DNA of 64,000 bases from Kiritimatiellia bacterium (lineage in GTDB: Bacteria; Verrucomicrobiota; Kiritimatiellia; CAIQIC01; Lenti-01). Below the pieces are notes generated by a model that worked only from the letters and a program-made list of their open reading frames with translations, made no database searches and had not been told where the DNA came from. The stretch spans positions 160-64,159 of the forward strand of contig JAFXQI010000022.1 in the NCBI GenBank assembly GCA_017527155.1. Direction: 5' to 3'. Below, piece by piece: positions 1-64,000 of the stretch; position 1 is the stretch's first letter; each line of letters starts with the position of its first letter. Both the position numbers and the translations under genes were made by a program.

Positions 1-181
1 GAAGCTCCACTGTTTCTTAAACCGCCCTAGCCGCCGGGGCGCCCCTGCGCGATCGGCTTGTCCGGAGAGCTCGACCCGACACACCCCGGCCTCCGGGCTC
101 CGCTGTCGTTTTTGGGATTGAGGGGACGGGGCGGGGAGGATAGAGTGGCAGGGAATCGGATAAAACGGACGAGGTTGTCGA

Positions 182-835
182 ATGGTCAACGTGATATTGC
201 ATGGCGGGCCGGTGGTATGGCTGCTGTTGGCGGGCGGGTTCTTCGCGCTCCTGGTGTTCCTGGAGCGGCTCTTCAACCTGCACCGGGCGCAGATTGCCGC
301 GGACGATTTCCTCAAGGGCATCTACAACATCCTCAACCGCGGCAACGTCGTCGAGGCCGCGACGCTCTGCGAGGAGGCGCCGGGGCCCGTCGCGCGTCTC
401 GCCCTGGCCGCGGTGCTGCACCACGACGACTCGCCGGAGGACCTCGCGCGCGCCATCGAGGACGCGGGACTGGAGGAAATCCCCCGCATGGAATGGGGGC
501 TGGGCTGGCTGGCGTCGGTGGCGCGCATCGCGCCGCTGGTGGGGCTGCTGGGGACGGTGCTGGGCATGATGGAGATGCTCCAGGCGTCGAAACGCGCGGC
601 GCCGCTGGTGCAGTCGGCGGACCTGACGGGGGGACTCTGGTCGGCGCTGGTCGCGACGGCGCTCGGGCTGCTCATCGGCATCCTGGCGTACGCGGGGTAC
701 AATTTCCTGGTGTCGCGGGTGGAATCGATCCTGCTGGACATGGAGCGGTCGGCCTCGGCGCTGCTGAACTACATGCGCCAGCAGCGCGCGGCGTCGGAGA
801 CGGCGGCGTCCGCCGGGGAAGGGGCGGCGGAATGA
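182..835 (+). CDS. MotA/TolQ/ExbB family proton-channel protein
   Basis: 217 aa with three TM helices and the TolQ/ExbB-like core (GLLGTVLGMMEMLQA...TALGLLIGILAY). It lies directly upstream of an ExbD/TolR-like gene. Confidence 0.8.
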   Translation: MVNVILHGGPVVWLLLAGGFFALLVFLERLFNLHRAQIAADDFLKGIYNILNRGNVVEAATLCEEAPGPVARLALAAVLHHDDSPEDLARAIEDAGLEEIPRMEWGLGWLASVARIAPLVGLLGTVLGMMEMLQASKRAAPLVQSADLTGGLWSALVATALGLLIGILAYAGYNFLVSRVESILLDMERSASALLNYMRQQRAASETAASAGEGAAE

Positions 836-1308
836 TCGTGCCGGGCACGACGCTGCAACTGCGCTTCCGCAGCGTGCGGAGGCGCTTCCCGGCGCGGTGC
901 GGGTACGCGGCGGCACCGCTGGAGGTGGCGGCGTTGCTGAACGTGGCGATCCTGGTGGGGATGTTCTGCTTCGCGTCGTCGGGGTTCGTGCTGCAGCCGG
1001 GGGTGCAGGTGCGGTTGCCGGAGGCGCCGTTCCTGGACGGGCAGGCGTACGGGGCGCGGACGCTGGCGGTGACGGCGCAGGGATTGCTCTTCTACAACGA
1101 CGAGCCGGTATCGGTGGAGGACTTCGAGCAGCGTCTCGCCGCGGAGACGGATGGCGCCGCGGAGGGGACGGAGGTGCCGCTGCTGGTGGAAGCGGACGCG
1201 GGGACGTCCTACGAGCTGCTCATGCGCATCTGGTCCGCCGCGGTGCGCAACGGAATCGACGACGTGGTACTGGCGACGCGCCCGCCCGCGATGGCTCCGG
1301 CGCCATGA
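832..1308 (+). CDS. ExbD/TolR family biopolymer transport protein
   Basis: ATGA start/stop overlap with the upstream ExbB-like gene. One N-terminal TM helix, then an ExbD-like periplasmic domain (LLVEADAGTSYELLMRIWSAAVRNGIDDVVLATR). Confidence 0.75.
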   Translation: MIVPGTTLQLRFRSVRRRFPARCGYAAAPLEVAALLNVAILVGMFCFASSGFVLQPGVQVRLPEAPFLDGQAYGARTLAVTAQGLLFYNDEPVSVEDFEQRLAAETDGAAEGTEVPLLVEADAGTSYELLMRIWSAAVRNGIDDVVLATRPPAMAPAP

Positions 1309-2111
1309 TGCTCCGCGACGGCATCGAAGACTCCCTGGAGCGGGACCGCCGCTTCCGCCGTGCCGGCTGGCGCCGGGCGTGGGCGGTGGCGTTGGCCATC
1401 GTCGCGGCCGTGGCGGTGCTGGGGCGGATCGCGCCGCCGGAAGAGGCGACGACGGTCCGCCGCACGCCGCGCTGGACGTGGGTGCTGCCGGATGCCGAGG
1501 CGGCGCTGGCGGACGTGCGGGCCGTGCGGTCGCCGACGGCGTTCGCGCTGCCGACGCCGTCGGGCTTCACGGGGTCCCTCCGCGCGCGGGCGCCGCGGCT
1601 GGCCCCGCCGGTACGGCGCACGGAGGCCATGGCCTACGCCCCGTCCGCCGCCGCGCCGCGGCCCGCCGCGGAGACCGACTGGAACGCGCCGGAGTTCGTC
1701 CCGGTGCTGCCGCTGGGAATCGTGCCGCGGGGGTGGACGCCGGTGTTCGCGAACCGCACGCCGCCGTCGGAGGAGCCGCGGATGGAGTTCCCGCCCGGGT
1801 GGGAGCAGCGGCTGTTCGCCGGGGTGGACCTGGCGTACGCCGGGTGGGCGCCGGGCCGCGAGTGGACGGCGTCCGCGGAGCTGGAATTCGACGAACGCGG
1901 CATCCTGACGGCCATCCTGCTGGACCGCTCCAGCGGCATCCCGCGGGTGGACCGGCGGCTCGCCCGCTCGGCCGCCGGCTGGCGGCTGCTCGATGCCGGT
2001 GCGCCGCGCCGCGGTACGGTCGTCTGGCGCGTACCCGCCCCGGCCGCGCCCGCCGCCGCCCCAACCCCCGCCCCGGTCCCCGCCGCCACGGAGGAAGGAG
2101 CGGTGCCGTGA
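1305..2111 (+). CDS. TonB-like / Pro-rich membrane-anchored protein (third gene of the ExbBD cluster)
   Basis: Overlapping start (ATGATG at 1305). Single TM helix (AWAVALAIVAAVAVLG), a Pro/Ala-rich spacer and a C-terminal globular region. Position after ExbB/ExbD supports TonB/TolA-like energy transducer, but the sequence is divergent. Confidence 0.45.
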   Translation: MMLRDGIEDSLERDRRFRRAGWRRAWAVALAIVAAVAVLGRIAPPEEATTVRRTPRWTWVLPDAEAALADVRAVRSPTAFALPTPSGFTGSLRARAPRLAPPVRRTEAMAYAPSAAAPRPAAETDWNAPEFVPVLPLGIVPRGWTPVFANRTPPSEEPRMEFPPGWEQRLFAGVDLAYAGWAPGREWTASAELEFDERGILTAILLDRSSGIPRVDRRLARSAAGWRLLDAGAPRRGTVVWRVPAPAAPAAAPTPAPVPAATEEGAVP

Positions 2112-2350
2112 CCCCGCTCTTCACGCTGCCGCAGATGCTGGAGGGCGGGCTTTGGGCCGGTATCGCCGTCATCTTCGTCCTCTCCGTGTTCTACTCGGTG
2201 CGGCGGCGGTTGCGCGTCCGCCGCGCCCGCGCGACCCCCTTCATCTTCCGCTGCGCCGTCTGCGGACACGTCTACTTCGACCGCCGGAACGTTCCCATGG
2301 CCGAATGCCCGAAATGCGGCAACATGAACGAAACCATAAAAGGATTCTGA
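2108..2350 (+). CDS. small membrane protein with C-terminal zinc-ribbon (CxxC...CxxC)
   Basis: GTG start overlaps the stop of the upstream gene, with an AAGGAG RBS 8 nt upstream. One TM helix, then CAVCGHVYF...CPKCGNMNE. Confidence 0.5.
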   Translation: MTPLFTLPQMLEGGLWAGIAVIFVLSVFYSVRRRLRVRRARATPFIFRCAVCGHVYFDRRNVPMAECPKCGNMNETIKGF

Positions 2351-2368
2351 CAAAGAAAGGAGCCCACC

Positions 2369-3694
2369 ATGAGCCTTGCCGTACCGATCGTCAAATGGTC
2401 CCCCCACGCCTCCACGCCCGAAGTCGAGGGCTTCCTGAAGCGTCCCGCGCTCGACCCCGTCGCGCTCGATACCGCCCGCCGCGTGCTCGACGACATCCGC
2501 CGCGAAGGCGATGCCGCGGTCGCCCGCTACACCCTCGAATTCACCAAGGCCGACCTCCCGCCCTCCCGCTTCGCCGTGGGCCGCGAAGAACGCACCGCCG
2601 CGTCCGAGGCGGTGGACCTCCCCTTCAAGCGGGTCGCGTCCGAAATCTTCGCGCGCGTGATGCACTTCGGCAAGGCCGGGATGCGCAAGGACTGGAGCAT
2701 GAACACCCCCAAGGGCGGCGTCCTCGGCGAGCTGTTCATCCCCATCCAGCGCGTCGGCTGCTACGTCCCCGGCGGCACCGCGCCGCTCGCCTCGACCGCG
2801 CTCATGACCGTCACCCTCGCCAAGGCCGCCGGCGTCCCCGAAATCGTCGCCTGCACCCCGTGCGCCCCCGACGGCAGCGTCAACCCCTACCTCCTGCACG
2901 CCCTCGAAGTCGCCGGCGCCACCGAAATCTACCGTCTGGGCGGCATCCAGGCCATCGGCGCGATGGCCTACGGAACCGAGACCATCCGGCCCGTCCTCAA
3001 GATCGTCGGCCCCGGCGGCCCCTACGTCGCCGCCGCCAAGAAACTCGTCTACGGCGACGTCGACCTCGACATGGTCGCCGGTCCCAGCGAAATCGCCGTG
3101 CTGGCCGACGAAACCGCCCGCCCCGAACACATCGCCGCCGACCTCCTCTCCCAGCTCGAACACGGCTCCGGACAGGAGAAGGCCCTCTTCGTCACCCCCT
3201 ACGTCACCCTCGCCAACCGCGTCCTCTCCGAGATGGAGCGGCAGTCGGCGACCCTCTCCCGCCGCACCCGCATCGAGCGCGCGGTGGAGAACGGCGGCGC
3301 GATGATCGTCCTGTGCGAGAACCTCGACGCCGGCATCGACCTGGTCAACCGGTTCGCGCCCGAACACTTCGAGATCATGACCAAGGAACCCCGCCGCTGG
3401 CTCAAGAAAGTCCGCAACGCCGGGGCCGTCTTCGTCGGCGCGTGGACGCCGGAAAGCGCGGGCGACTTCGTCGCGGGGCCGAGCCACGTCCTGCCGACGG
3501 GCGGCACCGCCGCATGCTTCTCCGGCCTCACGGTGGATTCCTTCCGCAAGCGCAGCAGCGTCATCGCCTTCACCCGCGCCGACCTGATGGAGACCCTCCC
3601 GATGATCGAACGCATGGCCGAAGTCGAAGGCCTCGACGCCCACGGCCGCGCCGGCTCCATCCGTTTCGAAAACGCCGCGCCCAGGGCCGATTGA
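2369..3694 (+). CDS. hisD: histidinol dehydrogenase
   Basis: 441 aa, full-length HisD architecture with conserved blocks (GGIQAIGAMAYGTETI, VDMVAGPSEIAVLADE, SQLEHGSG, GDFVAGPSHVLPTGGTA). AAAGGAG RBS. Confidence 0.93.
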   Translation: MSLAVPIVKWSPHASTPEVEGFLKRPALDPVALDTARRVLDDIRREGDAAVARYTLEFTKADLPPSRFAVGREERTAASEAVDLPFKRVASEIFARVMHFGKAGMRKDWSMNTPKGGVLGELFIPIQRVGCYVPGGTAPLASTALMTVTLAKAAGVPEIVACTPCAPDGSVNPYLLHALEVAGATEIYRLGGIQAIGAMAYGTETIRPVLKIVGPGGPYVAAAKKLVYGDVDLDMVAGPSEIAVLADETARPEHIAADLLSQLEHGSGQEKALFVTPYVTLANRVLSEMERQSATLSRRTRIERAVENGGAMIVLCENLDAGIDLVNRFAPEHFEIMTKEPRRWLKKVRNAGAVFVGAWTPESAGDFVAGPSHVLPTGGTAACFSGLTVDSFRKRSSVIAFTRADLMETLPMIERMAEVEGLDAHGRAGSIRFENAAPRAD

Positions 3695-3766
3695 GAAATC
3701 CTTTTTTCCGCTCCTCCGGTCTTCCGGACAGGTAGGGCGGGCTCTCCGGACAGGCCGTGCCGGCCG

Positions 3767-4972
3767 TTACGCCTCCACCCCCGCGAGGGCGAGGAGCGGG
3801 CCGACGGTGGCACGCACGACGCCGGGGAGATCGAAGTGGCGGCGCGCGTCGGCGTGGGCCGCGGCGCCGAGGCGGGCGCGCAGGGCGGAATCCGCGGCCA
3901 GCGCCAGGAGGGCCGTCTGGAAGGCGGGGCCGTCGTCCGGCGGGAAGAGGTAGCCGTTGCGGCCGTCCTCCACGACTTCGGCGACGCCGCCGAGCCGCGC
4001 CGCCAGCACGGGCAGCCCGCACGCCATGGAGTGGACGAGGGCGCCCGTCATGTGGAAGTCGTCCGACCGCGCGCCGGTGCGCATGACCAGTCCGATGTCG
4101 GCGGCGCCCAACGCGCGGCATACGTCGGCGGGGCCGGGCAGCCATCCGGTGAAAGTGCACGCGCGCGCGATACCCAGTTCCTCCGCCAGGCGCCGCAGGC
4201 GCGGCAGTTCGGGGCCGTCGCCGACGAGCAGGAACCGCAGCCCCGGATGCTCCGGCAGCAGCGGTGCGAGCCAGCGCAGGATGCGGTCGTTGCCCTTGTT
4301 GGGATGGGCGATGCCGTGGTGGGCGAGCACGATGTCGCCGGGGCCGTACCCGAAGGCGGCCCGCACGGCCTCCCGCTCCCCCGGCGCCGCCGGATGGTAG
4401 AGGCCGAAATCGCAGGGGTCGTACACCGGATGCACCGCCTCCGGCGCCACGCCGCGCTCCGCCAGCCAGTCCCGGGTGTTGCGGGCGCGCGTGAAAACCA
4501 GCGGCAACCGCCGCCACGCGCGGATGTCGGCCCGCTGCAGGAGGCGGCCGACCGGGGCGAGGGCGCCGGTGAAGTAGATGTCGGTGAACATGTCCGCGAC
4601 CGTCACCGCGACGCGCGGCCCGAAGTGCCGCAGGGCGATGCCGGCGGTCAGCGGAATCGTCTCGTCGATGTACACCGCCCGCACCCCCAGCGCCCGGCAC
4701 CGGCGCGCCACGTACGGCAGCGCCGCCACCCAGAGCGCCGTCTTCGCCAGCTTGGACAGCCCCGAGTTCCGCCGCACCCGCAGCGGGAGCGGATGCCACT
4801 CGACGGTGCGGAGGATGTTTTCGGAAATCGGTTTTTCCGTGCGCATCCCGAAGCAGTGGACGGTGCAATGACGCGCGAGTTCGGCCCAGATTTCCGGCAT
4901 GGCATGGAAGAGTTCCGCGTGCTCCGCCGGGCCGTAGCGGAACCAGAAGGCGATGGACGGCCGCCCGCTCAC
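3767..4972 (-). CDS. glycosyltransferase family 4 (GT4, GT-B fold)
   Basis: C-terminal GT4 signature (LVGDGPE...GLPVLAARLGGVAEVVEDGRNGYLF). GTG start at 4972 sits in a GTGA overlap with the stop of the upstream epimerase gene; an alternative ATG lies at 4900. Confidence 0.8.
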   Translation of the reverse strand: MSGRPSIAFWFRYGPAEHAELFHAMPEIWAELARHCTVHCFGMRTEKPISENILRTVEWHPLPLRVRRNSGLSKLAKTALWVAALPYVARRCRALGVRAVYIDETIPLTAGIALRHFGPRVAVTVADMFTDIYFTGALAPVGRLLQRADIRAWRRLPLVFTRARNTRDWLAERGVAPEAVHPVYDPCDFGLYHPAAPGEREAVRAAFGYGPGDIVLAHHGIAHPNKGNDRILRWLAPLLPEHPGLRFLLVGDGPELPRLRRLAEELGIARACTFTGWLPGPADVCRALGAADIGLVMRTGARSDDFHMTGALVHSMACGLPVLAARLGGVAEVVEDGRNGYLFPPDDGPAFQTALLALAADSALRARLGAAAHADARRHFDLPGVVRATVGPLLALAGVEA

Positions 4973-5778
4973 GGCAGCACCACCCGCCCCGCCAGGACGT
5001 CGGCGACGAAGGCCCGCACCGTCGGGGCCGTTTCCGGCAGGTCGAGCAGGGTGGACGCGAGACCGAGGTTCAGTTCGGCGTGGACGGTCGGCAGCGACGC
5101 GGTCTCCGGCGGCAGGGCGCGCCCCGCCCAGGCGGCGATTTCGGCGACGGTGGCGGTCCCGCGCGCGGAGACGTTGACCACGTCCGGCGGCGGCCCGGAC
5201 CGCTCGTAGAGGGCGAACGCCGCCCGCGCCAGGTCGCGCGTGTGCATGAACTGGAAGGCCGACGCCGGGTTCACGAACAGCGGCCCGCCCGACAGCACGT
5301 CGCGAACCGCGTTCTTGCGCAGGCCCGGCCCGACGAAGCCGCCCATGCGCAGGACCAGCCGCCGCGGGCACTCGTGGAGCACCAGCAGCTCGGCGAGGCG
5401 CTTGTGGAAGCCGTAGCGCGTCATGCGGGCGGGGTCCAGCGGCGTGTCCTCGGCGTTGCGCGCCGGGTCGCCTTCGTCGGGATACACCGCGCCCGAGGAG
5501 AGCAGCAGGAAGAAGTCGGGATGGAAGTCGCACAGCGCCCGCCGCATCGCTTCCACCGAGAGCCGGAAGCCTTCCAGCGGGTCCCGGTCGTCGATGAATT
5601 TCCGCGAATTGCCCGCCGCGAAGACCAGCAGGTCCGGCTTCGCGCCGACCGCGCCGGCATAGTTGTCCAGGTCGACCGCCTGCACGCCGTAGCCGCGCGC
5701 CGCTGCCTCCGCCGCGACCGCGGACCCGATGAAGCCCCGCGCCCCCAGCACCAGGCAGGTTTTCCCGCGCGCGGCCAT
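4969..5778 (-). CDS. NAD-dependent epimerase/dehydratase family protein
   Basis: N-terminal Rossmann motif (LVLGARGFIGSAV), SDR-type epimerase length (269 aa). Lies in an operon with fcl and GT4. Confidence 0.75.
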   Translation of the reverse strand: MAARGKTCLVLGARGFIGSAVAAEAAARGYGVQAVDLDNYAGAVGAKPDLLVFAAGNSRKFIDDRDPLEGFRLSVEAMRRALCDFHPDFFLLLSSGAVYPDEGDPARNAEDTPLDPARMTRYGFHKRLAELLVLHECPRRLVLRMGGFVGPGLRKNAVRDVLSGGPLFVNPASAFQFMHTRDLARAAFALYERSGPPPDVVNVSARGTATVAEIAAWAGRALPPETASLPTVHAELNLGLASTLLDLPETAPTVRAFVADVLAGRVVLP

Positions 5779-5783
5779 GGCGC

Positions 5784-6740
5784 TCAGAGCCGTACGTCCC
5801 CGGTCCCGCGCGCCGCACGGAACCAGTCCGCCGTGCGCTTGAGCCCCACCGACAGCGGCGTGTCGCACGAGAGCCCCAGCGAATGCAGGCGCGAGACGTC
5901 GAATATCTTGTCCATCTGTCCGTCGGGCTGCGTGGTGTCCCACACGATTTCGCCGCGGAACCCGGTCGCCTCGCGGACGGATTCGGCGAGCTCCCGGATG
6001 GAGATGCGCCGCCCGGCGGAGATGTTCACCGGCTCGGAGGAATCGTAGTGGCGGATGAACCACGGCACCGTCGCCATGACGTCGCCCGCGTACACGAAGT
6101 CGCGCGTCGGCTTCCCCGTCCCGAACGCCCGCACGCTCGCGTCGCCGCGGTCCGCCGCCTCGATGTACTTGCGCACCAGCGCCGGGATCACGTGCGCCTG
6201 CTCCAGGTTGAAGTTGTCCCACTCCCCGTACACGTTGCCGGGAACCAGCACCACCGAGTTGAAGCCGTGCTGCACGCGGTAGGCCCACGACTGCACCAGC
6301 AGCATCTTCTTCGCCACCGAGTAGCCCGCCGACTCGATCTGCGGGAAGCCGTTCCACATCTGGTCCTCGCCGATGGGCGAGACGGCGTCGTGGGGGTACG
6401 AGCAGCCGCCCATGAACGTCACCAGCTTGCGGACCCCCGCGCGCTGCGACTCGTGCAGCATGTGGAGGTTCATGCAGAGGTTCTCGTAGAAGAAGTCCGC
6501 CGGATGCAGCCGGTTCGTCAGGATGCCGCCCGACTTCGCCGCCATGTGGATGACGCAGTCGGGCTTCGTCCGCGCCAGCAGCGCCGCCGGCGCGCCGGGC
6601 TCCAGCAGGTCCGCGTCGGCGCGCGACACCGGCAAAATCTCGCTCTCCGGGAATTCGCGCCGGAGGACGGGCAGGAGGTGGTGGGCGAGGAAACCGGTGG
6701 CCCCGGTGACCAGGATACGCTTGTAATCGGCATTGCTCAT
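5784..6740 (-). CDS. fcl: GDP-L-fucose synthase (GDP-4-keto-6-deoxy-D-mannose 3,5-epimerase/4-reductase)
   Basis: KRILVTGATGFLA Rossmann motif plus Fcl/WcaG-typical blocks (NVYGEWDNFNLEQAHVIPALVRKY; DGQMDKIFDVSRL). Confidence 0.8.
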   Translation of the reverse strand: MSNADYKRILVTGATGFLAHHLLPVLRREFPESEILPVSRADADLLEPGAPAALLARTKPDCVIHMAAKSGGILTNRLHPADFFYENLCMNLHMLHESQRAGVRKLVTFMGGCSYPHDAVSPIGEDQMWNGFPQIESAGYSVAKKMLLVQSWAYRVQHGFNSVVLVPGNVYGEWDNFNLEQAHVIPALVRKYIEAADRGDASVRAFGTGKPTRDFVYAGDVMATVPWFIRHYDSSEPVNISAGRRISIRELAESVREATGFRGEIVWDTTQPDGQMDKIFDVSRLHSLGLSCDTPLSVGLKRTADWFRAARGTGDVRL

Positions 6741-6825
6741 GCCCCCGACTCTACACGACCCCGGATGCCCGGACAATGCGAAAAGCCACCCCGCCCTTCC
6801 CTCGCGATCCCCCTCCATCCAATAT

Positions 6826-6839
6826 TTGGAAACAGGAAA
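6826..6839 (+). promoter_or_regulatory. conserved upstream element TTGGAAACAGGAAA (copy 1), 42 nt before the ATGAAA start of paralog A
   Basis: Identical 14-mer at 27981. A downstream TTTCCCC box and a CCCCACC-ATGAAAAA start context are shared. Confidence 0.5.
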
Positions 6840-6881
6840 GAATTGACGGAATCTTCTCGTTTCCCCATACTCCTCCCCACC

Positions 6882-7820
6882 ATGAAAAACATCCTCCGCA
6901 ACGCCTCCGACCGCACCCAATCCGTCTTCGCCGCCGCCTATTCCCCCTTCCGCGGCGGCAACGGGGCGATCGGCCTTGCCTTTCTTCCGGCCGTCCTCGG
7001 CGTCACGGCAACCGCCTTCGTCGGCTTCCTCGCCACCGAGACCGGCGCCGCGATCCTCGGCGAACTCCGTCGCCGCGGCCGCCTCCGCACTCCCCACCCG
7101 GAGAGCCCCTCCCTCCGCGGCACCCCGACCGCGCAAGAGCTGAAAGCCGATTGCACGATTTCGCCGCGTACCCTCCGAGTGCGCCTGCGCCTCGGTTCGC
7201 GCCTGGCCGACCTCGGTCCGACGCTCGACAGCGGCAACCATTACCGCGAATCTGCGACCGGTGCCAAACGCATCCAGTCGCGTGGCCGCGGCCTGCGCGG
7301 CTACCTCGCGGACAACCGCATCGCCGCCAGCTACTCCACCCTCATGCGATACCGCCGCCTCGCCCTCCGTCTCCGCCGGCTCCTGCAGCTCGATTCCCGT
7401 CTTCCCCTCGAATGGCTCCTTCCCGGCGAATCCCCGGACCGCCCGCTTCCCGCCGACCTACAGGTCCCCTACTCCACCGCCCGGCGCCGCCTCGACCGCC
7501 TCCTCCGCGAACACCGGAACTTCGACCGCCTCCGCAAACACGTCGATGCCAAGCTCGGCATTCCCGAACTGCTGACCGTCCGCCGTACCGCCCACCGCGC
7601 GAAGGAAGCGGGGAAATCCTGCCGCCGGTTGCCGAAACAAAAGCCGCTCCACTGCCAGTCGGTGGTTCTCGGCGACTACACCGTCACCCCCTCTCCATCC
7701 CGCCTTGATGCAACGATGCGGGCCTTCGCCCGGTTTCTGCACGAGCGCAACCTCCCCGTGAAGCTCGCCGTCCACCGCGACCGCTTCGCCCAATGGCTCG
7801 CCCAAGCGGGTGCCTCCTGA
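6882..7820 (+). CDS. hypothetical N-terminally anchored Arg-rich protein (paralog A of the 28860-29834 gene)
   Basis: 312 aa. Shares clear blocks with the gene at 28860 (RLR-GSRLADL-PTLDS; YST-M-Y--LA-RLR-L; PLEWLLP; RLLAEH) and the same conserved upstream element 42 nt before the ATGAAA start. Confidence 0.6.
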   Translation: MKNILRNASDRTQSVFAAAYSPFRGGNGAIGLAFLPAVLGVTATAFVGFLATETGAAILGELRRRGRLRTPHPESPSLRGTPTAQELKADCTISPRTLRVRLRLGSRLADLGPTLDSGNHYRESATGAKRIQSRGRGLRGYLADNRIAASYSTLMRYRRLALRLRRLLQLDSRLPLEWLLPGESPDRPLPADLQVPYSTARRRLDRLLREHRNFDRLRKHVDAKLGIPELLTVRRTAHRAKEAGKSCRRLPKQKPLHCQSVVLGDYTVTPSPSRLDATMRAFARFLHERNLPVKLAVHRDRFAQWLAQAGAS

Positions 7821-7951
7821 ACGGAGTTGAGGGGGCCGACCGTAGCGTATCGTGACAAACGGCGGGCACTCCCTGCGGGGCCGAACGGGCGATGGAAACG
7901 GCTCGCCCGGAGCGCCCGAACGGCCGTCTGGAACCCCAAACGGGAGCTGCG

Positions 7952-8641
7952 CTATTGCTGAATCCGCGCCAGCACCGCGGCCTCGGCGGCGCGGCGCATG
8001 CCGGAGATGGCGGCGGCCATGTCGGGGGCCTTGTAGAGGAAGGAACCGGCGCCGAGGATGTTCGCCCCGGCCGCCGCGCAACGCGCCCCCGTTTCGGTGT
8101 TGATGCCGCCGTCCACGGACAAATCCAGATCGGGCCAGCGGCGGCGCAGCTCGCGGAATTTCGGCAATCCCGACTCCAGGAAGGTCTGCCCGCCGAATCC
8201 CGGGTGCACCGTCATGACGAGCACCTCGTCCAGCAACCCGGCGTCGGCCACGTCCGCCAGGGCGTCCACGGGGGTTTCGGGGCAGATGACCGCGCCCGCC
8301 TTCTTGCCCGCGGCGCGGATGGCCCGCAGGGTGTCCGGGATGCCGCACGGCGCTTCGATGTGCACCAGCACCGCGTCGGCACCGGCCCCGATGAAGCGTG
8401 GCGCGTAGAAATCGGGACGGTCCACCATCAGGTGGACATGCAGGTACGCCTCCGGAAGTTCATCCCGCAGTGCCCGCAGCACGTCCGGCCCCAGCGTCAT
8501 GTTCGCGACGAAGTGTCCGTCCATGACATCGAAATGCAGGCCGTCCGCCCCCGCCTCCAGGGCGCGCCGGCAGTCGGCGGCCAGATGTCCCATGCGGGCG
8601 GACAGGATGGAGGGGAGAATCTGGATTTTTTTCGTGTTCAT
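7952..8641 (-). CDS. rpe: ribulose-phosphate 3-epimerase
   Basis: 229 aa. Rpe motifs (LHFDVMDGHFV, HVHLMV, MTVHPGFGGQ, SVDGGI). Confidence 0.92.
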   Translation of the reverse strand: MNTKKIQILPSILSARMGHLAADCRRALEAGADGLHFDVMDGHFVANMTLGPDVLRALRDELPEAYLHVHLMVDRPDFYAPRFIGAGADAVLVHIEAPCGIPDTLRAIRAAGKKAGAVICPETPVDALADVADAGLLDEVLVMTVHPGFGGQTFLESGLPKFRELRRRWPDLDLSVDGGINTETGARCAAAGANILGAGSFLYKAPDMAAAISGMRRAAEAAVLARIQQ

Positions 8642-8736
8642 GTTGCCATTCTATCCTGCATCCGACCAACCCGGCAAGGCCGGAAAAGACATCCCGCCAT
8701 CCGCATCCCGATCGGATACGACAGACCGGGAGTGCG

Positions 8737-9636
8737 CTACGTGCGGGCTTTGTCGGCGGCGCGGTGGCGGTTCCAGTGGAGTTCCATCTCGGGGAGGGTG
8801 CAATCCTTGAGGGTCTTGCCTTCGGCGAGGATTTCGGATTCCATGGCGCGGAAGCGGCGCTCGAACTTGGCGTTGGTGCGGTCGAGGGCGTAGTGGGGGT
8901 CGCACTGGACGAAGCGGGCGACCTTCACCGCCGCGAAGAGGACGTCGCCGAGTTCTTCCATGACGTGGTCGCGGGAGTCTTCCTTCACGGCTTCGTCGAG
9001 TTCGCCGACTTCCTCGCGGAGTTTGTCGAGGGCGCCGTTGACGTCGGCCCAGTCGAAGCCGGCGCGCGCGGCCCGCTTCTGGAGCTGGTAGGCGCGGTGG
9101 AGGGGCGGGACGTGCGAGGGAATGCCGTCGAGGGCGGATTGGCGGGCGGTCTTTTCGGCGCGCTTGATCCGGTCCCAGTTGCGCAGGACGTCGGCCGTGG
9201 TCGGGGCGGATTCGGTGCCGAAGATGTGGGGATGGCGGCGGATCAGCTTGTCGGAGATGCCGCGGGCGACGTCGGCCATGTCGAAGAGACCGGATTCGGC
9301 GGCGACCTGAGCGATGAAGACGATCTGGAGGAGGAGATCGCCGAGTTCTTCGACCATGTCGGCGCGGTTCTGCGTTTCGAGGGCGTCGAGGGCTTCGTAG
9401 GCTTCTTCGATGAGGTAGGGCTTGAGGGTTTCGAGGGTCTGTTCGAGGTCCCAGGGGCAGCCGTCGCCGGGGCGCCGGAGGCGGGCCATGATGTCGAGGA
9501 GCCGGGCGTACTGGGCGGAGGCCTCGGGGGTGGCGCCGGTGGCGGAGGGGGTACGCGAAGGAGCCGCCCCGGCGGGGGCGGCTCCGGCGGCGTCGCGCGG
9601 GGCGCGGGGAAGGGCCGGATCAGAGGGCGAGTTCAC
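8737..9636 (-). CDS. mazG: nucleoside triphosphate pyrophosphohydrolase MazG
   Basis: Tandem MazG domains (LLDIMARLRRPGDGCPWDLEQT...EELGDLLLQIVF and ...EELGDVLFAAVKVARF). The Pro/Ala-rich N-terminal ~45 aa may be 5' over-extension. Confidence 0.8.
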   Translation of the reverse strand: MNSPSDPALPRAPRDAAGAAPAGAAPSRTPSATGATPEASAQYARLLDIMARLRRPGDGCPWDLEQTLETLKPYLIEEAYEALDALETQNRADMVEELGDLLLQIVFIAQVAAESGLFDMADVARGISDKLIRRHPHIFGTESAPTTADVLRNWDRIKRAEKTARQSALDGIPSHVPPLHRAYQLQKRAARAGFDWADVNGALDKLREEVGELDEAVKEDSRDHVMEELGDVLFAAVKVARFVQCDPHYALDRTNAKFERRFRAMESEILAEGKTLKDCTLPEMELHWNRHRAADKART

Positions 9637-10309
9637 GGAAGAAGTTGGCGGGTACGAGGTCCTTGAGGGAGTCGCAGACGGCGTTGGCGCCGCCGAAGTC
9701 CTGGAAGTCGGTGAAGGCGTCGGGGACGGCGAGGACGTTCATGCCGGCGGCGAGGGCGCCCTTGGCGGATTCGGCGCCGGAGACGATGGCGAGGCAGTTC
9801 TTGGGATTGCGCTCGGCGGTCTTGGCGGCGCGAAGCCAGAGGTCGGCCTGCTGCATGGAGGTGTCGGTGGGGGCGGCGACGAGGATGCGCGCGTTCCAGC
9901 GGGCGAAGTCGAGGTGCTGCGCGATGGATTCGGCGGAGGGCAGGATGGAGACGCCGACGATGTTGAAATGGCGGGAAAGGGCGGCGTCGAGCCAGGGAAC
10001 GAGGTCGGCGCGGATGGTGGCGTCCTTCTGCATGAGCCGGGAGGTGGTCTCGCCGACGAGGCGCTTGGCGACCTGCTCGGGGGTGGCGGAGGTGTACTGG
10101 AGGGCGTCGAGCAGTCCGGGGAGGTAGGCGGCCGGGAGGGTGGCGAGGCAGTGGCGGAGGAAGAGGGGTTCGGGGAAGTCGATGCCCTGCTCGCCGAGGA
10201 TGCCCTTGAGGATTTCGTAGCGGATGGCGCGGGCGCCGAGGGCGATGTCGTCGAACTCGAAAATCAGTCCGCACTGGGGGGCGGCGGCGGCCTTGTCTTC
10301 TTTCTTCAT
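9620..10309 (-). CDS. HAD-like hydrolase-fold protein (divergent motifs)
   Basis: 229 aa. The C-terminal region resembles HAD motifs III/IV (KNCLAIVSGAESAKGALAAGMNVLAV), but the N-terminal DxD nucleophile motif is not canonical (FEFDDIAL). Confidence 0.4.
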   Translation of the reverse strand: MKKEDKAAAAPQCGLIFEFDDIALGARAIRYEILKGILGEQGIDFPEPLFLRHCLATLPAAYLPGLLDALQYTSATPEQVAKRLVGETTSRLMQKDATIRADLVPWLDAALSRHFNIVGVSILPSAESIAQHLDFARWNARILVAAPTDTSMQQADLWLRAAKTAERNPKNCLAIVSGAESAKGALAAGMNVLAVPDAFTDFQDFGGANAVCDSLKDLVPANFFRELAL

Positions 10310-10345
10310 GGTATGTCTTTCGTTCCTTGTGGGTTTTCGGGCACT

Positions 10346-11905
10346 CTACGGCGTGCCCGCGCCGGGGTCAATTCCGTTTTGCCCGCCGGCGGCGCGCGCG
10401 GCGCGGACGGAGGCGAGGAGGGTTTCGAGGGTTTCGTCGGGCTGGAGCAGGGATTCGTCTTCGTGGCGGAGGCCGACGAGGATGGTCTTGAACGTGCGCA
10501 GGAGGATGGAGAGGTCGAGGAGGGGGGAGAGGTTCTTGACGTAGTAGAGGTCGAACTGGAGCTTGCGGGCGGCGGCGTCGATGCTGGAGGCGTAGGGGAA
10601 CCAGATCTGCGCCCATCCGGTGAGGCCGGGGGGAACGAGGGTGCGTTCGTTGTAGAAGGGGATTTCCTTTTCGAGGACGGCCGTGAACTCGGGGCGCTCG
10701 GGGCGCGGGCCGACGAGGCTCATCTCGCCCTTGAGGACGTTGAAGAGCTGGGGGATTTCGTCGAGGCGCCATTTGCGGAGGAAGTAGCCGACGGGGGTGA
10801 CGCGGGCGTCGGAGGAGGCGGACCATACGGCGCCGGCGTCTTCGGCGTGGTCGCACATGGTGCGGAGCTTGTAGAGGGTGTAGGGGCGGCCGCCGAGGCC
10901 GACGCGCGTCTGGCGGTAGATCATCGGGCCGCGCGAGGTGAGCTTGACCAGCAGGCCCGCGAGGAGCATCAGGGGCAGGCCCGGGACGAGGCCGAGCAGC
11001 GCGGCGGCGATGTCGAGGATGCGCTTGGTGCGGCGGATGGGGAGGACGGCGCAGTTCATGGCGGACTGCATGAGCCATTCCTCGGAGATGTAGGCGAGCG
11101 GGATTTCTCGGCGGATGTCTTCGCAGAGGGCGAGGCGGTCGTGGATTTCAAACCCGCGGTAGCGGAGGCCGCGCAGGCGCGGGAGCAGGTCGTGTGCCCG
11201 GTCGGGGGCGACGGCGACGAGCAGGGACGATATTTCACGGGCTTCGAGGAAACCGGCGTCGAGTTCGGAGAGGGTGCCGGCGACGGGGACCGGGCGCCCG
11301 GGCTCGGCATCGGCGGGGGCGCCGGGCTTGGCGGCGAAGATTCCGGCGAAGGCGGATGCGGGCTCCGTCCCGCACGGGACGATGCCATCGACGCGGAAGG
11401 GGCACGGGCGGCCGTCGCGCAGGATGGCGAGCAGCTCGCGCGCGGTTTCCGGCGTGTCGCACAGCAGGAGGGCGCGCTTGAGGAAGTGGCCGCGGCGGAG
11501 AAGGAGGCGGAGGACGGCGCGAAGGGCGTAGACGGCGATCAGGATGAGGCCCGAGGCGAGAATCCAGACGCCGCGCCCGAGCACCATGCCGGGATTGGCG
11601 AATACGACGATGGCCGAGAGCGCGGTCGCGAGGAGCGTCGCGGCCAGCGGCAGGAAGTCGAACGGGCGCGCGGGCCGGTTCCACGCCGGTTCGTACATGC
11701 CGGAGGCGTAGAACACGAGCAGGTAGACGAGCACCGAAACCCCGATGCCGATCCAGTTCCCCGCCAGATACAGCATCGCGCCGTTCCAGCCGAAACGGAC
11801 GCACAACGCGCCGAGCTGCGCGAGCAGGACGATCAGCAGATCGCCGAACAGCAGGCACCGCCGCGGCATCGAGATGTGGCGCTTGCGCTGGAAGAGGAGA
11901 ACCAT
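10346..11905 (-). CDS. exopolysaccharide polyprenyl glycosylphosphotransferase (bacterial sugar transferase, WbaP/EpsB-like)
   Basis: Multi-TM N-terminus plus conserved C-terminal Bac_transf block (YKLRTM...RLDEIPQLFNVLKGEMSLVGPRPERPEF). An alternative start lies at 11869. Confidence 0.85.
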   Translation of the reverse strand: MVLLFQRKRHISMPRRCLLFGDLLIVLLAQLGALCVRFGWNGAMLYLAGNWIGIGVSVLVYLLVFYASGMYEPAWNRPARPFDFLPLAATLLATALSAIVVFANPGMVLGRGVWILASGLILIAVYALRAVLRLLLRRGHFLKRALLLCDTPETARELLAILRDGRPCPFRVDGIVPCGTEPASAFAGIFAAKPGAPADAEPGRPVPVAGTLSELDAGFLEAREISSLLVAVAPDRAHDLLPRLRGLRYRGFEIHDRLALCEDIRREIPLAYISEEWLMQSAMNCAVLPIRRTKRILDIAAALLGLVPGLPLMLLAGLLVKLTSRGPMIYRQTRVGLGGRPYTLYKLRTMCDHAEDAGAVWSASSDARVTPVGYFLRKWRLDEIPQLFNVLKGEMSLVGPRPERPEFTAVLEKEIPFYNERTLVPPGLTGWAQIWFPYASSIDAAARKLQFDLYYVKNLSPLLDLSILLRTFKTILVGLRHEDESLLQPDETLETLLASVRAARAAGGQNGIDPGAGTP

Positions 11906-11920
11906 CGGATTGCAGGGCCC

Positions 11921-14179
11921 TCAGACTTTCTTCGTGGCGGGGGACGCGGCCGGCGCCGCGGCGTCCTCTTCCTCGTAGCGGTAGTCGTAGGTGTAGTAGG
12001 GCGCGTAGTAGCTGGAGTAGCCGTAGTGGGCCGCGTGCATCATGTCGAGGCTGTTGATCACCAGGCCCGCGATGCGCGTGCCGCGCGTCTCCAGCTGGCG
12101 GACCGACATCCTGACCAGCTTGCGCGACGTGCGCCCGCCGTGCACCACCAGGATCGCCGCGTCCGCGATCGACCCGATGACCGTCGATTCCGACACCGCC
12201 AGCACCGGCGGCGCGTCCAGGAACACCAGGTCGTACTTCTCCGCCGCCTCGCGCAGGAACGCCTGCATCGCGGGCCGCAGCACCAGCTCCGCCGGATTGT
12301 CCGGGAACGAGCCCGTCGCCACCAGGTCCAGCCCCGGCACGGCGGTGTGCTGCACCACCGCGTCGAACGTCGCCCTGCCGGCGAGCACGTCGGACACGCC
12401 CAGCCCCGCCTGGAGGCCGAAGGGATGGTGCAGGCTGCCGCGGTGGAGGTCCATGTCCACGAGCAGGATCTTCCGCCCCGTCTGCGCGAAGCAGGTGCCG
12501 AGGTTGGCGCAGGTGGTCGTCTTGCCTTCCTTGGGCACGGAGGAAATGACGGAATAGATGCGCGGGACGGGGTCGCCCGGACTGAGCAGGATGGCGGACC
12601 GGATGTTGCGGTACGCCTCCGCGAAGCCGCTCGACGGGTCCACCTTGCCGATCCAGTAGCTTTCGTTTTCGTCGCGCTTCCAGTGCGCCATCGGGACGAG
12701 GCCGAGGAAGGGCACGTCGAGCGCCTTCACGGCGTCCTCGGGAATGCGGATGGAGTCGTCCATGAAGTCCAGCAACACGATCAGCGCGATGCCGATGCCC
12801 AGCCCGATGATCGCCGCGAGGAACAGCCCTTGCAGGTTGCGCGGGTTGTTCATGCCGCCGGGGACGAGGGCGCGTTCGAGGATGCGCACGGATTCGAGCT
12901 GGATGCCGGCCGAGATGTCCACTTCCTGGAGGCGGTTGAGGATGAGGTCGTAGAGCCGCTGGGCGCGGTCGAGCTTGCGCTGGAGGCCTTCGTATTCGGT
13001 CTTCTTGCGCTCGATTTCCAGCGCCTCTTCCTCCCATTCGCTCTCGACGCGCTTCGCGGCCTTTTCCTTGATGGAAAGCGCTTCGAGCTTGGCGCGGTAC
13101 TGCTTGAGGGCGAACTGCGTCTCGACATCCATCGCCTCCTCGTTCGCGCGGAGCTTTTCGAGGGTCTGCTGGATGTACGGATGGTCGTCGAGCCATTTCT
13201 TGCGGTAGGAGACGAGCTGCGCCTCCAGGAGGGCGTTCTCGCGCTTGAGTTTCTCCCAGTTGGGCGGCTGGATGAGGCCGTGGTCGATCAGGTTTTCCAC
13301 GTTGTCCGCGAGCGTGTCGGCGCCGCCTTCGCCCGTGCCCGCCGCCGTCGCCGCCGCTTCCGCCGCGGCCGGGGTCGCGAGCGCCTGGGCGGAGAGGCCG
13401 TAGTCGAGGGTCGCCAGCACGATTTCGGGCGAGGCCGATGACAGCAACGGCTGCTGCGTCTCCAGCAGGCGCCGCTGGGTGTGGTACTCCGCCGACTGCG
13501 ACGAGAGCTGCGCGAACAGCGCCGCCGCCTGGTTGCCGCGCTCCTTGATGCCGAGCACGCTGTTCTCGCGCACGAAGGCCAGAAGGTCGTCTTCCATCTT
13601 CTCGATCTGGACGGCCAGGTTCGCCGCCTGCTCGGAGAGGTTCTGCGCCGTGTCCTGCGAGCTGCCCGAACGCTCGGCCCGCTTGTACTCGATGTAGGCC
13701 TCCGCGATGGCGTTCGCGTAGTCCGCGCAGAAGTGCGGATCGAGACTCGTCACCGAAATGTTCAGGATGGCCGTCTGCCAGCCCGGGTTCACCGAGACCG
13801 ACCCGCCCTTGGACCCGAACTCCTGCGGCGTCAGGTCCAGCTTCGACTTCGCGAGGTCGATGACGTTCGTGCTCAGGATGATCGACCGCTGCGTCTGCGC
13901 GTAGTCGCCGAGGATCGTTTCCATGTCCGCCTGCCGCAGGTTGCTCGGCAGCGCGAGCACCGACCGCACCAGCTGGACCTTCGCCGTCGCGGTGTACTCC
14001 GGTTCCTGCTTCATCATCATCACCAGCATCACGGAGACGGAGATGAAGAAGCACAGCACCAGCAGCCAGAGCCGCCGGACGATCATGTAGAAATACTTGC
14101 GGAACTCGAATTTCGGCGCGTCGTTGGCGGGCGCGGCGGGTGCGGGGGCGGCGGTGGGCGGCTGGAGCAGGTCTTTCAT
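11921..14179 (-). CDS. polysaccharide co-polymerase/tyrosine autokinase (Wzc/GumC-like chain-length determinant + CpsD/CapB P-loop ATPase)
   Basis: 752 aa. Wzz-like N-terminus with TM, long coiled coil, second TM. C-terminal Walker A (SSVPKEGKTTTCANLG), VDMDLHRGS, and a Tyr-rich tail (YGYSSYYAPYYTYDYRY). Confidence 0.85.
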   Translation of the reverse strand: MKDLLQPPTAAPAPAAPANDAPKFEFRKYFYMIVRRLWLLVLCFFISVSVMLVMMMKQEPEYTATAKVQLVRSVLALPSNLRQADMETILGDYAQTQRSIILSTNVIDLAKSKLDLTPQEFGSKGGSVSVNPGWQTAILNISVTSLDPHFCADYANAIAEAYIEYKRAERSGSSQDTAQNLSEQAANLAVQIEKMEDDLLAFVRENSVLGIKERGNQAAALFAQLSSQSAEYHTQRRLLETQQPLLSSASPEIVLATLDYGLSAQALATPAAAEAAATAAGTGEGGADTLADNVENLIDHGLIQPPNWEKLKRENALLEAQLVSYRKKWLDDHPYIQQTLEKLRANEEAMDVETQFALKQYRAKLEALSIKEKAAKRVESEWEEEALEIERKKTEYEGLQRKLDRAQRLYDLILNRLQEVDISAGIQLESVRILERALVPGGMNNPRNLQGLFLAAIIGLGIGIALIVLLDFMDDSIRIPEDAVKALDVPFLGLVPMAHWKRDENESYWIGKVDPSSGFAEAYRNIRSAILLSPGDPVPRIYSVISSVPKEGKTTTCANLGTCFAQTGRKILLVDMDLHRGSLHHPFGLQAGLGVSDVLAGRATFDAVVQHTAVPGLDLVATGSFPDNPAELVLRPAMQAFLREAAEKYDLVFLDAPPVLAVSESTVIGSIADAAILVVHGGRTSRKLVRMSVRQLETRGTRIAGLVINSLDMMHAAHYGYSSYYAPYYTYDYRYEEEDAAAPAASPATKKV

Positions 14180-14192
14180 CGTGTGTCTCCGA

Positions 14193-15389
14193 TCAGAAGG
14201 GCCAAAAACTGTCCAGGATCCCCGCCTCGGGCGCCACCAGCACGTCGCCGTCCTGCAACGCCACGTCGTCCTCGAAGTCCCCCTTCTTCAGGATCTTCCG
14301 GATGTCCAGCACCAGCGTCTTCTTGCTCCCGTCCGGAGCCAGCCTCTGGAGGCGCACCCGCCCGTCCGCGAAATCCGTCAGCCCCCCGTGCGCCAGGATG
14401 ATCCGAGCCGCCGTCGCGGTCGGCCCCGGCATGAACGACACCGCGCCCGGCTTCTGCACCTCGCCGAGCAGGTAGATCTGCGCGCTGACCACGTTGCGGA
14501 CCGACGGCACGATGAAGATGTCCCCCTTCTTCATCGGCAGGTTGCATTCCATGTCCGCCGCGCTGAAGAGGCGGTTGAGGTCCACCGGCAGAATCGTGTA
14601 CTCCCCGTTCGGCTGCTTGCGCATGATGCGCGCCGACGACCAGTCCGCGAACTCGCCCAGGCCACCGACCATCGTCACCGCCTTGATGACGTCCAGGTCC
14701 GCGCTGTAGGGGTGGTATCCCGGCTGGCGGACCTCGCCCATCGCCAGGAACTCGTTGCGCTCGTCGCTGCCGTTGCCGCGGCTGGGGACGATGATGTAGT
14801 CGCGCGGCCGCAGGTACTGGTCGTTCGCGAAGTCCAGCGTGTCCATCATGTACTGCACGTTCACGTCGATCGACTGCTTTTCCATCGATCCGCCCGGCCG
14901 CCACCGCAGGATGCGCACCCGGTCGCCCGCCGCGTTCTCCGCCAGCCCGCCGCACTGCGTGATGGCTTCCACCAGCGTCATGATGGAGTCCCCGCGGAAG
15001 GGCAGCGACTGCGGACTCCGCACCGCCCCGGTCACGTACACGTCGCCCTCGACGAAGTTGGCGATGGAAATCTCCACGTGCGCCTCGCGGAAGTACCGGC
15101 TTTCGAGCACTTCCTCCAGTTTGCGCGCCGCCTCGTCGGCGGTGAGTTCCCCGATGACCACGCGCCCGGCGAACGCGAAATCCACCGACCCGTCCCCCGC
15201 CACCGCGTAGACGCGGTTGAGGTCGCTCTGCTCCTTTACGGAAATGTTCAGCCGGTCGCCGGCCATGATGCGCCGCGCCGACACGTCGGTGGGAATCGTT
15301 CCCCCCGCCGCGAACGCCGTCCCGGCGCATCCCAAAACCAACAGCGTCGCCATCCCCCACCGCCAATACCATTTTGCCAATGCATGCAT
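14193..15389 (-). CDS. polysaccharide export outer-membrane lipoprotein (Wza-like, PES + SLBB domains)
   Basis: Lipobox (LVLGC). Poly_export motif (GDRLNISV...YAVAGDGSVDFAFAGRV) and repeated soluble-ligand-binding beta-grasp segments. Confidence 0.8.
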   Translation of the reverse strand: MHALAKWYWRWGMATLLVLGCAGTAFAAGGTIPTDVSARRIMAGDRLNISVKEQSDLNRVYAVAGDGSVDFAFAGRVVIGELTADEAARKLEEVLESRYFREAHVEISIANFVEGDVYVTGAVRSPQSLPFRGDSIMTLVEAITQCGGLAENAAGDRVRILRWRPGGSMEKQSIDVNVQYMMDTLDFANDQYLRPRDYIIVPSRGNGSDERNEFLAMGEVRQPGYHPYSADLDVIKAVTMVGGLGEFADWSSARIMRKQPNGEYTILPVDLNRLFSAADMECNLPMKKGDIFIVPSVRNVVSAQIYLLGEVQKPGAVSFMPGPTATAARIILAHGGLTDFADGRVRLQRLAPDGSKKTLVLDIRKILKKGDFEDDVALQDGDVLVAPEAGILDSFWPF

Positions 15390-15806
15390 ACGCAGTCCAC
15401 TCTACCAAACCCCGACGCCCCGACAATCCCGGATTTTTCCCTTCTTCCATCCGTTGTTCCCCTGCCTTCCAACTGTGAGATCAATGCTTGCCCGAACCAC
15501 AACGGATGGCGTCATCGTGGCACTTGTTGAGGCAGCTGATTCCGTTCCCCATGGGCGGCCCATGACGGAGGATTCGACATTGGATGCGGAATGGTTGTCC
15601 GAAAAAGGCTTCTGGCAGGTGCTCCCCGGGAAGCTTGGGGAGAAGGTCGAGAAGGGACGGCGGGACGTCCGCTCCGCAAACGGAGCCCTGGTGGCGGGAG
15701 GATGGGGTGGACGGATTCGGACGTGAGTTGTCCGGCCCTTGGCCCGGTCCGTCTTCGTGGCGTCTTCGCGCTTGTGCCGAGGCGGGGGGTTTGCTAGAAG
15801 GAGGTC

Positions 15807-16181
15807 ATGTTCACGTTCCTCCAGTCCAGCTTCAGCATGCCGCTGGCGGCGTTGCAGACCGCGCACGGCACTTGGTCGCCGCGGTCGTGGCTTTGGGTCT
15901 TCCTCTGCGGGGTGTTCGTCGCCCTGTGGATCCGCGCGCTGGGACGCCGCGACGCGGCCCGTTCCGACGAAGCCCGCAAGCCGTTCGTATCGGGCAACGA
16001 CGTCGCCGATCCCGAGGCCGCGCGCGTCTCCGCCTCTCACATGTACTGGGGCTTTCTCACGGCCCTCCGTCCCTACTACCGCCGGCTTCTCGCCTTCCAT
16101 GCGGGCCTGCTCCCGGACTACATCCTCTGGTTCCTCGCGGCGGTGGCCGTCTGGTTCCTGCTCCCCGGAGGCACGCCGTGA
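15807..16181 (+). CDS. nuoA: NADH-quinone oxidoreductase subunit A-like small membrane subunit
   Basis: 124 aa, TM helices at both ends. A central block KPFVSGNDV...[11 protein letters not shown] aligns to the NuoA PFESG...ARLRLSAKFY region. GAAGGAGG RBS. GTGA-overlapped by the nuoB-like gene. Confidence 0.5.
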
Positions 16182-16606
16182 GCGCCGCTCCCGCTTCCTT
16201 CCGCCGCGCCCTCTGGGTGTTCTTCTGCAACGCGGGCAGCTGCAACGGGTGCGACATCGAAAACGTCGCGATGGTCACCCCCCGCTACGACGTCGAGCGC
16301 TTCGGCATCAAGGTCGTCGGCTCGCCGCGCCATGCGGACGTGCTGGTCGTGACGGGTCCCGTCACCCGCAAGATGGCCCCCCGCCTGCGCCGCGTCTACG
16401 AACAGATGCCCGAGCCCAAGCTGGTGGTCGCGGTGGGCGCCTGCGCGGTCTCCGGCGGCGTCTTCTACGACTCCTACACTCTCTGCGGCCCCGTCGACCA
16501 GGTCTTGCCCGTCGACGTCTACGTCCCCGGATGCCCGCCCCGCCCCGAGGCGATCATCCACGGCATCGTCCAGGGCATCCAGGCCCTTGAAAAGAAGGAG
16601 TCGTGA
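16178..16606 (+). CDS. nuoB: NADH-quinone oxidoreductase subunit B (20 kDa, NuoB/hydrogenase small-subunit fold)
   Basis: CNGCDIE...VGACAVSGG...[10 protein letters not shown] Fe-S cluster N2 ligating motifs. GTGA start/stop overlap. Confidence 0.85.
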
Positions 16607-17301
16607 TGTCATCCGCCACTTCCGGCAAACGCTGGTCCCCCGATTACCGCATCGCCGTCCCCGGCGCCCGCCTCTCCCCCCAGGACGTCCTCGATGCCCT
16701 GACCGCGGCCGCGGGCGACGCCTTCATCTCCGGCCGCCTCGCCGACTGGACCGAGAATCCCCGGCCTGCCCCCGAGGTGCCTGCGCCCGCGGAAGGCGAG
16801 GCCACCACGCCTCCTCCCGCCCCGGTTTCCGCCGTTCCCGCTGTTCCTTCCTTCCGGCAGGTCTGGATCGATCTGCGCGCCGACGGCCTCCGTCCGGCGG
16901 TCGGGAAGCTCATTGCCATCCATTTCCCGCATTTCGTGGTCATCGCGGCGGAAGACCGCGGGGACGAAATCGTCCTGCCCTACTTCTTCCGCATCTACCA
17001 CGGCGTGCGTCACGCGGAAATCATGGTCGTCCTCTCCGTCCACGTTCCCAAGGCCGCGCCGGTCGTCCCGAGCCTCTGCGACCTGATTCCGGGCATCCTG
17101 ATCAGCGAACGCGAGAAGCAGGAAATGATGGGCGTGACGGTCTCGGACATCCCCGACGGCCGCCGCATGTTCCTCCCCGACGACTTCCCCGAAGGCGTCT
17201 ACCCCTGGCGCAAGGACGAAACCGCGCCACCGCCCTCGATGGTCCGCGACCTCTGGGCCGCCGGCCGTCCGGCTGCCCCCGCCCAGGCCCCCCAACCCTG
17301 A
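16603..17301 (+). CDS. nuoC: NADH-quinone oxidoreductase subunit C (30 kDa subunit)
   Basis: Complex1_30kDa block ([49 protein letters not shown]). Overlapped start after nuoB. Confidence 0.8.
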
Positions 17302-17443
17302 CCGGTCCCTTGCTTTTTTGCCCGAGGAGACCTCGGGGCACGGCACCTTTCCCGCCCCGTCCGGGTGGCTCCTGCACCCGCCCCGTCCAATCCGGCGGGA
17401 TGGGATTGCGTTCCGCGGCGGCGGGGGTATACTGCACGGACTC

Positions 17444-18850
17444 ATGATTCGACTTCGACATTGGCTGTTCGCCGCGATGGTGGCGTTGATGGCGTCCGGC
17501 GCGGTCCTCCCGCGCCCGGCGTCGGCGCAGGTGCGCACCCTCAAGGCGGTGGCCTTCTCCGGCAAGCGCTACGTCGCGCTCGCCGACATCGCCGCCATGT
17601 ACGGGCTGCCGCTCGTCCCCCAGCCCGGCAAGACCCATCTCGTCCGCGGGCAGAACGTCAGCCTCCTCTTCACCGAGAACCAGCGGAAGGCGGTCATCAA
17701 CGGCACCGTCGTCTGGCTGCACGCCCCGCTGACCCCCATCAAGGGCAAGTGGTACGTGAGCGACGCCGACGCGCAGTACGTCATCGACCCGCTCGTGCGG
17801 CCCTCGGCCTACCTCGGCGGGCGCGGGACGCAGACGGTCATCCTCGACCCCGGCCACGGCGGCAAGGACCCCGGATGCCACTCCACCGCCGGCCAGCAGG
17901 AGAAGGACACGGCGCTGGCGATCGCCCTGCGCGTGCGCGCGCACCTTCTCGCCGCCGGTCTCCGCGTGGTGATGACGCGCGACACGGACAAGTTCCTGGA
18001 GCTGGAGGACCGCCCCAAGCTGGCGTCGAAGCAGAAGGGCGACCTCTTCGTGAGCATCCACCTGAACGCGACGGCGAACACGGCGGTCAAGGGCGTGGAA
18101 ACCTTCGCGACGGCCGCCGAGAACTATCCCGCCACCGCCGACGGCGACCTCTCCAAGAAGCACGCCGCCGAGCCGAACAACAAGTTCAACCACTCCAGCA
18201 CGGCCCTCGCGAACCAGATCCAGAAGGCGCTCGTCGGCGTGACCCGCGCCGAGGACCGCGGCCTCAAGCGGGCGCGGTTCGTGGTGATCCGCGAGTCGTC
18301 GATGCCGGCGGCGCTGGTGGAGTGCGGTTTTTTGACGAACGCGGGCGAGGCCTCCAAGCTCGCCACGACGGCGTACCGCGAGACGGTCGCGCGCGGCATC
18401 GCGCAGGGCATCCTCAACTACATCGCCCTCGTCAACCGCGCCAAGAAGGAGCTCGGCGCGCCCGTCGTCCAGACCCCCGCCGTGCCCGCGCTGCTCCCCG
18501 CCCCGGCCCCGGCGCCCGCCCCCGCCCCGGCCGCGCCGGCCGCCGCGCCGAAGCCCACGCCGATGGCGTCGCGCTCCTTCACGCTGCCACCGCAGGCGCA
18601 GCCGGCGGCCCCCGTGCCGCGTACGGTGGCGCCGGCCGCCCCCGCGCCGCAACCCGCGCCGCAGCCTGCCCCCGCGGTACCCGCGGCGCCCGCCTACGCC
18701 CCGGCCCCCGTCCGTCCCGTCCCCGTCATTTCCGCCCCGGCGCCCGCGCTGCCGGCCTACCCGCCGGTCCCCATCGCGCCGCCGCCGAACCACCTGCTGA
18801 ACCCCGGCCTGGCCACCCGCCCGGCCCCCACCCCAGGAGCCCTCCAATGA
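17444..18850 (+). CDS. N-acetylmuramoyl-L-alanine amidase (AmiC-like, N-terminal AMIN-like domain, Pro/Ala-rich C-terminal tail)
   Basis: Signal peptide. Amidase_3 motifs (VILDPGHGGKDPG, DLFVSIHLNA, ECGFLTNAGE). C-terminal ~110 aa are low-complexity PAPA repeats. Confidence 0.85.
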   Translation: MIRLRHWLFAAMVALMASGAVLPRPASAQVRTLKAVAFSGKRYVALADIAAMYGLPLVPQPGKTHLVRGQNVSLLFTENQRKAVINGTVVWLHAPLTPIKGKWYVSDADAQYVIDPLVRPSAYLGGRGTQTVILDPGHGGKDPGCHSTAGQQEKDTALAIALRVRAHLLAAGLRVVMTRDTDKFLELEDRPKLASKQKGDLFVSIHLNATANTAVKGVETFATAAENYPATADGDLSKKHAAEPNNKFNHSSTALANQIQKALVGVTRAEDRGLKRARFVVIRESSMPAALVECGFLTNAGEASKLATTAYRETVARGIAQGILNYIALVNRAKKELGAPVVQTPAVPALLPAPAPAPAPAPAAPAAAPKPTPMASRSFTLPPQAQPAAPVPRTVAPAAPAPQPAPQPAPAVPAAPAYAPAPVRPVPVISAPAPALPAYPPVPIAPPPNHLLNPGLATRPAPTPGALQ

Positions 18851-19920
18851 ACGCCAAAAGCCTCTCCTTCCTCAAGCGCCTGATGGCGACCATCTCGCCC
18901 TCCGGCTACGAAATGGCCGCCGTCCGCGAATACCGCAAGGAGGCCGCCTCCTTCGCCGCCGAAGTCCGCACCGACGTGCACGGAAACACCGACGTCGTCG
19001 TCAATCCCGGCGGCTCCCCGCGCGTCCTGCTCGCGGGCCACTACGACGAAATCGGCTTCATCGTCACCCTCATCGACGACAAGGGCTACCTCTGGATTTC
19101 CCCCATCGGCGGCTGGGACCCGCAGATTCCGCAAGGCCAGCGCGTAAGCATCCTCTCCTCGACCGGCAAGACCGTCCCCGGCGTCCTCGGCAAGGCCCCC
19201 ATCCACGTCCAGAAGCAGGAAGACCGCAACCGCGTCACCCCCCTCACCGAGCTCTGGGTGGACATCGGCGCCAAGGACAAGGAAGAAGCCGAGAAGCTCG
19301 TCTCCGTCGGCGACCCGATGGTCGTCGACCAGGGCGTCACCGAACTCCCCAACGGCCGCCTCGCCGGACGCGCCTTCGACGACCGCGCGGGCGCCTTTGT
19401 GATCCTGGAGGCCGCGCGCCTGCTCGCCGCCACCAAGAACCTCAAGGCCGAAGTCCACGCCGTCGGCACCGTGCAGGAAGAAATCGGCTCGCGCGGCGCC
19501 CAGACCGCGACCTTCGGCATCGACCCCGACGTCGGCATCGCCGTCGACGTCACCTTCGCGACCGACCATCCCCTCATGGAATCCGCCGAAAAGCGCGAAG
19601 GCCGCGTCACGCTCGGCGGCGGCCCCGCCCTCACCCGCGGCGCCAACGTCAACCCCGTCCTCTACCGCCACCTCAAGGCCGTGGCCGACGCCAACAAAAT
19701 CCCCGTCCAGACCGTCGCCGACGGCCGCGCCACCCCCACCGACGCCGACCCCATCCAGATCTCCCGCGCCGGCGTCTCCGCCGCCCTCGTCTCCATCCCC
19801 CTCCGCTACATGCACACCCCCGGCGAAATCATCTCCCTCGACGACCTCGACGCCTGCTCCCGCCTCCTCGCCGCCGCCGTCTCCGCCATGCAGCCCGGCA
19901 TGGACTGGCGCCCCTTCTGA
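18847..19920 (+). CDS. M42 family metallopeptidase (glutamyl aminopeptidase/FrvX-like)
   Basis: 357 aa. M42 motifs (LLAGHYDEIGF, AFDDRAGA, VGTVQEEIGSRGA, IPLRYMHTPGE). ATGA overlap with the amidase stop. Confidence 0.85.
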   Translation: MNAKSLSFLKRLMATISPSGYEMAAVREYRKEAASFAAEVRTDVHGNTDVVVNPGGSPRVLLAGHYDEIGFIVTLIDDKGYLWISPIGGWDPQIPQGQRVSILSSTGKTVPGVLGKAPIHVQKQEDRNRVTPLTELWVDIGAKDKEEAEKLVSVGDPMVVDQGVTELPNGRLAGRAFDDRAGAFVILEAARLLAATKNLKAEVHAVGTVQEEIGSRGAQTATFGIDPDVGIAVDVTFATDHPLMESAEKREGRVTLGGGPALTRGANVNPVLYRHLKAVADANKIPVQTVADGRATPTDADPIQISRAGVSAALVSIPLRYMHTPGEIISLDDLDACSRLLAAAVSAMQPGMDWRPF

Positions 19921-19935
19921 GCTGCCCCCCAAGCC

Positions 19936-19971
19936 CTAGAAACCTAGATATCTAGATATCTAGAAACCTAG
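19936..19971. promoter_or_regulatory. CTAG-based palindromic operator candidate upstream of dnaJ
   Basis: CTAGAAAC-CTAGATATCTAGATATCTAG-AAACCTAG: a perfect 20-bp palindrome flanked by direct AAAC-CTAG repeats, AT-rich within a 70% GC genome, 19 nt before the dnaJ ATG. Confidence 0.45.
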
Positions 19972-19989
19972 CAGAAAGAGCCCCCCCCC

Positions 19990-21189
19990 ATGAGCGACAC
20001 CAAACGCGACTGCTACGAAGTCCTCGAAGTCCCCCGCGACGCCACAGACGACCAGATCAAGAAGGCCTACCGCAAGAAGGCCATGCTCTACCATCCCGAC
20101 CGCAACCCGGGCAACAAGGAAGCCGAAGAAAAATTCAAGGAAGCGACCCAGGCCTACGAAATCCTCTCCAAGCCCGAGACCCGCCGCCAGTACGACCAAT
20201 TCGGTTGGGCGGCCTTCGACCACGGCCGCGGCATGGGCGGCGGCCCCGGCGGCTTCGGCGGCCTGAACATGGAAGACGCCCTGCGCGCCTTCGCCTCCGC
20301 CTTCGGCGGCGGCGGCGGGGGCATCTTCGAGACCCTCTTCGGCGGCGGCATGCGCGGCGGCGGCGAACCCGGCGGCCCGGCGCGCGGCGCCGACCTCCAG
20401 TACGGCATCAAGATCGACTTCGAAGAAGCCGCCTTCGGCTCCACCCGCGAACTCACCCTCGACATCGAAGACGACTGCCCCGACTGCCACGGCACCGGAG
20501 CCGCCCCCGGCTCCAAGCCCGAGACCTGCAAAACCTGCCACGGCCGCGGCCAGGTCGTCACCTCCAACGGCTGGATCCAGATGAGCCGCCCCTGCCCCCG
20601 CTGCGGCGGCACCGGCGAAACCATCTCCAAGCCCTGCCCCGCATGCAACGGCGAAGGCCGCCAGCGCGCCAAGAAAAAGATCGCCCTCAAGATCCCGGCC
20701 GGCGTCGATACCGGTTCCCGCCTGCGCCTCGCGGGCAAGGGCGAAGGCGGCTCCCGCGGCGGCCCTCCCGGCGATTTGTACGTCGTCTTCGAAGTCCGCG
20801 ACCACGACATCTTCAAGCGCGACGGCCTCGACACCCTCTGCGAAGTCCCCATTCCCTTCCACATCGCCACCCTGGGCGGCGAAATCCAGATCCCGACCCT
20901 CCGCGGCGACGTCCCCCTGAAGATTCCCGCCGGCACCTCCGACGGCAAACTCTTCACCTTCCGTGGCCTTGGCATGCCCGACCCGCGCGGCCGGACCGCC
21001 GGCGACCACCACGTCCGCGTCGTCATCGAGACCCCGACCGACCTCCCCCGCAACTCCCGCGACCTCCTGGCCGCCTTCGGCGCGACCCTCACGGAGGCCA
21101 ACCATCCCCGCCTCGCCGCCCTCCGCAAGAAAGCCCGCGCCTTCCACGACCGCCGCGAACAGATGGCGTCCGCGAAGGAAAAGTCCTGA
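19990..21189 (+). CDS. dnaJ: molecular chaperone DnaJ
   Basis: J-domain with HPD (YHPDRNPG), Gly-rich linker, four CxxCxGxG zinc-finger repeats, C-terminal substrate-binding domains. Confidence 0.95.
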
Positions 21190-21226
21190 CCGCCCGCCCC
21201 CTGCAACCTCCCTCCTCCCATCAAGC

Positions 21227-21258
21227 AAAACGCCCCCGGAACACTCCGGGGGCGTTTG
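21227..21258. terminator. bidirectional intrinsic terminator between dnaJ and the convergent lipoprotein gene
   Basis: AAAACGCCCCCGGA-ACACT-CCGGGGGCGTTTGG: a 9-bp GC stem flanked by an A-run and a T-run. Confidence 0.7.
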
Positions 21259-21271
21259 GCAAAGGCCGTGA

Positions 21272-21544
21272 TCAGGGCGTCTCGGCAGCGGCCTTCTTCT
21301 TGGCGGCCTTCTTGGTCTCCTTGACGGCGGCTTTCTTCGGCTCCTTGACCTTCGCGGGCTTGTCGCAGGCGGGCTTGTCGGCCTTCGCGGCGCAGCCGCA
21401 GGAGGCCTCGCAGGCGGAGGAGCAGGTGCACGCATCGCCGCAGCAAGCCGGCTTCGCGGCCTTTTCGCACTGCGACGGGCAGACGCATCCGGACAGCCCC
21501 GCGACCATCGCGGCGGCCGCAAGCAGGACAATCAGTTTCTTCAT
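21272..21544 (-). CDS. small Cys-rich lipoprotein with Lys/Ala-rich tail (metal-binding candidate)
   Basis: 90 aa. Lipoprotein signal peptide (MKKLIVLLAAAAMVAGLSGC). 10 Cys in ~40 aa (CVCPSQC...ACCGDACTCSSACEASCGC...PAC), then a KKAAK repeat tail. Confidence 0.6.
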   Translation of the reverse strand: MKKLIVLLAAAAMVAGLSGCVCPSQCEKAAKPACCGDACTCSSACEASCGCAAKADKPACDKPAKVKEPKKAAVKETKKAAKKKAAAETP

Positions 21545-21676
21545 GGCAATTCCTTTCGGTTGGTTGGGATTCCGGTGGGACTCTACGGCACACTCCCCCC
21601 TCCGCGCAAGCCGAAATACGCTCTTTTCCCCGCATTGGCGCTTGCGCGCGGGGCCGGGGCGTGGCAGAGTGCGGGC

Positions 21677-22567
21677 ATGATTTCCTGGGAACAACTTTCG
21701 CACACGCTCGTCCTGCCCGGATTGCGGGGATTCCTCGAAATCGCCGTGCTCTCGGCCATCATCTATTCCGTGTTCCTGTTCTTCCGCGGCACGCGCGGGG
21801 CGCAGGTGCTGCTCGGGCTCGTGTTCGCCGCCATCCTGCTGATGGTCGTCACGCAGGTGGGGCACCTCACCACGCTCAACTGGCTGCTGCAGCACCTGTC
21901 GATGTACGCGGTGATTGCCGTCGTCGTGATCTTCCAGCCCGAAATCCGCCGCGCGCTCGCGGAGCTCGGCAAGAAGCCGGCCTTCTCGTCGGGCACCGTC
22001 CACGACCGCGACGTGCTGGAGGAGCTGGTGCGCGCCGTCGAGACCCTCTCCGCCGGCAAGACCGGCGCGCTGATCGCCATCGAGCGCGAGATCGGCACCC
22101 GCGCGATCCAGGAAACCGGCACGCACGTGGACGCCGAAGTCAGCAGCGACCTGCTCAACACCATCTTCTTCCCGCACACGGCGCTGCACGACGGCGGGGT
22201 CATCATCGCGGGCAACCGCATCCGCTCGGCGGCATGCGTCTTCCCGCTGACCTCCAAGCCGCTGCCGGGCAACCTCGGCACGCGCCACCGCGCCGCGGTG
22301 GGGATATCGGAGGAAACCGACGCGCTGGTCCTGGTCGTCTCCGAGGAAACCGGCGCCATCTCCGTCGCCTACAAGGGACACCTCGCCTACGGCATCGACG
22401 AATCGCGCCTGCACCGCCTCCTCGCCGCCCTGCTGCTGCGCAACACCGCCGCCCGCGAATCCCGCTGGACCCGCTTCCGCAAGAGCCTCGACCTCTCGCC
22501 CACCGGCATCGCCAAGACCGACGCCCTCATGGAGAAGGAATTTGAAGATACTGAAAACCATCTCTGA
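21677..22567 (+). CDS. cdaA: diadenylate cyclase CdaA
   Basis: Three N-terminal TM helices plus DAC domain (GALIAIEREIG...LHDGGVIIAGNRI...TRHRAAVGISEETDALVLVVSEETGAISVA). Confidence 0.9.
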   Translation: MISWEQLSHTLVLPGLRGFLEIAVLSAIIYSVFLFFRGTRGAQVLLGLVFAAILLMVVTQVGHLTTLNWLLQHLSMYAVIAVVVIFQPEIRRALAELGKKPAFSSGTVHDRDVLEELVRAVETLSAGKTGALIAIEREIGTRAIQETGTHVDAEVSSDLLNTIFFPHTALHDGGVIIAGNRIRSAACVFPLTSKPLPGNLGTRHRAAVGISEETDALVLVVSEETGAISVAYKGHLAYGIDESRLHRLLAALLLRNTAARESRWTRFRKSLDLSPTGIAKTDALMEKEFEDTENHL

Positions 22568-23513
22568 CCGGCTCGAAACGCGCGGCGGCATCTTCCTGAT
22601 CTCGCTGGCCATCGCGGCGATCGTGTGGTTCGGCATCCGCGCCATCACCGGCTACTCCGCGCGCGTGACGGAAATCCCCGTCTCCATCCAGCCGCCGCCC
22701 GGCTGGATCGTCCTCGACGCCTCCGCCCGCACCGTCGACATCTCCTTCCTCGGCACGCGCGAAGACCTCCGCCTGCTCAACCGCGACCTCGTCAAGGTCT
22801 CCGTCGACCTGCGGCACCATACCGACGCCGCCCCCTGCGTCCACGAATTCGCGGCCGCCGACGTCAGCGCCCCCGGCTCGCCCATCCTCGACTTCGCCGT
22901 GCCGTCCAAGATCGTCGTCCGCATGGACCGCCAGGGCACCAAGCAGGTCCCCGTGCGGCTGGAGACCCAGAACATGCTCCCCGCCGGCTACGAGCAGAAG
23001 GCGCCCGTCATCACGCCCGCCACCGTGCAGCTCACCGGACCCGAATCCGTCCTCGCGCGCATCGAATCCGTATCCACGCTGCCGATCGACCTCGACGGCC
23101 GCATCCGGACCTTCACCCGGCGCGCCCAGCGCCTCGTGCTGCCGGGTGACGCCGCCGAACACGTACGGATGGATCCGCCGACCGCCACCCTCGAAATCCC
23201 CATCGTCGAGCGTTCCGGGACCATGCGGTTCGACGACGTCCCCGTCGGCCTCGTCTGCCCGCCCGGGCAGGCCTTGCAGGCGACGGTCGTGCCCGACGTC
23301 GCGGCCGTGACCGTCAAGGGCCCGCCCGAACTCGTCGACGCCCTGTCCGCGGGCGACGTGCGGCTCTTCGTGGACGCGACCGGCGTCGGCGGCCCCGTCT
23401 CCCAGCTCCGCCCCATCCACGCCGACCTCCCCGCCAGCCTCTCCCTCGTCCAGACCGATCCCCCCCAGGCCCGCGTCCAGGTCACCTTCGGAACCCTCCA
23501 GCCCGACGAGTGA
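22542..23513 (+). CDS. cdaR: CdaA regulatory protein CdaR (YbbR-like domain protein)
   Basis: N-terminal TM helix, then repeated YbbR-like beta-rich segments. Overlaps the cdaA 3' end by 26 nt, the canonical cdaA-cdaR arrangement. Confidence 0.7.
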   Translation: MKILKTISDRLETRGGIFLISLAIAAIVWFGIRAITGYSARVTEIPVSIQPPPGWIVLDASARTVDISFLGTREDLRLLNRDLVKVSVDLRHHTDAAPCVHEFAAADVSAPGSPILDFAVPSKIVVRMDRQGTKQVPVRLETQNMLPAGYEQKAPVITPATVQLTGPESVLARIESVSTLPIDLDGRIRTFTRRAQRLVLPGDAAEHVRMDPPTATLEIPIVERSGTMRFDDVPVGLVCPPGQALQATVVPDVAAVTVKGPPELVDALSAGDVRLFVDATGVGGPVSQLRPIHADLPASLSLVQTDPPQARVQVTFGTLQPDE

Positions 23514-23516
23514 CGC

Positions 23517-23744
23517 GGGACAATCTCTCACGCAGAGACGCTGAGAGGCAGAGGCGCAGAGGCTTGGAGGGGGGCAAGAAAAACTCGTGCGAAGGCGCGG
23601 AGGCGCGGAGAGAAAAACGGGGTCATTTTTGTCCTTTTGTGCTTTCCCGTCCCCCAAAAGCCCTCCGCGCCTCCGCGCCTCCGCGCGAGTTCACTCTTTC
23701 CCCGTCCCCCCTCCAAGCCCTCTGCGTCTCTTCTTCTCTGCGCC
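23517..23744. repeat. long imperfect inverted repeat (~95-nt arms, ~50-nt centre) between convergent cdaR and EEP genes
   Basis: Left arm CTCACGCAGAGACGCTGAGAGGCAGAGGCGCAGAGGCTTGGAGGGGGG...GGCGCGGAGGCGCGGAG. The right arm is its imperfect reverse complement. Internal GCAGAGGC / GGCGCGGAG tandem sub-repeats. Confidence 0.6.
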
Positions 23745-23763
23745 TCTGCGTGAGCCGCCCCGC

Positions 23764-24618
23764 TCAGTCCACCGGCACCCGGAACGTCTTCATCACCGGC
23801 AGATGCTGCAGCGACGCCCCCGCGTCGTCCTTCCGCGCCGGGAACGGTGGCCGCGACCACAGCCGCGTGTCGAACACGATGCCGTCCGGGAAGCCCAGCC
23901 CGCCCACCACCGTCTTCACCTCGTACGGGGCGAGCGCGCGGTTCGGCAGCACCACGTCGTAGGGGTGGGTGCGGACCGAGTTGGTGTCCGGGTTCCCCTT
24001 CTGGTCCGCCGGAACCCGTTGCAGGTCGAAGATCCGCCCCAGCACCGCCATCACGCCCGTCTCGCGGCTGCCCGTGTTGAGGTCGCCGCAGAGCACGATG
24101 TAGTCCTTCGCGGGGAAGTGCCGCCGGATGCGTTCCACCAGGTAGTCCGCCTCCGGTATCCGCCGGTTCGCGCGGTTCTGGACCAGATGGACGCTCACCA
24201 CGTGCAGGTCCTTCCCGCCCGGCAGCCGCACCGTCGCCCAGAACAGCTGGCGGTTCTTGACGTACGGGTCCTCCCACTGGCCCCAGGCCACCACGGGGAA
24301 CCGGCTCACGACCCCGTTCGGCAGCCGCGCCCCGCCGCGTTCCCGGCAGAACTCCCGGTCGCCGCGCGGGAACATGCGCTTCACGAGGTCGGCGCTGGTC
24401 CCCTCCTTGTAATTGAACTCCTGGATGCCGATCACGTCCGGGTCCAGTGCCTGGAGCATCCGGATGCCGGCCGGTCCGTACGCCTGCGTGTCGTTGTCGG
24501 AGAGATTGGCCGACGCGACGGTGAAACTCACCCACCGCTTCGGCGCCGCACCCGCGGCCGCGCACCATGCCACCGCCGCCAGCGCGACCGCAAACCCTGT
24601 CCAACCTCTCCGTTTCAT
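23764..24618 (-). CDS. endonuclease/exonuclease/phosphatase (EEP) family protein, secreted
   Basis: Signal peptide. EEP motifs (IGIQEF, VVSVHL, VLCGDLN, THPYDVVLPN). Confidence 0.75.
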   Translation of the reverse strand: MKRRGWTGFAVALAAVAWCAAAGAAPKRWVSFTVASANLSDNDTQAYGPAGIRMLQALDPDVIGIQEFNYKEGTSADLVKRMFPRGDREFCRERGGARLPNGVVSRFPVVAWGQWEDPYVKNRQLFWATVRLPGGKDLHVVSVHLVQNRANRRIPEADYLVERIRRHFPAKDYIVLCGDLNTGSRETGVMAVLGRIFDLQRVPADQKGNPDTNSVRTHPYDVVLPNRALAPYEVKTVVGGLGFPDGIVFDTRLWSRPPFPARKDDAGASLQHLPVMKTFRVPVD

Positions 24619-24847
24619 CTCCCCGATTCTAGCCGCCTGCCCCCGCCTTGGCAAGCCCCAAGCCCCCCCCTTTGCGGGCCCGGTCCGGCTGCAGCGTTTT
24701 TTGAGATTACGGAAAACCCCGGCAAATTCCCCCTTTCCCCCCCCATTCCTCCCCCATGAACGACATTTCCCCGGCCCCCCGCGATTTGCGGCTTGCCGCC
24801 GCCCCGTCCGAAACGCTAGAGTCCGGACCATGAAGGAGACCGTTGCC

Positions 24848-25432
24848 ATGAAACCGTCCGTCCACGCCCTCGCCCTCTCGTTCCTGCTGCTCGCCGCCGC
24901 CGGCGCTGCCGCACAGGACATCCGCACCGCGTGGGCCTACCACGCCGCCGAAGGCGCCTCCCCCGCCGCCGAGATCATCCCCGGCAAGGCGACCGCCTTC
25001 CTCGCCAACGGCACCGCGTCCATCCCCCAGGACCGCACCGTCACCCTCTACGTCATGACCGACCACCAGTTCGCCGGCGACCTCGACGAACAGATCTTCG
25101 TCCGCTGGTGGGACGGCTACATGGCCCACTGGGTCATGGGCTCCTGGGTCGAAAACCTCCACCTCTCCCCCTCCAATTCCATCCGCGGCTTCCCGGCCGA
25201 CGGCGAGGTCATGGTCGATCTCTGGAAGATCGACATCCCCTCCTGGATCACCCAGCCCGGCGAGAATTTCTACGCCATCCAGCTCAAGGGCTGCCGCGGC
25301 GACCATTCCGAGGAGCGCTACCTCCTCCGCCGCGCCGGCGGCGACTTCTCGCGCCGCAACGCGCTCGGCCAGGCCTGGTCCTCGTCGGAAGAATTCGACG
25401 GCCAGGACTGGAGCGTCACGATCCTGCCCTGA
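24848..25432 (+). CDS. secreted hypothetical protein
   Basis: AAGGAG RBS. Sec signal peptide (MKPSVHALALSFLLLAAAGAAAQD). No recognisable domain. Confidence 0.55.
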   Translation: MKPSVHALALSFLLLAAAGAAAQDIRTAWAYHAAEGASPAAEIIPGKATAFLANGTASIPQDRTVTLYVMTDHQFAGDLDEQIFVRWWDGYMAHWVMGSWVENLHLSPSNSIRGFPADGEVMVDLWKIDIPSWITQPGENFYAIQLKGCRGDHSEERYLLRRAGGDFSRRNALGQAWSSSEEFDGQDWSVTILP

Positions 25433-25444
25433 CCTCCCGCCGCC

Positions 25445-27928
25445 GTGGAGTGGTGGGCGGAGCAGGAAGAGGAGGATTTCCTCGCCTCGCAGCGGCCGCC
25501 GCGCGCCCGTCCGATGGTCGGGATCGCGGTACCGTTCATGGCCGGCATCGCCGCTGGCCTGACGCTCCCCGTGCCCGCCTGGACCGCCGCCGCCGCCGCG
25601 CTCGTGCTGGCGGGCGGCGCGTTCGCCTTCCTGCGGCGCGGGTGGTCGGCGGGGCTCCTCGCGCTGCTGCTGTTCGTGCTCGGCGCCGGCCACGCGCGGC
25701 TCTCCATCGAAGCCCGCAATGGCCCCGACGCCCTCGCCTCGCGCATCCCCCGCCGAATGGAGTACGTCCGCTTCGCCGCCGTCGCGCGCGAGGACGCCGT
25801 GCGCCGCCCGCCCCGCCCCGGACGCCGCTCCGGCGACGTGTGCGTCGAAACCGACGCCGTGGCGCTGGACCGCGACGGCCGCTGGGAGCGCGCCGCCGGG
25901 CGCATCCAGGTCGTCCTGCGCGGCGTCCCCGACGGCGCCCCCCTCCCCCTCTACGGCGAGCGCTGGGCCTTCCACGGCCTCGTGCGCCCCGGACACGGCC
26001 GCGGCGGCCGCACGCAGGCCGTCATCGACGCCGACCGCGCCGTACGCTGGGACGCCGGCCACGGGAACCCCTTCGTGCGCTGGTGCATGGAGCGCCGCCG
26101 CGCCTGCCGCCGCATCCTCTCCGCGGGCCTCGACGACCGCCCCGAGGAGCGCGCCATCCTGCAGGCCCTCCTCCTCGGCTACCGCGCCGACCTCCCCGAG
26201 ACCCTCCGCGACGACTTCCGCGCGACGGGCACCATCCACGTCTTCGCCATATCCGGCGCGCACGTCATGGTCATGATGGTCCTCGTGGACGCCGTGCTCG
26301 CCCTCCTCGGCATCCCGCGCACCCGCTGGTTCTGGGCCGCCGCGCCCCTGCTCGCCGCCTACACCGTCGGGACCGGCGCCGCCGTCAGCGCCGTCCGCGC
26401 CTGCCTCATGGCCGTGTCCGCGATGGGGGCCCTCTGCCTGCGCCGGCGCGGCGACGGCACCAGCTCCCTGCTGGCGGCGGCCATGCTGATTCTCGTCTTC
26501 GCGCCCGACCAGCTCTTCGATCTCGGCTTCATCCTCTCCTTCACCGCCGTCGCCTCCCTCCTCGCCCTCGTACCCCCGATGGAGCGGCCCGTCGCCCGCC
26601 TCTTCTCGCGCGACCGCTGGCGCATCCCCGCCGACCTCCCCTGGTGGCGGGAAGCCCCCCTCGCCGCGGGCGCCTTCCTGCGCCAGAACGCCGTCGTCTC
26701 CTGCGCCGCGTGGATTGGTACCGGTCCCCTCACCGCCTTCTGGTTCAACCTCTTCTCGCCCATCGCCCTCCTCGTCAACCTCGCCGTCGTCCCCACCGTG
26801 CTCGCCCTCCTCGCCCTCGGCGTCGCCAGCCTTCTCGGCGCCTGGACCGGCCCCGCCTGGCCCGAACTGTGCAACCGCGCCGCCGCGGGACTCGCCGGAC
26901 TCCTCGCCTCCTGCATCGGCTGGGCCTCCCGCGTCCCCCACGGACACTGGTTCGTCCGCTCCCCGCCCGCCCTCCTCGTGTGGAGCGGCTACGCCGTCCT
27001 CCTCGCCGGCGTCTGGGCCCGCTCCCGGGGCCGCCGATGGGTCCTCCCCGCCGCCCTCGCCGCCGTCGCCGCCGCCTACGCCGCGTGGGGCGCCCTCGAC
27101 GCCCGGCGCTGCCGCATCAGCATCCTCGACGCCGGCGAAAGCAACGCCGTCCTCGTGCAGGCCGGACCCGCCCGCGTACTGGTCGATACCGGCGAATCCT
27201 TCCGCGCCTGGACCCTTCTCCGCCAACTCCGCGCCCAGGGCGTCAACCGCCTCGACGCCGTCGTCCTCACCCATGCCGACACCGCGCACACCGGCGCCCT
27301 CCCCTACCTCCTCGACGCCGTCCCCGTCGGCGCCCTCTGGCTCCCCGACCCCGTATGGCCCACCCCCGCCATCCGCGACCTCCTCGCCCGCTGCGAAAAC
27401 CCCAATCCCGACGATCCTCCCCTCCCTCCCCTCCGCCGCCTCTCCGCCGGCGACGCCGGACTCCTCCCCCTCGGCGTCTCCTGGGAAGTCCTCTGGCCCT
27501 CCAAAAACGCCCCCATGGCCTGCGCCGACGACACCTCCCTCGTCCTCCGCGTCGCCCGCTACGGCGCCTCCGTCCTCCTCCCCTCCGACGCCACCCCCGC
27601 CGCCGAGCGCGCCATCCTCGACGCCGGGCGCCGCCCCGACGCCGCCCTCCTGCTCGCCGCCGACCACGGCAGCTCCGCCTCCACGCCGCCCTGGTGGCTC
27701 GACGCCGTATCCCCAGACGCCGTCCTCGTCAGCTGCGGCCCCCATTCCAAGGCCTACCATCCCGACGCCGCCCTCCTCGACCTCCTCGCCTCCCGGAACC
27801 TCCCCGTCCTCCGCACCGACCTCTCCGGCGACCTCCACATCGACTTCCTCCCCTCCGTCCCACGCCCTCCCCGCCGCGGCTACCGCCTCACCGCCTCCCG
27901 CCCCCTCCCCTCCGACCTCCCCCTCTAA
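25445..27928 (+). CDS. comEC: DNA internalization-related competence protein ComEC/Rec2
   Basis: Polytopic competence domain (TGTIHVFAISGAHVMVM...) plus C-terminal metallo-beta-lactamase domain (VLTHADTAHTGAL; LLAADHGSSAS). The true start may be internal (MVGIAV at ~25514). Confidence 0.85.
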   Translation: MEWWAEQEEEDFLASQRPPRARPMVGIAVPFMAGIAAGLTLPVPAWTAAAAALVLAGGAFAFLRRGWSAGLLALLLFVLGAGHARLSIEARNGPDALASRIPRRMEYVRFAAVAREDAVRRPPRPGRRSGDVCVETDAVALDRDGRWERAAGRIQVVLRGVPDGAPLPLYGERWAFHGLVRPGHGRGGRTQAVIDADRAVRWDAGHGNPFVRWCMERRRACRRILSAGLDDRPEERAILQALLLGYRADLPETLRDDFRATGTIHVFAISGAHVMVMMVLVDAVLALLGIPRTRWFWAAAPLLAAYTVGTGAAVSAVRACLMAVSAMGALCLRRRGDGTSSLLAAAMLILVFAPDQLFDLGFILSFTAVASLLALVPPMERPVARLFSRDRWRIPADLPWWREAPLAAGAFLRQNAVVSCAAWIGTGPLTAFWFNLFSPIALLVNLAVVPTVLALLALGVASLLGAWTGPAWPELCNRAAAGLAGLLASCIGWASRVPHGHWFVRSPPALLVWSGYAVLLAGVWARSRGRRWVLPAALAAVAAAYAAWGALDARRCRISILDAGESNAVLVQAGPARVLVDTGESFRAWTLLRQLRAQGVNRLDAVVLTHADTAHTGALPYLLDAVPVGALWLPDPVWPTPAIRDLLARCENPNPDDPPLPPLRRLSAGDAGLLPLGVSWEVLWPSKNAPMACADDTSLVLRVARYGASVLLPSDATPAAERAILDAGRRPDAALLLAADHGSSASTPPWWLDAVSPDAVLVSCGPHSKAYHPDAALLDLLASRNLPVLRTDLSGDLHIDFLPSVPRPPRRGYRLTASRPLPSDLPL

Positions 27929-27980
27929 CCCCTCCTCCCTCCCGCCCTCCCGCCCTTCCGCCCCCCGTCGCGACCAACTT

Positions 27981-27994
27981 TTGGAAACAGGAAA
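27981..27994 (+). promoter_or_regulatory. conserved upstream element TTGGAAACAGGAAA (copy 2), 41 nt before an ATGAAAAA small ORF
   Basis: Exact 14-mer repeat of 6826-6839 with the same TTTCCCCC box and CCCCACCATGAAAAA. Located in the ComEC / OMP convergent gap. Confidence 0.45.
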
Positions 27995-28035
27995 AATCCA
28001 CACATTTCCCCCTTCCCGGCACCATCATCCCCACC

Positions 28036-28173
28036 ATGAAAAATCCCCCCTCCTCCCCCCTGGAAACGCCGAAGGCGCCCCCCGCAGGGGACGCCTTCCG
28101 CAACCCGGCCGAACCCGTTCTCAGAACGCCCAGCTCACGATTGGCATCATCTTCACGTCCCCCGAATCGATGA
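28036..28173 (+). other. 45-codon ORF (MKNPPSSPLETPKAPPAGDAFRNPAEPVLR...) preceded by conserved element copy 2; possible small protein, leader or transcribed RNA
   Basis: Same CCCCACC-ATGAAAAA start context and 41-nt spacing as the three full-length genes carrying the element. Overlaps the 3' end of the convergent OMP gene by ~50 nt, so coding status is doubtful. Confidence 0.25.
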
Positions 28174-28603
28174 TGTTGATGATCCCGATCTGCACCCCGT
28201 GGAGGCCACCCACGTGGTTGAACAACCCGATCTGCAACCCATCCATCTGCCCCTTCACGATGTTGACCAACCCGAGCTGGAAGCCCGTCGCCGCTTCGTC
28301 GATGTTCACCAGACCCACCTCGAAACCGCAGGACATCACGTCCGAGAGGTTGATCGCGTTCAGCCGGATGCCGCGGATGGTGCCGCCGCCGCCCGCGATG
28401 CCGAGATCGAGGCCGGTCATCTCGATGTTTTCGCTGTACGGCAGATTCAGCCGCAGCCCCACCACCTCGCGGTCGGCCCCGAACAACTGCGCCGAATCCC
28501 CGACGATGCCGATCTGCACGGGCACCGCCGCCGACGCGACCACCGTACCGACCAACGCCATCGCCACCAAGCCCAACCACAAACCCTTTGCCGTCTTCTT
28601 CAT
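28121..28603 (-). CDS. outer-membrane beta-barrel candidate with tandem 8-residue GxQxGxxN repeats
   Basis: Signal peptide (MKKTAKGLWLGLVAMALVGTVVASAAV). Repeats GLQIGLFN/GVQIGIIN/GFQLGLVN/GFEVGLVN. Aromatic C-terminus (SWAF), typical of OMP barrels. Confidence 0.6.
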   Translation of the reverse strand: MKKTAKGLWLGLVAMALVGTVVASAAVPVQIGIVGDSAQLFGADREVVGLRLNLPYSENIEMTGLDLGIAGGGGTIRGIRLNAINLSDVMSCGFEVGLVNIDEAATGFQLGLVNIVKGQMDGLQIGLFNHVGGLHGVQIGIINIIDSGDVKMMPIVSWAF

Positions 28604-28758
28604 GTCATGACCTTTCATTGTTTGCATCGGCACCCCGCCGATTGCCCCCGTACCATACCCATCCCCCCCCCGTGAACGCAACCCCAAACCACCCGCCCGT
28701 CCGCCCGTCCGTCCATCCTCCCTCCCTCTCCCCCTCTCCCGCCCACATCCTCCCTTGA

Positions 28759-28803
28759 CCTCCATTGTCCGCCCCACTCTTGGCCTCCATTGTCCGCCCC
28801 ACT
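28759..28803. repeat. direct 20-bp repeat CCTCCATTGTCCGCCCCACT x2 (5-nt spacer) immediately upstream of the conserved element of paralog B
   Basis: Read directly; abuts the GCGATATCAAGGAA element. Confidence 0.7.
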
Positions 28804-28804
28804 T

Positions 28805-28818
28805 GCGATATCAAGGAA
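28805..28818 (+). promoter_or_regulatory. conserved upstream element GCGATATCAAGGAA (copy 1), 41 nt before the ATGAAA start of paralog B
   Basis: Same 14-mer at 35094 and, inverted, at 29641. Followed by a TTTCC box. Confidence 0.5.
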
Positions 28819-28859
28819 TTCTCTTGCATTTCCTTCCGTTTTCATCCATCATCCCCTCC

Positions 28860-29834
28860 ATGAAAGACGAACCCATCTTCCCCCGCGGCTACCTCAAGGC
28901 CCTCGCCTCCGACTGCTTCGGCCCCTCCTGCAGCCATGCCCCCACGGCCATGCTCCTGCAGACCGTCGGCTCCCTGGCCCTCTTCACCGGCGCCCTCGCC
29001 GCGCACCTCGCCTGGTACGGAGGCAAACGCATCCTCTCCCGCCTCCGCCGCCGCGTCTCCCCGCCAGAACCCGTGCCACCTCCCGCCTCCCAAGCCCCCC
29101 TTTCCCTCCGTGGCATCCCCTCCCCCGGCGACATCGAAGACGTCTGGGACCTCGACCCGCGCACCCTCTGCGGCCGCCTTCGCATCGGCTCCCGCCTGGC
29201 CGACCTCGAACCCACCCTCGACTCCCGGTTCCTCTTCAAGAAGTCCCGCAACGGCTCCCGCCGCATCGTCGCCCGCCAACCGGGTCTCAAAGGCTGGATG
29301 AAAAAGCACGTCCCGTCCATCAAGTATTCCACCGCCATGCACTACAAGAAGCTGGCCACCCGCCTCCGCCAGCTCACCGGCCTCGACCCGCGAATCCCCC
29401 TCGAATGGCTCCTCCCCGACAACCAAGAATCCCTCCCCGCCCTCTCCCCCTCCGACCACCAGACCGTCACCCAGGCCAAGACCCGGCTTGCCCGTCTCCT
29501 CGCCGAGCATCCCAAGGTCACCCACCTGATCCGGGCGGTCGAATCCAAGCTCGGGATCATGCGGATGGTCACGATCCGCCACATCCAGCCCCCTGGGCCG
29601 GGACGCGGGAGGAGACGGAACTCGAAAGAAATCCCCGATAATTCCTTGATATCGCGAGTCTCCCGTGGTGGATGGGCCGTGACGGCGGACGCGGTGCGCA
29701 CGCAGGCTTTCTGGGATGCGATACGGAGGGTACTGGGCGATCCCTCCCCGGATGCCGGGACCCGCCGCCTGCAATCGGACATCCGCGAATGGCTGAACGC
29801 CCCTCTGGAGGCACGCCGGAACCGGCGGCGATAG
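28860..29834 (+). CDS. hypothetical N-terminally anchored Arg-rich protein (paralog B of the 6882-7820 gene)
   Basis: 324 aa. Homologous blocks with paralog A. The conserved upstream element GCGATATCAAGGAA lies 41 nt before its ATGAAA start. Confidence 0.6.
   Translation: MKDEPIFPRGYLKALASDCFGPSCSHAPTAMLLQTVGSLALFTGALAAHLAWYGGKRILSRLRRRVSPPEPVPPPASQAPLSLRGIPSPGDIEDVWDLDPRTLCGRLRIGSRLADLEPTLDSRFLFKKSRNGSRRIVARQPGLKGWMKKHVPSIKYSTAMHYKKLATRLRQLTGLDPRIPLEWLLPDNQESLPALSPSDHQTVTQAKTRLARLLAEHPKVTHLIRAVESKLGIMRMVTIRHIQPPGPGRGRRRNSKEIPDNSLISRVSRGGWAVTADAVRTQAFWDAIRRVLGDPSPDAGTRRLQSDIREWLNAPLEARRNRRR
29641..29655 (-). promoter_or_regulatory. inverted copy of GCGATATCAAGGAAT inside the 3' part of paralog B coding sequence
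   Basis: Reverse complement reads TCGCGATATCAAGGAATTATC, matching the two upstream copies over 15 nt. Confidence 0.3.
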
Positions 29835-29991
29835 AGGTTGGGACGAGATGGCGGGGGATGGGAACGCTCTCCCACCGGATGCCGGCAGGGGAATGTGTGA
29901 ACGGCTGGATGCACAGGAGGGGAATCAGGCCGGAGAAGGGCCGAATGCAGGGTTGCATGGGAAGGGGAAGGGAGGGTATATTGAAGGGGTT

Positions 29992-31485
29992 ATGGCCAAT
30001 GCTTGGGCAACCGGTGTGTGCGTCAGGCCGGACGGGCTGGAATGGACCGTCCTGCGGCGCACGAAGGAGTCGTGGGACGTTCATTCCCGCGGCTCGGCGG
30101 CGTTTGCTCCGGAGGGGGGCGCGGCCGCGGAGGGGGACGGCGGCGAGACGGCCGCGACGCTTCCGCCGCCGGAGCCGGTCGACTCCGCCCACATGGACTG
30201 GGGAAAGTGGACGGCGGAGGCGCTGCGTCCGCACCTGAAGTCGATGAGGGGGAAAATATCCGTCGTCCTGCCGATGGACCAGGCGCTGGTGCGGCTGGAG
30301 ACGTTCCCGTCGGGGGACGCGGAGGAGCTGTACGGGATGGCCGGGCTCCAGACGGACAAGCTCTCGCCCTTCCCGGAGGAGGAGACGGCGACGGGCGTCG
30401 AGACGCTGGAATGCACCGAGGCGGAATCGCTGGTCGCGCTCGCCATCGTGCGCGCGGATGCGGTGGAGAAGGCGGGGGCGCCGTTCCTGGAACTGGGGTC
30501 GTTGCCGGACGCGGTGGACGTGGAGCCGCTGGCGTGGTGGTGGGGCGCGAGGAAGCTGCTGGGCGAGTCGCCGCGCGGTGGGAGGATCGTGCTGCGGGCG
30601 GAGGCGTCGGGGCGCATCGCGATGGCGGTGGCGCACGGGACCCGGCCGATCGCGTTCGGGGCGCTGCCGCCGCTGCCGCCGGAGGGGGCGGACGGGGAGT
30701 GGCTGGAGGAGGCGGCCGAGGAGGTGTCGTATGCGCTGACGTCGCTGGAGAGCGCGTGGGGCGCGGAGGGGGCGCTGAAGATGTCGGTGGTGGCGCCGGA
30801 GGGCGTCGACGTGTCGTGGGCGGCGGGGCTGGCGAAGGCGCTGGGGGCGTCGGCGCCGGAGACGGTGAAGGCGGAGGAGGTTCCGAGCGTGTCGGAGGGG
30901 GCGGCGCGGCGGCTGGCGGAGCCGGCGGAGCCGCTGTGGATGGACCTGGCGCCGGCGGCGTGGCGGGAGGAGGACGAGCGCCGCCGCGGGAACCGGGTGC
31001 TGATGGGGGCGGCGACGGTGTTCGTTGCGCTGTGGCTGCTGGCGCTGGGGGTGTTTTTCACGATGCTGAACGTGCGCCGCGCGCGCCTGTCGGATTTGGA
31101 GGCGAAGGTGGAGGCGGTGGAGAAGCCGGCGGCGGAGGTGCGGCGGCTGAGGGCGAAGGTGATGGACTTCGCGGCCTACGCGGACCGGAGCCGCTCGGCG
31201 CTGGAGTGCCTGCGGGCGATGAGCGAGGCGCTGCCGCCGGGCGTGGAGCTGAACTCGTTCATCTACCGCAAGGGGACGTCGCTGACGCTGCGCGGCGAGG
31301 CGGACGATTCGGAGCGCATCTACGCCTTCACGCGCGGCCTCGACGAGTCGGGGCTGTTCGACGACGTGAAGTCGGACGGCATCAGCATGAAGCCGGGCGC
31401 GGGCGGCGGCGCGGCGAAGTACACCTTCGGCATCACGGCCGCGCTCCCCGGCAACGGCGACGAATCGGAAGGCGGTGCGCCGTGA
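29992..31485 (+). CDS. fused PilM-like / PilN-like pilus (or T2SS) assembly protein
   Basis: N-terminal ~330 aa actin-like PilM-type region. Then a TM helix (VLMGAATVFVALWLLALGVFF), a coiled coil and a PilN-like periplasmic domain (GVELNSFIYRKGTSLTLRGEAD...FTRGLDESGLFDDV). Confidence 0.6.
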   Translation: MANAWATGVCVRPDGLEWTVLRRTKESWDVHSRGSAAFAPEGGAAAEGDGGETAATLPPPEPVDSAHMDWGKWTAEALRPHLKSMRGKISVVLPMDQALVRLETFPSGDAEELYGMAGLQTDKLSPFPEEETATGVETLECTEAESLVALAIVRADAVEKAGAPFLELGSLPDAVDVEPLAWWWGARKLLGESPRGGRIVLRAEASGRIAMAVAHGTRPIAFGALPPLPPEGADGEWLEEAAEEVSYALTSLESAWGAEGALKMSVVAPEGVDVSWAAGLAKALGASAPETVKAEEVPSVSEGAARRLAEPAEPLWMDLAPAAWREEDERRRGNRVLMGAATVFVALWLLALGVFFTMLNVRRARLSDLEAKVEAVEKPAAEVRRLRAKVMDFAAYADRSRSALECLRAMSEALPPGVELNSFIYRKGTSLTLRGEADDSERIYAFTRGLDESGLFDDVKSDGISMKPGAGGGAAKYTFGITAALPGNGDESEGGAP

Positions 31486-31487
31486 AG

Positions 31488-32054
31488 ATGGCCCCCCGCG
31501 AACGCAATCTCCTTTTCGCGACGCTGGCGGTAGCGCTGCTGGCGGGCACGTGGGCGTTCCTGGCGCCGCAGCGCGCGGAGTGGAAGGACTACCGCGACCG
31601 CCGCGACGACCTGGACGACCGCCTGGCGAAGGCGGAGCGCATGCTCGGCCAGCAGGCGGACGTGGAGACGCGCCTGGCGGAGTTCCGCAAGGGCGTGCCG
31701 GTGTTCGCCGAAGGCAAGCGCGCGGAAGCGGAGCTGCTGCCGGAGGTGGACCGCATGGCGAGCCGCCACGGCCTGGCGCTGGTGCGGCGGTCGGCGTCGG
31801 ACAAGGAGCGCGAGGCGGGCGACCTCTACGAGACGACGCTGACCTGCGAGTGGGAGGGGACGCTGGACGCGCTGGTGCATTTCCTCTACGACCAGCAGTC
31901 GCAGGGCGTGGTGTCGGACATCCGGCAGCTGCGCATCCAGCCGCAGACGGGCGCGAAGCTCGGCACCCTCAAGGGCGGCTTCGAGATGGACTGCGCCTAC
32001 CGCCGCGAGGCCGCAGGCGGCGGCGCCGAAGCCGGCGGGGAGGCCGCCGAATGA
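31488..32054 (+). CDS. PilO/GspM-like pilus assembly protein
   Basis: N-terminal TM helix (LLFATLAVALLAGTWAF), coiled coil, C-terminal PilO-like domain. Start overlaps the stop of the PilMN-like gene (GTGAAGATG). Confidence 0.55.
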   Translation: MAPRERNLLFATLAVALLAGTWAFLAPQRAEWKDYRDRRDDLDDRLAKAERMLGQQADVETRLAEFRKGVPVFAEGKRAEAELLPEVDRMASRHGLALVRRSASDKEREAGDLYETTLTCEWEGTLDALVHFLYDQQSQGVVSDIRQLRIQPQTGAKLGTLKGGFEMDCAYRREAAGGGAEAGGEAAE

Positions 32055-32092
32055 CCGCCCGGCGCACAACCGACCCCGGACGCGGGAAATCC

Positions 32093-32134
32093 CGATTGCA
32101 GTCGATTGCAATCGATTGCAGTCGAATGCAATCG
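32093..32134. repeat. four tandem 10-mers CGATTGCAGT/CGATTGCAAT/CGATTGCAGT/CGAATGCAAT, 56 nt upstream of the secretin start
   Basis: Read directly from the sequence; 10-bp (one helical turn) periodicity. Confidence 0.8.
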
Positions 32135-32189
32135 AAAAACCCGCCCGGGCCGCAAGGAGACGTTTGACCACAACGACGGAGTCGAGAGC

Positions 32190-35048
32190 ATGAACCACGC
32201 GAAGCACCATCCCTCCCTCTGGCAGCGGGGCCTGTCGGCCCTGCTCGCGGTGGCGTTCGCCGCCGCGGAACTCGCCCCCGCGGCCGCCTACGCCCAGGGC
32301 GACGAAACGCGCGCACGGGTGCGGCGCCTGCGCGAACTCAACGAGGCGCGCCAGCGCGCCGCCGCCGCCGCGCCCGTGCCCGGCGACGCGGACGCCGCCG
32401 CCGATGACGCCGCGCCCTCCGCGCCCGCGCCGCGCTCCTTCCCCTCCGCGCGCGACCCCGCCGCCGGCGCCGACGCGGGCGACGAGGACAGCATCTGGCA
32501 GTTCAACCTCGTCAAGGACGCCCCCCTCGACGCGCTCCTCGACATGTATTCGCAGGTCACCGGCCGCACCATGATCAAGGCGCCCGGCGTCAACGCCACC
32601 TTCCCCAACATCAAGGTCAAGGAGAAGCTCACCAAGTCCGAGATGCTCCAGGTCATGGACAGCCTGCTTTCCATGAACAACATCTCGCTCGTGCCGCTGG
32701 GGACGCGGTTCTACCGGGTCGTGCAGATCGACAAGGCGTCCACCGAGGGCATGTCCATCCAGACCGAGGTCCCCGAGGGCGGCTACCCCGAGAGCGACGC
32801 GCTGGTCAGCCAGCTGATCCGCCTGAAGTACCTCGGGATGGAGGACGCCAACAACATCGTCGGCGCCATGCTCCACGGCTACGGGAAGGTCCAGCGGCTC
32901 GACCGCATCAACAGCCTCCTCGTCCTCGAAACCTCCACCAACCTGCGCCGCATCAACGACATCCTGGAGATGGTGGACCAGCCGACCGAGCTCAACGTCG
33001 AGACCAGCGTCTACGTCATCCGCCACGCCAAGGCCGCCGACATCGCCGCCCGCCTCAACGAACTCGCCAGCGACAGCGAGCAGAAGGAAGAAGTCGCGCG
33101 CGTCGCCGAGCCCCGTTTTCCCCGCCGTCCCCCCAGCATGATGCGCGCCCGCCAGCCCGCCGCCGCCGCCGAGGACGCCGCCCAGCCCAGCGCCGCCTCC
33201 ACCGCCGCCACCGCCGCCGAGAAGGGCATCATCCAGGGCAAGGTCAAGATCCTCACCGACGAGCGGACCAACATCATCATCGTCATCACCAACCCCGTCA
33301 ACCTCCCCTTCTTCAACATGATCGTCAACGCCCTGGACGTCTCCGTCGATCCCGAAGTCGAGGTGCAGGTCGTCAACCTCGAATTCGCCGACGCCGAGGA
33401 AATGGCGTCGCTGCTCAACAACTTCATCGGCGCCTCCTCCTCGTCCAGCGATTCAAGCAACGTCCCCGGCGGCGGCCGCTCCACCGCCAGCGGCGACGAC
33501 TCGCGCGCGCAGGCCCTGGAGAATTTCGTCCGCGCCCGCGCCAGCGCCGCCGACCGCAACGCCGCCAAGGAAGCCGTTGCCAAGATCGGGCAGCTCTCCA
33601 GCGACACCAAGATTCTCGCCGACACCCGCACCAACACCATCCTGCTCATGGGCACCAAGGGCGACATCGCGGCGCTGCTCGAAGTCATCAAGAAAGTCGA
33701 CATCATGCTCGCGCAGGTCCTCATCGAGGCCGTCATCCTCGAAGTCAACCTCCACAACGACTCCTCCTACGGCATCAGCTGGCTCCAGAAATCCATGACC
33801 GCGTACAACGCCAAGAACGTCAACGGCATCTCCGTCAAGAACCCCGTCGTCTCATGGGGCGGCTCGTTCGGGGGGAACAACTTCGGGACCGTGGCGGGCG
33901 ACACCGTCAGCCGCGCGTTCGCGGGAGGCACGGGACTGAGCTACTTCTTCACCTTCACCGACCTCAACATGGACGCCGTCCTCGACATGGTCGCCTCCAG
34001 CGGCGAAGGGCGCGTGCTGGCGACGCCGGTCATCCTGACCACCGACAACACCGAAGCCTCCATCATCTCCGGCCAGAGCGTGCCCATCCGGACGGGCGAC
34101 TCCAGCTACTCCTCCGGCACCTACTACGGCACCTACGAATACAAGGACGTCGGCATCGAGCTGAAGGTCAAGCCGCGCATCAACCCGTCCCGCTACGTCA
34201 CGCTCGAGATTTCGCAGTCCGCCAACACCCTCGGCGACCAGACCGACGTCGGCAACGGCTCGACCATGTACAAGATCAACAAGCGCGAACTGACCGCGTC
34301 CATTTCCCTCCCGTCGCGATCCACCATCGTGCTGGGCGGCCTCGTCGAGACCGACTACTCCTCCAGCGAAAGCCACATCCCGATCCTCGGGAGCATCCCG
34401 ATCATCGGCGCCCTCTTCCGCAACGAAAACAAGACCCGCCAGCGCACCGAGCTGCTGGTCCTCATCACCCCGTACGTCCTGATGACCCCCGAAGAAGCCC
34501 GTGCCGAGACCGAGCGCCTCCACCGCGCCTCCAACGTCGCGGCCGAGGACTGGTACCGCGGCTGGTCCGACTCCTCCCTCGCCCCCTTCTCCCCCGCCAA
34601 ACTCAAGGAAATGCGCAAGAAGGAAAAGGCCAAGCAGGAAGGCATCACCCTCCGCACCCTTGATGACGCCCCCGCCGCGACCGGCATTGGCCGTGCAACC
34701 GCCCCCGGTAGCACCGGCGCCCCCGTCGGCATCATCCCCTCCAGCCTCTTCCCGGACGCCCCCGGCGCGGCCGACCTTCCCGACCTCGCCCCCGAGGACG
34801 GCGACACCCCGCTTCCCGCCCCCGAATCCCCGGCGACCGACGCCCCCTTCACCTTCGATGCCGCCGCGGCGGCCGCCTTCGCGACCCCCGCCGACGAGGA
34901 CGCCCTCCCGCCCGCGGACCCGTCCGATTCCCCGGATTCCGACGACGCCCCCTCCGCCGTCGCCCCCCGCCGCAGCCTCTTCGGCCGCCGTTCCACCCCC
35001 GACCCCGAGCCCAAACCCAGCATGTTCCCCGCCCCCGACGCGGAGTGA
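32190..35048 (+). CDS. type II/IV secretion system secretin (GspD/PilQ family)
   Basis: Signal peptide. N0/N1-like domains and a conserved secretin C-domain (VPILGSIPIIGALFRNENKTRQRTELLVLITPYVL). Long Pro/Ala/Asp-rich C-terminal tail. Confidence 0.85.
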   Translation: MNHAKHHPSLWQRGLSALLAVAFAAAELAPAAAYAQGDETRARVRRLRELNEARQRAAAAAPVPGDADAAADDAAPSAPAPRSFPSARDPAAGADAGDEDSIWQFNLVKDAPLDALLDMYSQVTGRTMIKAPGVNATFPNIKVKEKLTKSEMLQVMDSLLSMNNISLVPLGTRFYRVVQIDKASTEGMSIQTEVPEGGYPESDALVSQLIRLKYLGMEDANNIVGAMLHGYGKVQRLDRINSLLVLETSTNLRRINDILEMVDQPTELNVETSVYVIRHAKAADIAARLNELASDSEQKEEVARVAEPRFPRRPPSMMRARQPAAAAEDAAQPSAASTAATAAEKGIIQGKVKILTDERTNIIIVITNPVNLPFFNMIVNALDVSVDPEVEVQVVNLEFADAEEMASLLNNFIGASSSSSDSSNVPGGGRSTASGDDSRAQALENFVRARASAADRNAAKEAVAKIGQLSSDTKILADTRTNTILLMGTKGDIAALLEVIKKVDIMLAQVLIEAVILEVNLHNDSSYGISWLQKSMTAYNAKNVNGISVKNPVVSWGGSFGGNNFGTVAGDTVSRAFAGGTGLSYFFTFTDLNMDAVLDMVASSGEGRVLATPVILTTDNTEASIISGQSVPIRTGDSSYSSGTYYGTYEYKDVGIELKVKPRINPSRYVTLEISQSANTLGDQTDVGNGSTMYKINKRELTASISLPSRSTIVLGGLVETDYSSSESHIPILGSIPIIGALFRNENKTRQRTELLVLITPYVLMTPEEARAETERLHRASNVAAEDWYRGWSDSSLAPFSPAKLKEMRKKEKAKQEGITLRTLDDAPAATGIGRATAPGSTGAPVGIIPSSLFPDAPGAADLPDLAPEDGDTPLPAPESPATDAPFTFDAAAAAAFATPADEDALPPADPSDSPDSDDAPSAVAPRRSLFGRRSTPDPEPKPSMFPAPDAE

Positions 35049-35093
35049 TCTTCCCCCTCCCCCACCCCATTCCCGCTTCCCTTCCGGCCATTC

Positions 35094-35107
35094 GCGATAT
35101 CAAGGAA
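35094..35107 (+). promoter_or_regulatory. conserved upstream element GCGATATCAAGGAA (copy 2), 41 nt before the ATGAAA start of the transglutaminase-like gene
   Basis: Exact 14-mer repeat. Immediately followed by a perfect hairpin with a T-run. Confidence 0.5.
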
Positions 35108-35132
35108 AAACCGAACCTTTCATTCGGTTTTT
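35106..35132. terminator. perfect hairpin AAAAACCGAA-CCTTTCA-TTCGGTTTTT (secretin terminator and/or 5'-leader attenuator of the next gene)
   Basis: 10-bp stem including A/T runs on both sides. Sits between the conserved upstream element and the ATG at 35149. Confidence 0.55.
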
Positions 35133-35148
35133 CCCCCAACCTCCCCCC

Positions 35149-36987
35149 ATGAAAACCCACCGCCCGGCACCCGCCCCCGGGCTCGAGTTTTCGGCTGGCG
35201 GAGAGAAGGGTGGACGCGGTAGCATGTACGGCATGAACCCCATCCCCCCCGACTACATCCCCGTCCCCTCCTCCCTCATGGAGGAGTACTCCTCCGCCGC
35301 GACGCTCTCCGACATGGAGATATTCATCTTTCCCCGCCTGCTCTATCCCCTGGTCCTGGCAAACATGATGTCCCCGGCCCTCTGGCGCTGGCGCGACGAC
35401 CCGTGGTTCGCGAACTCGGCCCGCCTCAGCCCCTACCGCCGCATCCTGCGCCTCAAGCAGTTCATCATGGACCACTACACCTTCAACCTCGACCTCGAAA
35501 CCTGGGGCCTGACCACCCAGCGCCGCGAGCTCGACCGCTTCGCGCGCTACATGCCGCCCGAGACGATCGCGCGCTCCAACGCCCTCTTCGGCTACCACGG
35601 CGACCGCTTCTACTTCGACCTCGACATCCGCCGCCACTTCGGCCTCGACAAATACTCCGGCGACACCATCCCCTACTGGAAGACCGAGACCCTCGAAGCC
35701 ATGGACGCCTTCCGCCACCGCCCCGGACACGCCACCGGCGCCGGCGAATGCGTCTCCCTCTCGACCCTCTACGCCGCGGCCCTGCACGTCCACGCCGGCA
35801 TCCCGCTCGACGACATCTACCTCCTCGCCACGCCCCTGCACTCCCAGAACTTCGTCGACCTCGGCGACGGCATCCTGACCAACAACCGGCGTCTCGTGAC
35901 GAAGGCCATGTGGTACAACGGCACCGCCCTGAGCGCGAAGGCCCGCCGCGCCCTCGAGCACGAACGCCTGACCATCGTCTCGCACCTCACCGGCCACATC
36001 CACACCGTCTATCCCGAAGCGACCATCTCCCCCGACGCCTACGCCCGCTTCCAATTCCGCCTCCGCGCCTTCGCCGCGACCGACCCCACCGCCGAAATCC
36101 TCTGCAACTTCCTCCGCCAGGCCCCGCACCGGCAGCCGTGCTTCCAGATCGAGGCGACCATCAACGGCAAACCCCGCTGGCTGCCCGCCGAGAAAGCCTA
36201 CGCCTTCGAGAACTCCGGCTCCTACAAAGTCTCCGACTCCACCCGCGACCGGCTCCTGGCGGGCATCGACGAAGACGAATTCTTCGCCGCGCCCATCCCC
36301 GACCGCATCCCCCTCAACCGCTTCGACGCCTTCTTCCGCAACCACCCCGTGCGGCTCGACGACCCGGCCGACCGCCAGGCCCTCGCGCGCGAATTCGACT
36401 GCTTCCGCACCGGCGTCTGCGAGATCGCCGACGAACTGGCCGCCTTCTGCCGCCTCGAACCCCGATGGCCCGACGCCGACGGTCCCGCCAAGACCTTCGT
36501 TCCCTCGCCGGCCCTCCGCATCCCCGAAGGCCCCGACTTCACCCGCGAAGCCCTCGTCGAGGCCCTCGCCGCACAGCGCCGGACCAACCCCGTCGCCGAC
36601 CTCGCCTTCTACGTCTGGCGCGACCTCTCCCGTACCGACCCGCGCCCCTTCCTGAAGGCGGCCGTCGAGCGCTCCCCCGTCTGCGACGAAGCCACCCGCG
36701 CCGTCGCCACCGGAGACCTCCCCGCGCTGGTCCGCGACCTCCCCGACGAATCCATCTACGGCGAAGGCCCCCGCGCGGCCCAACCCGACGAAGTCTGGAA
36801 CTCCCGCCGCGGCGACGGCCTCGAAAAAGCCGTCCTGCTGGCCGCCCTCCTGCACGCCCGCGCTCCCGGCGAAGCGCTGTCGCTCGAATCGGACGGCCGC
36901 ACCGCCCGCCTCCGCTTCGGCACCCAAGACCACCTCTTCCCCACCACCAACCCGGCGGTTCTCGAAGCGGCCTACGACCCCGCCTAG
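35149..36987 (+). CDS. transglutaminase-like (Cys-His-Asp) domain protein
   Basis: 612 aa. Core GAGECVSLSTLYAAALHVHAGIPLDD...LHSQNFVDLGDG matches the transglutaminase-like cysteine-peptidase fold pattern (C ... H-x-x-F/W-V-E/D ... D). The conserved upstream element lies 41 nt before the start. Confidence 0.5.
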   Translation: MKTHRPAPAPGLEFSAGGEKGGRGSMYGMNPIPPDYIPVPSSLMEEYSSAATLSDMEIFIFPRLLYPLVLANMMSPALWRWRDDPWFANSARLSPYRRILRLKQFIMDHYTFNLDLETWGLTTQRRELDRFARYMPPETIARSNALFGYHGDRFYFDLDIRRHFGLDKYSGDTIPYWKTETLEAMDAFRHRPGHATGAGECVSLSTLYAAALHVHAGIPLDDIYLLATPLHSQNFVDLGDGILTNNRRLVTKAMWYNGTALSAKARRALEHERLTIVSHLTGHIHTVYPEATISPDAYARFQFRLRAFAATDPTAEILCNFLRQAPHRQPCFQIEATINGKPRWLPAEKAYAFENSGSYKVSDSTRDRLLAGIDEDEFFAAPIPDRIPLNRFDAFFRNHPVRLDDPADRQALAREFDCFRTGVCEIADELAAFCRLEPRWPDADGPAKTFVPSPALRIPEGPDFTREALVEALAAQRRTNPVADLAFYVWRDLSRTDPRPFLKAAVERSPVCDEATRAVATGDLPALVRDLPDESIYGEGPRAAQPDEVWNSRRGDGLEKAVLLAALLHARAPGEALSLESDGRTARLRFGTQDHLFPTTNPAVLEAAYDPA

Positions 36988-37244
36988 CGCGGTCCAAGAA
37001 ACAGTCGGCCCTCCATCCATCGTCCCGCCGGGCATTTTCCACCGCGGACGCGCAGAAGCGCGTCCCTCCCCGTGGCGCGCCCGGCAGGAGGGTCGCGCTT
37101 TCGCGCGACCATGCATCCGGAATGCCGCAGGACCATCGGCTGGGTGTCTGCGGGCGGAAGAACGGCGGCGTCCCAAATGGCCGAAAAGGCGTGCAATCGG
37201 GTCGTGGACGGGATAGGATGGACGCAAACCAACTTGGAGTAACC

Positions 37245-40200
37245 ATGAGCTTGGACAAAAACGCCAACGAAATCGTCGATACGCCCCTCCGCGGGCGGTG
37301 GTGGATCTCGGCCGCGCTGGCCGCGGGCGCGCTCGGACTGTACCTCGCGACGCTCAGCCGGGGCGTGTTCCCCGGGATGCCGGCGAAGAACCTGGTATGG
37401 CACCTGCATCTGGACGCGTTTCCGACGCTGCTCGACCCGGTATGGGGCTGGCTCGTCCGCCAGTGCGGCCGCTTCGGCGGCGAGGCGCTCGGCTCCGCCG
37501 TGCTGAGCGCGGTCTGCGGCGCGCTGTGCGTGTTCTTCCTCTCCGCGCTGATGATGCGCGTGCGCTACACGGTCCACGAAAAGGAAGACCCCGGCGAGGT
37601 CGCCCGCGAGGAACAGGCCCGCCGCCTGGCCGGCATCGTGTCGGGCATCGCGCTGGCGGTGAGCGTCCCCTTCTGGGTCCACGCGACGCGCTCGATGCCG
37701 GGTACCTTCCACCTGCTGCTGCTGCTCGCGGCGACCTGGCTCTTCTCGGAGTACCAGCGCGAAGGCAAGACCGGAACCCTCTACTGGTTCGGTTTCGTCT
37801 ACGGCATCGGCATCCCCGAGTTCGCGACGTTCATCCTCTTCGCGCCGCTGGCGGCCATCCTCGTCGCCCGCGCGATGCTCCAGCGGGCCTCGTTCCGGTG
37901 GAGCACGATGGTCGGCACGGCCCTCTGCGCGCTGCCGCCGATGATCATCCTCTACATCCTCAACGGGAGCTTCCTCTGGAACACGGATCCGTCCATCCCG
38001 CTGCATCCGCTCTGCCCGTCGCTGCCGGCGGTGATCTGGCGGATGATGGTGGACCAGTGGCGCCTGATCGCGGGCGCGCCGATGATGATCCTGCTGTTCG
38101 CGATGACGGCGCTTCCCTGGATGATCCTCTACCTGATCCGCAGCAAGAAGGCGGCCTGGCGCTACAACGCCTGGCAAACGCTCCTGCGCCTCGCGGTGCT
38201 GGCGGCGGCCTGCGCGGCCATCTTCAACACGGCCTTCTCCCCGTGGCACTTCTTCGGCATGGCGTTCCCGCTGGTGACCCCGTACCTGATCCTGGCCATC
38301 TGCGCCGGCACGGTCGCGGGCGAATTCTGGGTGATGGGCCAGTCGCGCGACCACAAGGCGGTGGGGATCGGCCAGCCGCTGCGCAAGGTGTGCGGGACCA
38401 TCGCGCTGCTGCTGCCGGCGGCGTTCGCCGTCGCGGGCGTGCTGAACGCGAAGGTCGCCGACGGCCGCGCCGGCACCAAGATCGCCGCCCTCCTGGACCA
38501 GACGGTCGAGTCGCTCGCCGACCACGACCTCGTCCTCTCGACGGGCGTGCTGGACGACGCCCTCCGCGTGGCGGCGCACGAGCACGGCGCGAAGCTGCGG
38601 GTGATATCGATGCCCGCGGCGGGCACGGAAACCTACCTGAAGTTCCTCTCCGAGACGGCCTTCAAGGAACCGCGCCAGCGCGCCCTCCTGCAAGTGGGCT
38701 TCGGCGCGTTCATCCAGGACTACCTGGCGAACGACGCGCACCTCATCAAGACCGCCGCGATCGACTCCGCCGACCTCCTCCGCGAGTTCGGCTACCTCGT
38801 CCCCGACGGCCTGGTCTCGACCGCCGTCCCCACCCCCGACCGCGCCGACTGGAACGTCGTGCTCGGCGAGCGCCTCCCGGCCTTCCGCGGCCAGATGGAG
38901 GCCCTCCAGGCGGACGCCGCCGACCCGCGCAACCCCATCCGCCCCTACGAACAGTACGTCCTGCGCCTTGCGTCGAAGACCTTCAACAACGTCGGCTTCG
39001 CGCGCGTCGAAGCCGGCGACAAGGAAGGCGCGGTCCCCTACTTCGAGACCGCCCGCGCCCTCTATCCCGACAACATCTCCGCCCTTCTCAACCTCCTCAC
39101 CCTCGCGCGCGACGCCAAGTCCCCCTCCCTCGAACCCCTCGAAGCCGACTGGAAGGCCCTCGTCGACCGCGGCCTGAACAACCGCGTCATGCAGTCCCTC
39201 GGCCACCTCTACGGCTACGTCTACAACACCGGCTACCTCGTCCGCAACGGCATGATGTGGGCCGTCTCCGGCCGCCCGAGGATGGCCGAAGCCGAACTCC
39301 GCCGCGCCGCCGGCGGCCAGTCCGTCGATCCCGCCGCCAAGGCGTTCCTCGCCCGCGCGTTCCTTGCCACCGGCGATCGCGAGACCAGCGCCCAGTACTT
39401 CCGCGAAGCCCTCGAAAACAAGCCCGGCGACCCCTCCGTCCGCCTCAAGCTCGCCGAAATCGCGATGTCCGAGGGCGACCTCGACGCCGCGCGGGAGCAG
39501 CTCGACGCCCTCGCCGCCGACGGCGTCCCCGCGGAAGCGCTCGCCTTCGACCGCATCGTGATGCAGTACCTCGGCGGCGACGCCGACGGCGCCGTCCTGG
39601 CCCTCAAGGAGCGTACCGCGAAGCACAAGCAGGACGTCCGCGCCTGGTCCTTCCTCGCCTACCTCACCGGCGACGGTTCCGATCCCGAGACCTACGAGCG
39701 CGCCCTCAAGGCCATCAAGTCCCTCCGCGGCGCCTCCCCCGAGACGCGCCTGCTCCTCGCCGAACTCTATTCCAAGCGCCACGAATGGGGCGACGCCCGC
39801 GCCGAACTCGAACAGGTCCTCCGCCTGAACCCCCGCCTCGTCAAGGCGTGGGAGATGCTGGTCGCCGTCGACTTCGGCGAACGCAAGCGCGACCTGGCCG
39901 AAGACCACGTCCGCGCCCTCCTGACGCTCGATCCGTCGAACCACGAAGGCAACCTCATGCTCGGCTCCTTCCAGTACGAGCGCGGCCAGTATTCCCTCGC
40001 CGCCGCCTCCTACCGAACCGCCCTCGAAGCCAAGCGCACCCCCACCTGCCTCAACGACCTCGCGTACATCCTCATCGGCGAAGGCAGCTACGCCGAAGCC
40101 GAGTCCCTCATCGACGAAGCCTGCGCCATGAAGCCCGACGACCCGCTCCTCCTCTCCACCCGCGGCGAACTCTACCTCCGCACCGGCCGTCTCGACGAAG

Positions 40201-40397
40201 CCGAAACCGACATCCAGCAGGTCCTCTCCGTCCTTCCCGACAACCTCCAGATGCAGCTTCTCGCCGCCGAACTCTACCACGCCCGCGGCCAGGACCCCGC
40301 CGCCCGCCAGATCCTCGACACCCTCCGCGGCCGCGTCCACGAGTTTCCCGCCGACCTCCAGGCCCGTCTCCAGGACCTCCTCCGCGACGTCCCGTGA
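37245..40397 (+). CDS. polytopic membrane protein with C-terminal TPR repeats (GT-C-fold / DUF2723-TMEM260-like, paralog 1 of 3)
   Basis: 1050 aa. About 11 TM helices in the first ~480 aa, then ~550 aa of TPR repeats (many A-x-x-Y / L-x-x-A periodicities). N-terminal block LYLATLSRGVFPG resembles the DUF2723 start. Confidence 0.5.
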   Translation: MSLDKNANEIVDTPLRGRWWISAALAAGALGLYLATLSRGVFPGMPAKNLVWHLHLDAFPTLLDPVWGWLVRQCGRFGGEALGSAVLSAVCGALCVFFLSALMMRVRYTVHEKEDPGEVAREEQARRLAGIVSGIALAVSVPFWVHATRSMPGTFHLLLLLAATWLFSEYQREGKTGTLYWFGFVYGIGIPEFATFILFAPLAAILVARAMLQRASFRWSTMVGTALCALPPMIILYILNGSFLWNTDPSIPLHPLCPSLPAVIWRMMVDQWRLIAGAPMMILLFAMTALPWMILYLIRSKKAAWRYNAWQTLLRLAVLAAACAAIFNTAFSPWHFFGMAFPLVTPYLILAICAGTVAGEFWVMGQSRDHKAVGIGQPLRKVCGTIALLLPAAFAVAGVLNAKVADGRAGTKIAALLDQTVESLADHDLVLSTGVLDDALRVAAHEHGAKLRVISMPAAGTETYLKFLSETAFKEPRQRALLQVGFGAFIQDYLANDAHLIKTAAIDSADLLREFGYLVPDGLVSTAVPTPDRADWNVVLGERLPAFRGQMEALQADAADPRNPIRPYEQYVLRLASKTFNNVGFARVEAGDKEGAVPYFETARALYPDNISALLNLLTLARDAKSPSLEPLEADWKALVDRGLNNRVMQSLGHLYGYVYNTGYLVRNGMMWAVSGRPRMAEAELRRAAGGQSVDPAAKAFLARAFLATGDRETSAQYFREALENKPGDPSVRLKLAEIAMSEGDLDAAREQLDALAADGVPAEALAFDRIVMQYLGGDADGAVLALKERTAKHKQDVRAWSFLAYLTGDGSDPETYERALKAIKSLRGASPETRLLLAELYSKRHEWGDARAELEQVLRLNPRLVKAWEMLVAVDFGERKRDLAEDHVRALLTLDPSNHEGNLMLGSFQYERGQYSLAAASYRTALEAKRTPTCLNDLAYILIGEGSYAEAESLIDEACAMKPDDPLLLSTRGELYLRTGRLDEAETDIQQVLSVLPDNLQMQLLAAELYHARGQDPAARQILDTLRGRVHEFPADLQARLQDLLRDVP

Positions 40398-40431
40398 TCC
40401 GACCGCCCGCCTCCGACGCCCGCTCCGCCGC

Positions 40432-40471
40432 CGATTGCCGTCGATTGCCCTCGATTGCAGTCGGTTGCAGC
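40432..40471. repeat. four tandem 10-mers CGATTGCCGT/CGATTGCCCT/CGATTGCAGT/CGGTTGCAGC, 25 nt upstream of TPR-membrane paralog 2
   Basis: Same CGATTGCNNT family as 32093-32134, again x4 with 10-bp phase. Confidence 0.8.
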
Positions 40472-40495
40472 CGCTTTCCCCGGAAGGCTCCCTGA

Positions 40496-43400
40496 ATGCC
40501 CGTCGGCGCATCCAGCCCCATTCCCATCCCCCGCCAGCCGCCCCCTCCCCCGCCGCCGGTGACGGGGTGGCGCCGGTTGCTGGTGCCCGCGGCGTTCTTC
40601 CTCCTCGCCCTCGTGCTATACGGCACCCTCGTCGGCGCCGCCCCCTTCCCCGGCGCCCCGGCGCACGCGCTGGTGGACGCCCTCCGGCTCGACGGACCCG
40701 GCGTATCCTCGGCGCCCGTCTGGGAAACCCTGGTCCGCCTTTCCGCCCGCGCCGGTCTCCCGCCCGCCGCGGCGATGAACGTCTTCAGCCTCTTCTGCGG
40801 CGCGCTCGGCATCGCGATCCTCGTCTGGCTCGTGCTCCAGATGCCCTACCGCACGGTCCCCGGCGCCATGGCCGCGGACGTGGTCCGCGAGCGCCAGGCG
40901 CGCGTCTTCGCCGCCGTCTCCACCGGCCTCTACCTCCTCGCCAGCACCCCCTGGGCCCTCGCCTCCACCCGCTCCCTGCCGCAGACCTTCCACCTGCTGG
41001 TCTTCGGCATCGCCCTCTGGCTCCTCGCGCGCCACGCCCAGACGGGACGCGACCGCTGGCTCTTCGCGCTGGGCGGCTGGCTCGCGGCGGGCTCGCTGGA
41101 GTACCCGTTCTTCTGGCCGCTGCTGCTGCTCATGCCCATCGCCGTCGCGGTGTCGCTCTTCCACAACGGCCGACTCGGCAGCGGACGCTCCTGGCTCCTC
41201 TGGCTGCTCGGGCTTCTCCTCGGCGCCTCGGCCTACGTCCTGCACGCCTGGCATCTCATCCGTTCCGGCCACGCCACCTCCGCCTCCCTCGGCGGCACGC
41301 TTCTCGCGGTCCTGGCGAACCGCGCCGAAGTCTTCCTCCCCTACCGCCATCCCGGCCTCCTCTCCGCCTTCGCCCTTGCGTGGGTGCCGGTGCTGGTCCT
41401 CTTCCTCGGTTCCCGCCGCAGCCCGTGGTACTACGGCAAGGACCAGATGTTCCTGCGCCTCGTCCTCGCGGTCCTGGCGGTGGCGTGGCTCCCGGCGGAA
41501 CTGGCCCTCCTCATGCGCATCACCCGCACCGTCTTCGTCGCGCTGCTCCCTGACGCCGCGCTCGCGGTGGCCGTCGGCTGCATCGCCGGCGAATTCTGGA
41601 TCCACGGCCAGCGCCAGCTCGACGACAACGAATGGCCGCGCCGCTTCTACCGCGGATTCCACTCCGCCCTCGCCTGGGTCCTTCCCGTCGCCCTCGCCGG
41701 CGTCGTCTTCTGGCAGCGTCCCGTCGCCGACGCGCGCCCCGCGTCGATCGTCTACGGTACCGCCCGCACCCTTCTCTCGCGCATGGCCCCCGGCGACCGC
41801 ATCGCGGAATTCGGTTCCATCCCGATTCCCGGCGACGGCGGCATGGCAGACCTCCTGCGTCTGGCGAACCTGCATCCTGACCTCATGCGCGGGCAAGCGG
41901 AACACCCGTGCTGCGGCGGCCGCGTCCTGGTCTTCGACTGGTCCCGCCTGGCCGATCCCTCCTACTTCCTCTGGGCGCGCGCCCGCTGGACCGACCCCGT
42001 CCCCGCCGCCGACGCCGCCACCCCCACCCTCTTCTCCAACCACATCCTCCGCCAGATGGCGGCCGACCCGCCGCCCCCCGGCGCCCACGACACCGTCTTC
42101 CTCGTCCCGCCCCCCACCCCGCTCCCCGGCATCCGCCTCGTCCCCGACGGCTGGCTCTACCGCCCCGTGCCATCCCCCACCCCGTGGTCCCCCGTGCCCC
42201 TTCCCCCCGACCCCACCCCCTTCTGGGACGTCCTCGCGCGCGCCGCCGACCGCTTCCCGTCCGACCGCAATCCAGCCGCCCAGCTCTTCCGCAGCTTCCT
42301 CGCGCTGATCTCCCGCAACGCCGACGCCTACGGCGTCCTCCTCGCCGAATCCGGCGACCCCGCCGCCGCCGACCGCGTCTTCGGGGCCGGACTCGCCCTG
42401 TCCCCCGACAACCTCAGCCTGCTCGCCAACCGCATCCCGCCCGACGCCCTGACGCCGATTCCCGCGACCCTCCCCGCCGGCGCCGATTCCCTCCAGACCG
42501 CCATGTACGACCGCGAAGGCCGCCTCTGGGGCCTCGATCTCCTCTACGGCCCCATCCTCGACCCCGAAACCCGCGCCACGCATCCCGACTGGCTCTTCGT
42601 CTGCTCCGGCATCCCGCCCGACCGCCTCTCCGCCCTCTCCCCCGGCGCCCCGCCGCCCGACGACCCCCTCCCGCCCGACGTATGGGAGCGCATCTTCCGC
42701 CACGCCCTCGCCCCCGCGCCGACCTTCCCCGCCGTCTTCTCCCGCCTCCGCACCGACCCGCGCGACTCCGACGCCCTCCTCGCGCTCCTGCGCCTCTTCA
42801 TCCTGCACCACCGTCCCGAACTCGCCGCTTCCACCCTCACCCACCTCGTGCGCATCGGCTTCGACGAAGAACTCCTCCAGCCCGAGATCGCCTGCATCGA
42901 GCGCCTGCGAGGCAACATCGGCGGCTCCGTCGAACACGCCCGCCGCCACCTCGCCAACACCCCGTCCGACATCTCCGGATGGCTCGCCATCCTCTGCTGG
43001 ACCGCGCCCCCCGATCCCCTCTTCGCGCAAGCCGTCCAGATCCTCCAGGAGCGCGCCGGACACGACCGCGAAATCCGCCTCGCCCTCGGCCTGCGCTACT
43101 GCGAACTCCACGACTGGCCCAACGCCCTCGACCAATACAACCGCGCCCTCCAGCTCCGCTCCGCCCCGCCCATCCTCCTGCGGCTGATCACCCTCTCGCG
43201 CATCCTGCAGGACGGTTCCATCGGCACCCTCCGCGCCTCCCTCCGCCGCACCGCCCCCGACCATCCCATCTTCCGCGCCTCCCTCACCCGGCGGCCCGAA
43301 GACCCCGAAACCGCCGCCCGCACCGTCCGCGACCTCCGCGAACTCGCCCGCGCCACCCGCAATCCCGAATTGCTAAACGCCGTCTGCGAGTCCATACTGT

Positions 43401-43750
43401 ATGTTTCGGGTTCGGAAGACCCCGAGATGCGCGGCTGGATGCACCAGGCCATCCACGCGCAGCCCTGGAACCCCGTCTTCCACTGCACCCTCACCGAAAT
43501 GCTGATGCTCGCCGGAGAACTGAAGGAAGCCGCCGAAGAGGCCCGCCGGTCCGTCGCCTACGCGCCGGACTTCGCCCCCGCGTGGGTGCTTTCCGGCGAA
43601 CTCTTCCGCCGCGCCGGCAAGCTCGACCAGGCCCGCCGCTGCCTCCGCCGCGCCGAAGTCCTCCCCCAGGGCGCCCTCTCCCCCACCCAGCACGAATGCC
43701 TCTCCACCCTCCGCTCCGCCCTCGCCGCCCTCCCGGAGCCCGCCCCATGA
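40496..43750 (+). CDS. polytopic membrane protein with C-terminal TPR repeats (paralog 2 of 3)
   Basis: 1084 aa. Same architecture and alignable N-terminal blocks (LVLYGTLVGAAPFPG; SLPQTFHLLVFG) as paralogs 1 and 3. Confidence 0.5.
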   Translation: MPVGASSPIPIPRQPPPPPPPVTGWRRLLVPAAFFLLALVLYGTLVGAAPFPGAPAHALVDALRLDGPGVSSAPVWETLVRLSARAGLPPAAAMNVFSLFCGALGIAILVWLVLQMPYRTVPGAMAADVVRERQARVFAAVSTGLYLLASTPWALASTRSLPQTFHLLVFGIALWLLARHAQTGRDRWLFALGGWLAAGSLEYPFFWPLLLLMPIAVAVSLFHNGRLGSGRSWLLWLLGLLLGASAYVLHAWHLIRSGHATSASLGGTLLAVLANRAEVFLPYRHPGLLSAFALAWVPVLVLFLGSRRSPWYYGKDQMFLRLVLAVLAVAWLPAELALLMRITRTVFVALLPDAALAVAVGCIAGEFWIHGQRQLDDNEWPRRFYRGFHSALAWVLPVALAGVVFWQRPVADARPASIVYGTARTLLSRMAPGDRIAEFGSIPIPGDGGMADLLRLANLHPDLMRGQAEHPCCGGRVLVFDWSRLADPSYFLWARARWTDPVPAADAATPTLFSNHILRQMAADPPPPGAHDTVFLVPPPTPLPGIRLVPDGWLYRPVPSPTPWSPVPLPPDPTPFWDVLARAADRFPSDRNPAAQLFRSFLALISRNADAYGVLLAESGDPAAADRVFGAGLALSPDNLSLLANRIPPDALTPIPATLPAGADSLQTAMYDREGRLWGLDLLYGPILDPETRATHPDWLFVCSGIPPDRLSALSPGAPPPDDPLPPDVWERIFRHALAPAPTFPAVFSRLRTDPRDSDALLALLRLFILHHRPELAASTLTHLVRIGFDEELLQPEIACIERLRGNIGGSVEHARRHLANTPSDISGWLAILCWTAPPDPLFAQAVQILQERAGHDREIRLALGLRYCELHDWPNALDQYNRALQLRSAPPILLRLITLSRILQDGSIGTLRASLRRTAPDHPIFRASLTRRPEDPETAARTVRDLRELARATRNPELLNAVCESILYVSGSEDPEMRGWMHQAIHAQPWNPVFHCTLTEMLMLAGELKEAAEEARRSVAYAPDFAPAWVLSGELFRRAGKLDQARRCLRRAEVLPQGALSPTQHECLSTLRSALAALPEPAP

Positions 43751-43822
43751 CCGCCCGCTTGCCCCATCCCGGCATCGCATCCGCGCATTCCCTCCTGCAC
43801 GGCCTGGAAATCCCATGCTCTA

Positions 43823-43844
43823 GGCGGGCAGGGGACTGCCCGCC
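43823..43844. terminator. GC hairpin (GGCGGGCAG-GGGA-CTGCCCGCC) downstream of TPR-membrane paralog 2, nested in a larger GCCCTACCC/GGGTAGGGC inverted repeat
   Basis: 9-bp stem, no T-run, so it may be a structural/REP-like element rather than a terminator. Confidence 0.3.
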
Positions 43845-44025
43845 CTACCCCGGGACGCTCCCCCTGCGCAGAGGGCGGGTAGGGCGGCGAGTCCCCTCCC
43901 CGCCGCGCAAACGCCTGGCACCTCCTGGCCAATGGGATTCGCGGATGCGTCCTCCGCGTCCGTCCCCTCTCCGTCGTCCGTATCCGCTCAGCGGTTCCCG
44001 GGTTTTCCATGTAAATAATCCGCAT

Positions 44026-44055
44026 CTTGTCACTTGTCACTTGTCACTTGTCACT
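44026..44055. repeat. four tandem heptamers CTTGTCA, ending 18 nt upstream of the TPR-membrane paralog 3 start
   Basis: CTTGTCACTTGTCACTTGTCACTTGTCACT read directly. Confidence 0.8.
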
Positions 44056-44072
44056 CCCTTCTCCTCTCGCCC

Positions 44073-47000
44073 ATGAGTTCACCCTCCTCCAATCTCCCCC
44101 CTCCCCGCCCCGGCTTCCTCCCCGGCCTCCTCGACCGCATCCGCTCCCGTCTCCGCCCCGCACCGCCCCCGCGCAAGCCCCCGACCCTCGGCAGCTTCAC
44201 CCCCGACGGCAAATTCCAGTTCTTCCAGCCCCGCGACGTCGACGCCTTCTTCGAAGGCCGCGACGCCCACGCCGCCATCAAGTTCGACGCCTACGCCCAC
44301 CTCCATCCCCGCCGCTGGGTCCTCGACATCGCCCTCTTCTGCATCGCCCTGGTCCTCTACCTCCTGACCATGAGCTGGTCCGCCTTCCCCGGACCGCCCA
44401 CCAACGAACTCCTCTCCAAGATGAGCGTCGAGGCCACCCCCTCCCCCACCGACTTCCTCTGGGGCTGGGCCGTCCGCCTCCTCGACCGCTTCCCCGTCCT
44501 TCCCCTCCCCTCCTGGATGGGACTCGTCTCCGCCTTCTTCGGCGCCCTGACCGTCGCCATGCTGACCGACCTGATGATGAACGTCGGCTACCTCGTCCGC
44601 AACGAACCCGGCCCCTGGTCCTTCGAATTCGAAGCCTACGGCCGCCGCCTTTCCGCCTTCTGCGCCGGCCTTTTCCTCGCCATCTGCCCGCCCTTCTGGA
44701 TCGCCTCCACCCGCTCCCTCCCGCACACCTTCCACATGGCGATGCTGATGGCCTGCGCCTGCCTCTTCTCCCGCTACCAGCACTGGGGCCGCAAGCGCGA
44801 CCTCTTCGCCCTGGCCTTCCTCTTCGGCATCGGCTGCACCGAATCCTCCGCCTTCCTCGTCTTCCTCCCCGCCTTCATCCCGCTGATGATCCGCGAACTC
44901 GTCCGCTGGAACAAGGCCTCCTCCTTCGGCCACCACCTCCTCCTCTGGGGCACCCTCGCCCTCTCCGCCGCCGGCCTCTACGCCTTCAACGCCCACGTCC
45001 TCTACAAGCGCGGCCTCTTCATGGAAATCTACGCCTCGCCCCTCGACGCCCTCCTCGGCATCCTCCGCGCGCAGCTTTCCGTCGTATCCGCCGCCAACGG
45101 CCACCCCGGCTTCCTCGTCCTGATGGCGTTCACCCTCATCCCGTGGCTCATCGCCTTCCTGATCACCCACCGCTCCCCGTGGTTCTACGAGCGCTGGGAA
45201 GTCTGCGTCCGCATCACCTGCCTCGCCGGCCTCCTCGGCATCCTCTACGACTGCAACTACTCGCCCTGGAAACTCATGGGCATGTACCCCTGCCTCGTCA
45301 CCCCCTACCTCCTCGTCGCCGGCTCCTTCGGCTACATCTGCGGCGAATTCCTCATCTTCGGCGAGCGCAACAAACTCTGCGAAATCCGCACCTGCCAGAA
45401 GGTCCTCCACCGCGTCTCCTTCGTTTTCGCCCTCTGCCTGCCCTTCCTCGTCGCCGGCGCCGCCGTCCGCAACTACGGCACCGCCGACGGCCGCTACGCC
45501 CGCCTCGTCGAAGACGCCTCCCTCGACATCCTCGACCGCCGCGGCGCCGGCCGCGACATCTTCTTTTCCTCCGGCATCCTCGACAACACCCTCCGCCTCC
45601 TCACCTGGCAGAAGCGCGACCCCACCTGCTTCATCAACACCCGCCAGCTCAACTCCCGCACCTACCTCAAGACCCTCACCCGCTTCATCATCGACCCCGT
45701 CCTCACCCCCATGCTCGCCAAGGGCGACATCATCCAGTTCCTCGACGAACTCCTCCTCAACCGCGGCGACTACTTCCGCATCGGCCTCATCGACTTCACC
45801 AACCCCGTCTTCCTCGAATACGGCGACTTCGTCCCCGACGGCTACTTCTACACCGTCGAACCCGACCTCGCCTCCGTCGACTGGACCGCCCGCTTCGAGC
45901 ACCAGCGCCCCTTCTGGAAACTCCTGCAGGACATGCGCGACACCCCCATCCCCGAGGGCAACCCCATGTACCGCTTCCGCGAAGCCCTCCTGCGCATCGC
46001 CGGCAAGGGCATCGACAACTTCGCCATCGAACTCCTCCGCGCCGGACGCCCCGCCGACGCCAACGAAGTCCTCCGCATCGGCCACGGCATCGACCCCGAA
46101 AACGTCTCCATCCTCCTCAACCTCGCCTCCATGGCCTCCGAGTACCCCCTCGAAGAAGGCTTCGACCCCGACGCGGAAGTCGACCGCATCATCCCCCTCA
46201 TCCACGGCCACCGCTGGAACTGCGGCGCCAACTTCGGCTTCGTCTGGGACGCCCGCTCCTGGGTCCGCAACGGACGCGTCTGGGCCATCTCCGCCGAAGT
46301 CCCCCGCACCCTCGCCCAGCGCCGCGCCGCCGAAAACAACTTCGAGGAAGACGCCCTCCACGCCAAGTGGATCGACATCGCCTTCGGCCTCTACGGCGTC
46401 CCCCGCCCCGACGAAATCGCCTGCCGCAACGCCCTCGTCCGCGACGACCACGACCAGCACGCCCTCCTCGAACTCGCCTTCCTCGCCATGCGAGCCAAGG
46501 ATCTCGAAATGGCGCGCGCCTACATCGTCGAAGCCCTTTCCGTCGGCCATGCCGAAGCCGAAGTCGCCTTCCACCGCGCCCTCCTCCAGTACCTCGACGG
46601 CGAGCGGGCCGAAGCCTTCGAATCCGTCCGCTACCAGACCACCTACGACACCCTCAACGAGCGCCTCTGGATCACCGACCTGCTCATGGCCGAAGACGCC
46701 AACGACGAAAAGGAAATCTACCGCGCCCGCTCCGCCCTCGCCATGTTCCGCCCCGGACTCCTCGGCACCCACCTCTCCCTCGCCCGGCACTTCATGGACC
46801 TGAAGCTCTGGCGCCTCGCCCAGCGCGAACTCGACCGCGCCGCCGAGATCGCCCCTTCCACCGTCATCCTCTGGGAGATGATGGGCGAAGTCGCCTCCCA
46901 GACCGGCAACGCCGCCCTCATGCAGGTCTCCCTGCGCGCCCTCCAGGCCCGCAACCCCCAGCACTACCTCAAATACCAGAACGAAGGTCTCCTCGCCTAC

Positions 47001-47420
47001 CAGCAGGGCGACCTCGAACGCGCCGAAAAAGCCTTCCGCAACGGCATCGTCCAGCAGCGGAACCCCTTCCTCCTCAACAACCTCGCCCACGTCATCACCG
47101 AGCGCGGCGGCGACTACTACAACGCCCTGTCCCTCGTCGAAGAAGCCATCCGCCGCGACCCCACCGAAATCTCCTTCCTCGCCACCCGCGCCGCCGTCAA
47201 CCTCCACCTCGGCGACCCCGCCGCCACCCTCCGCGACCTCTTCGTCCTCAAGCAGGCCGGCCAGATGAACCACTCCCGCTGGCTTCTCTGCATGGAAGCC
47301 CTCGTCCAGCTCGGCAAATGCGAAGAAGCCCGCCGCGTCGGCCTCTCCATCGCCCGCGACCCCGCCCTCTCCCCCTCCGACCTCTCCCGCATCCACGACC
47401 TCATCGCCTCCTGCAAATAG
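44073..47420 (+). CDS. polytopic membrane protein with C-terminal TPR repeats (paralog 3 of 3)
   Basis: 1115 aa. Same architecture (LVLYLLTMSWSAFPGPP; SLPHTFHMAMLM). ATG at 44073 is preferred over the upstream TTG inside the heptamer repeat. Confidence 0.5.
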   Translation: MSSPSSNLPPPRPGFLPGLLDRIRSRLRPAPPPRKPPTLGSFTPDGKFQFFQPRDVDAFFEGRDAHAAIKFDAYAHLHPRRWVLDIALFCIALVLYLLTMSWSAFPGPPTNELLSKMSVEATPSPTDFLWGWAVRLLDRFPVLPLPSWMGLVSAFFGALTVAMLTDLMMNVGYLVRNEPGPWSFEFEAYGRRLSAFCAGLFLAICPPFWIASTRSLPHTFHMAMLMACACLFSRYQHWGRKRDLFALAFLFGIGCTESSAFLVFLPAFIPLMIRELVRWNKASSFGHHLLLWGTLALSAAGLYAFNAHVLYKRGLFMEIYASPLDALLGILRAQLSVVSAANGHPGFLVLMAFTLIPWLIAFLITHRSPWFYERWEVCVRITCLAGLLGILYDCNYSPWKLMGMYPCLVTPYLLVAGSFGYICGEFLIFGERNKLCEIRTCQKVLHRVSFVFALCLPFLVAGAAVRNYGTADGRYARLVEDASLDILDRRGAGRDIFFSSGILDNTLRLLTWQKRDPTCFINTRQLNSRTYLKTLTRFIIDPVLTPMLAKGDIIQFLDELLLNRGDYFRIGLIDFTNPVFLEYGDFVPDGYFYTVEPDLASVDWTARFEHQRPFWKLLQDMRDTPIPEGNPMYRFREALLRIAGKGIDNFAIELLRAGRPADANEVLRIGHGIDPENVSILLNLASMASEYPLEEGFDPDAEVDRIIPLIHGHRWNCGANFGFVWDARSWVRNGRVWAISAEVPRTLAQRRAAENNFEEDALHAKWIDIAFGLYGVPRPDEIACRNALVRDDHDQHALLELAFLAMRAKDLEMARAYIVEALSVGHAEAEVAFHRALLQYLDGERAEAFESVRYQTTYDTLNERLWITDLLMAEDANDEKEIYRARSALAMFRPGLLGTHLSLARHFMDLKLWRLAQRELDRAAEIAPSTVILWEMMGEVASQTGNAALMQVSLRALQARNPQHYLKYQNEGLLAYQQGDLERAEKAFRNGIVQQRNPFLLNNLAHVITERGGDYYNALSLVEEAIRRDPTEISFLATRAAVNLHLGDPAATLRDLFVLKQAGQMNHSRWLLCMEALVQLGKCEEARRVGLSIARDPALSPSDLSRIHDLIASCK

Positions 47421-48980
<1,560 letters not shown>

Positions 48981-48998
48981 CCCCCTGTCCTTCCCCCC

Positions 48999-49030
48999 GG
49001 GCGGCCCTCCCAAGGGCCGCCCTTTTTTTT
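48999..49030 (+). terminator. rho-independent terminator of eno
   Basis: GGGCGGCCC-TCCCAA-GGGCCGCCC followed by T8. Confidence 0.85.
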
Positions 49031-49264
49031 GCCCCCCGAGGTTCCGCACCCACCCCGAAAGAGCCGCCCCCCTCTTTTTCCCCCTCCCCCTTCACGCCCC
49101 CCCGTTCCCCCCTTCTACCCATCCCTCCAAGCGGTCCCGCGCCCGGCCCGAAAGGGCCGGGTCCCTCCCCCTCCTCCCCCTCACACCCCCCGTTTCCCCC
49201 TTCCACGAGGTCCCGCTCCCCGCCGCGTGCGGCGGGGACTCCCCGCTCCCCAAAGTGCCCCCCG

Positions 49265-52200
49265 TCACTCCCCCGCCTGCATGTGCCGGTTCGGCAGCGT
49301 GTAGAATTTCTTCGGGTTGTACGTCCAGGTCCAGCTCTCCCCGGCCCCGCCGCTCTTCGACACGATCACCAGCACGTCGTTCGGCTTGAAGTACCCGGCC
49401 GGCACCATCCCGTTCCCGCCCACGAACCGCCACTCGTACCGGACCTGGCCGTCCTCCACCACCTTCTTGCAGTAGCAGGAATGACCCGGCTCCCTCGTGA
49501 TGGTGTCGATCGTGTAGATCTGGTCGCCCCGGAACACCTGGCTCCCCTCCACGTACCCGAACCCGCTTTCCACCAGGTTCATCTCGGACGGATGCGCCGC
49601 CACCGGCAACCGCAACGCCACCACGTTGAACACCGGCGCCGTGACCTCCCCGCACTGGATCGCCTGGCTGAACCCGTTCGTCGGCACCTGCAGGATCGGC
49701 TTCCACACCATGTACGGCACGACCGTCGTGTTCCCGTTCGAGTGGCGGATCGTCTCCGTGCCGGCCACGTACTTCTCCGGCAGCTCGTTCGGCAGGTTGA
49801 TCGAAAACGCCCGCGTGAAGAAATTCCGGTCCGTCTGGACCACGTCTCCGACCGGCCGGTCGCCGCCATCCATCCATTCCCCGTCGTCGCGCAGCCAGTA
49901 CGTTTCGTGCGCCAGCGCGTTCGTGGCGGGCGTGAAGAAGTCGATGGTCGTCCCGAGCGCCGCCGTCGTCCCGCCGGGGAACTCCTCCGCCCCGCCGAAC
50001 ACGGCGTGGAACGTGTTCGTGTACGGCACGCCGTGCAGCGCCGTGTAGTTCTCCCCCGGCCGCAGCCGCACCGCCGTCTGCGCGTACACTTCCTCGCTGA
50101 CCAGCGGCGTCTGCGCCGTCACCTGCCCGGTCGTGGCGTTCGTCACGGCCTTCTTCCAGCGGTCCTTGTAGCTCGCGCGGTAGAAGCGGATCGACCCGCG
50201 GTTGGTCGGCCCGCCGTCGTCCACGAACCAGTTCGTCTTCACCGTCTGCAGCAACTTCCAGTCGTTGTCCGGCGACTCGCGGAAGTTCCGCGCGTCCCAC
50301 TGCAGCAGGTCGTAGTCCTTCGTCGCTTCGCCTTCCATCTCACCGGTTTCGGCGTTCCGCGTCATGCCGGCCGCGGTCCACTCCAGGGCGGACACCACGG
50401 CGTTGGTCAGGCGCTGGCCGATGTCGGAGACGCGCCCTTCGAGCGCCGTCACCGCCTCCGCCTTCGGCACGTGCCAGCCGCGCGTCAGGGAGAACTTGAT
50501 GGTGTTGTTCGTCGCCCAGCTGTTGGCGTTGACCGGGCCTTCGTTCCCGGCCTTGTCCACGCCGACGACCACGACGACGTACTCCTGGTCGAAGTCCAGG
50601 TCGTACAACCGCACGGTCTGCTGGTTGTTCGCGTCCTTCGTGATCTGGTCCCAGCCGCTGTACTTGCGCTTCCCGCCCACGGCCGGCGCGGTCACGTCCT
50701 CGATCTCGGCTCCGTTCTCCACGTGCTTCCACCCGGCCCCGTGGTACTTCGGACGTCCCTGGTCGTCGGTTCCTTCGATCAGCGTCTCGTACAGGTACGT
50801 TTCCGTGCTCTTCCCGGCCTTCGAGGCCTTGTCCTCCATATCCACCGGATCGTACGTCGTGTAGTAGACCCGGTACGTCCCCCACGGCGAGAGGACGTCC
50901 TTGCCCGACCAGCCGGTCTGGTAGTTGGCGTCATCCGGATCGTCCGGCCCGATGTCGTTGGAGAACCACGTCAGGTCGAACTGCGTCGTCGGGTCGTCCA
51001 CCTGGTCCGTGCTGGCCCCCTTCCCGTGGCTCTTGAACGCCACCGGCGTCGGCGCCGTGATGTCGTACGCCGTGTGGAACGCCGCCGCGGCGCCGACCAT
51101 CCGGTCGTTCCGCCGGTCGTTGTCCGCGTCGACGGCGTACAGGAACTTGTTCTGCAGGCCCTGCGCTTCGGGCGTCGCCACGTAGCGCATCATCCCCGTC
51201 GTTCCCGCGCCCTTCTTCACGGACAGCCGCACGTCGTCCACGTTCGCTCCCGCACTGTTCGCGAACAGGCAGAACCGCATGTACGCCGCGCCGGCTGGCA
51301 CCGTGATGGTCTTCGTCGCCAGCGCGCGGTCCTTCAGCCACTCCTCGACCGGGTCCCCGCTCGCACCGCTCCCCGTGTTGAACTGATAGGCGCCACCGCC
51401 GGCCTGGTTCCCGCTCGGGCTCGTCCACATCACGTCCCCGCCGTCGAAGTCGGCCGTCGCCGCCGCCAGCTGGATCTGCGCGTACACGATGGTTCCCGCC
51501 CCGCGCTTGTACACGCTGGCCGTCACGTCCACGTCCACCGTGTAGTCGCTCCCGGAGACCTCCAGCGGCAGGATCTGCGCCACTTCGGGATACCCGTTCG
51601 CCGACGTGTGCGCCTGCAGGTAGAAGGAATTCACGCCCTCCTTCGCCGTCACCTTGGCGCCTCCCTTCGACACGCCGGTCGGCTGCACGCCGGACCCGGA
51701 GACGTTGCACGTCCAGGGCTCCGCCGTGGCGTTCTCGAAGCCGCCGTTCCCGGCCGCCCCGTTCGTCACGGTCACGCTGTACGCCGACGCCGCCGCCCGC
51801 CCCGCGTCCGTGTCCGCCAGCGCGACGCGGTACTCGCCGACGCCGGTGACGCCGTCCTGGACGACGTCGATCCACCCGTTCGCCGTCATCTCCTCCGCCG
51901 TGGGCGCCTCGTCGTGGGCGACGGCGAAGGTGATGGTGAAGTCGGGCTTGTTGGTCCACAGCGGCTCGGTGACGGAGTCCATGGAGACGCCGTTGACGGC
52001 CACGCCGGACGGCGCCGTCGGCCCCTTCACGTCCTGGTCCACGACGGTGAACCCGAAGTCGCCGTCGATCTTGAGGCGGTCGACGTTCTCGCCGCCGCTG
52101 GTGCGGTCCGCGTCGGCGTCCCAGACCTCGACGGACCCGGTGTAGTCGCCGAGGACGACGTTGTTGTAGCCGGCGGCGACGCCGGAGAGGTCGACGGCGA

Positions 52201-55200
52201 ACTCACCGGCGGCCTCGCTCTTCGCGTCGGCCATCGACCCGGTGAAGGCCAGGGCGGTCGTGGGCACCAGCGTGGTCCCGCCGCGCTTGAGCGAGTAGGT
52301 GGCCTCGCTGATGCCGCTCTTCTCGTCCCAGGCGTTGCCGGTAAGGCTGCCGAGGGAAGCCCCGCCGGCCAGCGCGTGGTCGGTCACGTACGTCACGTCC
52401 TCGGTCTGCCCGTTCGCGTACGTCACCGTCCCCTCGACCGTCAAATCGTGGATGTACCACGGCGCCCCGACGCCCTTCGACGGGTCGGCGCATCCCGTGC
52501 CGCGGATTCGCAGTTCGTTCAGCGAGTTCCCGTCCAGCGTGATGTCCACCGCCAGCGAGCACCCGTCCTTCCACGTCTTGATGGTGTCGGCGGTCCACGC
52601 CGACGCGCCGGAAGGCAGCAGCGAGAGGCTGCCCAGCGTCGTTTCGGTGCCGTCGGCGGGCGCGTCCGTGTCCGGGTCGATGGAGGCGGCGGTGATGCCC
52701 GAGACGAGGGACACCGTGCAGGCCGTCGGCGAGTTCGTGCTGCCGGTCTTGCTGTCGAAGGAGATCTTGTTGATCTTGAAGACGGCCCCGTCGTCGCCGG
52801 TGGTCCCGACGAGCGTCTCCAGGCGCACGTACCAGTACTTGGTCCCGAAGTGCCAGCCCGACTGGTAGACGCCCCACCCCTTGCTTGCGTCGGCCGAATC
52901 GTACGCGATCGGCCGCAGCGGCTTCGGCGGCTCGGCCCCGCCGCCGGCGCGCGCCTTGAGGACGCTGGCGTTGAGCCCGTTCGCGTGCTTCGTCGCCGCC
53001 GCGGCCGTTGCCTCGGGCTTGTCGCCGAAGCACCACGCCGCCAGCGTGTTGCCCGTGCGCGGCTTCATGCTCGTCATCTTGATTTCCGGCGGATCCTCGT
53101 CGTCGTCGTACACCCGCAGCACGCCGAAGTCGCCGTTGAGCGTGGTCTGGTCGCCGGCCCGGTCGTCGTCCGCGTCCGCCACCGTGATCTTCAGGTGCGT
53201 CCCGCCCTCTTCGGAGGCGGCGAACCACTTCTGCACGTTGTCGGTCGTCAGCGCCTCGTCCACCTGCCACGAGAGCGAGCTCGCGGGGTCCTTGCCGCCG
53301 TCGACGAGCGACGCGCTGCGCGTGTGGGCCGCGCCCGAGCCGGCGACCGTCTCCAGCCCGCTCTTGAACACGGCCGTCGCCTCGTCCAGCCCGCTGCCCG
53401 GGTCGCTGACGCGCGCAAGGAACGTCGGCCGCGCCCCGACCAGGGCCGCGTCGCTGACCGCCACCTCGTCGGGCGTCCCGCGCACCTGGATGCAGTCCAT
53501 GCGGAACGACCCGTTACCCGTCTTGCGCTCGGAGACCACCACGCGGAACCACAGGTGGCCGACGCCGCGCGGGATCGCCGGCGCCCCGTCCTTCTCGTAT
53601 TCCAGGCTCCCCACGAACTCCGCGAACGTGCTCGCCCCGCCCGTGCCCGTCGTCGCGTCCAGCTCCAGCTCCCAGACGTCCTCCCACGACACGCCGTCCG
53701 TCGAGACCTGGACCTTGCCCGCCTTGAACCCGTCCGAACCGGTCGCGTACCAGAACGACACCTCGCGGTCCGTCATGCTCTCCATGTCCGTCTCGAACCC
53801 GATCCACGCCTCGTCCTCGGCCGTGATGTTGTACCCCTCCGTGTTGCACTTGAAGTACAGCTCGCCGTTCCCCACCTGGTTCACCCCGTTGAACTCCACC
53901 CCCGTCACGCCCTTGCCGGACCCGACGGACAGCAGGCGCTCCACCGTCCCCAGGTTCGCGCTGCACGTCAGTCGCGCGTTCTCCTTCTCCGCGCTCCCGC
54001 TCCAGACCTCCATCGCGGCCGCCGCGCTGGCGGTGTTCGTGAAGCTCCACCCCGCCAGCACGAAGTCGCGCGTCCCCGCCGCCCGCTCCAGCAGGTCCGG
54101 CACCCCGCCCGTCTTCGTCAGGTACAGCCCGTTCCCCTCCGCCCCCAGCACCGGCGCCACCTCGTCGTCGTCGTACACCGTGAACTCCATGTTCCCCCCC
54201 AGGCCGATGTTCCGGTCGTACTGCCCCGCCGTCGCCACGAAGTTCGTGTACTTCGGTGTCGTGTCGTAGTCGTCGTTCAGTCGCGGCTCCGGCCAACACC
54301 AGTCGCGGTACTCCCACTCGCTCTCGTCGATGATGTATGGCTTCGACCGCGGCAGGTGCGTCGCCGTCTCTTTGCGGCTCATGATGAATTTGCCGTCCTC
54401 GCTCGGTCCGTGGTCGATGATGTTCGCCGAGTTCCCGCATGCATCCAACCAGTTCAGGCTCACGCGGCTGCTGCCCTTGGCCGCCGTCACGGTCGCCTCG
54501 TCGAAGTCTTCCGCCTTCACCAGAAGGTAAGGGACCTTTCCGCCCGCATCCAGAACTTCGTTCGTCATGAGGATGTATCGCGCGCCCGCCTGCGTCAACG
54601 CCGTTTTCAGGGCAGCCAACCGGTTGTTTCGGATGGTCAGATCGTCGCCCGAAGCGCCCATTTTGTTGTTCAGCAACACAATGGTTTCCTTGTGGTGCAA
54701 GATGACGTGTTCGCTCGGGTTTTCCTCGGGGCAAATCCGGGCAAACGGATGGGTTCCATTGGGGATGAGGTTGTCATAAGTCGCACTGAAATCGTTCCCG
54801 CCAGACGATGCGTTCGCCGGCCGGAAGATGTAGTAGTCGTACAGGTCGATGTCGTGTCCCGTTCCGTTGTACAATTCGATGTACTTGTCCCAATACCGCC
54901 CTTCCCCGTATTCCCCGAAGAACAGATCCGACGCCCCGCCGCCGCCCGTTTCGCTCGCCGCCGTCACGGTCGCTTCCTTGCCGCCGATGCTCGTCATCTT
55001 CACTTCCACCGTGTAGGTCGCGTTCGTCGAAATCCAGTTCGTCGGCACCGCCACCCCGACGGCTCCGCCGATCCTGCCCGCCGCGTTCGTCGTCCACCAC
55101 TCCGGATACGCCGAGTCCCGCGCCCCGTCCAGATGGACCGCCACGGGCGCGCCGCCCGTGCCCGCCCGCGTGTCGTTCGTCGTCACCGCCCCCGTCTGCG

Positions 55201-58200
55201 CGTTCGTCGTCGTCGCCCGCCACTCGGCCGGACGCAGCAGGCTGTTGCCCTCTTCGTCCTTGATCGTGAAGCTCGCCGCCGCGATGCCCGTCCGGTGGTA
55301 CAGCTCGAACTGCGCGTTCAGCCCCACGTCGCCGTGCGCCAGCGCGCCGTCGCTGATCTTCCACAGCCGGTGCCCGTCCGCGTCCTCGCCGACCATGATG
55401 CCGCTCCCCGCATCCGGCTTGTCGAAGTCGAACGACTCCACCTCCGGCGCGTTGAACAGGAACAGCTCCTCCCACGTCGAGGCGAACCGCACTTCGTCGA
55501 AGTACACGTGGCCCAGTTCCTTCCCGCTCTCGGACCCCGCCCGCAGCTGGATTTTCGCCACCGGCGCCGGCGTTCCCGAGAAGTCGCAGTCCGCGACGAA
55601 CGAATTCATCGCCGTCGGCAACGTGTCGAAGGACACCTCTTCGTCCCGGCCTTCGACCTTCTTCGAGAAGATTTCGGGAATCTGCCCCGCGCCCGCGTAG
55701 TACGCCCACATCCTGAACTTGCCGGCGTTCCGGTCCACCTGCCCGACCACGATGTAGTCGTTCCCGTGGCCCGAATACAGCTCGAACGGGTCGAACCCGG
55801 CGTACTGCCCGCCGTCGTACTCGATGGCGGCGTTGATGCTGTCCCACCCCGGCTTGCCGAACGACACGATGTCGTTCCCGCTCGCGTCCTGCAGCACGAT
55901 CTGGATCCACTTGCTCTCCGCTCCCGTCTCGGGATGCGGCTCGTCGTAGTTCAGGATGGCCGCCACGAAGAAGGTCCCTCCGTTCGGGCTCGCCAGCGCG
56001 CGCGTGAGTTTCGCCTCGTCGCGGGACCCCGTGGAGGTGTCCTGCCAGTACAGCTTGTTGGCCGCCGGAGCCGGATAGCGCGTCTCCCCGACCGGCAGGC
56101 TCGCGTCGTGGAGCTTCCACTTGTCCGTGTCGCCCGTCCACGGCCCGCCCCAGCCGCTGCCCGTCTCCGGCCGCGTCTCGTAATTGAAGGCCAGCGCCAG
56201 GTTCTGCGGGTCCGTGTCCCCGATTTCCGGCACGCTCGTCCGGTACGCGAACGCGTCCACGCCCTCGCCCGGCTCGTACTTCGCCGTCGTGCAGGGCCAG
56301 CCGCCCTCCTCGACCGCGCCGGCGACCGGCACGCCGCTGCCGTCCACGGCCGTGTGGTCCGTCACGGTCACCGCGCCGGTTGCGGCGTTGGTGGTGGAGG
56401 TGGTCCAGTGGTAGGCGGTGGGATGCACGGGCGTGCTGAAGAAGTGGCCCGTCGTCCCGTCGCCCGTCATCCCGTACACCGCGAAGTAGTTCGAGCTGCC
56501 CGGCGCCACCACGAACTCCCGCGCCGTCCACGTCCCCGCCAGATGGTTGTCCCCTGTTCCGTTGTACACCACCTTCCCCCACCCTTCGACCGTCGTCCCT
56601 TCGGCCAGCGCTTCGAGCCGCCCCTGCGGCGCCGCGTCCTCCGCGATTTCCTCGTCGCTCCGCACCACCACGTACGTCTTGCCGGCCGTCCGCGCCCAGC
56701 GCAGCACGACCATTTCCGCCCCGTCCGCCTCCGCGGTCGCCCAGGCCGGTGCCACTGGCGCCTCGTCGCAGAGCGTGAAGCGGAACTCCGCCGTCCCCTC
56801 CAGCGAATCCCCCGCGCGGTCCCGGTCGTGGTCCCACGCGCGGACCGTCACCACGCAGTTCGTCGTCCGCCACGCCGCGTCGAACGCGCTCGCCGGGATG
56901 CTCCCCGACAGCGCCACGTCCGTCCCCGCCCCGTCACCCGACGGCACGATCCCCGCCGACGCGAACGTCCCCGACGCCCGCTCCGTGTCATCGACCGTCA
57001 GCGTCCACCCCGGCGCCTTCGCCCCGCCCGTCCAGATGCCGCTCGCGTCGTGCACCATCCCCGTGAAGCTCAGCCCCGCCGACGCCGCCGTCGCCGCCGC
57101 CACCGCGCCGCCGATGTCGAACCCTTCCAGCTCCGGCGCCTCCGTGTCCTCGTCAATCACGTGGACGACCGACGGAATTTCCTGGCCCTTCTGGCAGGGG
57201 AAGTGGAAGTCGTCGAACAGCCCCCACTTCTTGTCGCTGCCCCCGGCCGTCGTGTCGTGCCCGTGGTTCCAGACCGCGCCCGCGTACGGGAGCGATTCGC
57301 CGATCAGGTCGCCGCCGGCGAGGTGGACCGTCGCCGCGAGGTCCGCGTCCGTGCATTCCTCCAGCGGGTTGCCGCCGGTGGACGCGACCTCCTTGACGAA
57401 CAGCTTCATCCGCGCCGGCACCTCGTCCTGCACGTCCTCGATGTACTCCTGCCCCGGCAGGAAGTCCACCCGCACCGCCAGCGTCTTGCCCGCGAACGTC
57501 CCCGTCCACCCGTGCGGCTTCGTCCCGTCCTCCACCCACGCCCCGGACCCGTTCTTCGTCCGCGGCACCAGCACCGTCCGCGTGCCGCTCTCGATCCACC
57601 CCTTCGAGAAGCGCACCAGCTCGATCCCCGCCCCCGTCATCGTCACCGCGTACCCCTTCTGCGCCGTGTCGTTCGCGAAGAACCCGCTCCCCGCCGCCCC
57701 CAGCACGAACGCGCCCGCCGTGCTCCCGTCCGTGAAGTTCACCGGCTCGCCGCCCATCCGGAAGTGGAAGCCCCACGACACCGCCGACGCCATGTCCTCC
57801 GGATTCTTCTCGTACCCCCAGTCCGACATATCCCTCACCGCCGCCGCGCGCCCGTCCTCCCCGCTCCGGTCCCCGTACGGCCCCCACAGCTCCAGCGCAC
57901 CGCCGTGGATTGCCGCCGAACCCGGCGTCGAATCCGTCGACTGCGCCACCCACCCCTCCTCCAGCGCCCCCAGCCCGTCGCCCTTGCGGTCCGCCCGCGT
58001 GAAGTCGTCCAGCAGCCACCCCTTCTCCGCCGGCGTGTACGTCCCCGCCGCCGCCGCCGGCACCTCGTGCGTCTTCGTCGCGTCCCACGCCGAGACCTCC
58101 ACCGTGTACGCCCCGCGCACCGCCCCTTCCGCGCCCAGCGCCGGCACCGCCGCCGAGAACTCCATGCACGACTTCCCGCCGTACGTCCGGGCGACCACCC

Positions 58201-61200
58201 CCGTGAACGCCTGCCCCGACAGCACCGCCGTCCCCTCCGGGTCCTTCAGCGTCCACGTCGCCGCCTTCGCGCCCGTCAGGTTCGTCCAGATCCCGTTGTA
58301 GTGCCACAGCACCACCTTCAGCTCCGGCCGCTTCGCCCCCGGCAGCTCCCCGCCCGTCCCGTCCGGCGTCCCCAGCGCCAGCGAGTGGTCCGCGATCGTG
58401 TCCTCGATCCCGAGCCCGTCCTCCACGTCCACCGTGAACACCGTCGGCGGCTCCGTGCTCGGGTCGTGGCATTCGCCCGCCAGCGGGATGTCGAACGTCT
58501 TGCCCGCGGCCACCGTCCCCTCCGGATTCGCGTTGTATGCGTTGCACGTCACACGCAGCACCGCGTCCTTCGTCCCCGCCGTCACCGGCGCGAACCGCAC
58601 CGTCACCGAGTGCGTCTGCCCCGGCTCCAGCGTCGCCGCCGCCCCGCCCGACACCACCGTGTACCCGATCCCCGACGGCACCACCGCGATCGACGCGATC
58701 TCCAGCGCCGGCGTCGTCGCCGGATTCAGCCGGCTCCCCGAGTTGCGCAGCGTGAACGTCTTCTCCGCCGACTCGTCCCGCTCCAGCGTCCTGAAGTCGT
58801 ACCGCTTCGGCACCGCCGCCAGCTGCGGCACGTCCGCCGTCGCCGCGCTGCCGCCCGTCGCGTTCGTGCAGCCCCCGTCGCTCCACGCCGTCACCATGTA
58901 CCAGTACGTCTCCCCCACCTCCAGACCGTCCACCGTACGGCTCCAAGGCGCCTCCGTCACCGTCGTCTGGTACTTCAGCCCCACCTTCCCGCTCCCCGAT
59001 CCCGACGGAACCGTCGGCACCACGCGGATGTTGTCGATGTACACGCGCTTCTTCGTCGTCTCGAAGCAAATCCAGAAATCCGTGTTCCCCGACGGCAGGC
59101 TCGCCTGGAACGTCTGCCAGCTGCTCCCCGGCTCCACCGACTTCAGCTCCGTCCACTCGTCGTTCTCCGCGTCGTCGTCCCCGTCGTCCAGGCAAATCTG
59201 CACCGACACCGTCGTGCCGTCCCCGTAATCCATCAAATCGAAGTAAACCGTTCCCCCGTTCGCCAGCCCACCCGCAATCCGCCGCGTCGTGATGAAGCCC
59301 GTCGCGGACCCCGACCCCAGCTTCGCGCTCCCCGAATTCGGATACACCTTGCCCCCGTACCACCCGCTCAACCCCGTGTAGCTGTCCAGATTCTCCCCGA
59401 CATCCGCCGTCGTGGTGGACGTGAAGCCCGCGAAATCCTGTTCCAGCACCGCCGAACCATCGCTTGACGAACTCGTCCACACCCCCTCCGTGTCCGAGAC
59501 CAGCACCGTGTAGTAGTCCGCCCCCGGCACCGGCGTCCAGGACAGCGTCAGCGCCGTCCCCGCGCCCGCCGGCGACACCGACGGCGCGCCCAGCGTCGCC
59601 TCCGCGCTCGCCGGCTCGCTCCCGGCGCTCGTCGTCGGCGTCCCTTCCACCGCCGCCGACTGCCACGCCCGGTACCAGTGCGTCGCGCAGCCCGCCAGCC
59701 CCGTGTCGTCGAACGCCACCAGCGTCGCCGATTCCGTCGCTACCGTCGCCACCACGCTCCCGTTCGCGTCCGCCAGCGCGTCCTCCCGGCTCGCGTACCG
59801 CTTCAGCGTCACCGTCGCCCCGGCCGCGCGCGTCACCGTACCCGTCACCTGCCCCGCCCCGGGCCCCGTCCACGCCGTCACCGTCGGCGCCCCCAGCAAC
59901 TCCGCCGTCGAAAAACTGTCGCTCCCCGACGTCCCGCCCGTGCAACCCCCGTCGCCCAGCGCCGTCACCTTCCACCCGTACCCCGTCGCCTCCGTCAGCC
60001 CGCCCAGGGTCACCCCCGTCGCCCCGTTCGCCGCCACCGTCACCGCGCTCCCCGCCTGCACCACCCCGCCGATCACGTCATCCACCTTCGTCCCGCTGGA
60101 GCCTCCCTCCCATTCAATCGTGATCGAGTTTGCATAGCTCGCCCCGCCGGACGGCACAATCAACACCGCCACGTAGCCGCTCTCCGAAATGTCGCCCGTC
60201 GACGGCGAAGCATAGGTCAAGGTTCCAATCTGCGTCGCCCCGCTCGTCGACGTCCCGTCAAACGTCCCGCTCGTCTTCCCATACACTTTGTAGGAATTGG
60301 CGTTCTTGAACCAGTCGACGGACACCGACTTCAGCGTCCCGCCGCTCGTCGTCGTCCAGATTCCCCGCTCATTCCCGCTCTTTGCATTCTGCTGGATGCC
60401 GCTGCCATTGTCGGAACTCGCCTTCGCAACTTCCCCGGCATATACGGCATCCGATCCATCGGCCGCCTGCACGCCACTGAAGCCCGAATACGCATTCACG
60501 CTCGTCACCCCCAGCGTCTCGATTGTCAGCTCGTCCGTCTTCGTCTCGCTCCCGCTCCCGCCCTCATAGTGCCACAAGTCAATCGCGTACCCCGCCGCCC
60601 CCGCCGCCGGGGCCCACGTCAGCGTCGCGTTGTGCGCCCCCGGCGTCCCGTGCCCCAGCCCCGTCGGCGCCGCCGGCGCGCTCGCGGCCGCCGTCCCCGT
60701 CCGCGCCGTCCCGCAAGCCACCCCGCCAATTACTTCCCAAGCCTTGAAATAGTGGGTCTTGCACCCGGTCACTCCGCTGACCGTGTAACTCCCGCCCGTC
60801 AGCCCCGTCGCCTCGTTCGCCCACGCCGTCCCCGGATCCGGAATCGCCGCCAGGCTGACGTCGCTCCACCGCACCAGCACGCTCCCGCCCGCCCCCGCCG
60901 TCCACGTCAAATCGACCTGCCCGCCCGCCGACGCCCCCGTCGCCGCCGAAAACGCCGTCAGGTTCCCGATCGTCTGCAAGCCCGTCGCCGACGTCTCCCC
61001 GTTCTTCCGCGCCCCCGTCGTCGCGAACGCGTCCTTCGTCAACGCCGCCACCCCGACCGTGTTCCCGCCCGACGCCCCCGCCTTCGTCACCGCCTCGATC
61101 CACACGTAGTACGTCTGCCCCGCCGTCAGCGTCTGCGCGCTCCCGAACGTCACCGTGTGGCTCCCCGCCGCACCCGCCGTCACCGTCCCCTTCACCGTCT

Positions 61201-64000
61201 CCGTCCCCGCGAACGTCGCGCTCGTCCCCACCCGGACCTGGTACGTCGCCAAGTCGCCCGTCCCCGCCGTCCCCGTCGTCGTGAACGTCACCCCCGTCAG
61301 CGTCGGGTTCACCGACCCGCTCGCCACCGCCAGCTTCGTCCCCTGCACCAGAACCGTCTGCCCCGCCGCCACGGCCCCCGCCGCCACCGCGCTGTCGTTC
61401 CCCGCCCCGTCCGCGTCGCTGATCGTCACGTCCGTCACGGTCGTGTCTTCCTTCGTCGTCACGTCCTCGACGTTCGAGTCCCCGCTCGTGCAGCTGCTAT
61501 TCGCCCCTTCCGCCCGGACCTTCACGTGGTACGTCGTCTGCTCGTCAAGCCCCGTCACCGTGTACGTCGTCACGTTCCCCACGTCCTTGTCCTCGTACCC
61601 CGCCACGTACGTGATCGATCCTGCTTTTTCCCATTCCACTTCAATCTGGCTGGCATAGCTGGCCCCTCCGCCGCTACCCGTCATCCCGACATATTCGTAG
61701 TCGGTGGTAAACGTGTATTCCGTGCTGGTTCCGCACACAATGGAACCCACCTGCGTCCCGTCCACCGGGGAAGACATGGCCGAATGGCTCCCGTAAATCA
61801 GAATCGAGCGCCCGGAGCTGGTGCCGGAATACCAAGTTACCGTCACTTTTTTGACGGTGCCGCCGGAAGTGGTCGTCCAGATTCCGTGGTCGGTGTTCAC
61901 ATTCATCTGGATGCTGCTGTTGCCCCCGGCGGTCGCCCCGGCGTATACCGCGCCGCTCTGATCCGATTTGTCGCTCCAGGACGCGTAAGAGCCGGAAGTG
62001 GTCGAGCCGGTCCATGCGCTCGTCATCGTGTCCGTCTTCGAGGACCCCGCCCCGCCCGTGTAAACGTCCAACCGGTACTTCGCAGCCCCCGGCACCGCAC
62101 TCCACGTCGCCACGAACTGGTTGTGCGTCGTGGTTCCCGCCGCGATTGCGTTCAGCACCGGCGCCGCCGGCGTCGCAATCGTCGCATTCGCCACTCCGCT
62201 CCCCGCGCTCCACGCATCCTCACTGGCGGCCTTCGCCCACACCTTGTAATAATACGTGTTGCATCCGACGACCGTCGTGTCCGTGAAGGTCGCCGCCGTC
62301 CCCCGGTACACCACCGTCGCCGCGTTCGCCCCCGTTCCCAGCGTCCCGCCCTGGTTCGGTCCCGACCCGGTCGGATTGGTGTCGAACGTCCCCGTCGTGT
62401 TCCGCGCCACCACGTATGTCACCCCGCTGTCCCCGCCCGTCAGCGTCCCCGACCCGGCATCCGTCACGGTCACCGACGGCGTCGAAACGCTCGAACTCGC
62501 CACCGTCGTCCGCGCCCCCGCGCTGTAGTACCCGTTGTTCACCGAGTACAGCACGTACGTGTACGTCGTCCCCTGCGCCACAGCCGTATCCACCGACGTC
62601 CCCGCCCATTCCCGGTACACCACCGTCCCCGCCCCGATCGTCGCCCCTGACTCATAGTGCTGTCCCGGCGTCGGCGCCGTCACCGTCGGAGTCGCCCCCG
62701 TGTAGCGCACGATCATCACCGGATGGCTGGCCGCGTCCAGGCTCCACCGCAGCGCCACCGTCTCGTAGCCCGCCGTCGCGCTCGTCACCGCCGGATCCGG
62801 CACCGGCTCCACCGTGAAGTACGTCGCCCCGAAGTCCGTCGGCAGCCACGTCGTGTAATTCACCCAGTCGCCGGCGCAACGCACCGTCGAGTTGTCCCCC
62901 GCCGCGTTCTTCGCCGCGTAAATCACGTTGTACTGTCCCACCTGCGTGAACTGGAACCCCGCCAAATCTCGCCGCACCCGCTTGTTCCCGGACTTCTCTC
63001 CCTCTTCGTAGTACCCAGCGTCCGCCCAGTCGAAGTCGCCCCACACCGTCCCCGTCGAAAGCCCGATACCCACCTCCGACTTGTTCCAGCTGCTCTGCCC
63101 GATTTCGAAATTCAGGAAATGCTCGCCCATCGTGTCCCCCACCGTCTTCGTCCCCTGGTTCCCCGTCGTCAGCGGCTTGATCCAGATGTTCCCCGTCGTC
63201 TCGTTGATTCCCGTCCCCGTCAGCGCCACCGTCGCCGGACTCCCCGACGCCGCCCCGCTCGCCGTCACCGTCAGCGTCCCGCTCTTGCCCCCCGCCGACG
63301 CCGGAGCGAACCGCACCGACACCGTCGCGCTCCCCCCCGCCGCGATGCTCTGCGAACTCCACGCGCTCACCAGCGAGAACCCCGTCCCGCTCACCGACAC
63401 GCTCCCCACCGTCAGCGCCACGTTGCCCGTGTTTCGGATCGTCACCGTCTCCGTCTTCGGCGAATCCAGCGGCGTGTTCCCGAAGGCCAGCCCCCCCGCG
63501 CTCTCGTCCACCGCCAGGATCCCGCCTGTCGCCGAGGCCGTCACCGTGAACCGGTACGGCGTCGTCTTCTCCCCGTCATTGTGCGTGAAGCTCACCGTCG
63601 CGCTCTTCTGTCCCGCCCCGATCATCTCCGCCGTCGGCGTGAACGTCACCGTGAACGTCGTGCTCCCGCTCCCGGCCACCGACCCGCTCTCCGGCCCCGT
63701 CACCGTGAACCCCTGCCCCGCCGTCACCCCCACCGTTCCCAGCGTCAGCGTCCCGCTCCCCGTGTTCGCCACCGTGAACGTCTTTGTCTGCGGACTCCCC
63801 ACCCCCACGTTCCCGAACGCCACCGTCCCGTCGTACGCCACCCCGCTCCCCCCCACCGTCACCCCCATCGTCGGCGTAGCCGCCGTCGGCTCCTCGTGCC
63901 CGATGCTCGACGTCGTCTCGCACGACTCCCCGCCGTTCGCCGTCACGCGGTACGAATACGTCACCCCGTTCGTCAATCCGCTCAACGAGTGCGAAACGTT
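49265..64000 (-). CDS. giant surface/adhesin-like protein (>4900 aa, 5'-truncated by window edge) with tandem Ig-like/FN3-like beta-sandwich repeats and a lamin-tail domain
   Basis: Single ORF 49265 to beyond 63985. Dozens of ~100-aa Thr/Gly/Ser-rich repeats (TFTV..TGSGTLTLG..). FN3-like segments. Lamin-tail-domain motif (LFFGEYGEGRYWDKYIELYNGTG). Confidence 0.85.
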   Translation of the reverse strand, partial: NVSHSLSGLTNGVTYSYRVTANGGESCETTSSIGHEEPTAATPTMGVTVGGSGVAYDGTVAFGNVGVGSPQTKTFTVANTGSGTLTLGTVGVTAGQGFTVTGPESGSVAGSGSTTFTVTFTPTAEMIGAGQKSATVSFTHNDGEKTTPYRFTVTASATGGILAVDESAGGLAFGNTPLDSPKTETVTIRNTGNVALTVGSVSVSGTGFSLVSAWSSQSIAAGGSATVSVRFAPASAGGKSGTLTVTASGAASGSPATVALTGTGINETTGNIWIKPLTTGNQGTKTVGDTMGEHFLNFEIGQSSWNKSEVGIGLSTGTVWGDFDWADAGYYEEGEKSGNKRVRRDLAGFQFTQVGQYNVIYAAKNAAGDNSTVRCAGDWVNYTTWLPTDFGATYFTVEPVPDPAVTSATAGYETVALRWSLDAASHPVMIVRYTGATPTVTAPTPGQHYESGATIGAGTVVYREWAGTSVDTAVAQGTTYTYVLYSVNNGYYSAGARTTVASSSVSTPSVTVTDAGSGTLTGGDSGVTYVVARNTTGTFDTNPTGSGPNQGGTLGTGANAATVVYRGTAATFTDTTVVGCNTYYYKVWAKAASEDAWSAGSGVANATIATPAAPVLNAIAAGTTTHNQFVATWSAVPGAAKYRLDVYTGGAGSSKTDTMTSAWTGSTTSGSYASWSDKSDQSGAVYAGATAGGNSSIQMNVNTDHGIWTTTSGGTVKKVTVTWYSGTSSGRSILIYGSHSAMSSPVDGTQVGSIVCGTSTEYTFTTDYEYVGMTGSGGGASYASQIEVEWEKAGSITYVAGYEDKDVGNVTTYTVTGLDEQTTYHVKVRAEGANSSCTSGDSNVEDVTTKEDTTVTDVTISDADGAGNDSAVAAGAVAAGQTVLVQGTKLAVASGSVNPTLTGVTFTTTGTAGTGDLATYQVRVGTSATFAGTETVKGTVTAGAAGSHTVTFGSAQTLTAGQTYYVWIEAVTKAGASGGNTVGVAALTKDAFATTGARKNGETSATGLQTIGNLTAFSAATGASAGGQVDLTWTAGAGGSVLVRWSDVSLAAIPDPGTAWANEATGLTGGSYTVSGVTGCKTHYFKAWEVIGGVACGTARTGTAAASAPAAPTGLGHGTPGAHNATLTWAPAAGAAGYAIDLWHYEGGSGSETKTDELTIETLGVTSVNAYSGFSGVQAADGSDAVYAGEVAKASSDNGSGIQQNAKSGNERGIWTTTSGGTLKSVSVDWFKNANSYKVYGKTSGTFDGTSTSGATQIGTLTYASPSTGDISESGYVAVLIVPSGGASYANSITIEWEGGSSGTKVDDVIGGVVQAGSAVTVAANGATGVTLGGLTEATGYGWKVTALGDGGCTGGTSGSDSFSTAELLGAPTVTAWTGPGAGQVTGTVTRAAGATVTLKRYASREDALADANGSVVATVATESATLVAFDDTGLAGCATHWYRAWQSAAVEGTPTTSAGSEPASAEATLGAPSVSPAGAGTALTLSWTPVPGADYYTVLVSDTEGVWTSSSSDGSAVLEQDFAGFTSTTTADVGENLDSYTGLSGWYGGKVYPNSGSAKLGSGSATGFITTRRIAGGLANGGTVYFDLMDYGDGTTVSVQICLDDGDDDAENDEWTELKSVEPGSSWQTFQASLPSGNTDFWICFETTKKRVYIDNIRVVPTVPSGSGSGKVGLKYQTTVTEAPWSRTVDGLEVGETYWYMVTAWSDGGCTNATGGSAATADVPQLAAVPKRYDFRTLERDESAEKTFTLRNSGSRLNPATTPALEIASIAVVPSGIGYTVVSGGAAATLEPGQTHSVTVRFAPVTAGTKDAVLRVTCNAYNANPEGTVAAGKTFDIPLAGECHDPSTEPPTVFTVDVEDGLGIEDTIADHSLALGTPDGTGGELPGAKRPELKVVLWHYNGIWTNLTGAKAATWTLKDPEGTAVLSGQAFTGVVARTYGGKSCMEFSAAVPALGAEGAVRGAYTVEVSAWDATKTHEVPAAAAGTYTPAEKGWLLDDFTRADRKGDGLGALEEGWVAQSTDSTPGSAAIHGGALELWGPYGDRSGEDGRAAAVRDMSDWGYEKNPEDMASAVSWGFHFRMGGEPVNFTDGSTAGAFVLGAAGSGFFANDTAQKGYAVTMTGAGIELVRFSKGWIESGTRTVLVPRTKNGSGAWVEDGTKPHGWTGTFAGKTLAVRVDFLPGQEYIEDVQDEVPARMKLFVKEVASTGGNPLEECTDADLAATVHLAGGDLIGESLPYAGAVWNHGHDTTAGGSDKKWGLFDDFHFPCQKGQEIPSVVHVIDEDTEAPELEGFDIGGAVAAATAASAGLSFTGMVHDASGIWTGGAKAPGWTLTVDDTERASGTFASAGIVPSGDGAGTDVALSGSIPASAFDAAWRTTNCVVTVRAWDHDRDRAGDSLEGTAEFRFTLCDEAPVAPAWATAEADGAEMVVLRWARTAGKTYVVVRSDEEIAEDAAPQGRLEALAEGTTVEGWGKVVYNGTGDNHLAGTWTAREFVVAPGSSNYFAVYGMTGDGTTGHFFSTPVHPTAYHWTTSTTNAATGAVTVTDHTAVDGSGVPVAGAVEEGGWPCTTAKYEPGEGVDAFAYRTSVPEIGDTDPQNLALAFNYETRPETGSGWGGPWTGDTDKWKLHDASLPVGETRYPAPAANKLYWQDTSTGSRDEAKLTRALASPNGGTFFVAAILNYDEPHPETGAESKWIQIVLQDASGNDIVSFGKPGWDSINAAIEYDGGQYAGFDPFELYSGHGNDYIVVGQVDRNAGKFRMWAYYAGAGQIPEIFSKKVEGRDEEVSFDTLPTAMNSFVADCDFSGTPAPVAKIQLRAGSESGKELGHVYFDEVRFASTWEELFLFNAPEVESFDFDKPDAGSGIMVGEDADGHRLWKISDGALAHGDVGLNAQFELYHRTGIAAASFTIKDEEGNSLLRPAEWRATTTNAQTGAVTTNDTRAGTGGAPVAVHLDGARDSAYPEWWTTNAAGRIGGAVGVAVPTNWISTNATYTVEVKMTSIGGKEATVTAASETGGGGASDLFFGEYGEGRYWDKYIELYNGTGHDIDLYDYYIFRPANASSGGNDFSATYDNLIPNGTHPFARICPEENPSEHVILHHKETIVLLNNKMGASGDDLTIRNNRLAALKTALTQAGARYILMTNEVLDAGGKVPYLLVKAEDFDEATVTAAKGSSRVSLNWLDACGNSANIIDHGPSEDGKFIMSRKETATHLPRSKPYIIDESEWEYRDWCWPEPRLNDDYDTTPKYTNFVATAGQYDRNIGLGGNMEFTVYDDDEVAPVLGAEGNGLYLTKTGGVPDLLERAAGTRDFVLAGWSFTNTASAAAAMEVWSGSAEKENARLTCSANLGTVERLLSVGSGKGVTGVEFNGVNQVGNGELYFKCNTEGYNITAEDEAWIGFETDMESMTDREVSFWYATGSDGFKAGKVQVSTDGVSWEDVWELELDATTGTGGASTFAEFVGSLEYEKDGAPAIPRGVGHLWFRVVVSERKTGNGSFRMDCIQVRGTPDEVAVSDAALVGARPTFLARVSDPGSGLDEATAVFKSGLETVAGSGAAHTRSASLVDGGKDPASSLSWQVDEALTTDNVQKWFAASEEGGTHLKITVADADDDRAGDQTTLNGDFGVLRVYDDDEDPPEIKMTSMKPRTGNTLAAWCFGDKPEATAAAATKHANGLNASVLKARAGGGAEPPKPLRPIAYDSADASKGWGVYQSGWHFGTKYWYVRLETLVGTTGDDGAVFKINKISFDSKTGSTNSPTACTVSLVSGITAASIDPDTDAPADGTETTLGSLSLLPSGASAWTADTIKTWKDGCSLAVDITLDGNSLNELRIRGTGCADPSKGVGAPWYIHDLTVEGTVTYANGQTEDVTYVTDHALAGGASLGSLTGNAWDEKSGISEATYSLKRGGTTLVPTTALAFTGSMADAKSEAAGEFAVDLSGVAAGYNNVVLGDYTGSVEVWDADADRTSGGENVDRLKIDGDFGFTVVDQDVKGPTAPSGVAVNGVSMDSVTEPLWTNKPDFTITFAVAHDEAPTAEEMTANGWIDVVQDGVTGVGEYRVALADTDAGRAAASAYSVTVTNGAAGNGGFENATAEPWTCNVSGSGVQPTGVSKGGAKVTAKEGVNSFYLQAHTSANGYPEVAQILPLEVSGSDYTVDVDVTASVYKRGAGTIVYAQIQLAAATADFDGGDVMWTSPSGNQAGGGAYQFNTGSGASGDPVEEWLKDRALATKTITVPAGAAYMRFCLFANSAGANVDDVRLSVKKGAGTTGMMRYVATPEAQGLQNKFLYAVDADNDRRNDRMVGAAAAFHTAYDITAPTPVAFKSHGKGASTDQVDDPTTQFDLTWFSNDIGPDDPDDANYQTGWSGKDVLSPWGTYRVYYTTYDPVDMEDKASKAGKSTETYLYETLIEGTDDQGRPKYHGAGWKHVENGAEIEDVTAPAVGGKRKYSGWDQITKDANNQQTVRLYDLDFDQEYVVVVVGVDKAGNEGPVNANSWATNNTIKFSLTRGWHVPKAEAVTALEGRVSDIGQRLTNAVVSALEWTAAGMTRNAETGEMEGEATKDYDLLQWDARNFRESPDNDWKLLQTVKTNWFVDDGGPTNRGSIRFYRASYKDRWKKAVTNATTGQVTAQTPLVSEEVYAQTAVRLRPGENYTALHGVPYTNTFHAVFGGAEEFPGGTTAALGTTIDFFTPATNALAHETYWLRDDGEWMDGGDRPVGDVVQTDRNFFTRAFSINLPNELPEKYVAGTETIRHSNGNTTVVPYMVWKPILQVPTNGFSQAIQCGEVTAPVFNVVALRLPVAAHPSEMNLVESGFGYVEGSQVFRGDQIYTIDTITREPGHSCYCKKVVEDGQVRYEWRFVGGNGMVPAGYFKPNDVLVIVSKSGGAGESWTWTYNPKKFYTLPNRHMQAGE

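Follow-up and report, generated by a model that had tools for sequence, protein, structure and literature searches.

Class II-type activator-dependent promoters have a poor -35 element, and auxiliary operators are known inside coding sequence, as in the case of lacO2 in lacZ and galOI in galE. Invertible promoters are known from fimS, hin and the Bacteroides polysaccharide loci. Putative mobile promoters, in which the same promoter precedes unrelated genes, have also been described (PMC3488235); the leaderless mRNAs of Deinococcus deserti show a -10 box close to the ATG (PMC4007540), and the sigma-32 promoter follows the pattern CTTGAAA-N11-15-CCCCATnT (PMC6699477). The locus considered here shares features with these systems and departs from each of them; a literature search found no work on the promoters of Kiritimatiellae.

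In the window, a stretch of 64,000 nucleotides from a Kiritimatiellia contig (JAFXQI010000022.1), two repeated 14-mers form the 5' portion of a promoter cassette of ~70 bases, which abuts the start codon (Table 1). The cassette represents a promoter with a probable operator and no new kind of element, and the gene family behind it is uncharacterised and unusual. The four upstream copies of the original prediction are present as claimed, TTGGAAACAGGAAA at 6826 and 27981 and GCGATATCAAGGAA at 28805 and 35094 on the forward strand; with up to two mismatches allowed, 2 and 4 matches were found, compared with 0.01 and 0.13 by chance, respectively. The spacing from the 14-mer to the ATG is 42, 41, 41 and 41 nt, and all four starts read ATGAAA and are preceded by C tracts (CCCCACC, CCCCACC, CCCCTCC and CCCCCC), again as had been described; the TTTCC boxes are also there, but at 11-27 nt from the 14-mer, so that their distance is not fixed. 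The 20 nt upstream of the start codons are C-rich and CCTCC-like, which is the same sense as the anti-Shine-Dalgarno sequence. When an nhmmer profile trained solely on family promoters of other genomes was run on the window, it recovered exactly five cassettes with E values from 1e-14 to 2e-3, namely the four reported and one new, and gave the intragenic inverted copy as a partial match.

Table 1. Promoter cassettes of the window and the features associated with them (E, profile match).
Feature	Position	Strand	E	Parts and remarks
Cassette 1, class A	6819-6881	+	0.002	TTGGAAACAGGAAA 6826-6839; -35 TTGACG 6843-6848; 17-bp spacer; -10-like CATACT 6866-6871; 10 nt; ATG 6882
Paralog A, 312 aa	6882-7820	+		Class A clade; Kiritimatiellae-only family
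Cassette 5, class C-like, orphan	24697-24755	+	3.6e-7	TGAGATTACGGAAA 24702-24715; no TTG -35; CCATTCCT 24743-24750; ATG 24756; absent from the original prediction
25-codon ORF	24756-24833	+		From the ATG of cassette 5
Cassette 2, class A, orphan	27973-28035	+	6e-5	Motif 27981-27994; ACACAT at the -35 place 28000-28005; CATCAT 28023-28028; 7 nt; ATG 28036
Cassette 3, class B	28792-28859	+	1e-14	GCGATATCAAGGAA 28805-28818; -35 TTGCAT 28824-28829; 17-bp spacer; CATCAT 28847-28852; 7 nt; ATG 28860
Paralog B, 324 aa	28860-29834	+		
Intragenic inverted copy of the upstream module	29624-29659	-		14-mer 29642-29655 and TTTC boxes
Cassette 4, class B, orphan	35087-35148	+	1.5e-5	Motif 35094-35107; CAACCT 35137-35142; 6 nt; ATG 35149
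Conserved hypothetical protein, 587 aa (probable start)	35224-36987	+		Called 'transglutaminase-like' in the original prediction

Among 57 paralogue promoters from two other Kiritimatiellae MAGs, 56 share one layout, which consists of a ~14-nt clade-specific motif ending in GAAAA, TTGACA or TTGCAT, a 17-bp spacer, CCAYNCT, 6-8 C-rich nt and ATGAA. A TTG is found at -34 to -39 in 56/57 (as TTGACA in 19, TTGCAT in 15 and TTGACT in 7), the -35 hexamer being situated 5 nt 3' of the 14-mer; in the window such a TTG is present in cassettes 1 and 3 and absent from cassettes 2, 4 and 5. The hexamer after the spacer has C at position 1 in 49/56, A at position 2 in 52/56 and T at position 6 in 53/56 and is preceded by a further C in 54/56, and its offset from the TTG is 23 nt in almost all promoters, independent of the distance to the ATG. 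Because lengths within the cassette differ by 1-5 nt, in steps that are not multiples of three, the region is non-coding. An independent promoter scanner also picks TTGACG-17-CATACT at cassette 1 (9/12). The proposal that the conserved element is a promoter region is borne out by the TTG/17-bp/CAYNCT arrangement in 56/57 promoters, but the boxes had been misassigned: the 14-mer, which had been taken for the -35 element, lies upstream of it at about -56 to -42, and TTTCC, which had been taken for the -10 box, falls within the spacer at no fixed distance and lacks conservation in three of the five classes of motif. We read the cassette as a sigma-70-like core promoter; since CCAYNCT is consistently unlike the TAGAGT that precedes ordinary genes of the window, a sigma factor other than the housekeeping one may act here. 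The cassette also resembles the sigma-32 promoter, with CTTGA(C/A)A followed 14 nt on by a C-run and then CAT, but this is a resemblance only, as the final T falls one position later (CATNCT versus CATNT), and to our knowledge RpoH is not known in this phylum.

In its finer form, the motif comprises ~10 specific nt followed by (A/G)GAAAA, and the block spans about -56 to -39; the GAAAA tract is fixed at 3-4 nt upstream of the -35 hexamer in a region that is A/T-rich, in contrast to a genome of 70% GC. With GAAAA near -43 to -39 and a specific block that extends to about -56, the cassette is similar to class II-type activator-dependent promoters and UP elements, and the 14-mer would occupy the position of a UP element or activator site. 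However, the motif is unlike known activator sites and does not fit the UP consensus, the distal, class-specific part departing from AAAWWTWTTTTnnAAAAnnn, and in the family promoters it is combined with a consensus -35, unlike in the class II type.

The geometry at the start codon suggests that cassette transcripts are leaderless and begin at or beside the ATG. Leaderless genes are recognised by a -10 box 5-9 nt before a start codon that lacks a Shine-Dalgarno sequence, and in the family promoters the -10-like hexamer ends 6 nt before the ATG in 12 cases, 7 nt in 27 and 8 nt in 12 (51/56 together); among ordinary genes of the window, TAGAGT or TAGAAT is found 6-7 nt before the ATG in 3/37, against a background of 0.3%. 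In our reading, the spacing is fixed, the Shine-Dalgarno sequence is missing and the C tract is present because the mRNA is leaderless: RNA polymerase would start on the A of the ATG or no more than 1-3 nt away from it, and the C-rich tract would be a discriminator and not a leader. The leaderless genes of D. deserti likewise have a -10-like hexamer near the ATG and no Shine-Dalgarno sequence, whereas the cassette has CCAYNCT in place of TAnnnT, together with a strong -35 and, upstream of it, a long block that is conserved (PMC4007540). Against this reading, Kiritimatiellae mostly use Shine-Dalgarno sequences, in 63% of genes (PMC10783764). On balance, and with modest confidence, we favour an explanation in which a clade-specific upstream block is joined to a leaderless sigma-70-like promoter and serves as the operator of a clade-specific factor, both 14-mers being clade-specific versions of this block in one ~70-nt cassette. 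The putative operator role is suggested because the block varies from one protein clade to another and is found again in other contexts, and the factor would most simply be the family protein itself. The architecture and conservation of the cassette, the selection on the intragenic copy described below and the presence and geometry of the orphan copies are observed, and transcription start (from geometry), sigma factor and the binder of the 14-mer are inferred.

It is unlikely, in our estimate, that an alternative (ECF-like) sigma factor instead uses AGGAAA at the 3' end of the 14-mer as its -35 and a T-rich box (CGTTTCC/TTTCC) 16-18 nt on as its -10, with a start near the CCAT box and a C-rich leader of 10-12 nt without a Shine-Dalgarno sequence. 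GGAAA(A/C) does resemble the GGAAC -35 of ECF promoters, the class B second box, (G)TTTTC(C/A), stands 16-18 nt after GGAA in promoters, orphans and intragenic copies, including copies without TTGACA, and the dissimilarity of CCAYNCT to the housekeeping hexamer counts on the same side. However, a GGAAC-like -35 and a CGT-like -10 at a fixed 16-17 nt were not found, GGAAA-N16-18-(C)GTTTC being confined to class B; the distance of TTTCC varies at the four reported sites, classes C, D and E have no conserved T-rich box although TTGNNN-17-CAYNCT occurs in 56/57 promoters across all classes, and the 10 nt that differ between classes are placed 5' of the proposed -35, outside the reach of a sigma factor. 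The tight link of the -10-like hexamer to the ATG would also be left without explanation.

Copies of the motif also occur as orphans, 40 of them in 0.5 Mb of loci and three in the window (24702, 27981 and 35094). An ATG follows at exactly 40-42 nt in 25/40 (63%) and reads ATGAA in 21, whereas TTG is kept at -35 in only eight (80% lack it) and the strict CA...T box in only 10 of the 26 orphans that have an ATG. None of the three in the window has a -35, although ATGAA is retained at 40-41 nt in each; one stands before the comEC operon, one before an antisense region and one before the gene that follows the pilus secretin. At the first, the TGA of the 25-codon ORF overlaps the ATG of the gene at 24830-25432 (ATGA), with comEC next (25445-27928). 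At the second, the 45-codon ORF (28036-28173) runs antisense into the gene at 28121-28603 on the reverse strand. The third lies 46 nt past the stop codon of the secretin gene; its ATG had been taken as the start of a transglutaminase-like gene, but the homologues (577-587 aa) begin at ATG 35224, so that the gene probably starts there, in the reading frame of the cassette ATG and 75 nt past it, and no HMM library supports the transglutaminase label. In lacking a -35 while keeping the -10 and start geometry, orphans are similar to class II activator-dependent promoters, and in the explanation favoured above they would be activator-dependent promoters that feed, in the window, the comEC, paralog-B/pilus and post-secretin transcription units.

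Common descent by itself, with promoter and gene units duplicated and the orphans left as relics or passive mobile promoters that have no regulator, strikes us as distinctly improbable. It is favoured by a paralogue pair of 83% identity, one member of which is paralog B, whose homology runs exactly from -68 (28792) to the stop codon, and by orphan ORFs that resemble family N-termini (MKNTPFPAPEY and MKNPPFP). The orphans also share with the described mobile promoters that ~70-nt homologous promoters precede non-homologous genes in one genome; however, they are diverged and not near-identical, lack a -35 and are tied to the clade-specific motifs of one family (PMC3488235). The loss of TTG together with the retention of ATGAA at 40-42 nt is unlike random decay, the intragenic copy described below is kept against codon bias in 22/22 genes, and the post-secretin orphan is retained at the same position in a distant genome (L073), in which the paralog-B orthologue is 66% identical.

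The inverted copy of GCGATATCAAGGAA inside paralog B, previously placed at 29641, is confirmed one base further on. It belongs to a 36-nt inverted repeat (29624-29659 versus 28801-28836) that is 83% complementary, with 787 nt between the arms, and it encodes SKEIPDNSLISRV in a linker that is predicted to be disordered. In class B relatives, its Leu codon is TTG in 22/22 (family background 5%), its Ile codon ATA in 16/16 (background 6%) and its Arg codon CGA in 17/19 (background 3%), and the copy is thus under selection at the nucleotide level, against codon bias. Class C genes, whose motif is a different one, hold an inverted copy of that motif, in class D an inverted copy lies just past the gene, and in classes A and E none was found when one was looked for; in class B, single-base changes in one of the two copies, upstream or intragenic, show no covariation with those in the other. 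As with lacO2 and galOI, the second site lies inside the gene and is conserved in nucleotides against codon preference, but it is ~800 bp away, asymmetric, always inverted and in the candidate regulator gene itself. In the favoured explanation it would act as an auxiliary operator or as a site of antisense control.

It is very unlikely that the inverted copies recombine as a 'partial intergenic' inverton, flipping the promoter with codons 1-260 and switching the gene off. The repeat does bracket the promoter, as in the fimS, hin and Bacteroides systems, it is nucleotide-conserved and class-specific in classes B and C, and the class D copy behind the gene would also suit such a scheme. However, one arm lies in coding sequence, the 38 loci of classes B and C, like the full-length homologues among the matches listed, all share one orientation, the single truncated homologue examined has a 1-nt frameshift and no inversion, and no recombinase gene adjoins these loci; the absence of inverted copies from classes A and E, the orphans and the fixed ATG distance are not accounted for.

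A structured 5'-leader RNA (riboswitch or attenuator) between the 14-mer and the ATG, also raised in the original prediction, is scarcely credible: GGAAA could pair with TTTCC and cassette 4 has a 12-bp hairpin (GGAAAAACCGAA, 35104-35115, and TTCGGTTTTTCC, 35123-35134; z = -5.3) that occupies the -35 place, but RNAalifold gave 0 consensus pairs for 43 aligned cassettes, at the remaining four sites folding is no better than in shuffled sequences, an Rfam search of the window gave 0 matches and a correctly spaced consensus -35 hexamer lies in the region.

The family proteins are ~320 aa long, are restricted to Kiritimatiellae and number at least 30 in each genome; paralogs A and B are true homologues, as had been proposed (37% identity, E = 2e-39). 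Searches gave no Pfam, NCBIfam, PHROG, PADLOC or PDB match and no Foldseek match, and no recognisable DNA-binding domain was found by these database and structure searches; the protein carries an N-terminal hydrophobic helix. Conservation extends from about -70 to the stop codon, with nothing conserved downstream. This does not support an insertion sequence or MITE, which would have terminal inverted repeats at its outer ends and conserved ends beyond the gene; family members are absent from viral contigs. The nearest protein neighbour has the same motif class in 46/51, an agreement that could reflect common descent alone. The class B 14-mer is nearly invariant even at protein identities down to 58%.

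As a tentative and rather doubtful extension of the operator explanation, the ~320-aa proteins could be a new family, expanded by paralogues, of membrane-tethered, sequence-specific DNA-binding regulators, with a separate 14-mer recognised by each clade; each would control the leaderless promoter of its own gene via the upstream site and an inverted auxiliary site in or behind the gene, and would switch on the -35-less orphans of other operons. If this were true, orphan control would reach comEC and the type IV pilus cluster here, and the network would be organised like ECF-sigma expansions, with an unrelated protein as its building block. Paralog B heads a pilN-like/190-aa/secretin operon (30016-35048), the gene order of which is kept in another genome, and the large family occurs in rumen Kiritimatiellae.

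The two repeated 14-mers occur in the window where the original prediction had placed them (6826/27981 and 28805/35094), and the spacing claimed for them also holds, as at all four sites the element is followed after 41-42 nt by an ATGAAA start directly behind a C-rich heptamer. When up to two mismatches were allowed, 2 and 4 matches were observed for the two 14-mers, compared with 0.01 and 0.13 expected from shuffled sequence; the window has a GC content of ~70% and its plus strand is C-rich. Going by the names of homologues, it comes from a rumen Kiritimatiellae genome. The finding is real and is wider than was originally described. With a profile built solely from promoters of other genomes, the four reported copies were recovered as full-length cassettes, along with a fifth, class C-like one that is new to the window; the inverted copy inside paralog B gave a partial match. 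A cassette here is the promoter block of ~70 nt abutting the start codon, with the 14-mer as its upstream block.

Coordinates of the cassettes, motif classes, family genes and neighbouring features of the window
Feature	Position	Sequence or description
14-mer, cassette 1 (paralog A)	6826	TTGGAAACAGGAAA; ATG 6882, gap 42 nt
14-mer, cassette 2	27981	TTGGAAACAGGAAA; ATG 28036, gap 41 nt
14-mer, cassette 3 (paralog B)	28805	GCGATATCAAGGAA; ATG 28860, gap 41 nt
14-mer, cassette 4	35094	GCGATATCAAGGAA; ATG 35149, gap 41 nt
Cassette 5, class C-like	24697-24760	
14-mer inside paralog B	29642-29655	GCGATATCAAGGAA, inverted
Class A upstream motif		TTTGGAAACAGGAAAA
Class B upstream motif		GCGATATCAAGGAAA
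Class C upstream motif		CGAGATTACAGAAAA
Class D upstream motif		TTTGCAATCACGTGAAAT
Class E upstream motif		CTTTCTTTTACGAAAA
Paralog A	6882-7820	312 aa
Paralog B	28860-29834	324 aa
TAGAGT/TAGAAT/CAGAGT ending 6-7 nt before ATG		genes 5784-6740 (-), 7952-8641 (-), 24830 (+), 21677 (+)
Direct 12-mers flanking palindrome	19936-19971	CTAGAAACCTAG-ATATCTAGATAT-CTAGAAACCTAG; directly upstream of DnaJ-like gene (ATG 19990)
25-nt tandem duplication	28749-28798	CCTCCATTGTCCGCCCCACT...; adjoins paralog B cassette on its upstream side
Interleaved repeats	32094-32135	GATTGCAGTCGATTGCAATCGATTGCAGTCGAATGCAATCGA; 5' of secretin gene (ATG 32190)
Tandem repeat	44027-44054	four TTGTCAC; just 5' of gene for 1115-aa TPR protein (ATG 44073)
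Heptad repeat	47578-47610	CGTCTCC, 3-4 copies, then TTGACA; 5' of enolase gene (47628)
Giant ORF	49265-63976 (-)	>4900 codons; continues past window end

One layout is common to the upstream regions of the paralogues: a motif of ~14 nt ending in GAAAA, ~3-5 nt, TTGACA/TTGCAT/TTGACT, 17 bp, CCAYNCT, 6-8 C-rich nt and ATGAA. TTG is present at -35 in 56 of 57 family promoters, and the second hexamer at the 17-bp spacer has A at position 2 in 52/56 and T at position 6 in 53/56. The gap from the end of this hexamer to the ATG is 6 nt in 12 promoters, 7 nt in 27 and 8 nt in 12, and the offset between the hexamers is steadier than the distance of either to the ATG. Length varies slightly among the promoters, and since the differences are not divisible by three, the region is non-coding. 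A generic promoter scanner independently called TTGACG-17-CATACT at cassette 1. Among ordinary genes of the window, TAGAGT/TAGAAT lies 6-7 nt before the ATG in three of 37 (an epimerase, ribulose-phosphate epimerase and gene 24830), against a background of 0.3%, and a -10-type box at this distance is a known signature of leaderless mRNA (PMC4007540). On the basis of the paralogue layout and the geometry of these ordinary genes, the cassette can be read as a sigma-70-like promoter with transcription starting at the ATG, which would account for the fixed 41-42 nt, the missing Shine-Dalgarno sequence and the C tract. Leaderless housekeeping mRNAs seem to be common in the source genome, in which SD-like sequences are found at about half of the genes.

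The original prediction of a promoter therefore stands, but its assignment of the parts does not: the 14-mers, proposed to be -35-like, span roughly -56 to -42 and precede the -35, and the TTTCC box, proposed to be -10-like, lies inside the spacer, 11-27 nt from the 14-mer. The accompanying assignment to an ECF-like sigma factor gains some support from class B, in which orphan copies (those without a family gene behind them) and intragenic copies carry GGAA-N16-18-GTTTC as well, but it fails in the other classes. The -10 of the sigma-70-like cassette is itself unusual, with C at its first position and also before it, so that a sigma factor other than the housekeeping one may be at work; it resembles the CCCCATnT element of sigma-32 promoters (PMC6699477), but in a different register. 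Within the reach of the tools used, a structured leader RNA can be excluded, as no RNA structure was found. An IHF site (WATCAAnnnnTTR) fits the window copy but not the family.

The upstream block falls into at least five classes, which track the protein clades, the nearest protein neighbour being of the same class in 46/51 cases. Paralogs A and B share 37% identity (E = 2e-39), and the relatives of each, which number in the hundreds, are without exception unnamed or annotated 'hypothetical protein [Kiritimatiellae]'; an exhaustive profile search yielded 443 representatives. Searches of Pfam, NCBIfam, PHROGs and PADLOC gave nothing significant for either paralog, Pfam gave nothing for ten distant superfamily members or, at E <= 10, for all 46 alignment members, and a profile search of PDB sequences gave nothing significant. 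The AlphaFold model (pLDDT 77) shows a hydrophobic helix at the N-terminus, a core modelled with confidence (residues 80-245) and disorder at 251-275; Foldseek found no significant match to it in the PDB or BFVD, the best match, the SSV1 integrase catalytic domain, being noise (E = 2.2). In a locus scan of one genome per species, 69 of the 70 loci lay within two MAGs, and each of these genomes therefore holds at least 30 copies. A mobile element is an unlikely explanation: homology between paralogues is limited to the stretch from about -70 through the stop codon, the flanks are not conserved, outer terminal repeats are absent, and no family relatives were found in viral contigs. A 14-mer scan of viral contigs was uninformative, giving merely scattered single matches in unrelated contigs. 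The family ORF is often called 12 codons too early, inside the cassette, as at 5982-6040 of locus L073 and in database proteins of 336-340 aa, where the true ATG is 41 nt past the motif.

Three of the five window cassettes have no family gene behind them. At 27981 the cassette is followed by a 45-codon ORF that extends in antisense into a genuine gene on the opposite strand. The site at 35094 lies 46 nt past the secretin stop codon, and its ATG shares the reading frame of the gene that follows but lies 75 nt before the start at 35224, which is taken as the conserved one because homologues (577-587 aa) begin there; this orphan recurs at the same place in a genome with a 66%-identical paralog B orthologue, in which the order of family gene, PilN and secretin is also the same. 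At 24702 a 25-codon ORF (24756-24833) follows, and its stop overlaps the ATG of gene 24830, ahead of comEC (ATGA overlap), which suggests translational coupling of gene 24830 to a leaderless upstream ORF. Among 40 orphan copies in related loci, TTG is found at the -35 position in only eight, while an ATG is kept exactly 40-42 nt past the motif in 25, with ATGAA in 21; one in two orphan ORFs has 45 codons or fewer. Judged by sequence, copies that lose the -35 but keep the start geometry look like activator-dependent promoters, and random decay does not predict this combination.

The inverted 14-mer of paralog B lies within a 36-nt inverted repeat whose other arm is in the promoter-upstream region. 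An intragenic copy is present in all class B genes (+780 to +800). All class C genes likewise have one, at about +745, which is an inversion of their own motif and not of the class B one; in class D the inverted copy lies 200-600 nt past the stop codon, and classes A and E yielded none. The class B copy encodes N-P/S-L-I-S-R using TTG in 22/22, ATA in 16/16 and CGA in 17/19 cases (family backgrounds of 5, 6 and 3%) and falls in a linker predicted to be disordered in the AlphaFold model; the constraint is therefore on the DNA and not on the protein. The copy could be an auxiliary operator or serve antisense control, either of which would fit a model in which the upstream motif is an operator. 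An invertible switch bracketed by the upstream and intragenic copies is possible, but the inverted orientation was seen in 0/38 loci, and a search of the 70 loci and of truncated homologues for discordant orientation gave one candidate, the truncated homologue P0111, which is a frameshift rather than an inversion: a 1-nt deletion within the intragenic 14-mer (L077 3801-3810, TTGATATCG to TGATATCG) frameshifts the gene, the remainder of which carries on in another frame. An antisense gene starting from the intragenic copy was rejected, as an ATG is present there in only one class C sub-clade and the ORF is broken in some members. In this sub-clade (L032, L033, L038, L041, L043, L045, L048 and L049) antisense CACACT, a C-run and ATGA 39 nt past the inverted motif form a complete antisense cassette with a low-complexity ORF. 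Long-range mRNA pairing of the intragenic and post-secretin copies was discarded, their complementarity being lost in L073.

Kiritimatiellae abound in the rumen and gut, where they degrade polysaccharides, and to our knowledge next to nothing is known of their transcription signals. The cassette is a promoter cassette, a known sort of element; what is new is its setting, with a clade-specific upstream motif, -35-less orphans before competence and pilus operons and a codon-overriding inverted intragenic copy, all linked to a large family of functionally uncharacterised proteins from a little-studied phylum. It provides a testable promoter model for the phylum (TTGACA-17-CCAYNCT with a leaderless start) and corrects many miscalled family start codons. 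Clade-specific DNA motifs are thereby tied to this gene family in dozens of copies per genome, the same motifs also precede competence and pilus operons, and the intragenic motif, kept against codon bias, is a clean case of DNA constraint overriding protein coding. Should the family proteins prove to be the motif-binding factor, they would form a new class of regulator.

The ATGAAA start has its inverted complement in a TTTCAT box at -30 to -18, which is found at 28839-28865 and in ~10/57 family promoters; in some pairs the flanking bases covary (CTTTCAT/ATGAAAG versus GTTTCAT/ATGAAAC), a minority feature. A long spurious ORF lies on the plus strand opposite the giant ORF. The repeat upstream of the DnaJ-like gene, with its 12-nt palindrome, looks like an operator.

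Follow-up and report, generated by a model that had tools for sequence, protein, structure and literature searches.

Genes and tandem arrays at the locus

The window, the 64,000-nucleotide stretch of DNA analysed here, belongs to a MAG of rumen Kiritimatiellae. Two short tandem arrays lie within a run of nine co-directional genes (28860-48980). A PilO/T2SS-M-like gene (31488-32054, + strand; gene call in assembly L001, weak T2SSM match) ends 37 nt upstream of array 1 (32092-32135), which in turn lies 55 nt ahead of the ATG of a GspD-type secretin gene (32190-35048, + strand). The secretin matches the Pfam families Secretin, Secretin_N and GspD N0 (Secretin/Secretin_N E-value: 4e-46), and a 94% homolog is named GspD by NCBI. 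Array 2 (40431-40470, + strand) begins 33 nt past the stop codon of a TPR/TMEM260-like membrane protein gene, paralog 1 (37245-40397, + strand; Pfam, gene call), and ends about 25 nt (24-25) before the ATG of TPR paralog 2 (40496-43750, + strand; Pfam, relatives' loci). The TPR proteins on either side of array 2 have TMEM260-like N-termini. ComEC and secretin genes lie near the arrays. The original prediction had named a secretin gene after array 1 and TPR paralog 2 after array 2, and these identities are upheld by Pfam matches. Its distance of 25 nt to the ATG agrees with the sequence at array 2, but the 56 nt given for array 1 should be 55 nt (counted after 32134).

Both arrays were recognized by direct reading and by Tandem Repeats Finder, which reports a period of 10 for each (array 1: 4.3 copies, score 65; array 2: 4.2 copies, score 56). 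Array 1 is composed of four decamer units of the form (C/T)CGATTGC-AR (C-CGATTGC-AG, T-CGATTGC-AA, T-CGATTGC-AG and T-CGAATGC-AA) and a terminal TCGA. It is a near-perfect palindrome (TCGATTGCAATCGA), and both strands read alike. Array 2 has four units of the form (C/T)CGATTGC-NR (C-CGATTGC-CG, T-CGATTGC-CC, T-CGATTGC-AG and T-CGGTTGC-AG, the last core being CGGTTGC); unlike array 1, it is oriented, and its sense strand carries TCGATTGC. Spacers vary inside each array (AG/AA in array 1 and CG/CC/AG in array 2), and the same T-CGATTGC-N-R units place both in one sequence family, as had been proposed. A two-unit pattern allowing up to three mismatches gives nine matches in the window, all within arrays 1 and 2 (0.58 expected). 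This number was reached in 0/100 shuffles. The two intergenic four-unit arrays exist as first described and are far beyond chance. The heptamer CGATTGC is not enriched in the window outside the arrays (14 found vs 12.1 expected), and a DNA uptake sequence, considered with the ComEC and secretin genes in mind, was rejected on this count. Tandem repeat families of 7 and 8 bp are also present in the window.

Orthologous junctions and related assemblies

At the secretin ortholog with 88% identity, array 1 is reduced to one unit, and at that with 73% identity it is absent. Array 2 is absent from three orthologous paralog 1-paralog 2 junctions, one of which is an ATGA overlap; in relatives, the two genes overlap or directly abut, or other repeats fill the spacer. 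Four units are constant in four independent assemblies of the lineage (the window, L001, L002 and L117/L118), and this constant copy number gives no sign of ongoing expansion in this lineage. Array 1 is 100% identical between the window and RGIG6903 (L118). This identity is uninformative, and purifying selection was rejected as its explanation, because the whole 30000-34600 segment is ~99% identical. At the window sites there is no target-site duplication, transposase or DNA-level empty/filled pair, which speaks against an insertional origin.

A dispersed family of decamer arrays

One genome per species was scanned for three perfect CGATTGC cores at 10-bp spacing. This three-unit pattern occurs at a minimum of 114 loci (0.27 expected by chance), and PVC-type loci number at least 58 (Kiritimatiellae, Lentisphaeria, Oligosphaera, Opitutaceae and other Verrucomicrobiota). 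In PVC arrays the 8-bp core is constant and the 2-bp spacer varies. Among the matches listed, T precedes the core, at a position that the pattern leaves unconstrained, in 72-96% of PVC units vs 24% of those from other phyla. The spacer ends in a purine in ~80-90% of units for most PVC groups (71% in the "Verrucomicrobia"-labelled group), and spacers differ within 62/72 PVC arrays vs 19/56 elsewhere.

Neutral slippage, with each array arising on its own as a microsatellite and sharing neither origin nor reader with the others, would account for the perfect 10-bp CGATTGC microsatellites in unrelated phyla (37 of the 56 non-PVC arrays among the matches listed have identical spacers) and for the arrays of Oligosphaera ethanolica, which have 15-23 units with runs of identical units. 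As an account of the whole family it is exceedingly improbable: in PVC arrays the spacer varies while the flanking T and the core stay, one core recurs across classes of a phylum, and copy number does not differ among the four assemblies of the lineage. The window arrays also lack the identical units and close-strain copy-number differences of a slippage microsatellite or phase-variation tract. The possibility that such arrays might prove to be frequent random GC-rich microsatellites is borne out as to frequency, since they are frequent across genomes, but not as to randomness, since they form a conserved family.

The skeleton TCGA-NN-GC-NN is dyad-symmetric, and most family copies fold into hairpins as single strands (fold z below -2 for the CGAUUGC strand in 39/53 short arrays). 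One Lentisphaeria MAG has arrays with conserved MITE-like flanks on eight contigs, and higher-order repeats containing decamer arrays are also present in PVC loci. REP-like GTAG-headed hairpins adjoin arrays in Lentisphaeria and Oligosphaera loci. A phage origin was considered and rejected, as none of the seven viral-contig matches is of the T-CGATTGC-N-R type. A full-text literature search found no paper describing the arrays or their association with the gene discussed below, and a query with the raw motif gave primers only.

Genomic contexts of the family copies

In related genomes, family copies are found in intergenic spacers, 3' regions and MITE-like composite repeats, and in frame within genes. 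Many lie between co-directional genes and end 5-26 nt ahead of an ATG, beside AAAGGA-like Shine-Dalgarno sequences; others occur in convergent and divergent intergenic regions. The downstream genes encode GroES, an SDR, a DHDPS-family enzyme, an oxaloacetate decarboxylase subunit, dehydrogenases, glycoside hydrolases and others (gene calls in the fetched loci are crude, GC3-based ORFs). Some apparent downstream genes were artefacts of this calling, since the arrays in L081, L105 and L025 are inside genes. In-frame copies within ORFs make up 9/72 PVC arrays among the matches listed. Their hosts include a class I tRNA synthetase (Ile-tRNA synthetase type), GltB, a rhamnosidase and a glycyl-radical enzyme. 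Pfam matches run unbroken across such arrays (tRNA-synt_1, GATase_2, rhamnosidase), and an in-frame insertion checked against an array-free ortholog adds 13-23 aa. In the tRNA synthetase and GltB, the predicted peptide encoded by the array is A-I-D-x-N-R-x-Q-S. Because the skeleton is symmetric, orientation was scored on TT/AA gaps; GCAATCGA is favoured on the sense strand by ~2:1 (28:13, p 0.03).

Regulators and promoters

The arrays were originally interpreted as operators with all units on one DNA face, through which a response regulator or nucleoid-type regulator would co-regulate the secretin and TPR paralog 2 in a surface-structure regulon. Their anatomy is consistent with this: the period is exactly 10 bp, a constant core is joined to a variable spacer, four units stand at both sites, and both arrays precede genes for envelope-related proteins. 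Judged from the sequence, a protein that binds periodically would be expected to read such a fixed 10-bp period with a constant 8-bp core and a variable 2-bp spacer. Comparable anatomy is found in PhoB/OmpR boxes and in MetJ, omega and ParR operators. Like PhoB/OmpR boxes, which are helical-turn direct repeats (~10-11-bp period) with 6-7 conserved bp and a variable spacer, the arrays have a period of 10 and a conserved 7-bp part, CGATTGC. Pho boxes, however, stand in for the -35 element, at a distance of 10 bp from a downstream -10, whereas the arrays have no -10/-35 elements, reach within 5-55 nt of start codons and have no response regulator nearby. In RHH operators (MetJ metboxes of 8 bp x2-5, omega heptads x7-10, ParR/parC iterons of 10-11 bp), the units are read cooperatively, one protein per unit. 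The arrays resemble these in their short head-to-tail units, 2-10 in number with four typical, but differ in occurring in hundreds of copies, some within genes; no RHH domain was found among the scanned window proteins.

No sigma-70-like promoter was found in 31800-32400, in 40200-40700 or in the + strand spacers of 28000-47999, and neither array lies at or upstream of the -35 of a recognisable promoter. Between the end of array 2 and the ATG there are 25 nt, too few for a -10, a start site and a leader. An OmpR/NarL-type regulator had been expected nearby, but the 30 window proteins scanned by Pfam include none, nor any other regulator among those with matches. Other sites were considered and rejected. 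With TTGCAA as -35 and GCAATC as -10, no combination of array sequences fits a sigma-70 promoter by eye, and the scan finds none. A LacI-family operator is suggested by the match of TGCAATCGATTGCA to TGNAANCGNTTNCA, but this holds for the palindromic AA-spacer variant only, most members lack the AA half, and the match is regarded as coincidence. Comparison with the consensus sequences of sigma-54, sigma-28, IHF, Fur, DnaA and parS sites gave no fit.

The surface-structure regulon is unsupported because the arrays are broadly dispersed, the orthologous junctions lack them, and there is no regulator or promoter at the sites. Equal arrays precede unrelated genes and occur within coding regions, where a dedicated regulon would be expected to show a coherent gene set conserved at orthologous promoters. 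Co-regulation of the two genes through such operators is very improbable.

Folding and a possible role in mRNA

The RNA of array 1 is predicted to form a hairpin of -27 kcal/mol (z -6.2), and array 2 is also hairpin-forming (region -30.3 kcal/mol, z -3.7). Arrays might be selected as parts of mRNA leaders or intercistronic spacers, where they could form hairpins that protect the 3' end of the upstream cistron, direct processing, or be bound by an RNA-binding protein next to the ribosome-binding site. Long arrays elsewhere might serve that protein as decoys. These stable folds speak for an RNA-level element, as do the sense-strand bias and the many copies that abut AAAGGA close to an ATG, in spacers too short for a terminator and a promoter. 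No promoters were found in the window spacers, and on the CGAUUGC strand the G or A favoured in the spacer would pair with U. The CGAUUGC strand, however, is both the more stable one and the minority sense orientation, copies occur in convergent and divergent regions and within ORFs, and no Rfam family reaches its gathering score in the window (a 16-bit isrG match, against a gathering score of 100, is due to chance). On balance an RNA-level element is unlikely.

A candidate reader protein

A gene encoding a ~250-aa protein, a four-helix bundle (Avd/PF05635-like) with a Topo-I-type Zn ribbon, is associated with the arrays. Its only profile matches are TIGR04258 and Zn_ribbon_Top1, and its fold is that of a PF05635/Avd-type bundle. 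Of 80 unrelated loci fetched by protein similarity alone, 59 have short tandem arrays within 300 nt of the gene and 21 have none; in 38 of the 59, TCGA units recur every 9 or 10 nt. Array density is 2.5-2.9 per kb near the gene vs 0.29 per kb further away, and gaps adjoining it hold arrays more often (14/27 vs 11/55; odds ratio 4.3, p 0.005). The gene does not occur within the 64-kb window. In the window's nearest relative it is flanked by TCGATTGC arrays and shares a contig with the secretin ortholog, and in the window's lineage it is 113 nt downstream of smc. A conserved linkage to smc was rejected, as it was found only in this lineage. Genomes with the gene also hold array families not tied to it. 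The link between gene and arrays is an association only, and the protein is a tentative candidate for the reader of the arrays.

One such role would be a global DNA lattice. An abundant nucleoid-associated or chromosome-organising protein, for which the four-helix-bundle/Zn-ribbon protein is a possibility, would bind the arrays along the chromosome and influence many genes, not a regulon. Such sites would fit the helical-repeat periods (9-10 bp), the invariant TCGA and the variable spacers across lineages, as well as the arrays on both sides of the candidate gene and its position next to smc. Against this, the smc adjacency is limited to one lineage, 7-bp families in equivalent positions do not fit one DNA face, and the Zn ribbon is of a type known from topoisomerase I, where it binds single-strand DNA. 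A lattice of this kind is improbable.

Proposed origin of the arrays

Both arrays are best explained as copies of a dispersed decamer-array family, (T-CGATTGC-N-R)n, with the degenerate form (GCNNTCGANN)n. That the window arrays belong to the family and do not mark a regulon is highly probable; an insertional or selfish origin is favoured with less assurance.

The proposed model as a whole (probability roughly 0.6) is as follows. A self-propagating repeat would have inserted and expanded locally to give the arrays, as happens with REP and Rickettsia palindromic elements; the arrays would not be operators evolved for the secretin and paralog 2. Because the core is conserved at a fixed period, a sequence-specific reader is implied, for which the four-helix-bundle/Zn-ribbon protein appears the best candidate. 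Together, TCGA-core arrays with a 9- or 10-nt period and this protein may, speculatively, constitute a previously undescribed repeat-and-reader system, with the two arrays of the window as satellite sites. It is conceivable that this system is a REPtron-like element that propagates itself without an HUH transposase and would seed arrays in spacers and in frame within essential genes, or else a genome-wide nucleic-acid-binding lattice, which would tune expression beside ribosome-binding sites. At the two window sites the local effect is probably incidental: the spacer between cistrons would contain a stable hairpin (or a bound lattice) that uncouples the genes on either side. The start-codon-proximal placement and sense-strand bias of the arrays suggest that many sites are under selection for a local function, something not expected under a purely selfish model.

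Comparison with known repeats

The closest known elements are REP, RPE and STRR sequences; the arrays are a dispersed hairpin-forming decamer minisatellite. Like REP/BIME elements and REPtrons, they are short, lineage-specific, often clustered imperfect palindromes, dispersed in intergenic and intercistronic DNA, that fold as single strands. REP/BIME elements, however, are single 20-40-nt palindromes with a GTAG head, whereas the arrays are tandem decamers with an 8-bp core and units lacking GTAG. A specific gene flanked by its own repeats is shared with REPtrons, but there the gene is RAYT, an HUH (Y1) tyrosine transposase, and here the bracketed gene encodes the four-helix-bundle/Zn-ribbon protein.

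Rickettsia palindromic elements are selfish DNA inserted in frame in protein-coding genes. Like these, the arrays are palindromic, and in related genomes (not in the window) they occur both between genes and in frame within conserved or essential genes, adding a surface peptide and missing from orthologs. They differ in that RPEs are single units of 100-150 bp in Rickettsia, whereas the arrays comprise 27-130 bp of 10-bp units in Verrucomicrobiota. STRR sequences are short tandemly repeated repetitive heptamers in cyanobacteria. They share with the arrays very short tandem units in few to many copies and dispersal over the non-coding genome, and differ in phylum, unit length and sequence. We know of no gene association or in-frame copies described for STRR. 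Cyanobacterial STRR sequences are mentioned in passages of PMC2670836 and PMC7593598.

Significance

Kiritimatiellae, Lentisphaeria and their relatives are abundant glycan degraders of gut, rumen and sediment with almost no genetics. The decamer-array family makes up a considerable share of their genome architecture that lacks annotation. Its members adjoin ribosome-binding sites, separate genes that used to overlap and are inserted in frame in a tRNA synthetase and glutamate synthase. No reading frame is closed by the arrays, which lengthen ORFs and will affect gene calling; they will also affect MAG assembly and the inference of promoters and regulons. Shared upstream arrays do not define a secretin/TPR regulon, and a tempting false lead is thereby removed. 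Should the four-helix-bundle/Zn-ribbon protein indeed be linked to the arrays, a widespread subfamily of the PF05635/Avd-like proteins, which are poorly understood, would gain a first testable function, and there would be a new model of how bacterial short repeats spread.

Arrays in the secretin and TPR gene cluster

The window (69% G+C) derives from a rumen Kiritimatiellae MAG. TPR paralog 2 has 100% identity to an NCBI 'Kiritimatiellae bacterium' protein encoded on a 65-kb contig, and two ENA contigs are near base-for-base identical to the window. Nine + strand genes run from 28860 to 48980, encoding in order a hypothetical protein, PilM/N-like and PilO-like proteins, a secretin, a second hypothetical protein, three TPR/TMEM260-like paralogs and enolase. 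On the minus strand, 49265-64000 is a single open reading frame of >4900 codons that continues past the window end.

Both 10-bp arrays of the original prediction are seen directly in the sequence. Array 1 (32092-32135; C-CGATTGC-AG, T-CGATTGC-AA, T-CGATTGC-AG, T-CGAATGC-AA, TCGA) lies between the PilO-like gene (stop 37 nt upstream) and the secretin gene (ATG 55 nt downstream). Array 2 (40431-40470; C-CGATTGC-CG, T-CGATTGC-CC, T-CGATTGC-AG, T-CGGTTGC-AG) lies between paralog 1 (stop 33 nt upstream) and paralog 2 (ATG 25 nt downstream). Tandem Repeats Finder gives both a period of 10, with 4.3 and 4.2 copies, respectively. A two-unit pattern (≤3 mismatches) has nine matches in the window, all within these arrays (0.58 expected), and the lone heptamer CGATTGC shows no enrichment in the rest of the window (14 versus 12.1 expected). 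Array 1 is additionally a near-perfect palindrome (TCGATTGCAATCGA; folding energy -27 kcal/mol, z -6.2); the array 2 region folds at -30 kcal/mol (z -3.7). Neither a sigma-70-like promoter nor a + strand terminator was found in the two spacers, and no Rfam family matches at the array sites. The arrays had been read as regulator sites, with a regulator to be sought nearby; no regulator domain was found in the 30 window proteins scanned.

Other short repeats occur in the window. (CCTAGAWA)x4.6 (19935-19971; palindromic centre CTAGATATCTAGATATCTAG), 18 nt 5' of the dnaJ ATG (19990), looks like a run of 8-bp palindromic boxes and folds as a hairpin (-9.9 kcal/mol, z -3.8). (CTCCCGT)x4.1 (47576-47604) is directly 5' of a promoter-like pair, TTGACA-17 nt-TACTCT, recognized by eye only and under the scan tool's threshold, about 95 nt from the enolase ATG (47700). 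Between the convergent YbbR-like and Exo_endo_phos genes, the spacer (23514-23763) is made of mirrored 8-mer arrays (left ACGCAGAG and GCGGAGGC, right CCTCCGCG and CCTCTGCG) that could pair as one long hairpin. A divergent spacer holds two tandem copies of a 25-bp unit, CTTGACCTCCATTGTCCGCCCCACT (28754-28803). The motif GCGATATCAAGGAA follows at 28805 and recurs at 35093, 3' of the secretin gene, with a hypothetical gene downstream both times.

A dispersed decamer family

One genome per species was scanned for three perfect CGATTGC cores at 10-bp spacing, which gave at least 114 loci versus 0.27 expected by chance. At least 58 belong to Kiritimatiellae, Lentisphaeria, Oligosphaera ethanolica DSM 24202, Victivallales, Opitutaceae and MAGs labelled Verrucomicrobia; they include the secretin locus (L036) of the species representative, RGIG6903. 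A single Lentisphaeria MAG accounts for 16 contigs among the matches listed. Among these matches, the base 5' of the core (free in the search) is T in 72-96% of units in the Kiritimatiellae/Lentisphaeria/Verrucomicrobia-type set and in 24% in other phyla. In most groups of the set, about 80-90% of units have a purine as the final spacer base (71% in the 'Verrucomicrobia'-labelled group), and spacers vary within 62/72 arrays of the set versus 19/56 elsewhere, where matches are mostly perfect microsatellites. The kept T, the purine and the variable spacers therefore define the unit as T-CGATTGC-N-R. In degenerate members, just GC..TCGA is retained. The skeleton TCGA-NN-GC-NN has dyad symmetry, and orientation is set solely by which gap carries TT or AA. 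Arrays 1 and 2 both belong to this family, which is large and dispersed and has a conserved core. Full-text literature searches gave no description of decamer arrays or of the gene-array link discussed below; the decamer arrays are a new form of a known kind of element, the dispersed bacterial repeat family.

A second recurrent family, of octamer arrays (GGTTGAAA / TTTCAACC)n, is present in several Kiritimatiellae and 'Verrucomicrobia' MAGs (L060 357-392, 1340-1381 and 3268-3292; L066 2348-2458; L081 4892-4937; L105 1814-1856 and 7340-7381; L089 7280-7315; L048 907-944). In L060, an octamer array abuts a GCAATCGA array, with a terminator-like hairpin on one side and a start codon on the other.

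Genomic contexts of the arrays

Short arrays of 3-5 units, with the sense strand carrying GCAATCGA, typically occupy spacers of co-directional gene pairs in Kiritimatiellae and 'Verrucomicrobia' MAGs; they end 5-26 nt from the ATG, flush with an AAAGGA-like Shine-Dalgarno sequence. The sense-strand bias is real, though not strict (28:13, p 0.03, scored on TT/AA gaps), and array 2 has the minority orientation. Proximity to start codons and strand bias both speak for selection for an RNA-leader function, the main live rival to the spreading repeat favoured below. Against it, the more stable strand is the minority sense orientation and arrays are found in all contexts. Most short arrays fold, with z < -2 on the CGAUUGC strand in 39/53. 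In Lentisphaeria, array flanks are conserved across eight contigs and the arrays build higher-order repeats (a 37-bp spacer and 5-8 units, x5); Oligosphaera arrays reach 15-23 units and adjoin GTAG-headed REP-like hairpins. Nine of 72 arrays are in frame within ORFs with apparent coding sequence on either side, encoding peptides such as ASDCNRLQSAAID, and one conserved protein has a 13- or 23-residue insertion exactly at the array site relative to an array-free ortholog. Conserved enzymes with in-frame arrays include a class I tRNA synthetase (L025; isoleucyl type, judged by motifs), GltB (L048/L082), a rhamnosidase (L009) and a glycyl-radical enzyme (L081/L105), with a further case in L113; Pfam matches are unbroken across the arrays in the synthetase, the GATase_2 domain of glutamate synthase and the rhamnosidase. 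The unit is free of stop codons in all frames, so arrays lengthen ORFs and can mislead gene callers.

Lability at orthologous sites

Array 1 is identical in the secretin spacer of RGIG6903 (L118). This is uninformative on selection because the whole segment, from the pilM/N-like gene to position 34600, is about 99% identical. Beyond 34600 (comparison over 30000-35048), identity drops to 57-84% within the secretin 3' end. Past the secretin gene, RGIG6903 has a different gene order, with a 2509-aa protein in place of the TPR triplet, and its paralog 2 (just 70% identity) is located elsewhere; the pattern resembles a recombination breakpoint within the secretin gene.

Before the secretin gene, a relative with 88% secretin identity has a single unit-like palindrome left (ttcgattgaatcga), and one with 73% identity has a 9-nt spacer. 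The three TPR paralogs form a conserved triplet. Paralogs 1 and 2 overlap in RGIG6903 (ATGA) and are separated by a REP-like hairpin in a 67% relative. In an 89% relative (L121 9780-9990), the site orthologous to array 2 holds a DUF559 gene, five spaced copies of a 19-bp palindrome (TTTTCCAATCATTGGAAAA) and REP-like hairpins (CCCCCCTC..GAGGGGGG); G/C-rich hairpins at 43830-43900 in the window resemble the latter. Paralogs 2 and 3 overlap in 3/3 relatives; in the window they are 322 nt apart, and their spacer holds (CTTGTCA)x4.3 (44026-44055, 100% matches) 17 nt 5' of the paralog 3 ATG (44073). The same heptamer family flanks a DUF6364/PIN cassette on either side in locus L119, as (AGTGACA)n and (AGTGACG)n (1481-1511, 2514-2544). 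As these junctions overlap or are differently filled in relatives, the spacers and arrays were added to the operon in the window lineage. The copies here are recent and local, and four assemblies of this lineage agree in copy number.

The idea of a co-regulated surface-structure regulon is not borne out. Both sites are unconserved, and genes 3' of family arrays are mutually unrelated (GroES, a short-chain dehydrogenase, a DHDPS-family enzyme, oxaloacetate decarboxylase beta subunit, GH123 and GH39-like enzymes, a YscJ/FliF lipoprotein and secreted proteins of unknown function). The family has no tie to surface-structure genes.

A candidate reader gene

The fixed period and kept core imply a sequence-specific reader. 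Four array-selected loci of different classes carry the same ~250-aa gene, whose product hits TIGR04258 (NCBIfam, 'four helix bundle suffix domain') and a Zn ribbon of the Topo-I type. AlphaFold predicts a helical bundle (pLDDT 84.6), for which the best solved matches, 2gsc and 2rld, are members of PF05635, a family related to the DGR accessory protein Avd by a published analysis. In 80 metagenome loci chosen by protein similarity alone (L124-L203), short tandem arrays (period 7-10, ≥2.8 copies) lie within 300 nt of the gene in 59, bracketing it on both sides (as in L150, arrays 801-844 and 1673-1716). The arrangement is also seen in L204 (arrays 3905-3945 and 4766-4812, gene 4001-4756). Array density is 2.45/kb upstream and 2.88/kb downstream versus 0.29/kb further off. 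With CGATTGC-rich loci left out, 14/27 spacers adjacent to the gene bear arrays versus 11/55 others (odds ratio 4.3, p 0.005). The units are lineage-specific; in 38/59, TCGA recurs with a constant period of 9 or 10 nt between variable spacers (e.g. TCGAGGGAA, NNNATCGAC, TCGAGAGCCC, TCGACTTAAA, TCGATTGCAA). In rumen lineages, arrays also occur in a linker inside the gene (2-13 units) and at its 3' end.

The gene is not present in the 64-kb window. In the window's nearest relative, it (P0136) shares a contig with the secretin ortholog at a distance of about 10.5 kb and lies 113 nt 3' of smc, with TCGATTGC arrays 18 nt past the smc stop and 12 nt past its own. The smc linkage is lineage-specific, and other array families exist without a tie to the gene. 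The gene-array link is an association, not proof, and the protein is the best lead, albeit a doubtful one, for the putative reader.

Proposed model

The proposal is as follows. The decamer family is probably (at roughly 0.6) a hairpin-forming repeat that propagates itself, spreading in the manner of REP elements and Rickettsia palindromic elements (RPE). Such spread would account for the copies in frame within genes, for the MITE-like flanks and for the pattern of presence and absence. If the window arrays have a local role at all, it is most likely that hairpins or bound lattices, in the intercistronic RNA or DNA at 32092 and 40431, would uncouple neighbouring cistrons.

Follow-up and report, generated by a model that had tools for sequence, protein, structure and literature searches.

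Three consecutive genes, here called P1, P2 and P3, encode bacterial relatives of human TMEM260 with the same three-domain layout and form a self-contained operon, P1-(P2)-P3, without conserved neighbours. They lie in a stretch of 64,000 nucleotides (the window) from an uncultured rumen Kiritimatiellae bacterium. We favour, with modest confidence, the reading that they are operon-encoded periplasmic protein glycosyltransferases of the TMEM260-like GT-C type with a remodelled donor site. No experimental study of any clade member was found in the literature searched.

The gene set and its spacers

The genome has a GC content of about 70%, and for this reason numerous spurious ORFs appear in the window; the reading frames of the three genes on the + strand were chosen by third-position GC (GC3). 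The main features of the set are as follows.

37183..37244, + strand: conserved leader/promoter region, the left limit of DNA homology to relatives
37245-40397, + strand: P1, 1050 aa, TMEM260-like (GT-C membrane, Rossmann-like and TPR parts), GC3 frame
40427-40468, + strand: tandem repeat CGATTGCNNT x4.2 (CGATTGC array) in the P1-P2 spacer, period 10 (TRF)
40496-43750, + strand: P2, 1084-aa paralog, fast-evolving middle class, GC3 frame
43757..44062, + strand: 306-nt lineage-specific insert in the P2-P3 spacer
about 43822-43903: long hairpin within the 306-nt insert, fold z-score -2.3
44026-44055: CTTGTCA x4.3 repeat, 100% match, within the 306-nt insert (TRF)
44073-47420, + strand: P3, 1115-aa paralog, GC3 frame

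The initial annotation had described three consecutive, co-directional paralogs with shared N-terminal blocks that arose by an old triplication, and all of this was confirmed. The proteins are mutually 24-30% identical and alignable end to end (identity to P1 27-30% in the full-length alignment; P2 to P1 and P3 24-27%), with BLASTP scores among them of 146-349 bits, far above chance, and the blocks (L)YL.T(L/M)S...FPG.P and TRS.P.TFH are the same in all three. The age of the triplication is evident from the P1 and P3 orthologue classes, which were found throughout Kiritimatiellia. P1 is the best-conserved class (orthologues in Kiritimatiellia MAGs 50-57% identical), and P3, whose orthologues are 35-41% identical, closes the set in relatives. 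In addition, P3 carries about 80 extra conserved residues at its N-terminus (F.QPR..D..FEGRD.H), predicted to be cytoplasmic, which are common to the homologs P0101, P0105 and P0126.

The P1 start at 37245 is backed by a 60-nt leader kept in two relatives. Homology to RUG11196 (L002) and RGIG6903 (L003) begins at 37183/37184 in blastn, and the leader AAAAGGCGTGCAATC...CAAACCAACTTGGAG is kept in all three aligned sequences, DNA further upstream being unrelated. An ATG at 37218 was rejected as the start, as this ATG is without conservation in relatives.

The tandem repeats reported ahead of P2 and P3 both exist, and the spacer repeats are lineage-specific. The CGATTGCNNT repeat is present in a 96% relative and missing from a 78-88% relative, while the 306-nt insert that holds the CTTGTCA repeat was found in contigs of the window's own lineage (L039-L044), with 56 nt in its place in the 97%-identical RUG11196 contig. 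The suggestion that these repeats provide independent regulation of the paralogs is thus unsupported, also because the end of P2 overlaps the start of P3 by 4 nt in two other lineages.

Domain order and donor-site substitutions

Assignment to the DUF2723/TMEM260-like family, as first proposed, is supported by Pfam PF11028 (cut-off 24.2 bits), which matches P1 and P3 at 33.2 and 32.0 bits; P2, with 15.1 bits, falls under the cut-off. When the family profile was compared by hhalign with a vertebrate TMEM260 profile, a probability of 80% and an E-value of 1.4e-5 were obtained, and the alignment was colinear across 469 columns comprising the membrane and Rossmann-like domains. The AlphaFold model of P1 (pLDDT 88.9) shows a GT-C membrane fold with 11 TM helices, then five strands and then TPR:

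37296..38459, + strand: P1 membrane domain, aa 18-405, 11 TM helices, GT-C fold
38460..38849, + strand: P1 Rossmann-like "palm", predicted periplasmic, aa 406-535, carrying invariant D437 and R408
38850..40388, + strand: P1 TPR superhelix of about 30 helices, predicted periplasmic, aa 536-1048

Accordingly, the earlier two-part description holds for a membrane part followed by TPR; its membrane domain of about 480 aa is really about 405 aa (11 helices), and it missed the Rossmann-like domain of about 130 aa that precedes the TPR part (about 510 aa). The palm strands of the model (429-432, 452-455, 503-506, 517-521 and 524-528) fall in a region aligned by hhalign to TMEM260 residues 413-557, and the cryo-EM layout of TMEM260 is GT-C 24-415, Rossmann-like 416-564, then TPR (bioRxiv 10.64898/2026.03.17.711096). 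Many TPR Pfam families match the TPR part of P1, and a Foldseek search with the full-length model matched the OGT TPR domain, Ctr9 and APC subunits. Pfam searches of the paralogs gave no PMT or MIR-domain match, and no TMTC- or PMT-type family was listed at E<=0.1.

Pmt4 was the best fold match, and ArnT, AftA/AftB/AftD, Emb, ALG and PimE were also found. As the latter enzymes modify lipids or glycans, and a remodelled sugar pocket implies another donor or acceptor, P1-P3 might be GT-C transferases acting on a non-protein acceptor (polysaccharide, lipid A/LPS-like lipid or peptidoglycan), with the TPR part docking envelope machinery. We regard this as quite unlikely: TMEM260, the closest sequence family, and Pmt4 are both protein O-glycosyltransferases, the Rossmann-like and TPR parts constitute a peptide-gripping unit in TMEM260, and the Asn-rich TPR motifs look like those of peptide-binding TPRs. 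N610 and N616 are invariant in a 65-sequence alignment, N563 and N937 nearly so, and all four are common to P1, P2 and P3; at the sequence level this pattern is reminiscent of the Asn ladder with which TMEM260 and OGT bind peptides.

D52 and H67 of TMEM260 are essential donor-sugar residues (D52A is inactive), D441 is the catalytic base, and GT-C enzymes usually carry an acidic motif directly after TM1. In all three paralogs D52 aligns to Pro46 or Met/Ala/Pro45, H67 aligns to Pro/Gly60, and the acidic motif right behind TM1 is absent. The reported replacement of the catalytic motif by FPG(M/A/P)P was borne out, the canonical form being PGGDSGE. Both equivalents are lost throughout the FPGxP subfamily (at least 119 members), and the PF11028 model begins exactly at D52, whereas P1-P3 match only from profile position 44. 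The equivalence of R355 differs by alignment (Glu360 in one, Phe341 in the other), with no basic residue at either; P3 and most relatives have Arg in the R264 column, where P1 has Val and P2 has Ala.

These losses, together with a TPR part of about 500 aa vs about 140 aa in TMEM260 and a fast-evolving P2 below the Pfam threshold, would suit non-catalytic GT-C-fold proteins, i.e., periplasmic TPR scaffolds, chaperones or receptors with a lipid-binding membrane anchor and a role in envelope or surface-protein biogenesis. PIGU, a GT-C fold used inside GPI transamidase, offers a model for such proteins. However, across 229 diverse full-length family members, several polar residues on the predicted periplasmic face are nearly invariant (R149 in 224, E192 in 210, Q271 in 207, R408 in 198, D437 in 216 and Y464 in 212), which points to a ligand or active site kept by selection, and D437 is an Asp kept in the loop corresponding to the catalytic-base loop of D441. 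Moreover, in a sister subfamily with [FY]PGxS, about half of the members have Glu/Asp at the position matching D52, and E360 occurs only where an acidic residue is missing there, a pattern compatible with relocation of the acidic residue rather than its loss. The non-catalytic reading therefore seems rather unlikely to us.

As periplasmic protein glycosyltransferases, P1-P3 would be inner-membrane enzymes, with the N-terminus inside and the TPR part in the periplasm, using a polyprenyl-phosphate-sugar-type donor. On the periplasmic side, the 11-helix membrane "wrist" would hold the lipid-linked sugar, the elongated TPR "fingers" would grip an extended segment of an exported protein, and the palm would offer a Ser/Thr hydroxyl to D437. 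With D52 and H67 substituted and no basic counterpart of R355, P1-P3 probably either use a different sugar from TMEM260 with its Dol-P-mannose or hold it differently. Pmt1-Pmt2 assemble as a hetero-oligomer, and it is possible that the ancient P1 and P3 and the optional P2 either split acceptor specificities or form a hetero-oligomer as well.

Genomic contexts of the operon

The order P1-(P2)-P3 is maintained in at least 30 loci of Kiritimatiellia metagenome genomes; P1 and P3 are always co-inherited, and P2 is missing from about half of the related loci. The set had been placed between a secretin module and a giant Ig-repeat gene, which is correct for the window except that a 612-aa gene and an enolase intervene:

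32106-35048: secretin gene, upstream of P1
35149-36987: unannotated, unrelated gene (612 aa) between the secretin gene and P1
about 47700-48980: housekeeping enolase between P3 and the giant gene
49265 to beyond 63985: giant gene, opposite strand, convergent to P1-P3

From this arrangement it had been proposed that the paralogs form a dedicated system glycosylating the giant adhesin, or pilins of the secretin/PilN module, each paralog having its own specificity. The order secretin, 587-aa gene, P1-P2-P3, enolase and giant gene does recur in at least five independent assemblies of the window lineage, and the giant protein (5784-6070 aa in full-length contigs) has HYDIN/VesB-like Ig, ASH, DUF1573, fn3 and LTD domains in Pfam; TMEM260 modifies Ig-like IPT domains (PMC10214176) and TfpW a pilin. 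However, the giant protein has no IPT/TIG domain according to Pfam, no pilin gene adjoins P1-P3 in the window, and the enolase, the convergent orientation and the 612-aa gene separate the set from both presumed partners.

Comparison with 37 loci of other genomes, and with additional metagenome contigs, weighs further against this proposal. The set was found intact in at least six unrelated genomic contexts, and the secretin, enolase and convergent giant gene accompany it only in the window lineage. In the rumen genome RUG11196, a 96-98% identical set shares homology with the window confined to 37183-47544, with a gyrB/parE-like gene and an esterase at one flank and GT2 and holB at the other. 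The chief Kiritimatiellia context is accB-accC-cofD-like-C1, then the set, then HAD and dCMP deaminase; such housekeeping/envelope-precursor surroundings (accBC, CofD/YvcK-like) in most genomes might be taken to favour the non-protein acceptor considered above. By tblastn, the 37 other loci gave no giant-gene or enolase match near the set, the sole secretin match, in one locus (L036), being a distant paralog with 25% identity that lies about 7 kb downstream. The co-occurrence with Ig-repeat giants expected by the initial annotation is thus nearly, though not wholly, absent elsewhere: in one other lineage a 1999-aa EEP/LTD/TSP3/fn3 surface protein gene lies directly upstream and co-directional, which shows that the set is occasionally found beside genes of large surface proteins. 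Given the unrelated contexts and the RUG11196 copy, synteny lends no support to a link with the giant protein or secretin, and a dedicated system is very improbable. Across the compared loci, no sugar-donor synthase, flippase or acceptor gene was consistently linked to the set.

Comparison with known glycosyltransferases

Human TMEM260, a protein O-mannosyltransferase (PDB 9RQL/9RQM/9RQN), shares PF11028 with P1 and P3, as well as the module order (11-TM GT-C, five-stranded Rossmann-like, TPR) and the invariant Asp in the D441 loop. Anchors between TMEM260 and the paralogs are P49-G50 with P43-G44, D413 with D406, and G440...L447-R448 with G434...L440-R441. Apart from the donor-site substitutions (Pro/Met/Ala for D52, Pro/Gly for H67, no basic R355 equivalent) and the shorter TPR part, identity is about 16%, and TMEM260 is ER-luminal whereas the paralogs are probably periplasmic. 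No redundant paralog is apparent for TMEM260 (PMC10214176), in contrast to the two or three tandem paralogs of the bacterial set.

The sister [FY]PGxS subfamily (about 1050 aa; e.g., P0097, P0153 and P0181) has the length and domain order of P1-P3, was picked up with the same profile (210-330 bits) and shares the family-wide invariant residues. It differs in Ser at 46, in Glu/Asp at 45 in about half of the members and in lacking Glu360 of AGEFW; PF11028 scores are higher than for P1-P3 (about 46-52 bits in three of four tested), and the match begins earlier, at profile position 17-20 (31 in the fourth).

In yeast and fungal PMTs (Pmt1/Pmt2, Pmt4; GT39), a first-loop DE motif missing from the paralogs is present, and the soluble module is MIR instead of Rossmann-like plus TPR. 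TMTC1-4 belong to a sequence family separate from P1-P3 and, to our knowledge, have no Rossmann-like domain between GT-C and TPR. The likeness lies in the general plan, in which an extended TPR array on the non-cytoplasmic side succeeds the GT-C membrane domain, the TMTCs, which serve cadherin O-mannosylation, having luminal TPRs (PMC7801869, PMC10214176). Among bacterial GT-C enzymes, Pseudomonas aeruginosa TfpW is a pilin D-arabinofuranosyl transferase of 646 aa with a GT-C DDX motif. Its N-terminus is cytoplasmic, and 11 TM helices lead to a C-terminal periplasmic TPR; it glycosylates a secreted protein, and its gene immediately follows pilA, which encodes the substrate (bioRxiv 10.1101/2020.04.19.049825). 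Unlike TfpW, P1-P3 have neither the acidic motif nor an adjoining pilin, and the likeness noted is one of architecture; TfpW sets a precedent for protein glycosylation by a bacterial 11-TM GT-C enzyme with periplasmic TPR.

Gene models and immediate neighbourhood

In the window, which has a GC content of ~70% and carries long spurious ORFs on both strands, the true reading frames were picked out by third-position GC content. This frame choice, together with pairwise end-to-end alignment (27-30% identity to P1; BLASTP 146-349 bits), confirmed that the region holds three tandem paralogs (P1, P2 and P3) at the positions given by the initial annotation. The true P1 shares the frame of ORF 35403-40397; its start at 37245 is supported by a 60-nt leader conserved in relatives, one of which has lost the alternative upstream ATG at 37218 to a disruption. 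A competing ORF (37298-40495, +, 1065 aa) was rejected because its translation is Arg/Pro-rich nonsense, produced out of frame by the high GC content.

Genes and elements around P1-P3
25445-27928, +, ComEC, upstream
28755-29834, +, unannotated 359-aa gene, upstream
29848-31485, +, protein with a C-terminal PilN domain, upstream; a small ORF lies between it and the secretin
32106-35048, +, secretin, upstream
35149-36987, +, unannotated gene of 612 aa (587 aa in gene calls), between secretin and P1
37245-40397, +, P1, 1050 aa, third-position GC frame
40496-43750, +, P2, 1084 aa, third-position GC frame
44073-47420, +, P3, 1115 aa, third-position GC frame
~47700-48980, enolase, downstream of P3
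48999-49022, strong bidirectional terminator, 3' of enolase
49265 to beyond 63985, -, giant gene with HYDIN/VesB-like Ig, ASH, DUF1573, fn3 and LTD domains

The initial description places the triplet between the secretin and the giant gene; that order stands, and the direct adjacency does not, because each side has one intervening gene and the giant gene runs convergently. The giant protein reaches 5784-6070 aa in longer contigs, and no IPT/TIG domain was found in it by Pfam. The 612-aa protein, whose gene was seen only in contigs of the window's own lineage, has no Pfam hit and no obvious membrane segment, and its GHATGAGEC motif presumably recalls transglutaminase-like Cys proteases.

The 280-nt spacer between P3 and enolase (47421-47700) is extremely C-rich, with CTCCTCC x7, CTCCCGT x4 and a 25-nt unit x2.4; it contains no terminator-like hairpin, and read-through from P3 to enolase is therefore possible in the window lineage. 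Promoter prediction gave no sigma-70-like candidate in the region. A minus-strand exopolysaccharide-type cluster (5784-15389), more than 20 kb away from the triplet, could be a source of undecaprenyl-linked sugars.

Members of the exopolysaccharide-type cluster
14193-15389, -, Wza-like Poly_export/SLBB protein
11921-14179, -, Wzc-like chain-length/tyrosine-kinase protein
10346-11905, -, Bac_transf initiating sugar transferase
~5784-6750, -, NAD epimerase

Family and fold of the three proteins

Against the PF11028 gathering score of 24.2 bits, P1 (33.2 bits) and P3 (32.0 bits) lie above the cut-off and P2 (15.1 bits) below it; P2 is counted in the TMEM260-like family because of its full-length paralogy to P1 and P3. 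These matches, the many TPR matches (Pfam) in the C-terminal half of all three proteins and the profile alignment bear out the DUF2723/TMEM260-like assignment made at the outset. The full-length AlphaFold model of P1, built on 65 homologues, reached a pLDDT of 88.9 (86.7 in a further model) and comprises 11 membrane helices (residues 18-405), a five-stranded alpha/beta domain (406-535) and ~30 TPR-type helices (536-1048), the last of which, judging only from the positive-inside rule, probably lie on the non-cytoplasmic (periplasmic) side. In the full-length fold search TPR proteins crowded out other hits, and residues 1-565 were therefore modelled separately; predicted structure and fold comparison supported a GT-C-like membrane domain.

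An hhalign comparison of the Kiritimatiellia family profile with a vertebrate TMEM260 profile (TMEM260 sequence from the PDB sequence file, 9rql_A) gave a probability of 80% and an E-value of 1.4e-5, colinear over 469 columns (P1 21-528 versus TMEM260 28-557). PDB sequence searches with P1 or the profile returned TPR proteins only, or nothing. When the N-terminal domain of P1 was the sole query, word-indexed searching for homologues gave just two proteins, and a four-sequence profile was used instead. With human TMEM260 as query, the best 120 matches listed were all vertebrate orthologues. None of the Pfam families PMT, PMT_2 and MIR matched P1-P3 at E<=0.1, and the likeness to PMT (GT39) is structural only, with neither the DE motif nor MIR domains present.

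P3 differs from P1 and P2 by a conserved, predicted cytoplasmic N-terminal extension (aa 1-82, 44073-44320; consensus F.QPR..D..FEGRD.H....D), which is also carried by the P3-class orthologues P0101, P0105, P0126 and P0137 and suggests a class-specific cytoplasmic interaction or regulation.

A full HMMER scan of 1.84 billion representatives recovered 800 clusters at E<=1e-3, of which 320 also passed E<=1e-30; the listed ones are mostly ~1050 aa long. A separate observation concerns one homologue, P0093 (L045:2991-6131, 1046 aa, on a Logan contig), in which the equivalent of membrane-domain residues 66-409, 57% identical to P1 and matching from profile position 66, is joined to HYDIN-like Ig and TIG domains; its neighbours are NeuB, CMP-sugar synthetase and methyltransferase genes (nonulosonic acid synthesis). 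It was set aside as evidence, since a genuine domain swap and an assembly chimera are both possible.

The gene set in related genomes

At 37 loci from other genomes the set recurs as a P1-class gene (50-57% identical), an optional fast-evolving middle gene and then a P3-class gene (35-41%); P2 and P3 overlap by 4 nt in two lineages, as is typical of a tight operon. The flanking genes differ between lineages.

Flanking genes of the set by lineage (upstream; downstream)
Window lineage (at least five independent assemblies): secretin, 587-aa gene; enolase, giant gene
Main Kiritimatiellia clade: accB, accC, 769-aa CofD/YvcK-like gene, 472-aa protein with Asp-box-like motifs; HAD hydrolase, dCMP deaminase, peptidase-like gene
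RUG11196: gyrB/parE-like gene, CBM20-esterase; GT2, holB, a different secretin
RGIG6903 (78-88% nucleotide identity): 310-aa basic membrane protein adjacent, ComM/ChlI-like gene further away; unannotated 552-aa gene
Lineage with P1 78% identical: 310-aa basic membrane protein; epimerase, RuvB
Lineage with P1 64% identical: 1999-aa EEP/LTD/TSP3/fn3 protein; 3D-domain protein, topoisomerase VI

The window is closest to the rumen MAG RUG11196, with which it shares 96-98% nucleotide identity limited to 37183-47544, the homology breaking off ~60 nt before P1 and ~120 nt after P3. With at least six contexts among relatives, either the cassette has moved or the genomes have undergone heavy rearrangement, the breakpoints coinciding exactly with the edges of the cassette. 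In tblastn searches of the 37 other loci, no match to the giant gene or enolase was found near the set, and the only secretin was one distant paralog ~7 kb downstream in a RUG11196 contig (L036). In the window no pilin gene is adjacent to P1-P3, and the secretin/PilN module is separated from them by an unrelated gene. Judged by the linkage test set out with it, the initial proposal of a glycosylation system dedicated to the neighbouring adhesin or pilus was thus not borne out by synteny, the linkage not being conserved. A loose association of the set with large surface proteins is possible, because the 1999-aa LTD/fn3 protein adjoins it in one lineage. More generally, adjacency to a striking neighbour such as a giant adhesin or a secretin is not functional evidence when close relatives place the cassette elsewhere.

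The tandem repeats reported upstream of P2 and P3 are both real; what found no support, given their lineage restriction, is their regulatory reading. The CGATTGC array in the P1-P2 spacer is absent from the 78-88% relative, and the CTTGTCA array in the P2-P3 spacer lies, alongside a long hairpin, within a 306-nt insert (43757-44062) that is present in contigs of the window's own lineage and is replaced by 56 nt in the RUG11196 copy (97% identical). The repeats are young lineage-specific spacer features rather than conserved elements of regulation.

Several other neighbours were observed. In the main clade, proteins of 450-470 aa without a Pfam hit (cluster C1; L027:4727-6142 and 23 other loci) are always encoded directly upstream of P1, and their two Asp-box-like motifs (SADNGATW and SPDGGGSW) suggest, at the sequence level, a BNR/sialidase-like beta-propeller. 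No C1 homologue was found in the window, where the genes at 35149-36987 and 28755 were compared as candidate relatives and neither proved related. A multi-copy family of basic proteins (~310-360 aa, one predicted TM helix, no Pfam hit) shares the motifs SLRG.P.P, LR.GSRLADLDPTLD and YSTAM.YKKL.

Members of the basic protein family
28755-29834, +, window
~6849-7814, +, window
8769-9815, L003 (RGIG6903)
8670-9599, L046

A member lies immediately upstream of P1 in two relatives with differing wider contexts, and the window copy at 28755-29834 lies upstream of the PilN-secretin block, which (29848-36987) may therefore have been inserted between the basic gene and P1. In a goat-rumen MAG (L037:2-9604), an ORF of >3200 aa upstream of the set carries RadC, ART-PolyVal and MuF_C domains; it was rejected as an adhesin since these are domains of phage or conjugative-element polyvalent proteins, which suggests mobile DNA beside the cassette there.

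Donor-site residues and possible function

GT-C enzymes typically carry conserved acidic residue(s) (DxD, DE or DDx) beside TM1, in their first extracytoplasmic loop. No acidic motif of this type was found next to TM1 in P1-P3: within ten residues of the first loop after TM1 there is no Asp/Glu in P1 or P3 (P3 has Glu49 and P2 Asp51), and the only acidic first-loop column common to the three is position 57 (D/D/E), acidic in 136 of the 229 members of the family alignment. The replacement of the canonical motif by FPG(M/A/P)P was confirmed, and the residue loss was both confirmed and defined more sharply by profile alignment with TMEM260. The cryo-EM structure of the human enzyme, which dates from 2026, comprises a GT-C domain, the 'wrist' (24-415, 11 helices), a Rossmann-like domain, the 'palm' (416-564), and TPRs, the 'fingers' (565-706). 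Contacts to Dol-P-mannose come from D52 and H67 (first luminal loop), R264/Y267 (donor-loading loop) and R355; D441 in the palm serves as catalytic base, and D52A, H67, R264A, Y267A and D441A substitutions are inactive (bioRxiv 10.64898/2026.03.17.711096).

In hhalign, TMEM260 P49-G50 corresponds to the invariant P43-G44, and D52 to Pro46 (or to position 45 by the register of the Pfam profile, which begins at D52). Positions 45-46 are M-P in P1, A-P in P2 and P-P in P3, leaving no acidic residue at the D52 site. At the position of H67 (HPPGYP), P1 has P60, P3 likewise has P, and P2 has G; across the family the column holds P in 134, L in 32 and G in 8 members. The PF11028 match of P1 begins only at profile position 44, and the D52-H67 segment is therefore not recognisable. 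At column 269, the candidate counterpart of R264, Arg occurs in 164/229 members and in P3, with Val in P1, Ala in P2 and Arg residues nearby; for Y267, most members have a W/Y aromatic shortly after this column. The register here differs by one between the two alignments. R355 corresponds to Glu360 or Phe341, depending on the alignment. In the palm, G440...L447-R448 of the D441 loop aligns with G434...L440-R441 in the same strand-1/helix-1 loop, where Asp437 is found in 216/229 members and the Asp of P2 is shifted by one residue; Asp437 is a candidate counterpart of D441, the loop being one residue shorter than in TMEM260, so that exact equivalence is not readable from sequence. R149, E192, Q271, R408 and Y464 are nearly invariant polar residues of the predicted periplasmic face or palm.

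The family falls into subfamily A (at least 119 members, including P1-P3), with FPGxP and an AGEFW motif containing Glu360, and subfamily B, with [FY]PGxS, no Glu360 and Glu/Asp at position 45 in about half. An acidic position 45 and Glu360 occur together in none of the 229 members; this mutual exclusion would fit a relocated acidic residue, and it is confounded by shared ancestry. By source names and contig titles, subfamily A comes from Kiritimatiellia; the labels of some contigs read Lentisphaerae or Verrucomicrobiota, and every source is an uncultured MAG.

The best-supported reading is that P1-P3 are a set of periplasmic enzymes that glycosylate proteins and share the build of TMEM260; in them, the membrane domain would hold a lipid-linked sugar in an altered donor pocket, and the TPRs and palm would grip the acceptor peptide, with D437 as candidate base. 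The co-inheritance of P1 and P3 may point to split specificities or to a heteromer, as in Pmt1-Pmt2. The reference activity of the TMEM260-like family is O-mannosyl transfer from polyprenyl-phosphate-mannose to Ig-like (IPT) domains, an activity that would be conjectural for P1-P3. The main rival holds that P1-P3 form a non-catalytic GT-C scaffold, a role with a precedent in PIGU, which was among the fold hits. It is conceivable, though we think it unlikely, that the FPGxP/AGEFW clade is a mechanistically distinct, new GT-C branch in which the donor acid has moved from the D52 position in the first periplasmic loop to E360 (TM10) or the invariant E192, and that P1/P3(/P2) form a hetero-oligomeric protein glycosyltransferase of the periplasm whose very long TPR arms scan giant repeat-rich surface proteins, as a bacterial counterpart to the domain-specific O-glycosylation by TMEM260 that uses a different sugar.

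It was reportedly not until 2023 that TMEM260 was identified as an O-mannosyltransferase linked to human disease. To our knowledge its bacterial relatives have been mentioned merely as "distant homologs" and none has been studied; our search found no literature on bacterial TMEM260-like proteins. Here a conserved operon found throughout a bacterial class encodes two or three relatives with the full architecture, and in these relatives the residues with which human TMEM260 holds mannose are missing. If active, they would represent a new donor-binding solution in the GT-C fold and would point to protein glycosylation in PVC bacteria, a group with many giant surface proteins; if inactive, they would clearly exemplify, in bacteria, the recruitment of a GT-C fold to a non-enzymatic role.

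Among known systems, the nearest bacterial analogue by design is TfpW, which is encoded beside its pilin substrate and has a DDX motif (bioRxiv 10.1101/2020.04.19.049825), whereas P1-P3 have neither an adjacent pilin gene nor a DDX motif. TMEM260 shares the domain order of the family, the TPR region of P1 being ~3.5 times longer.
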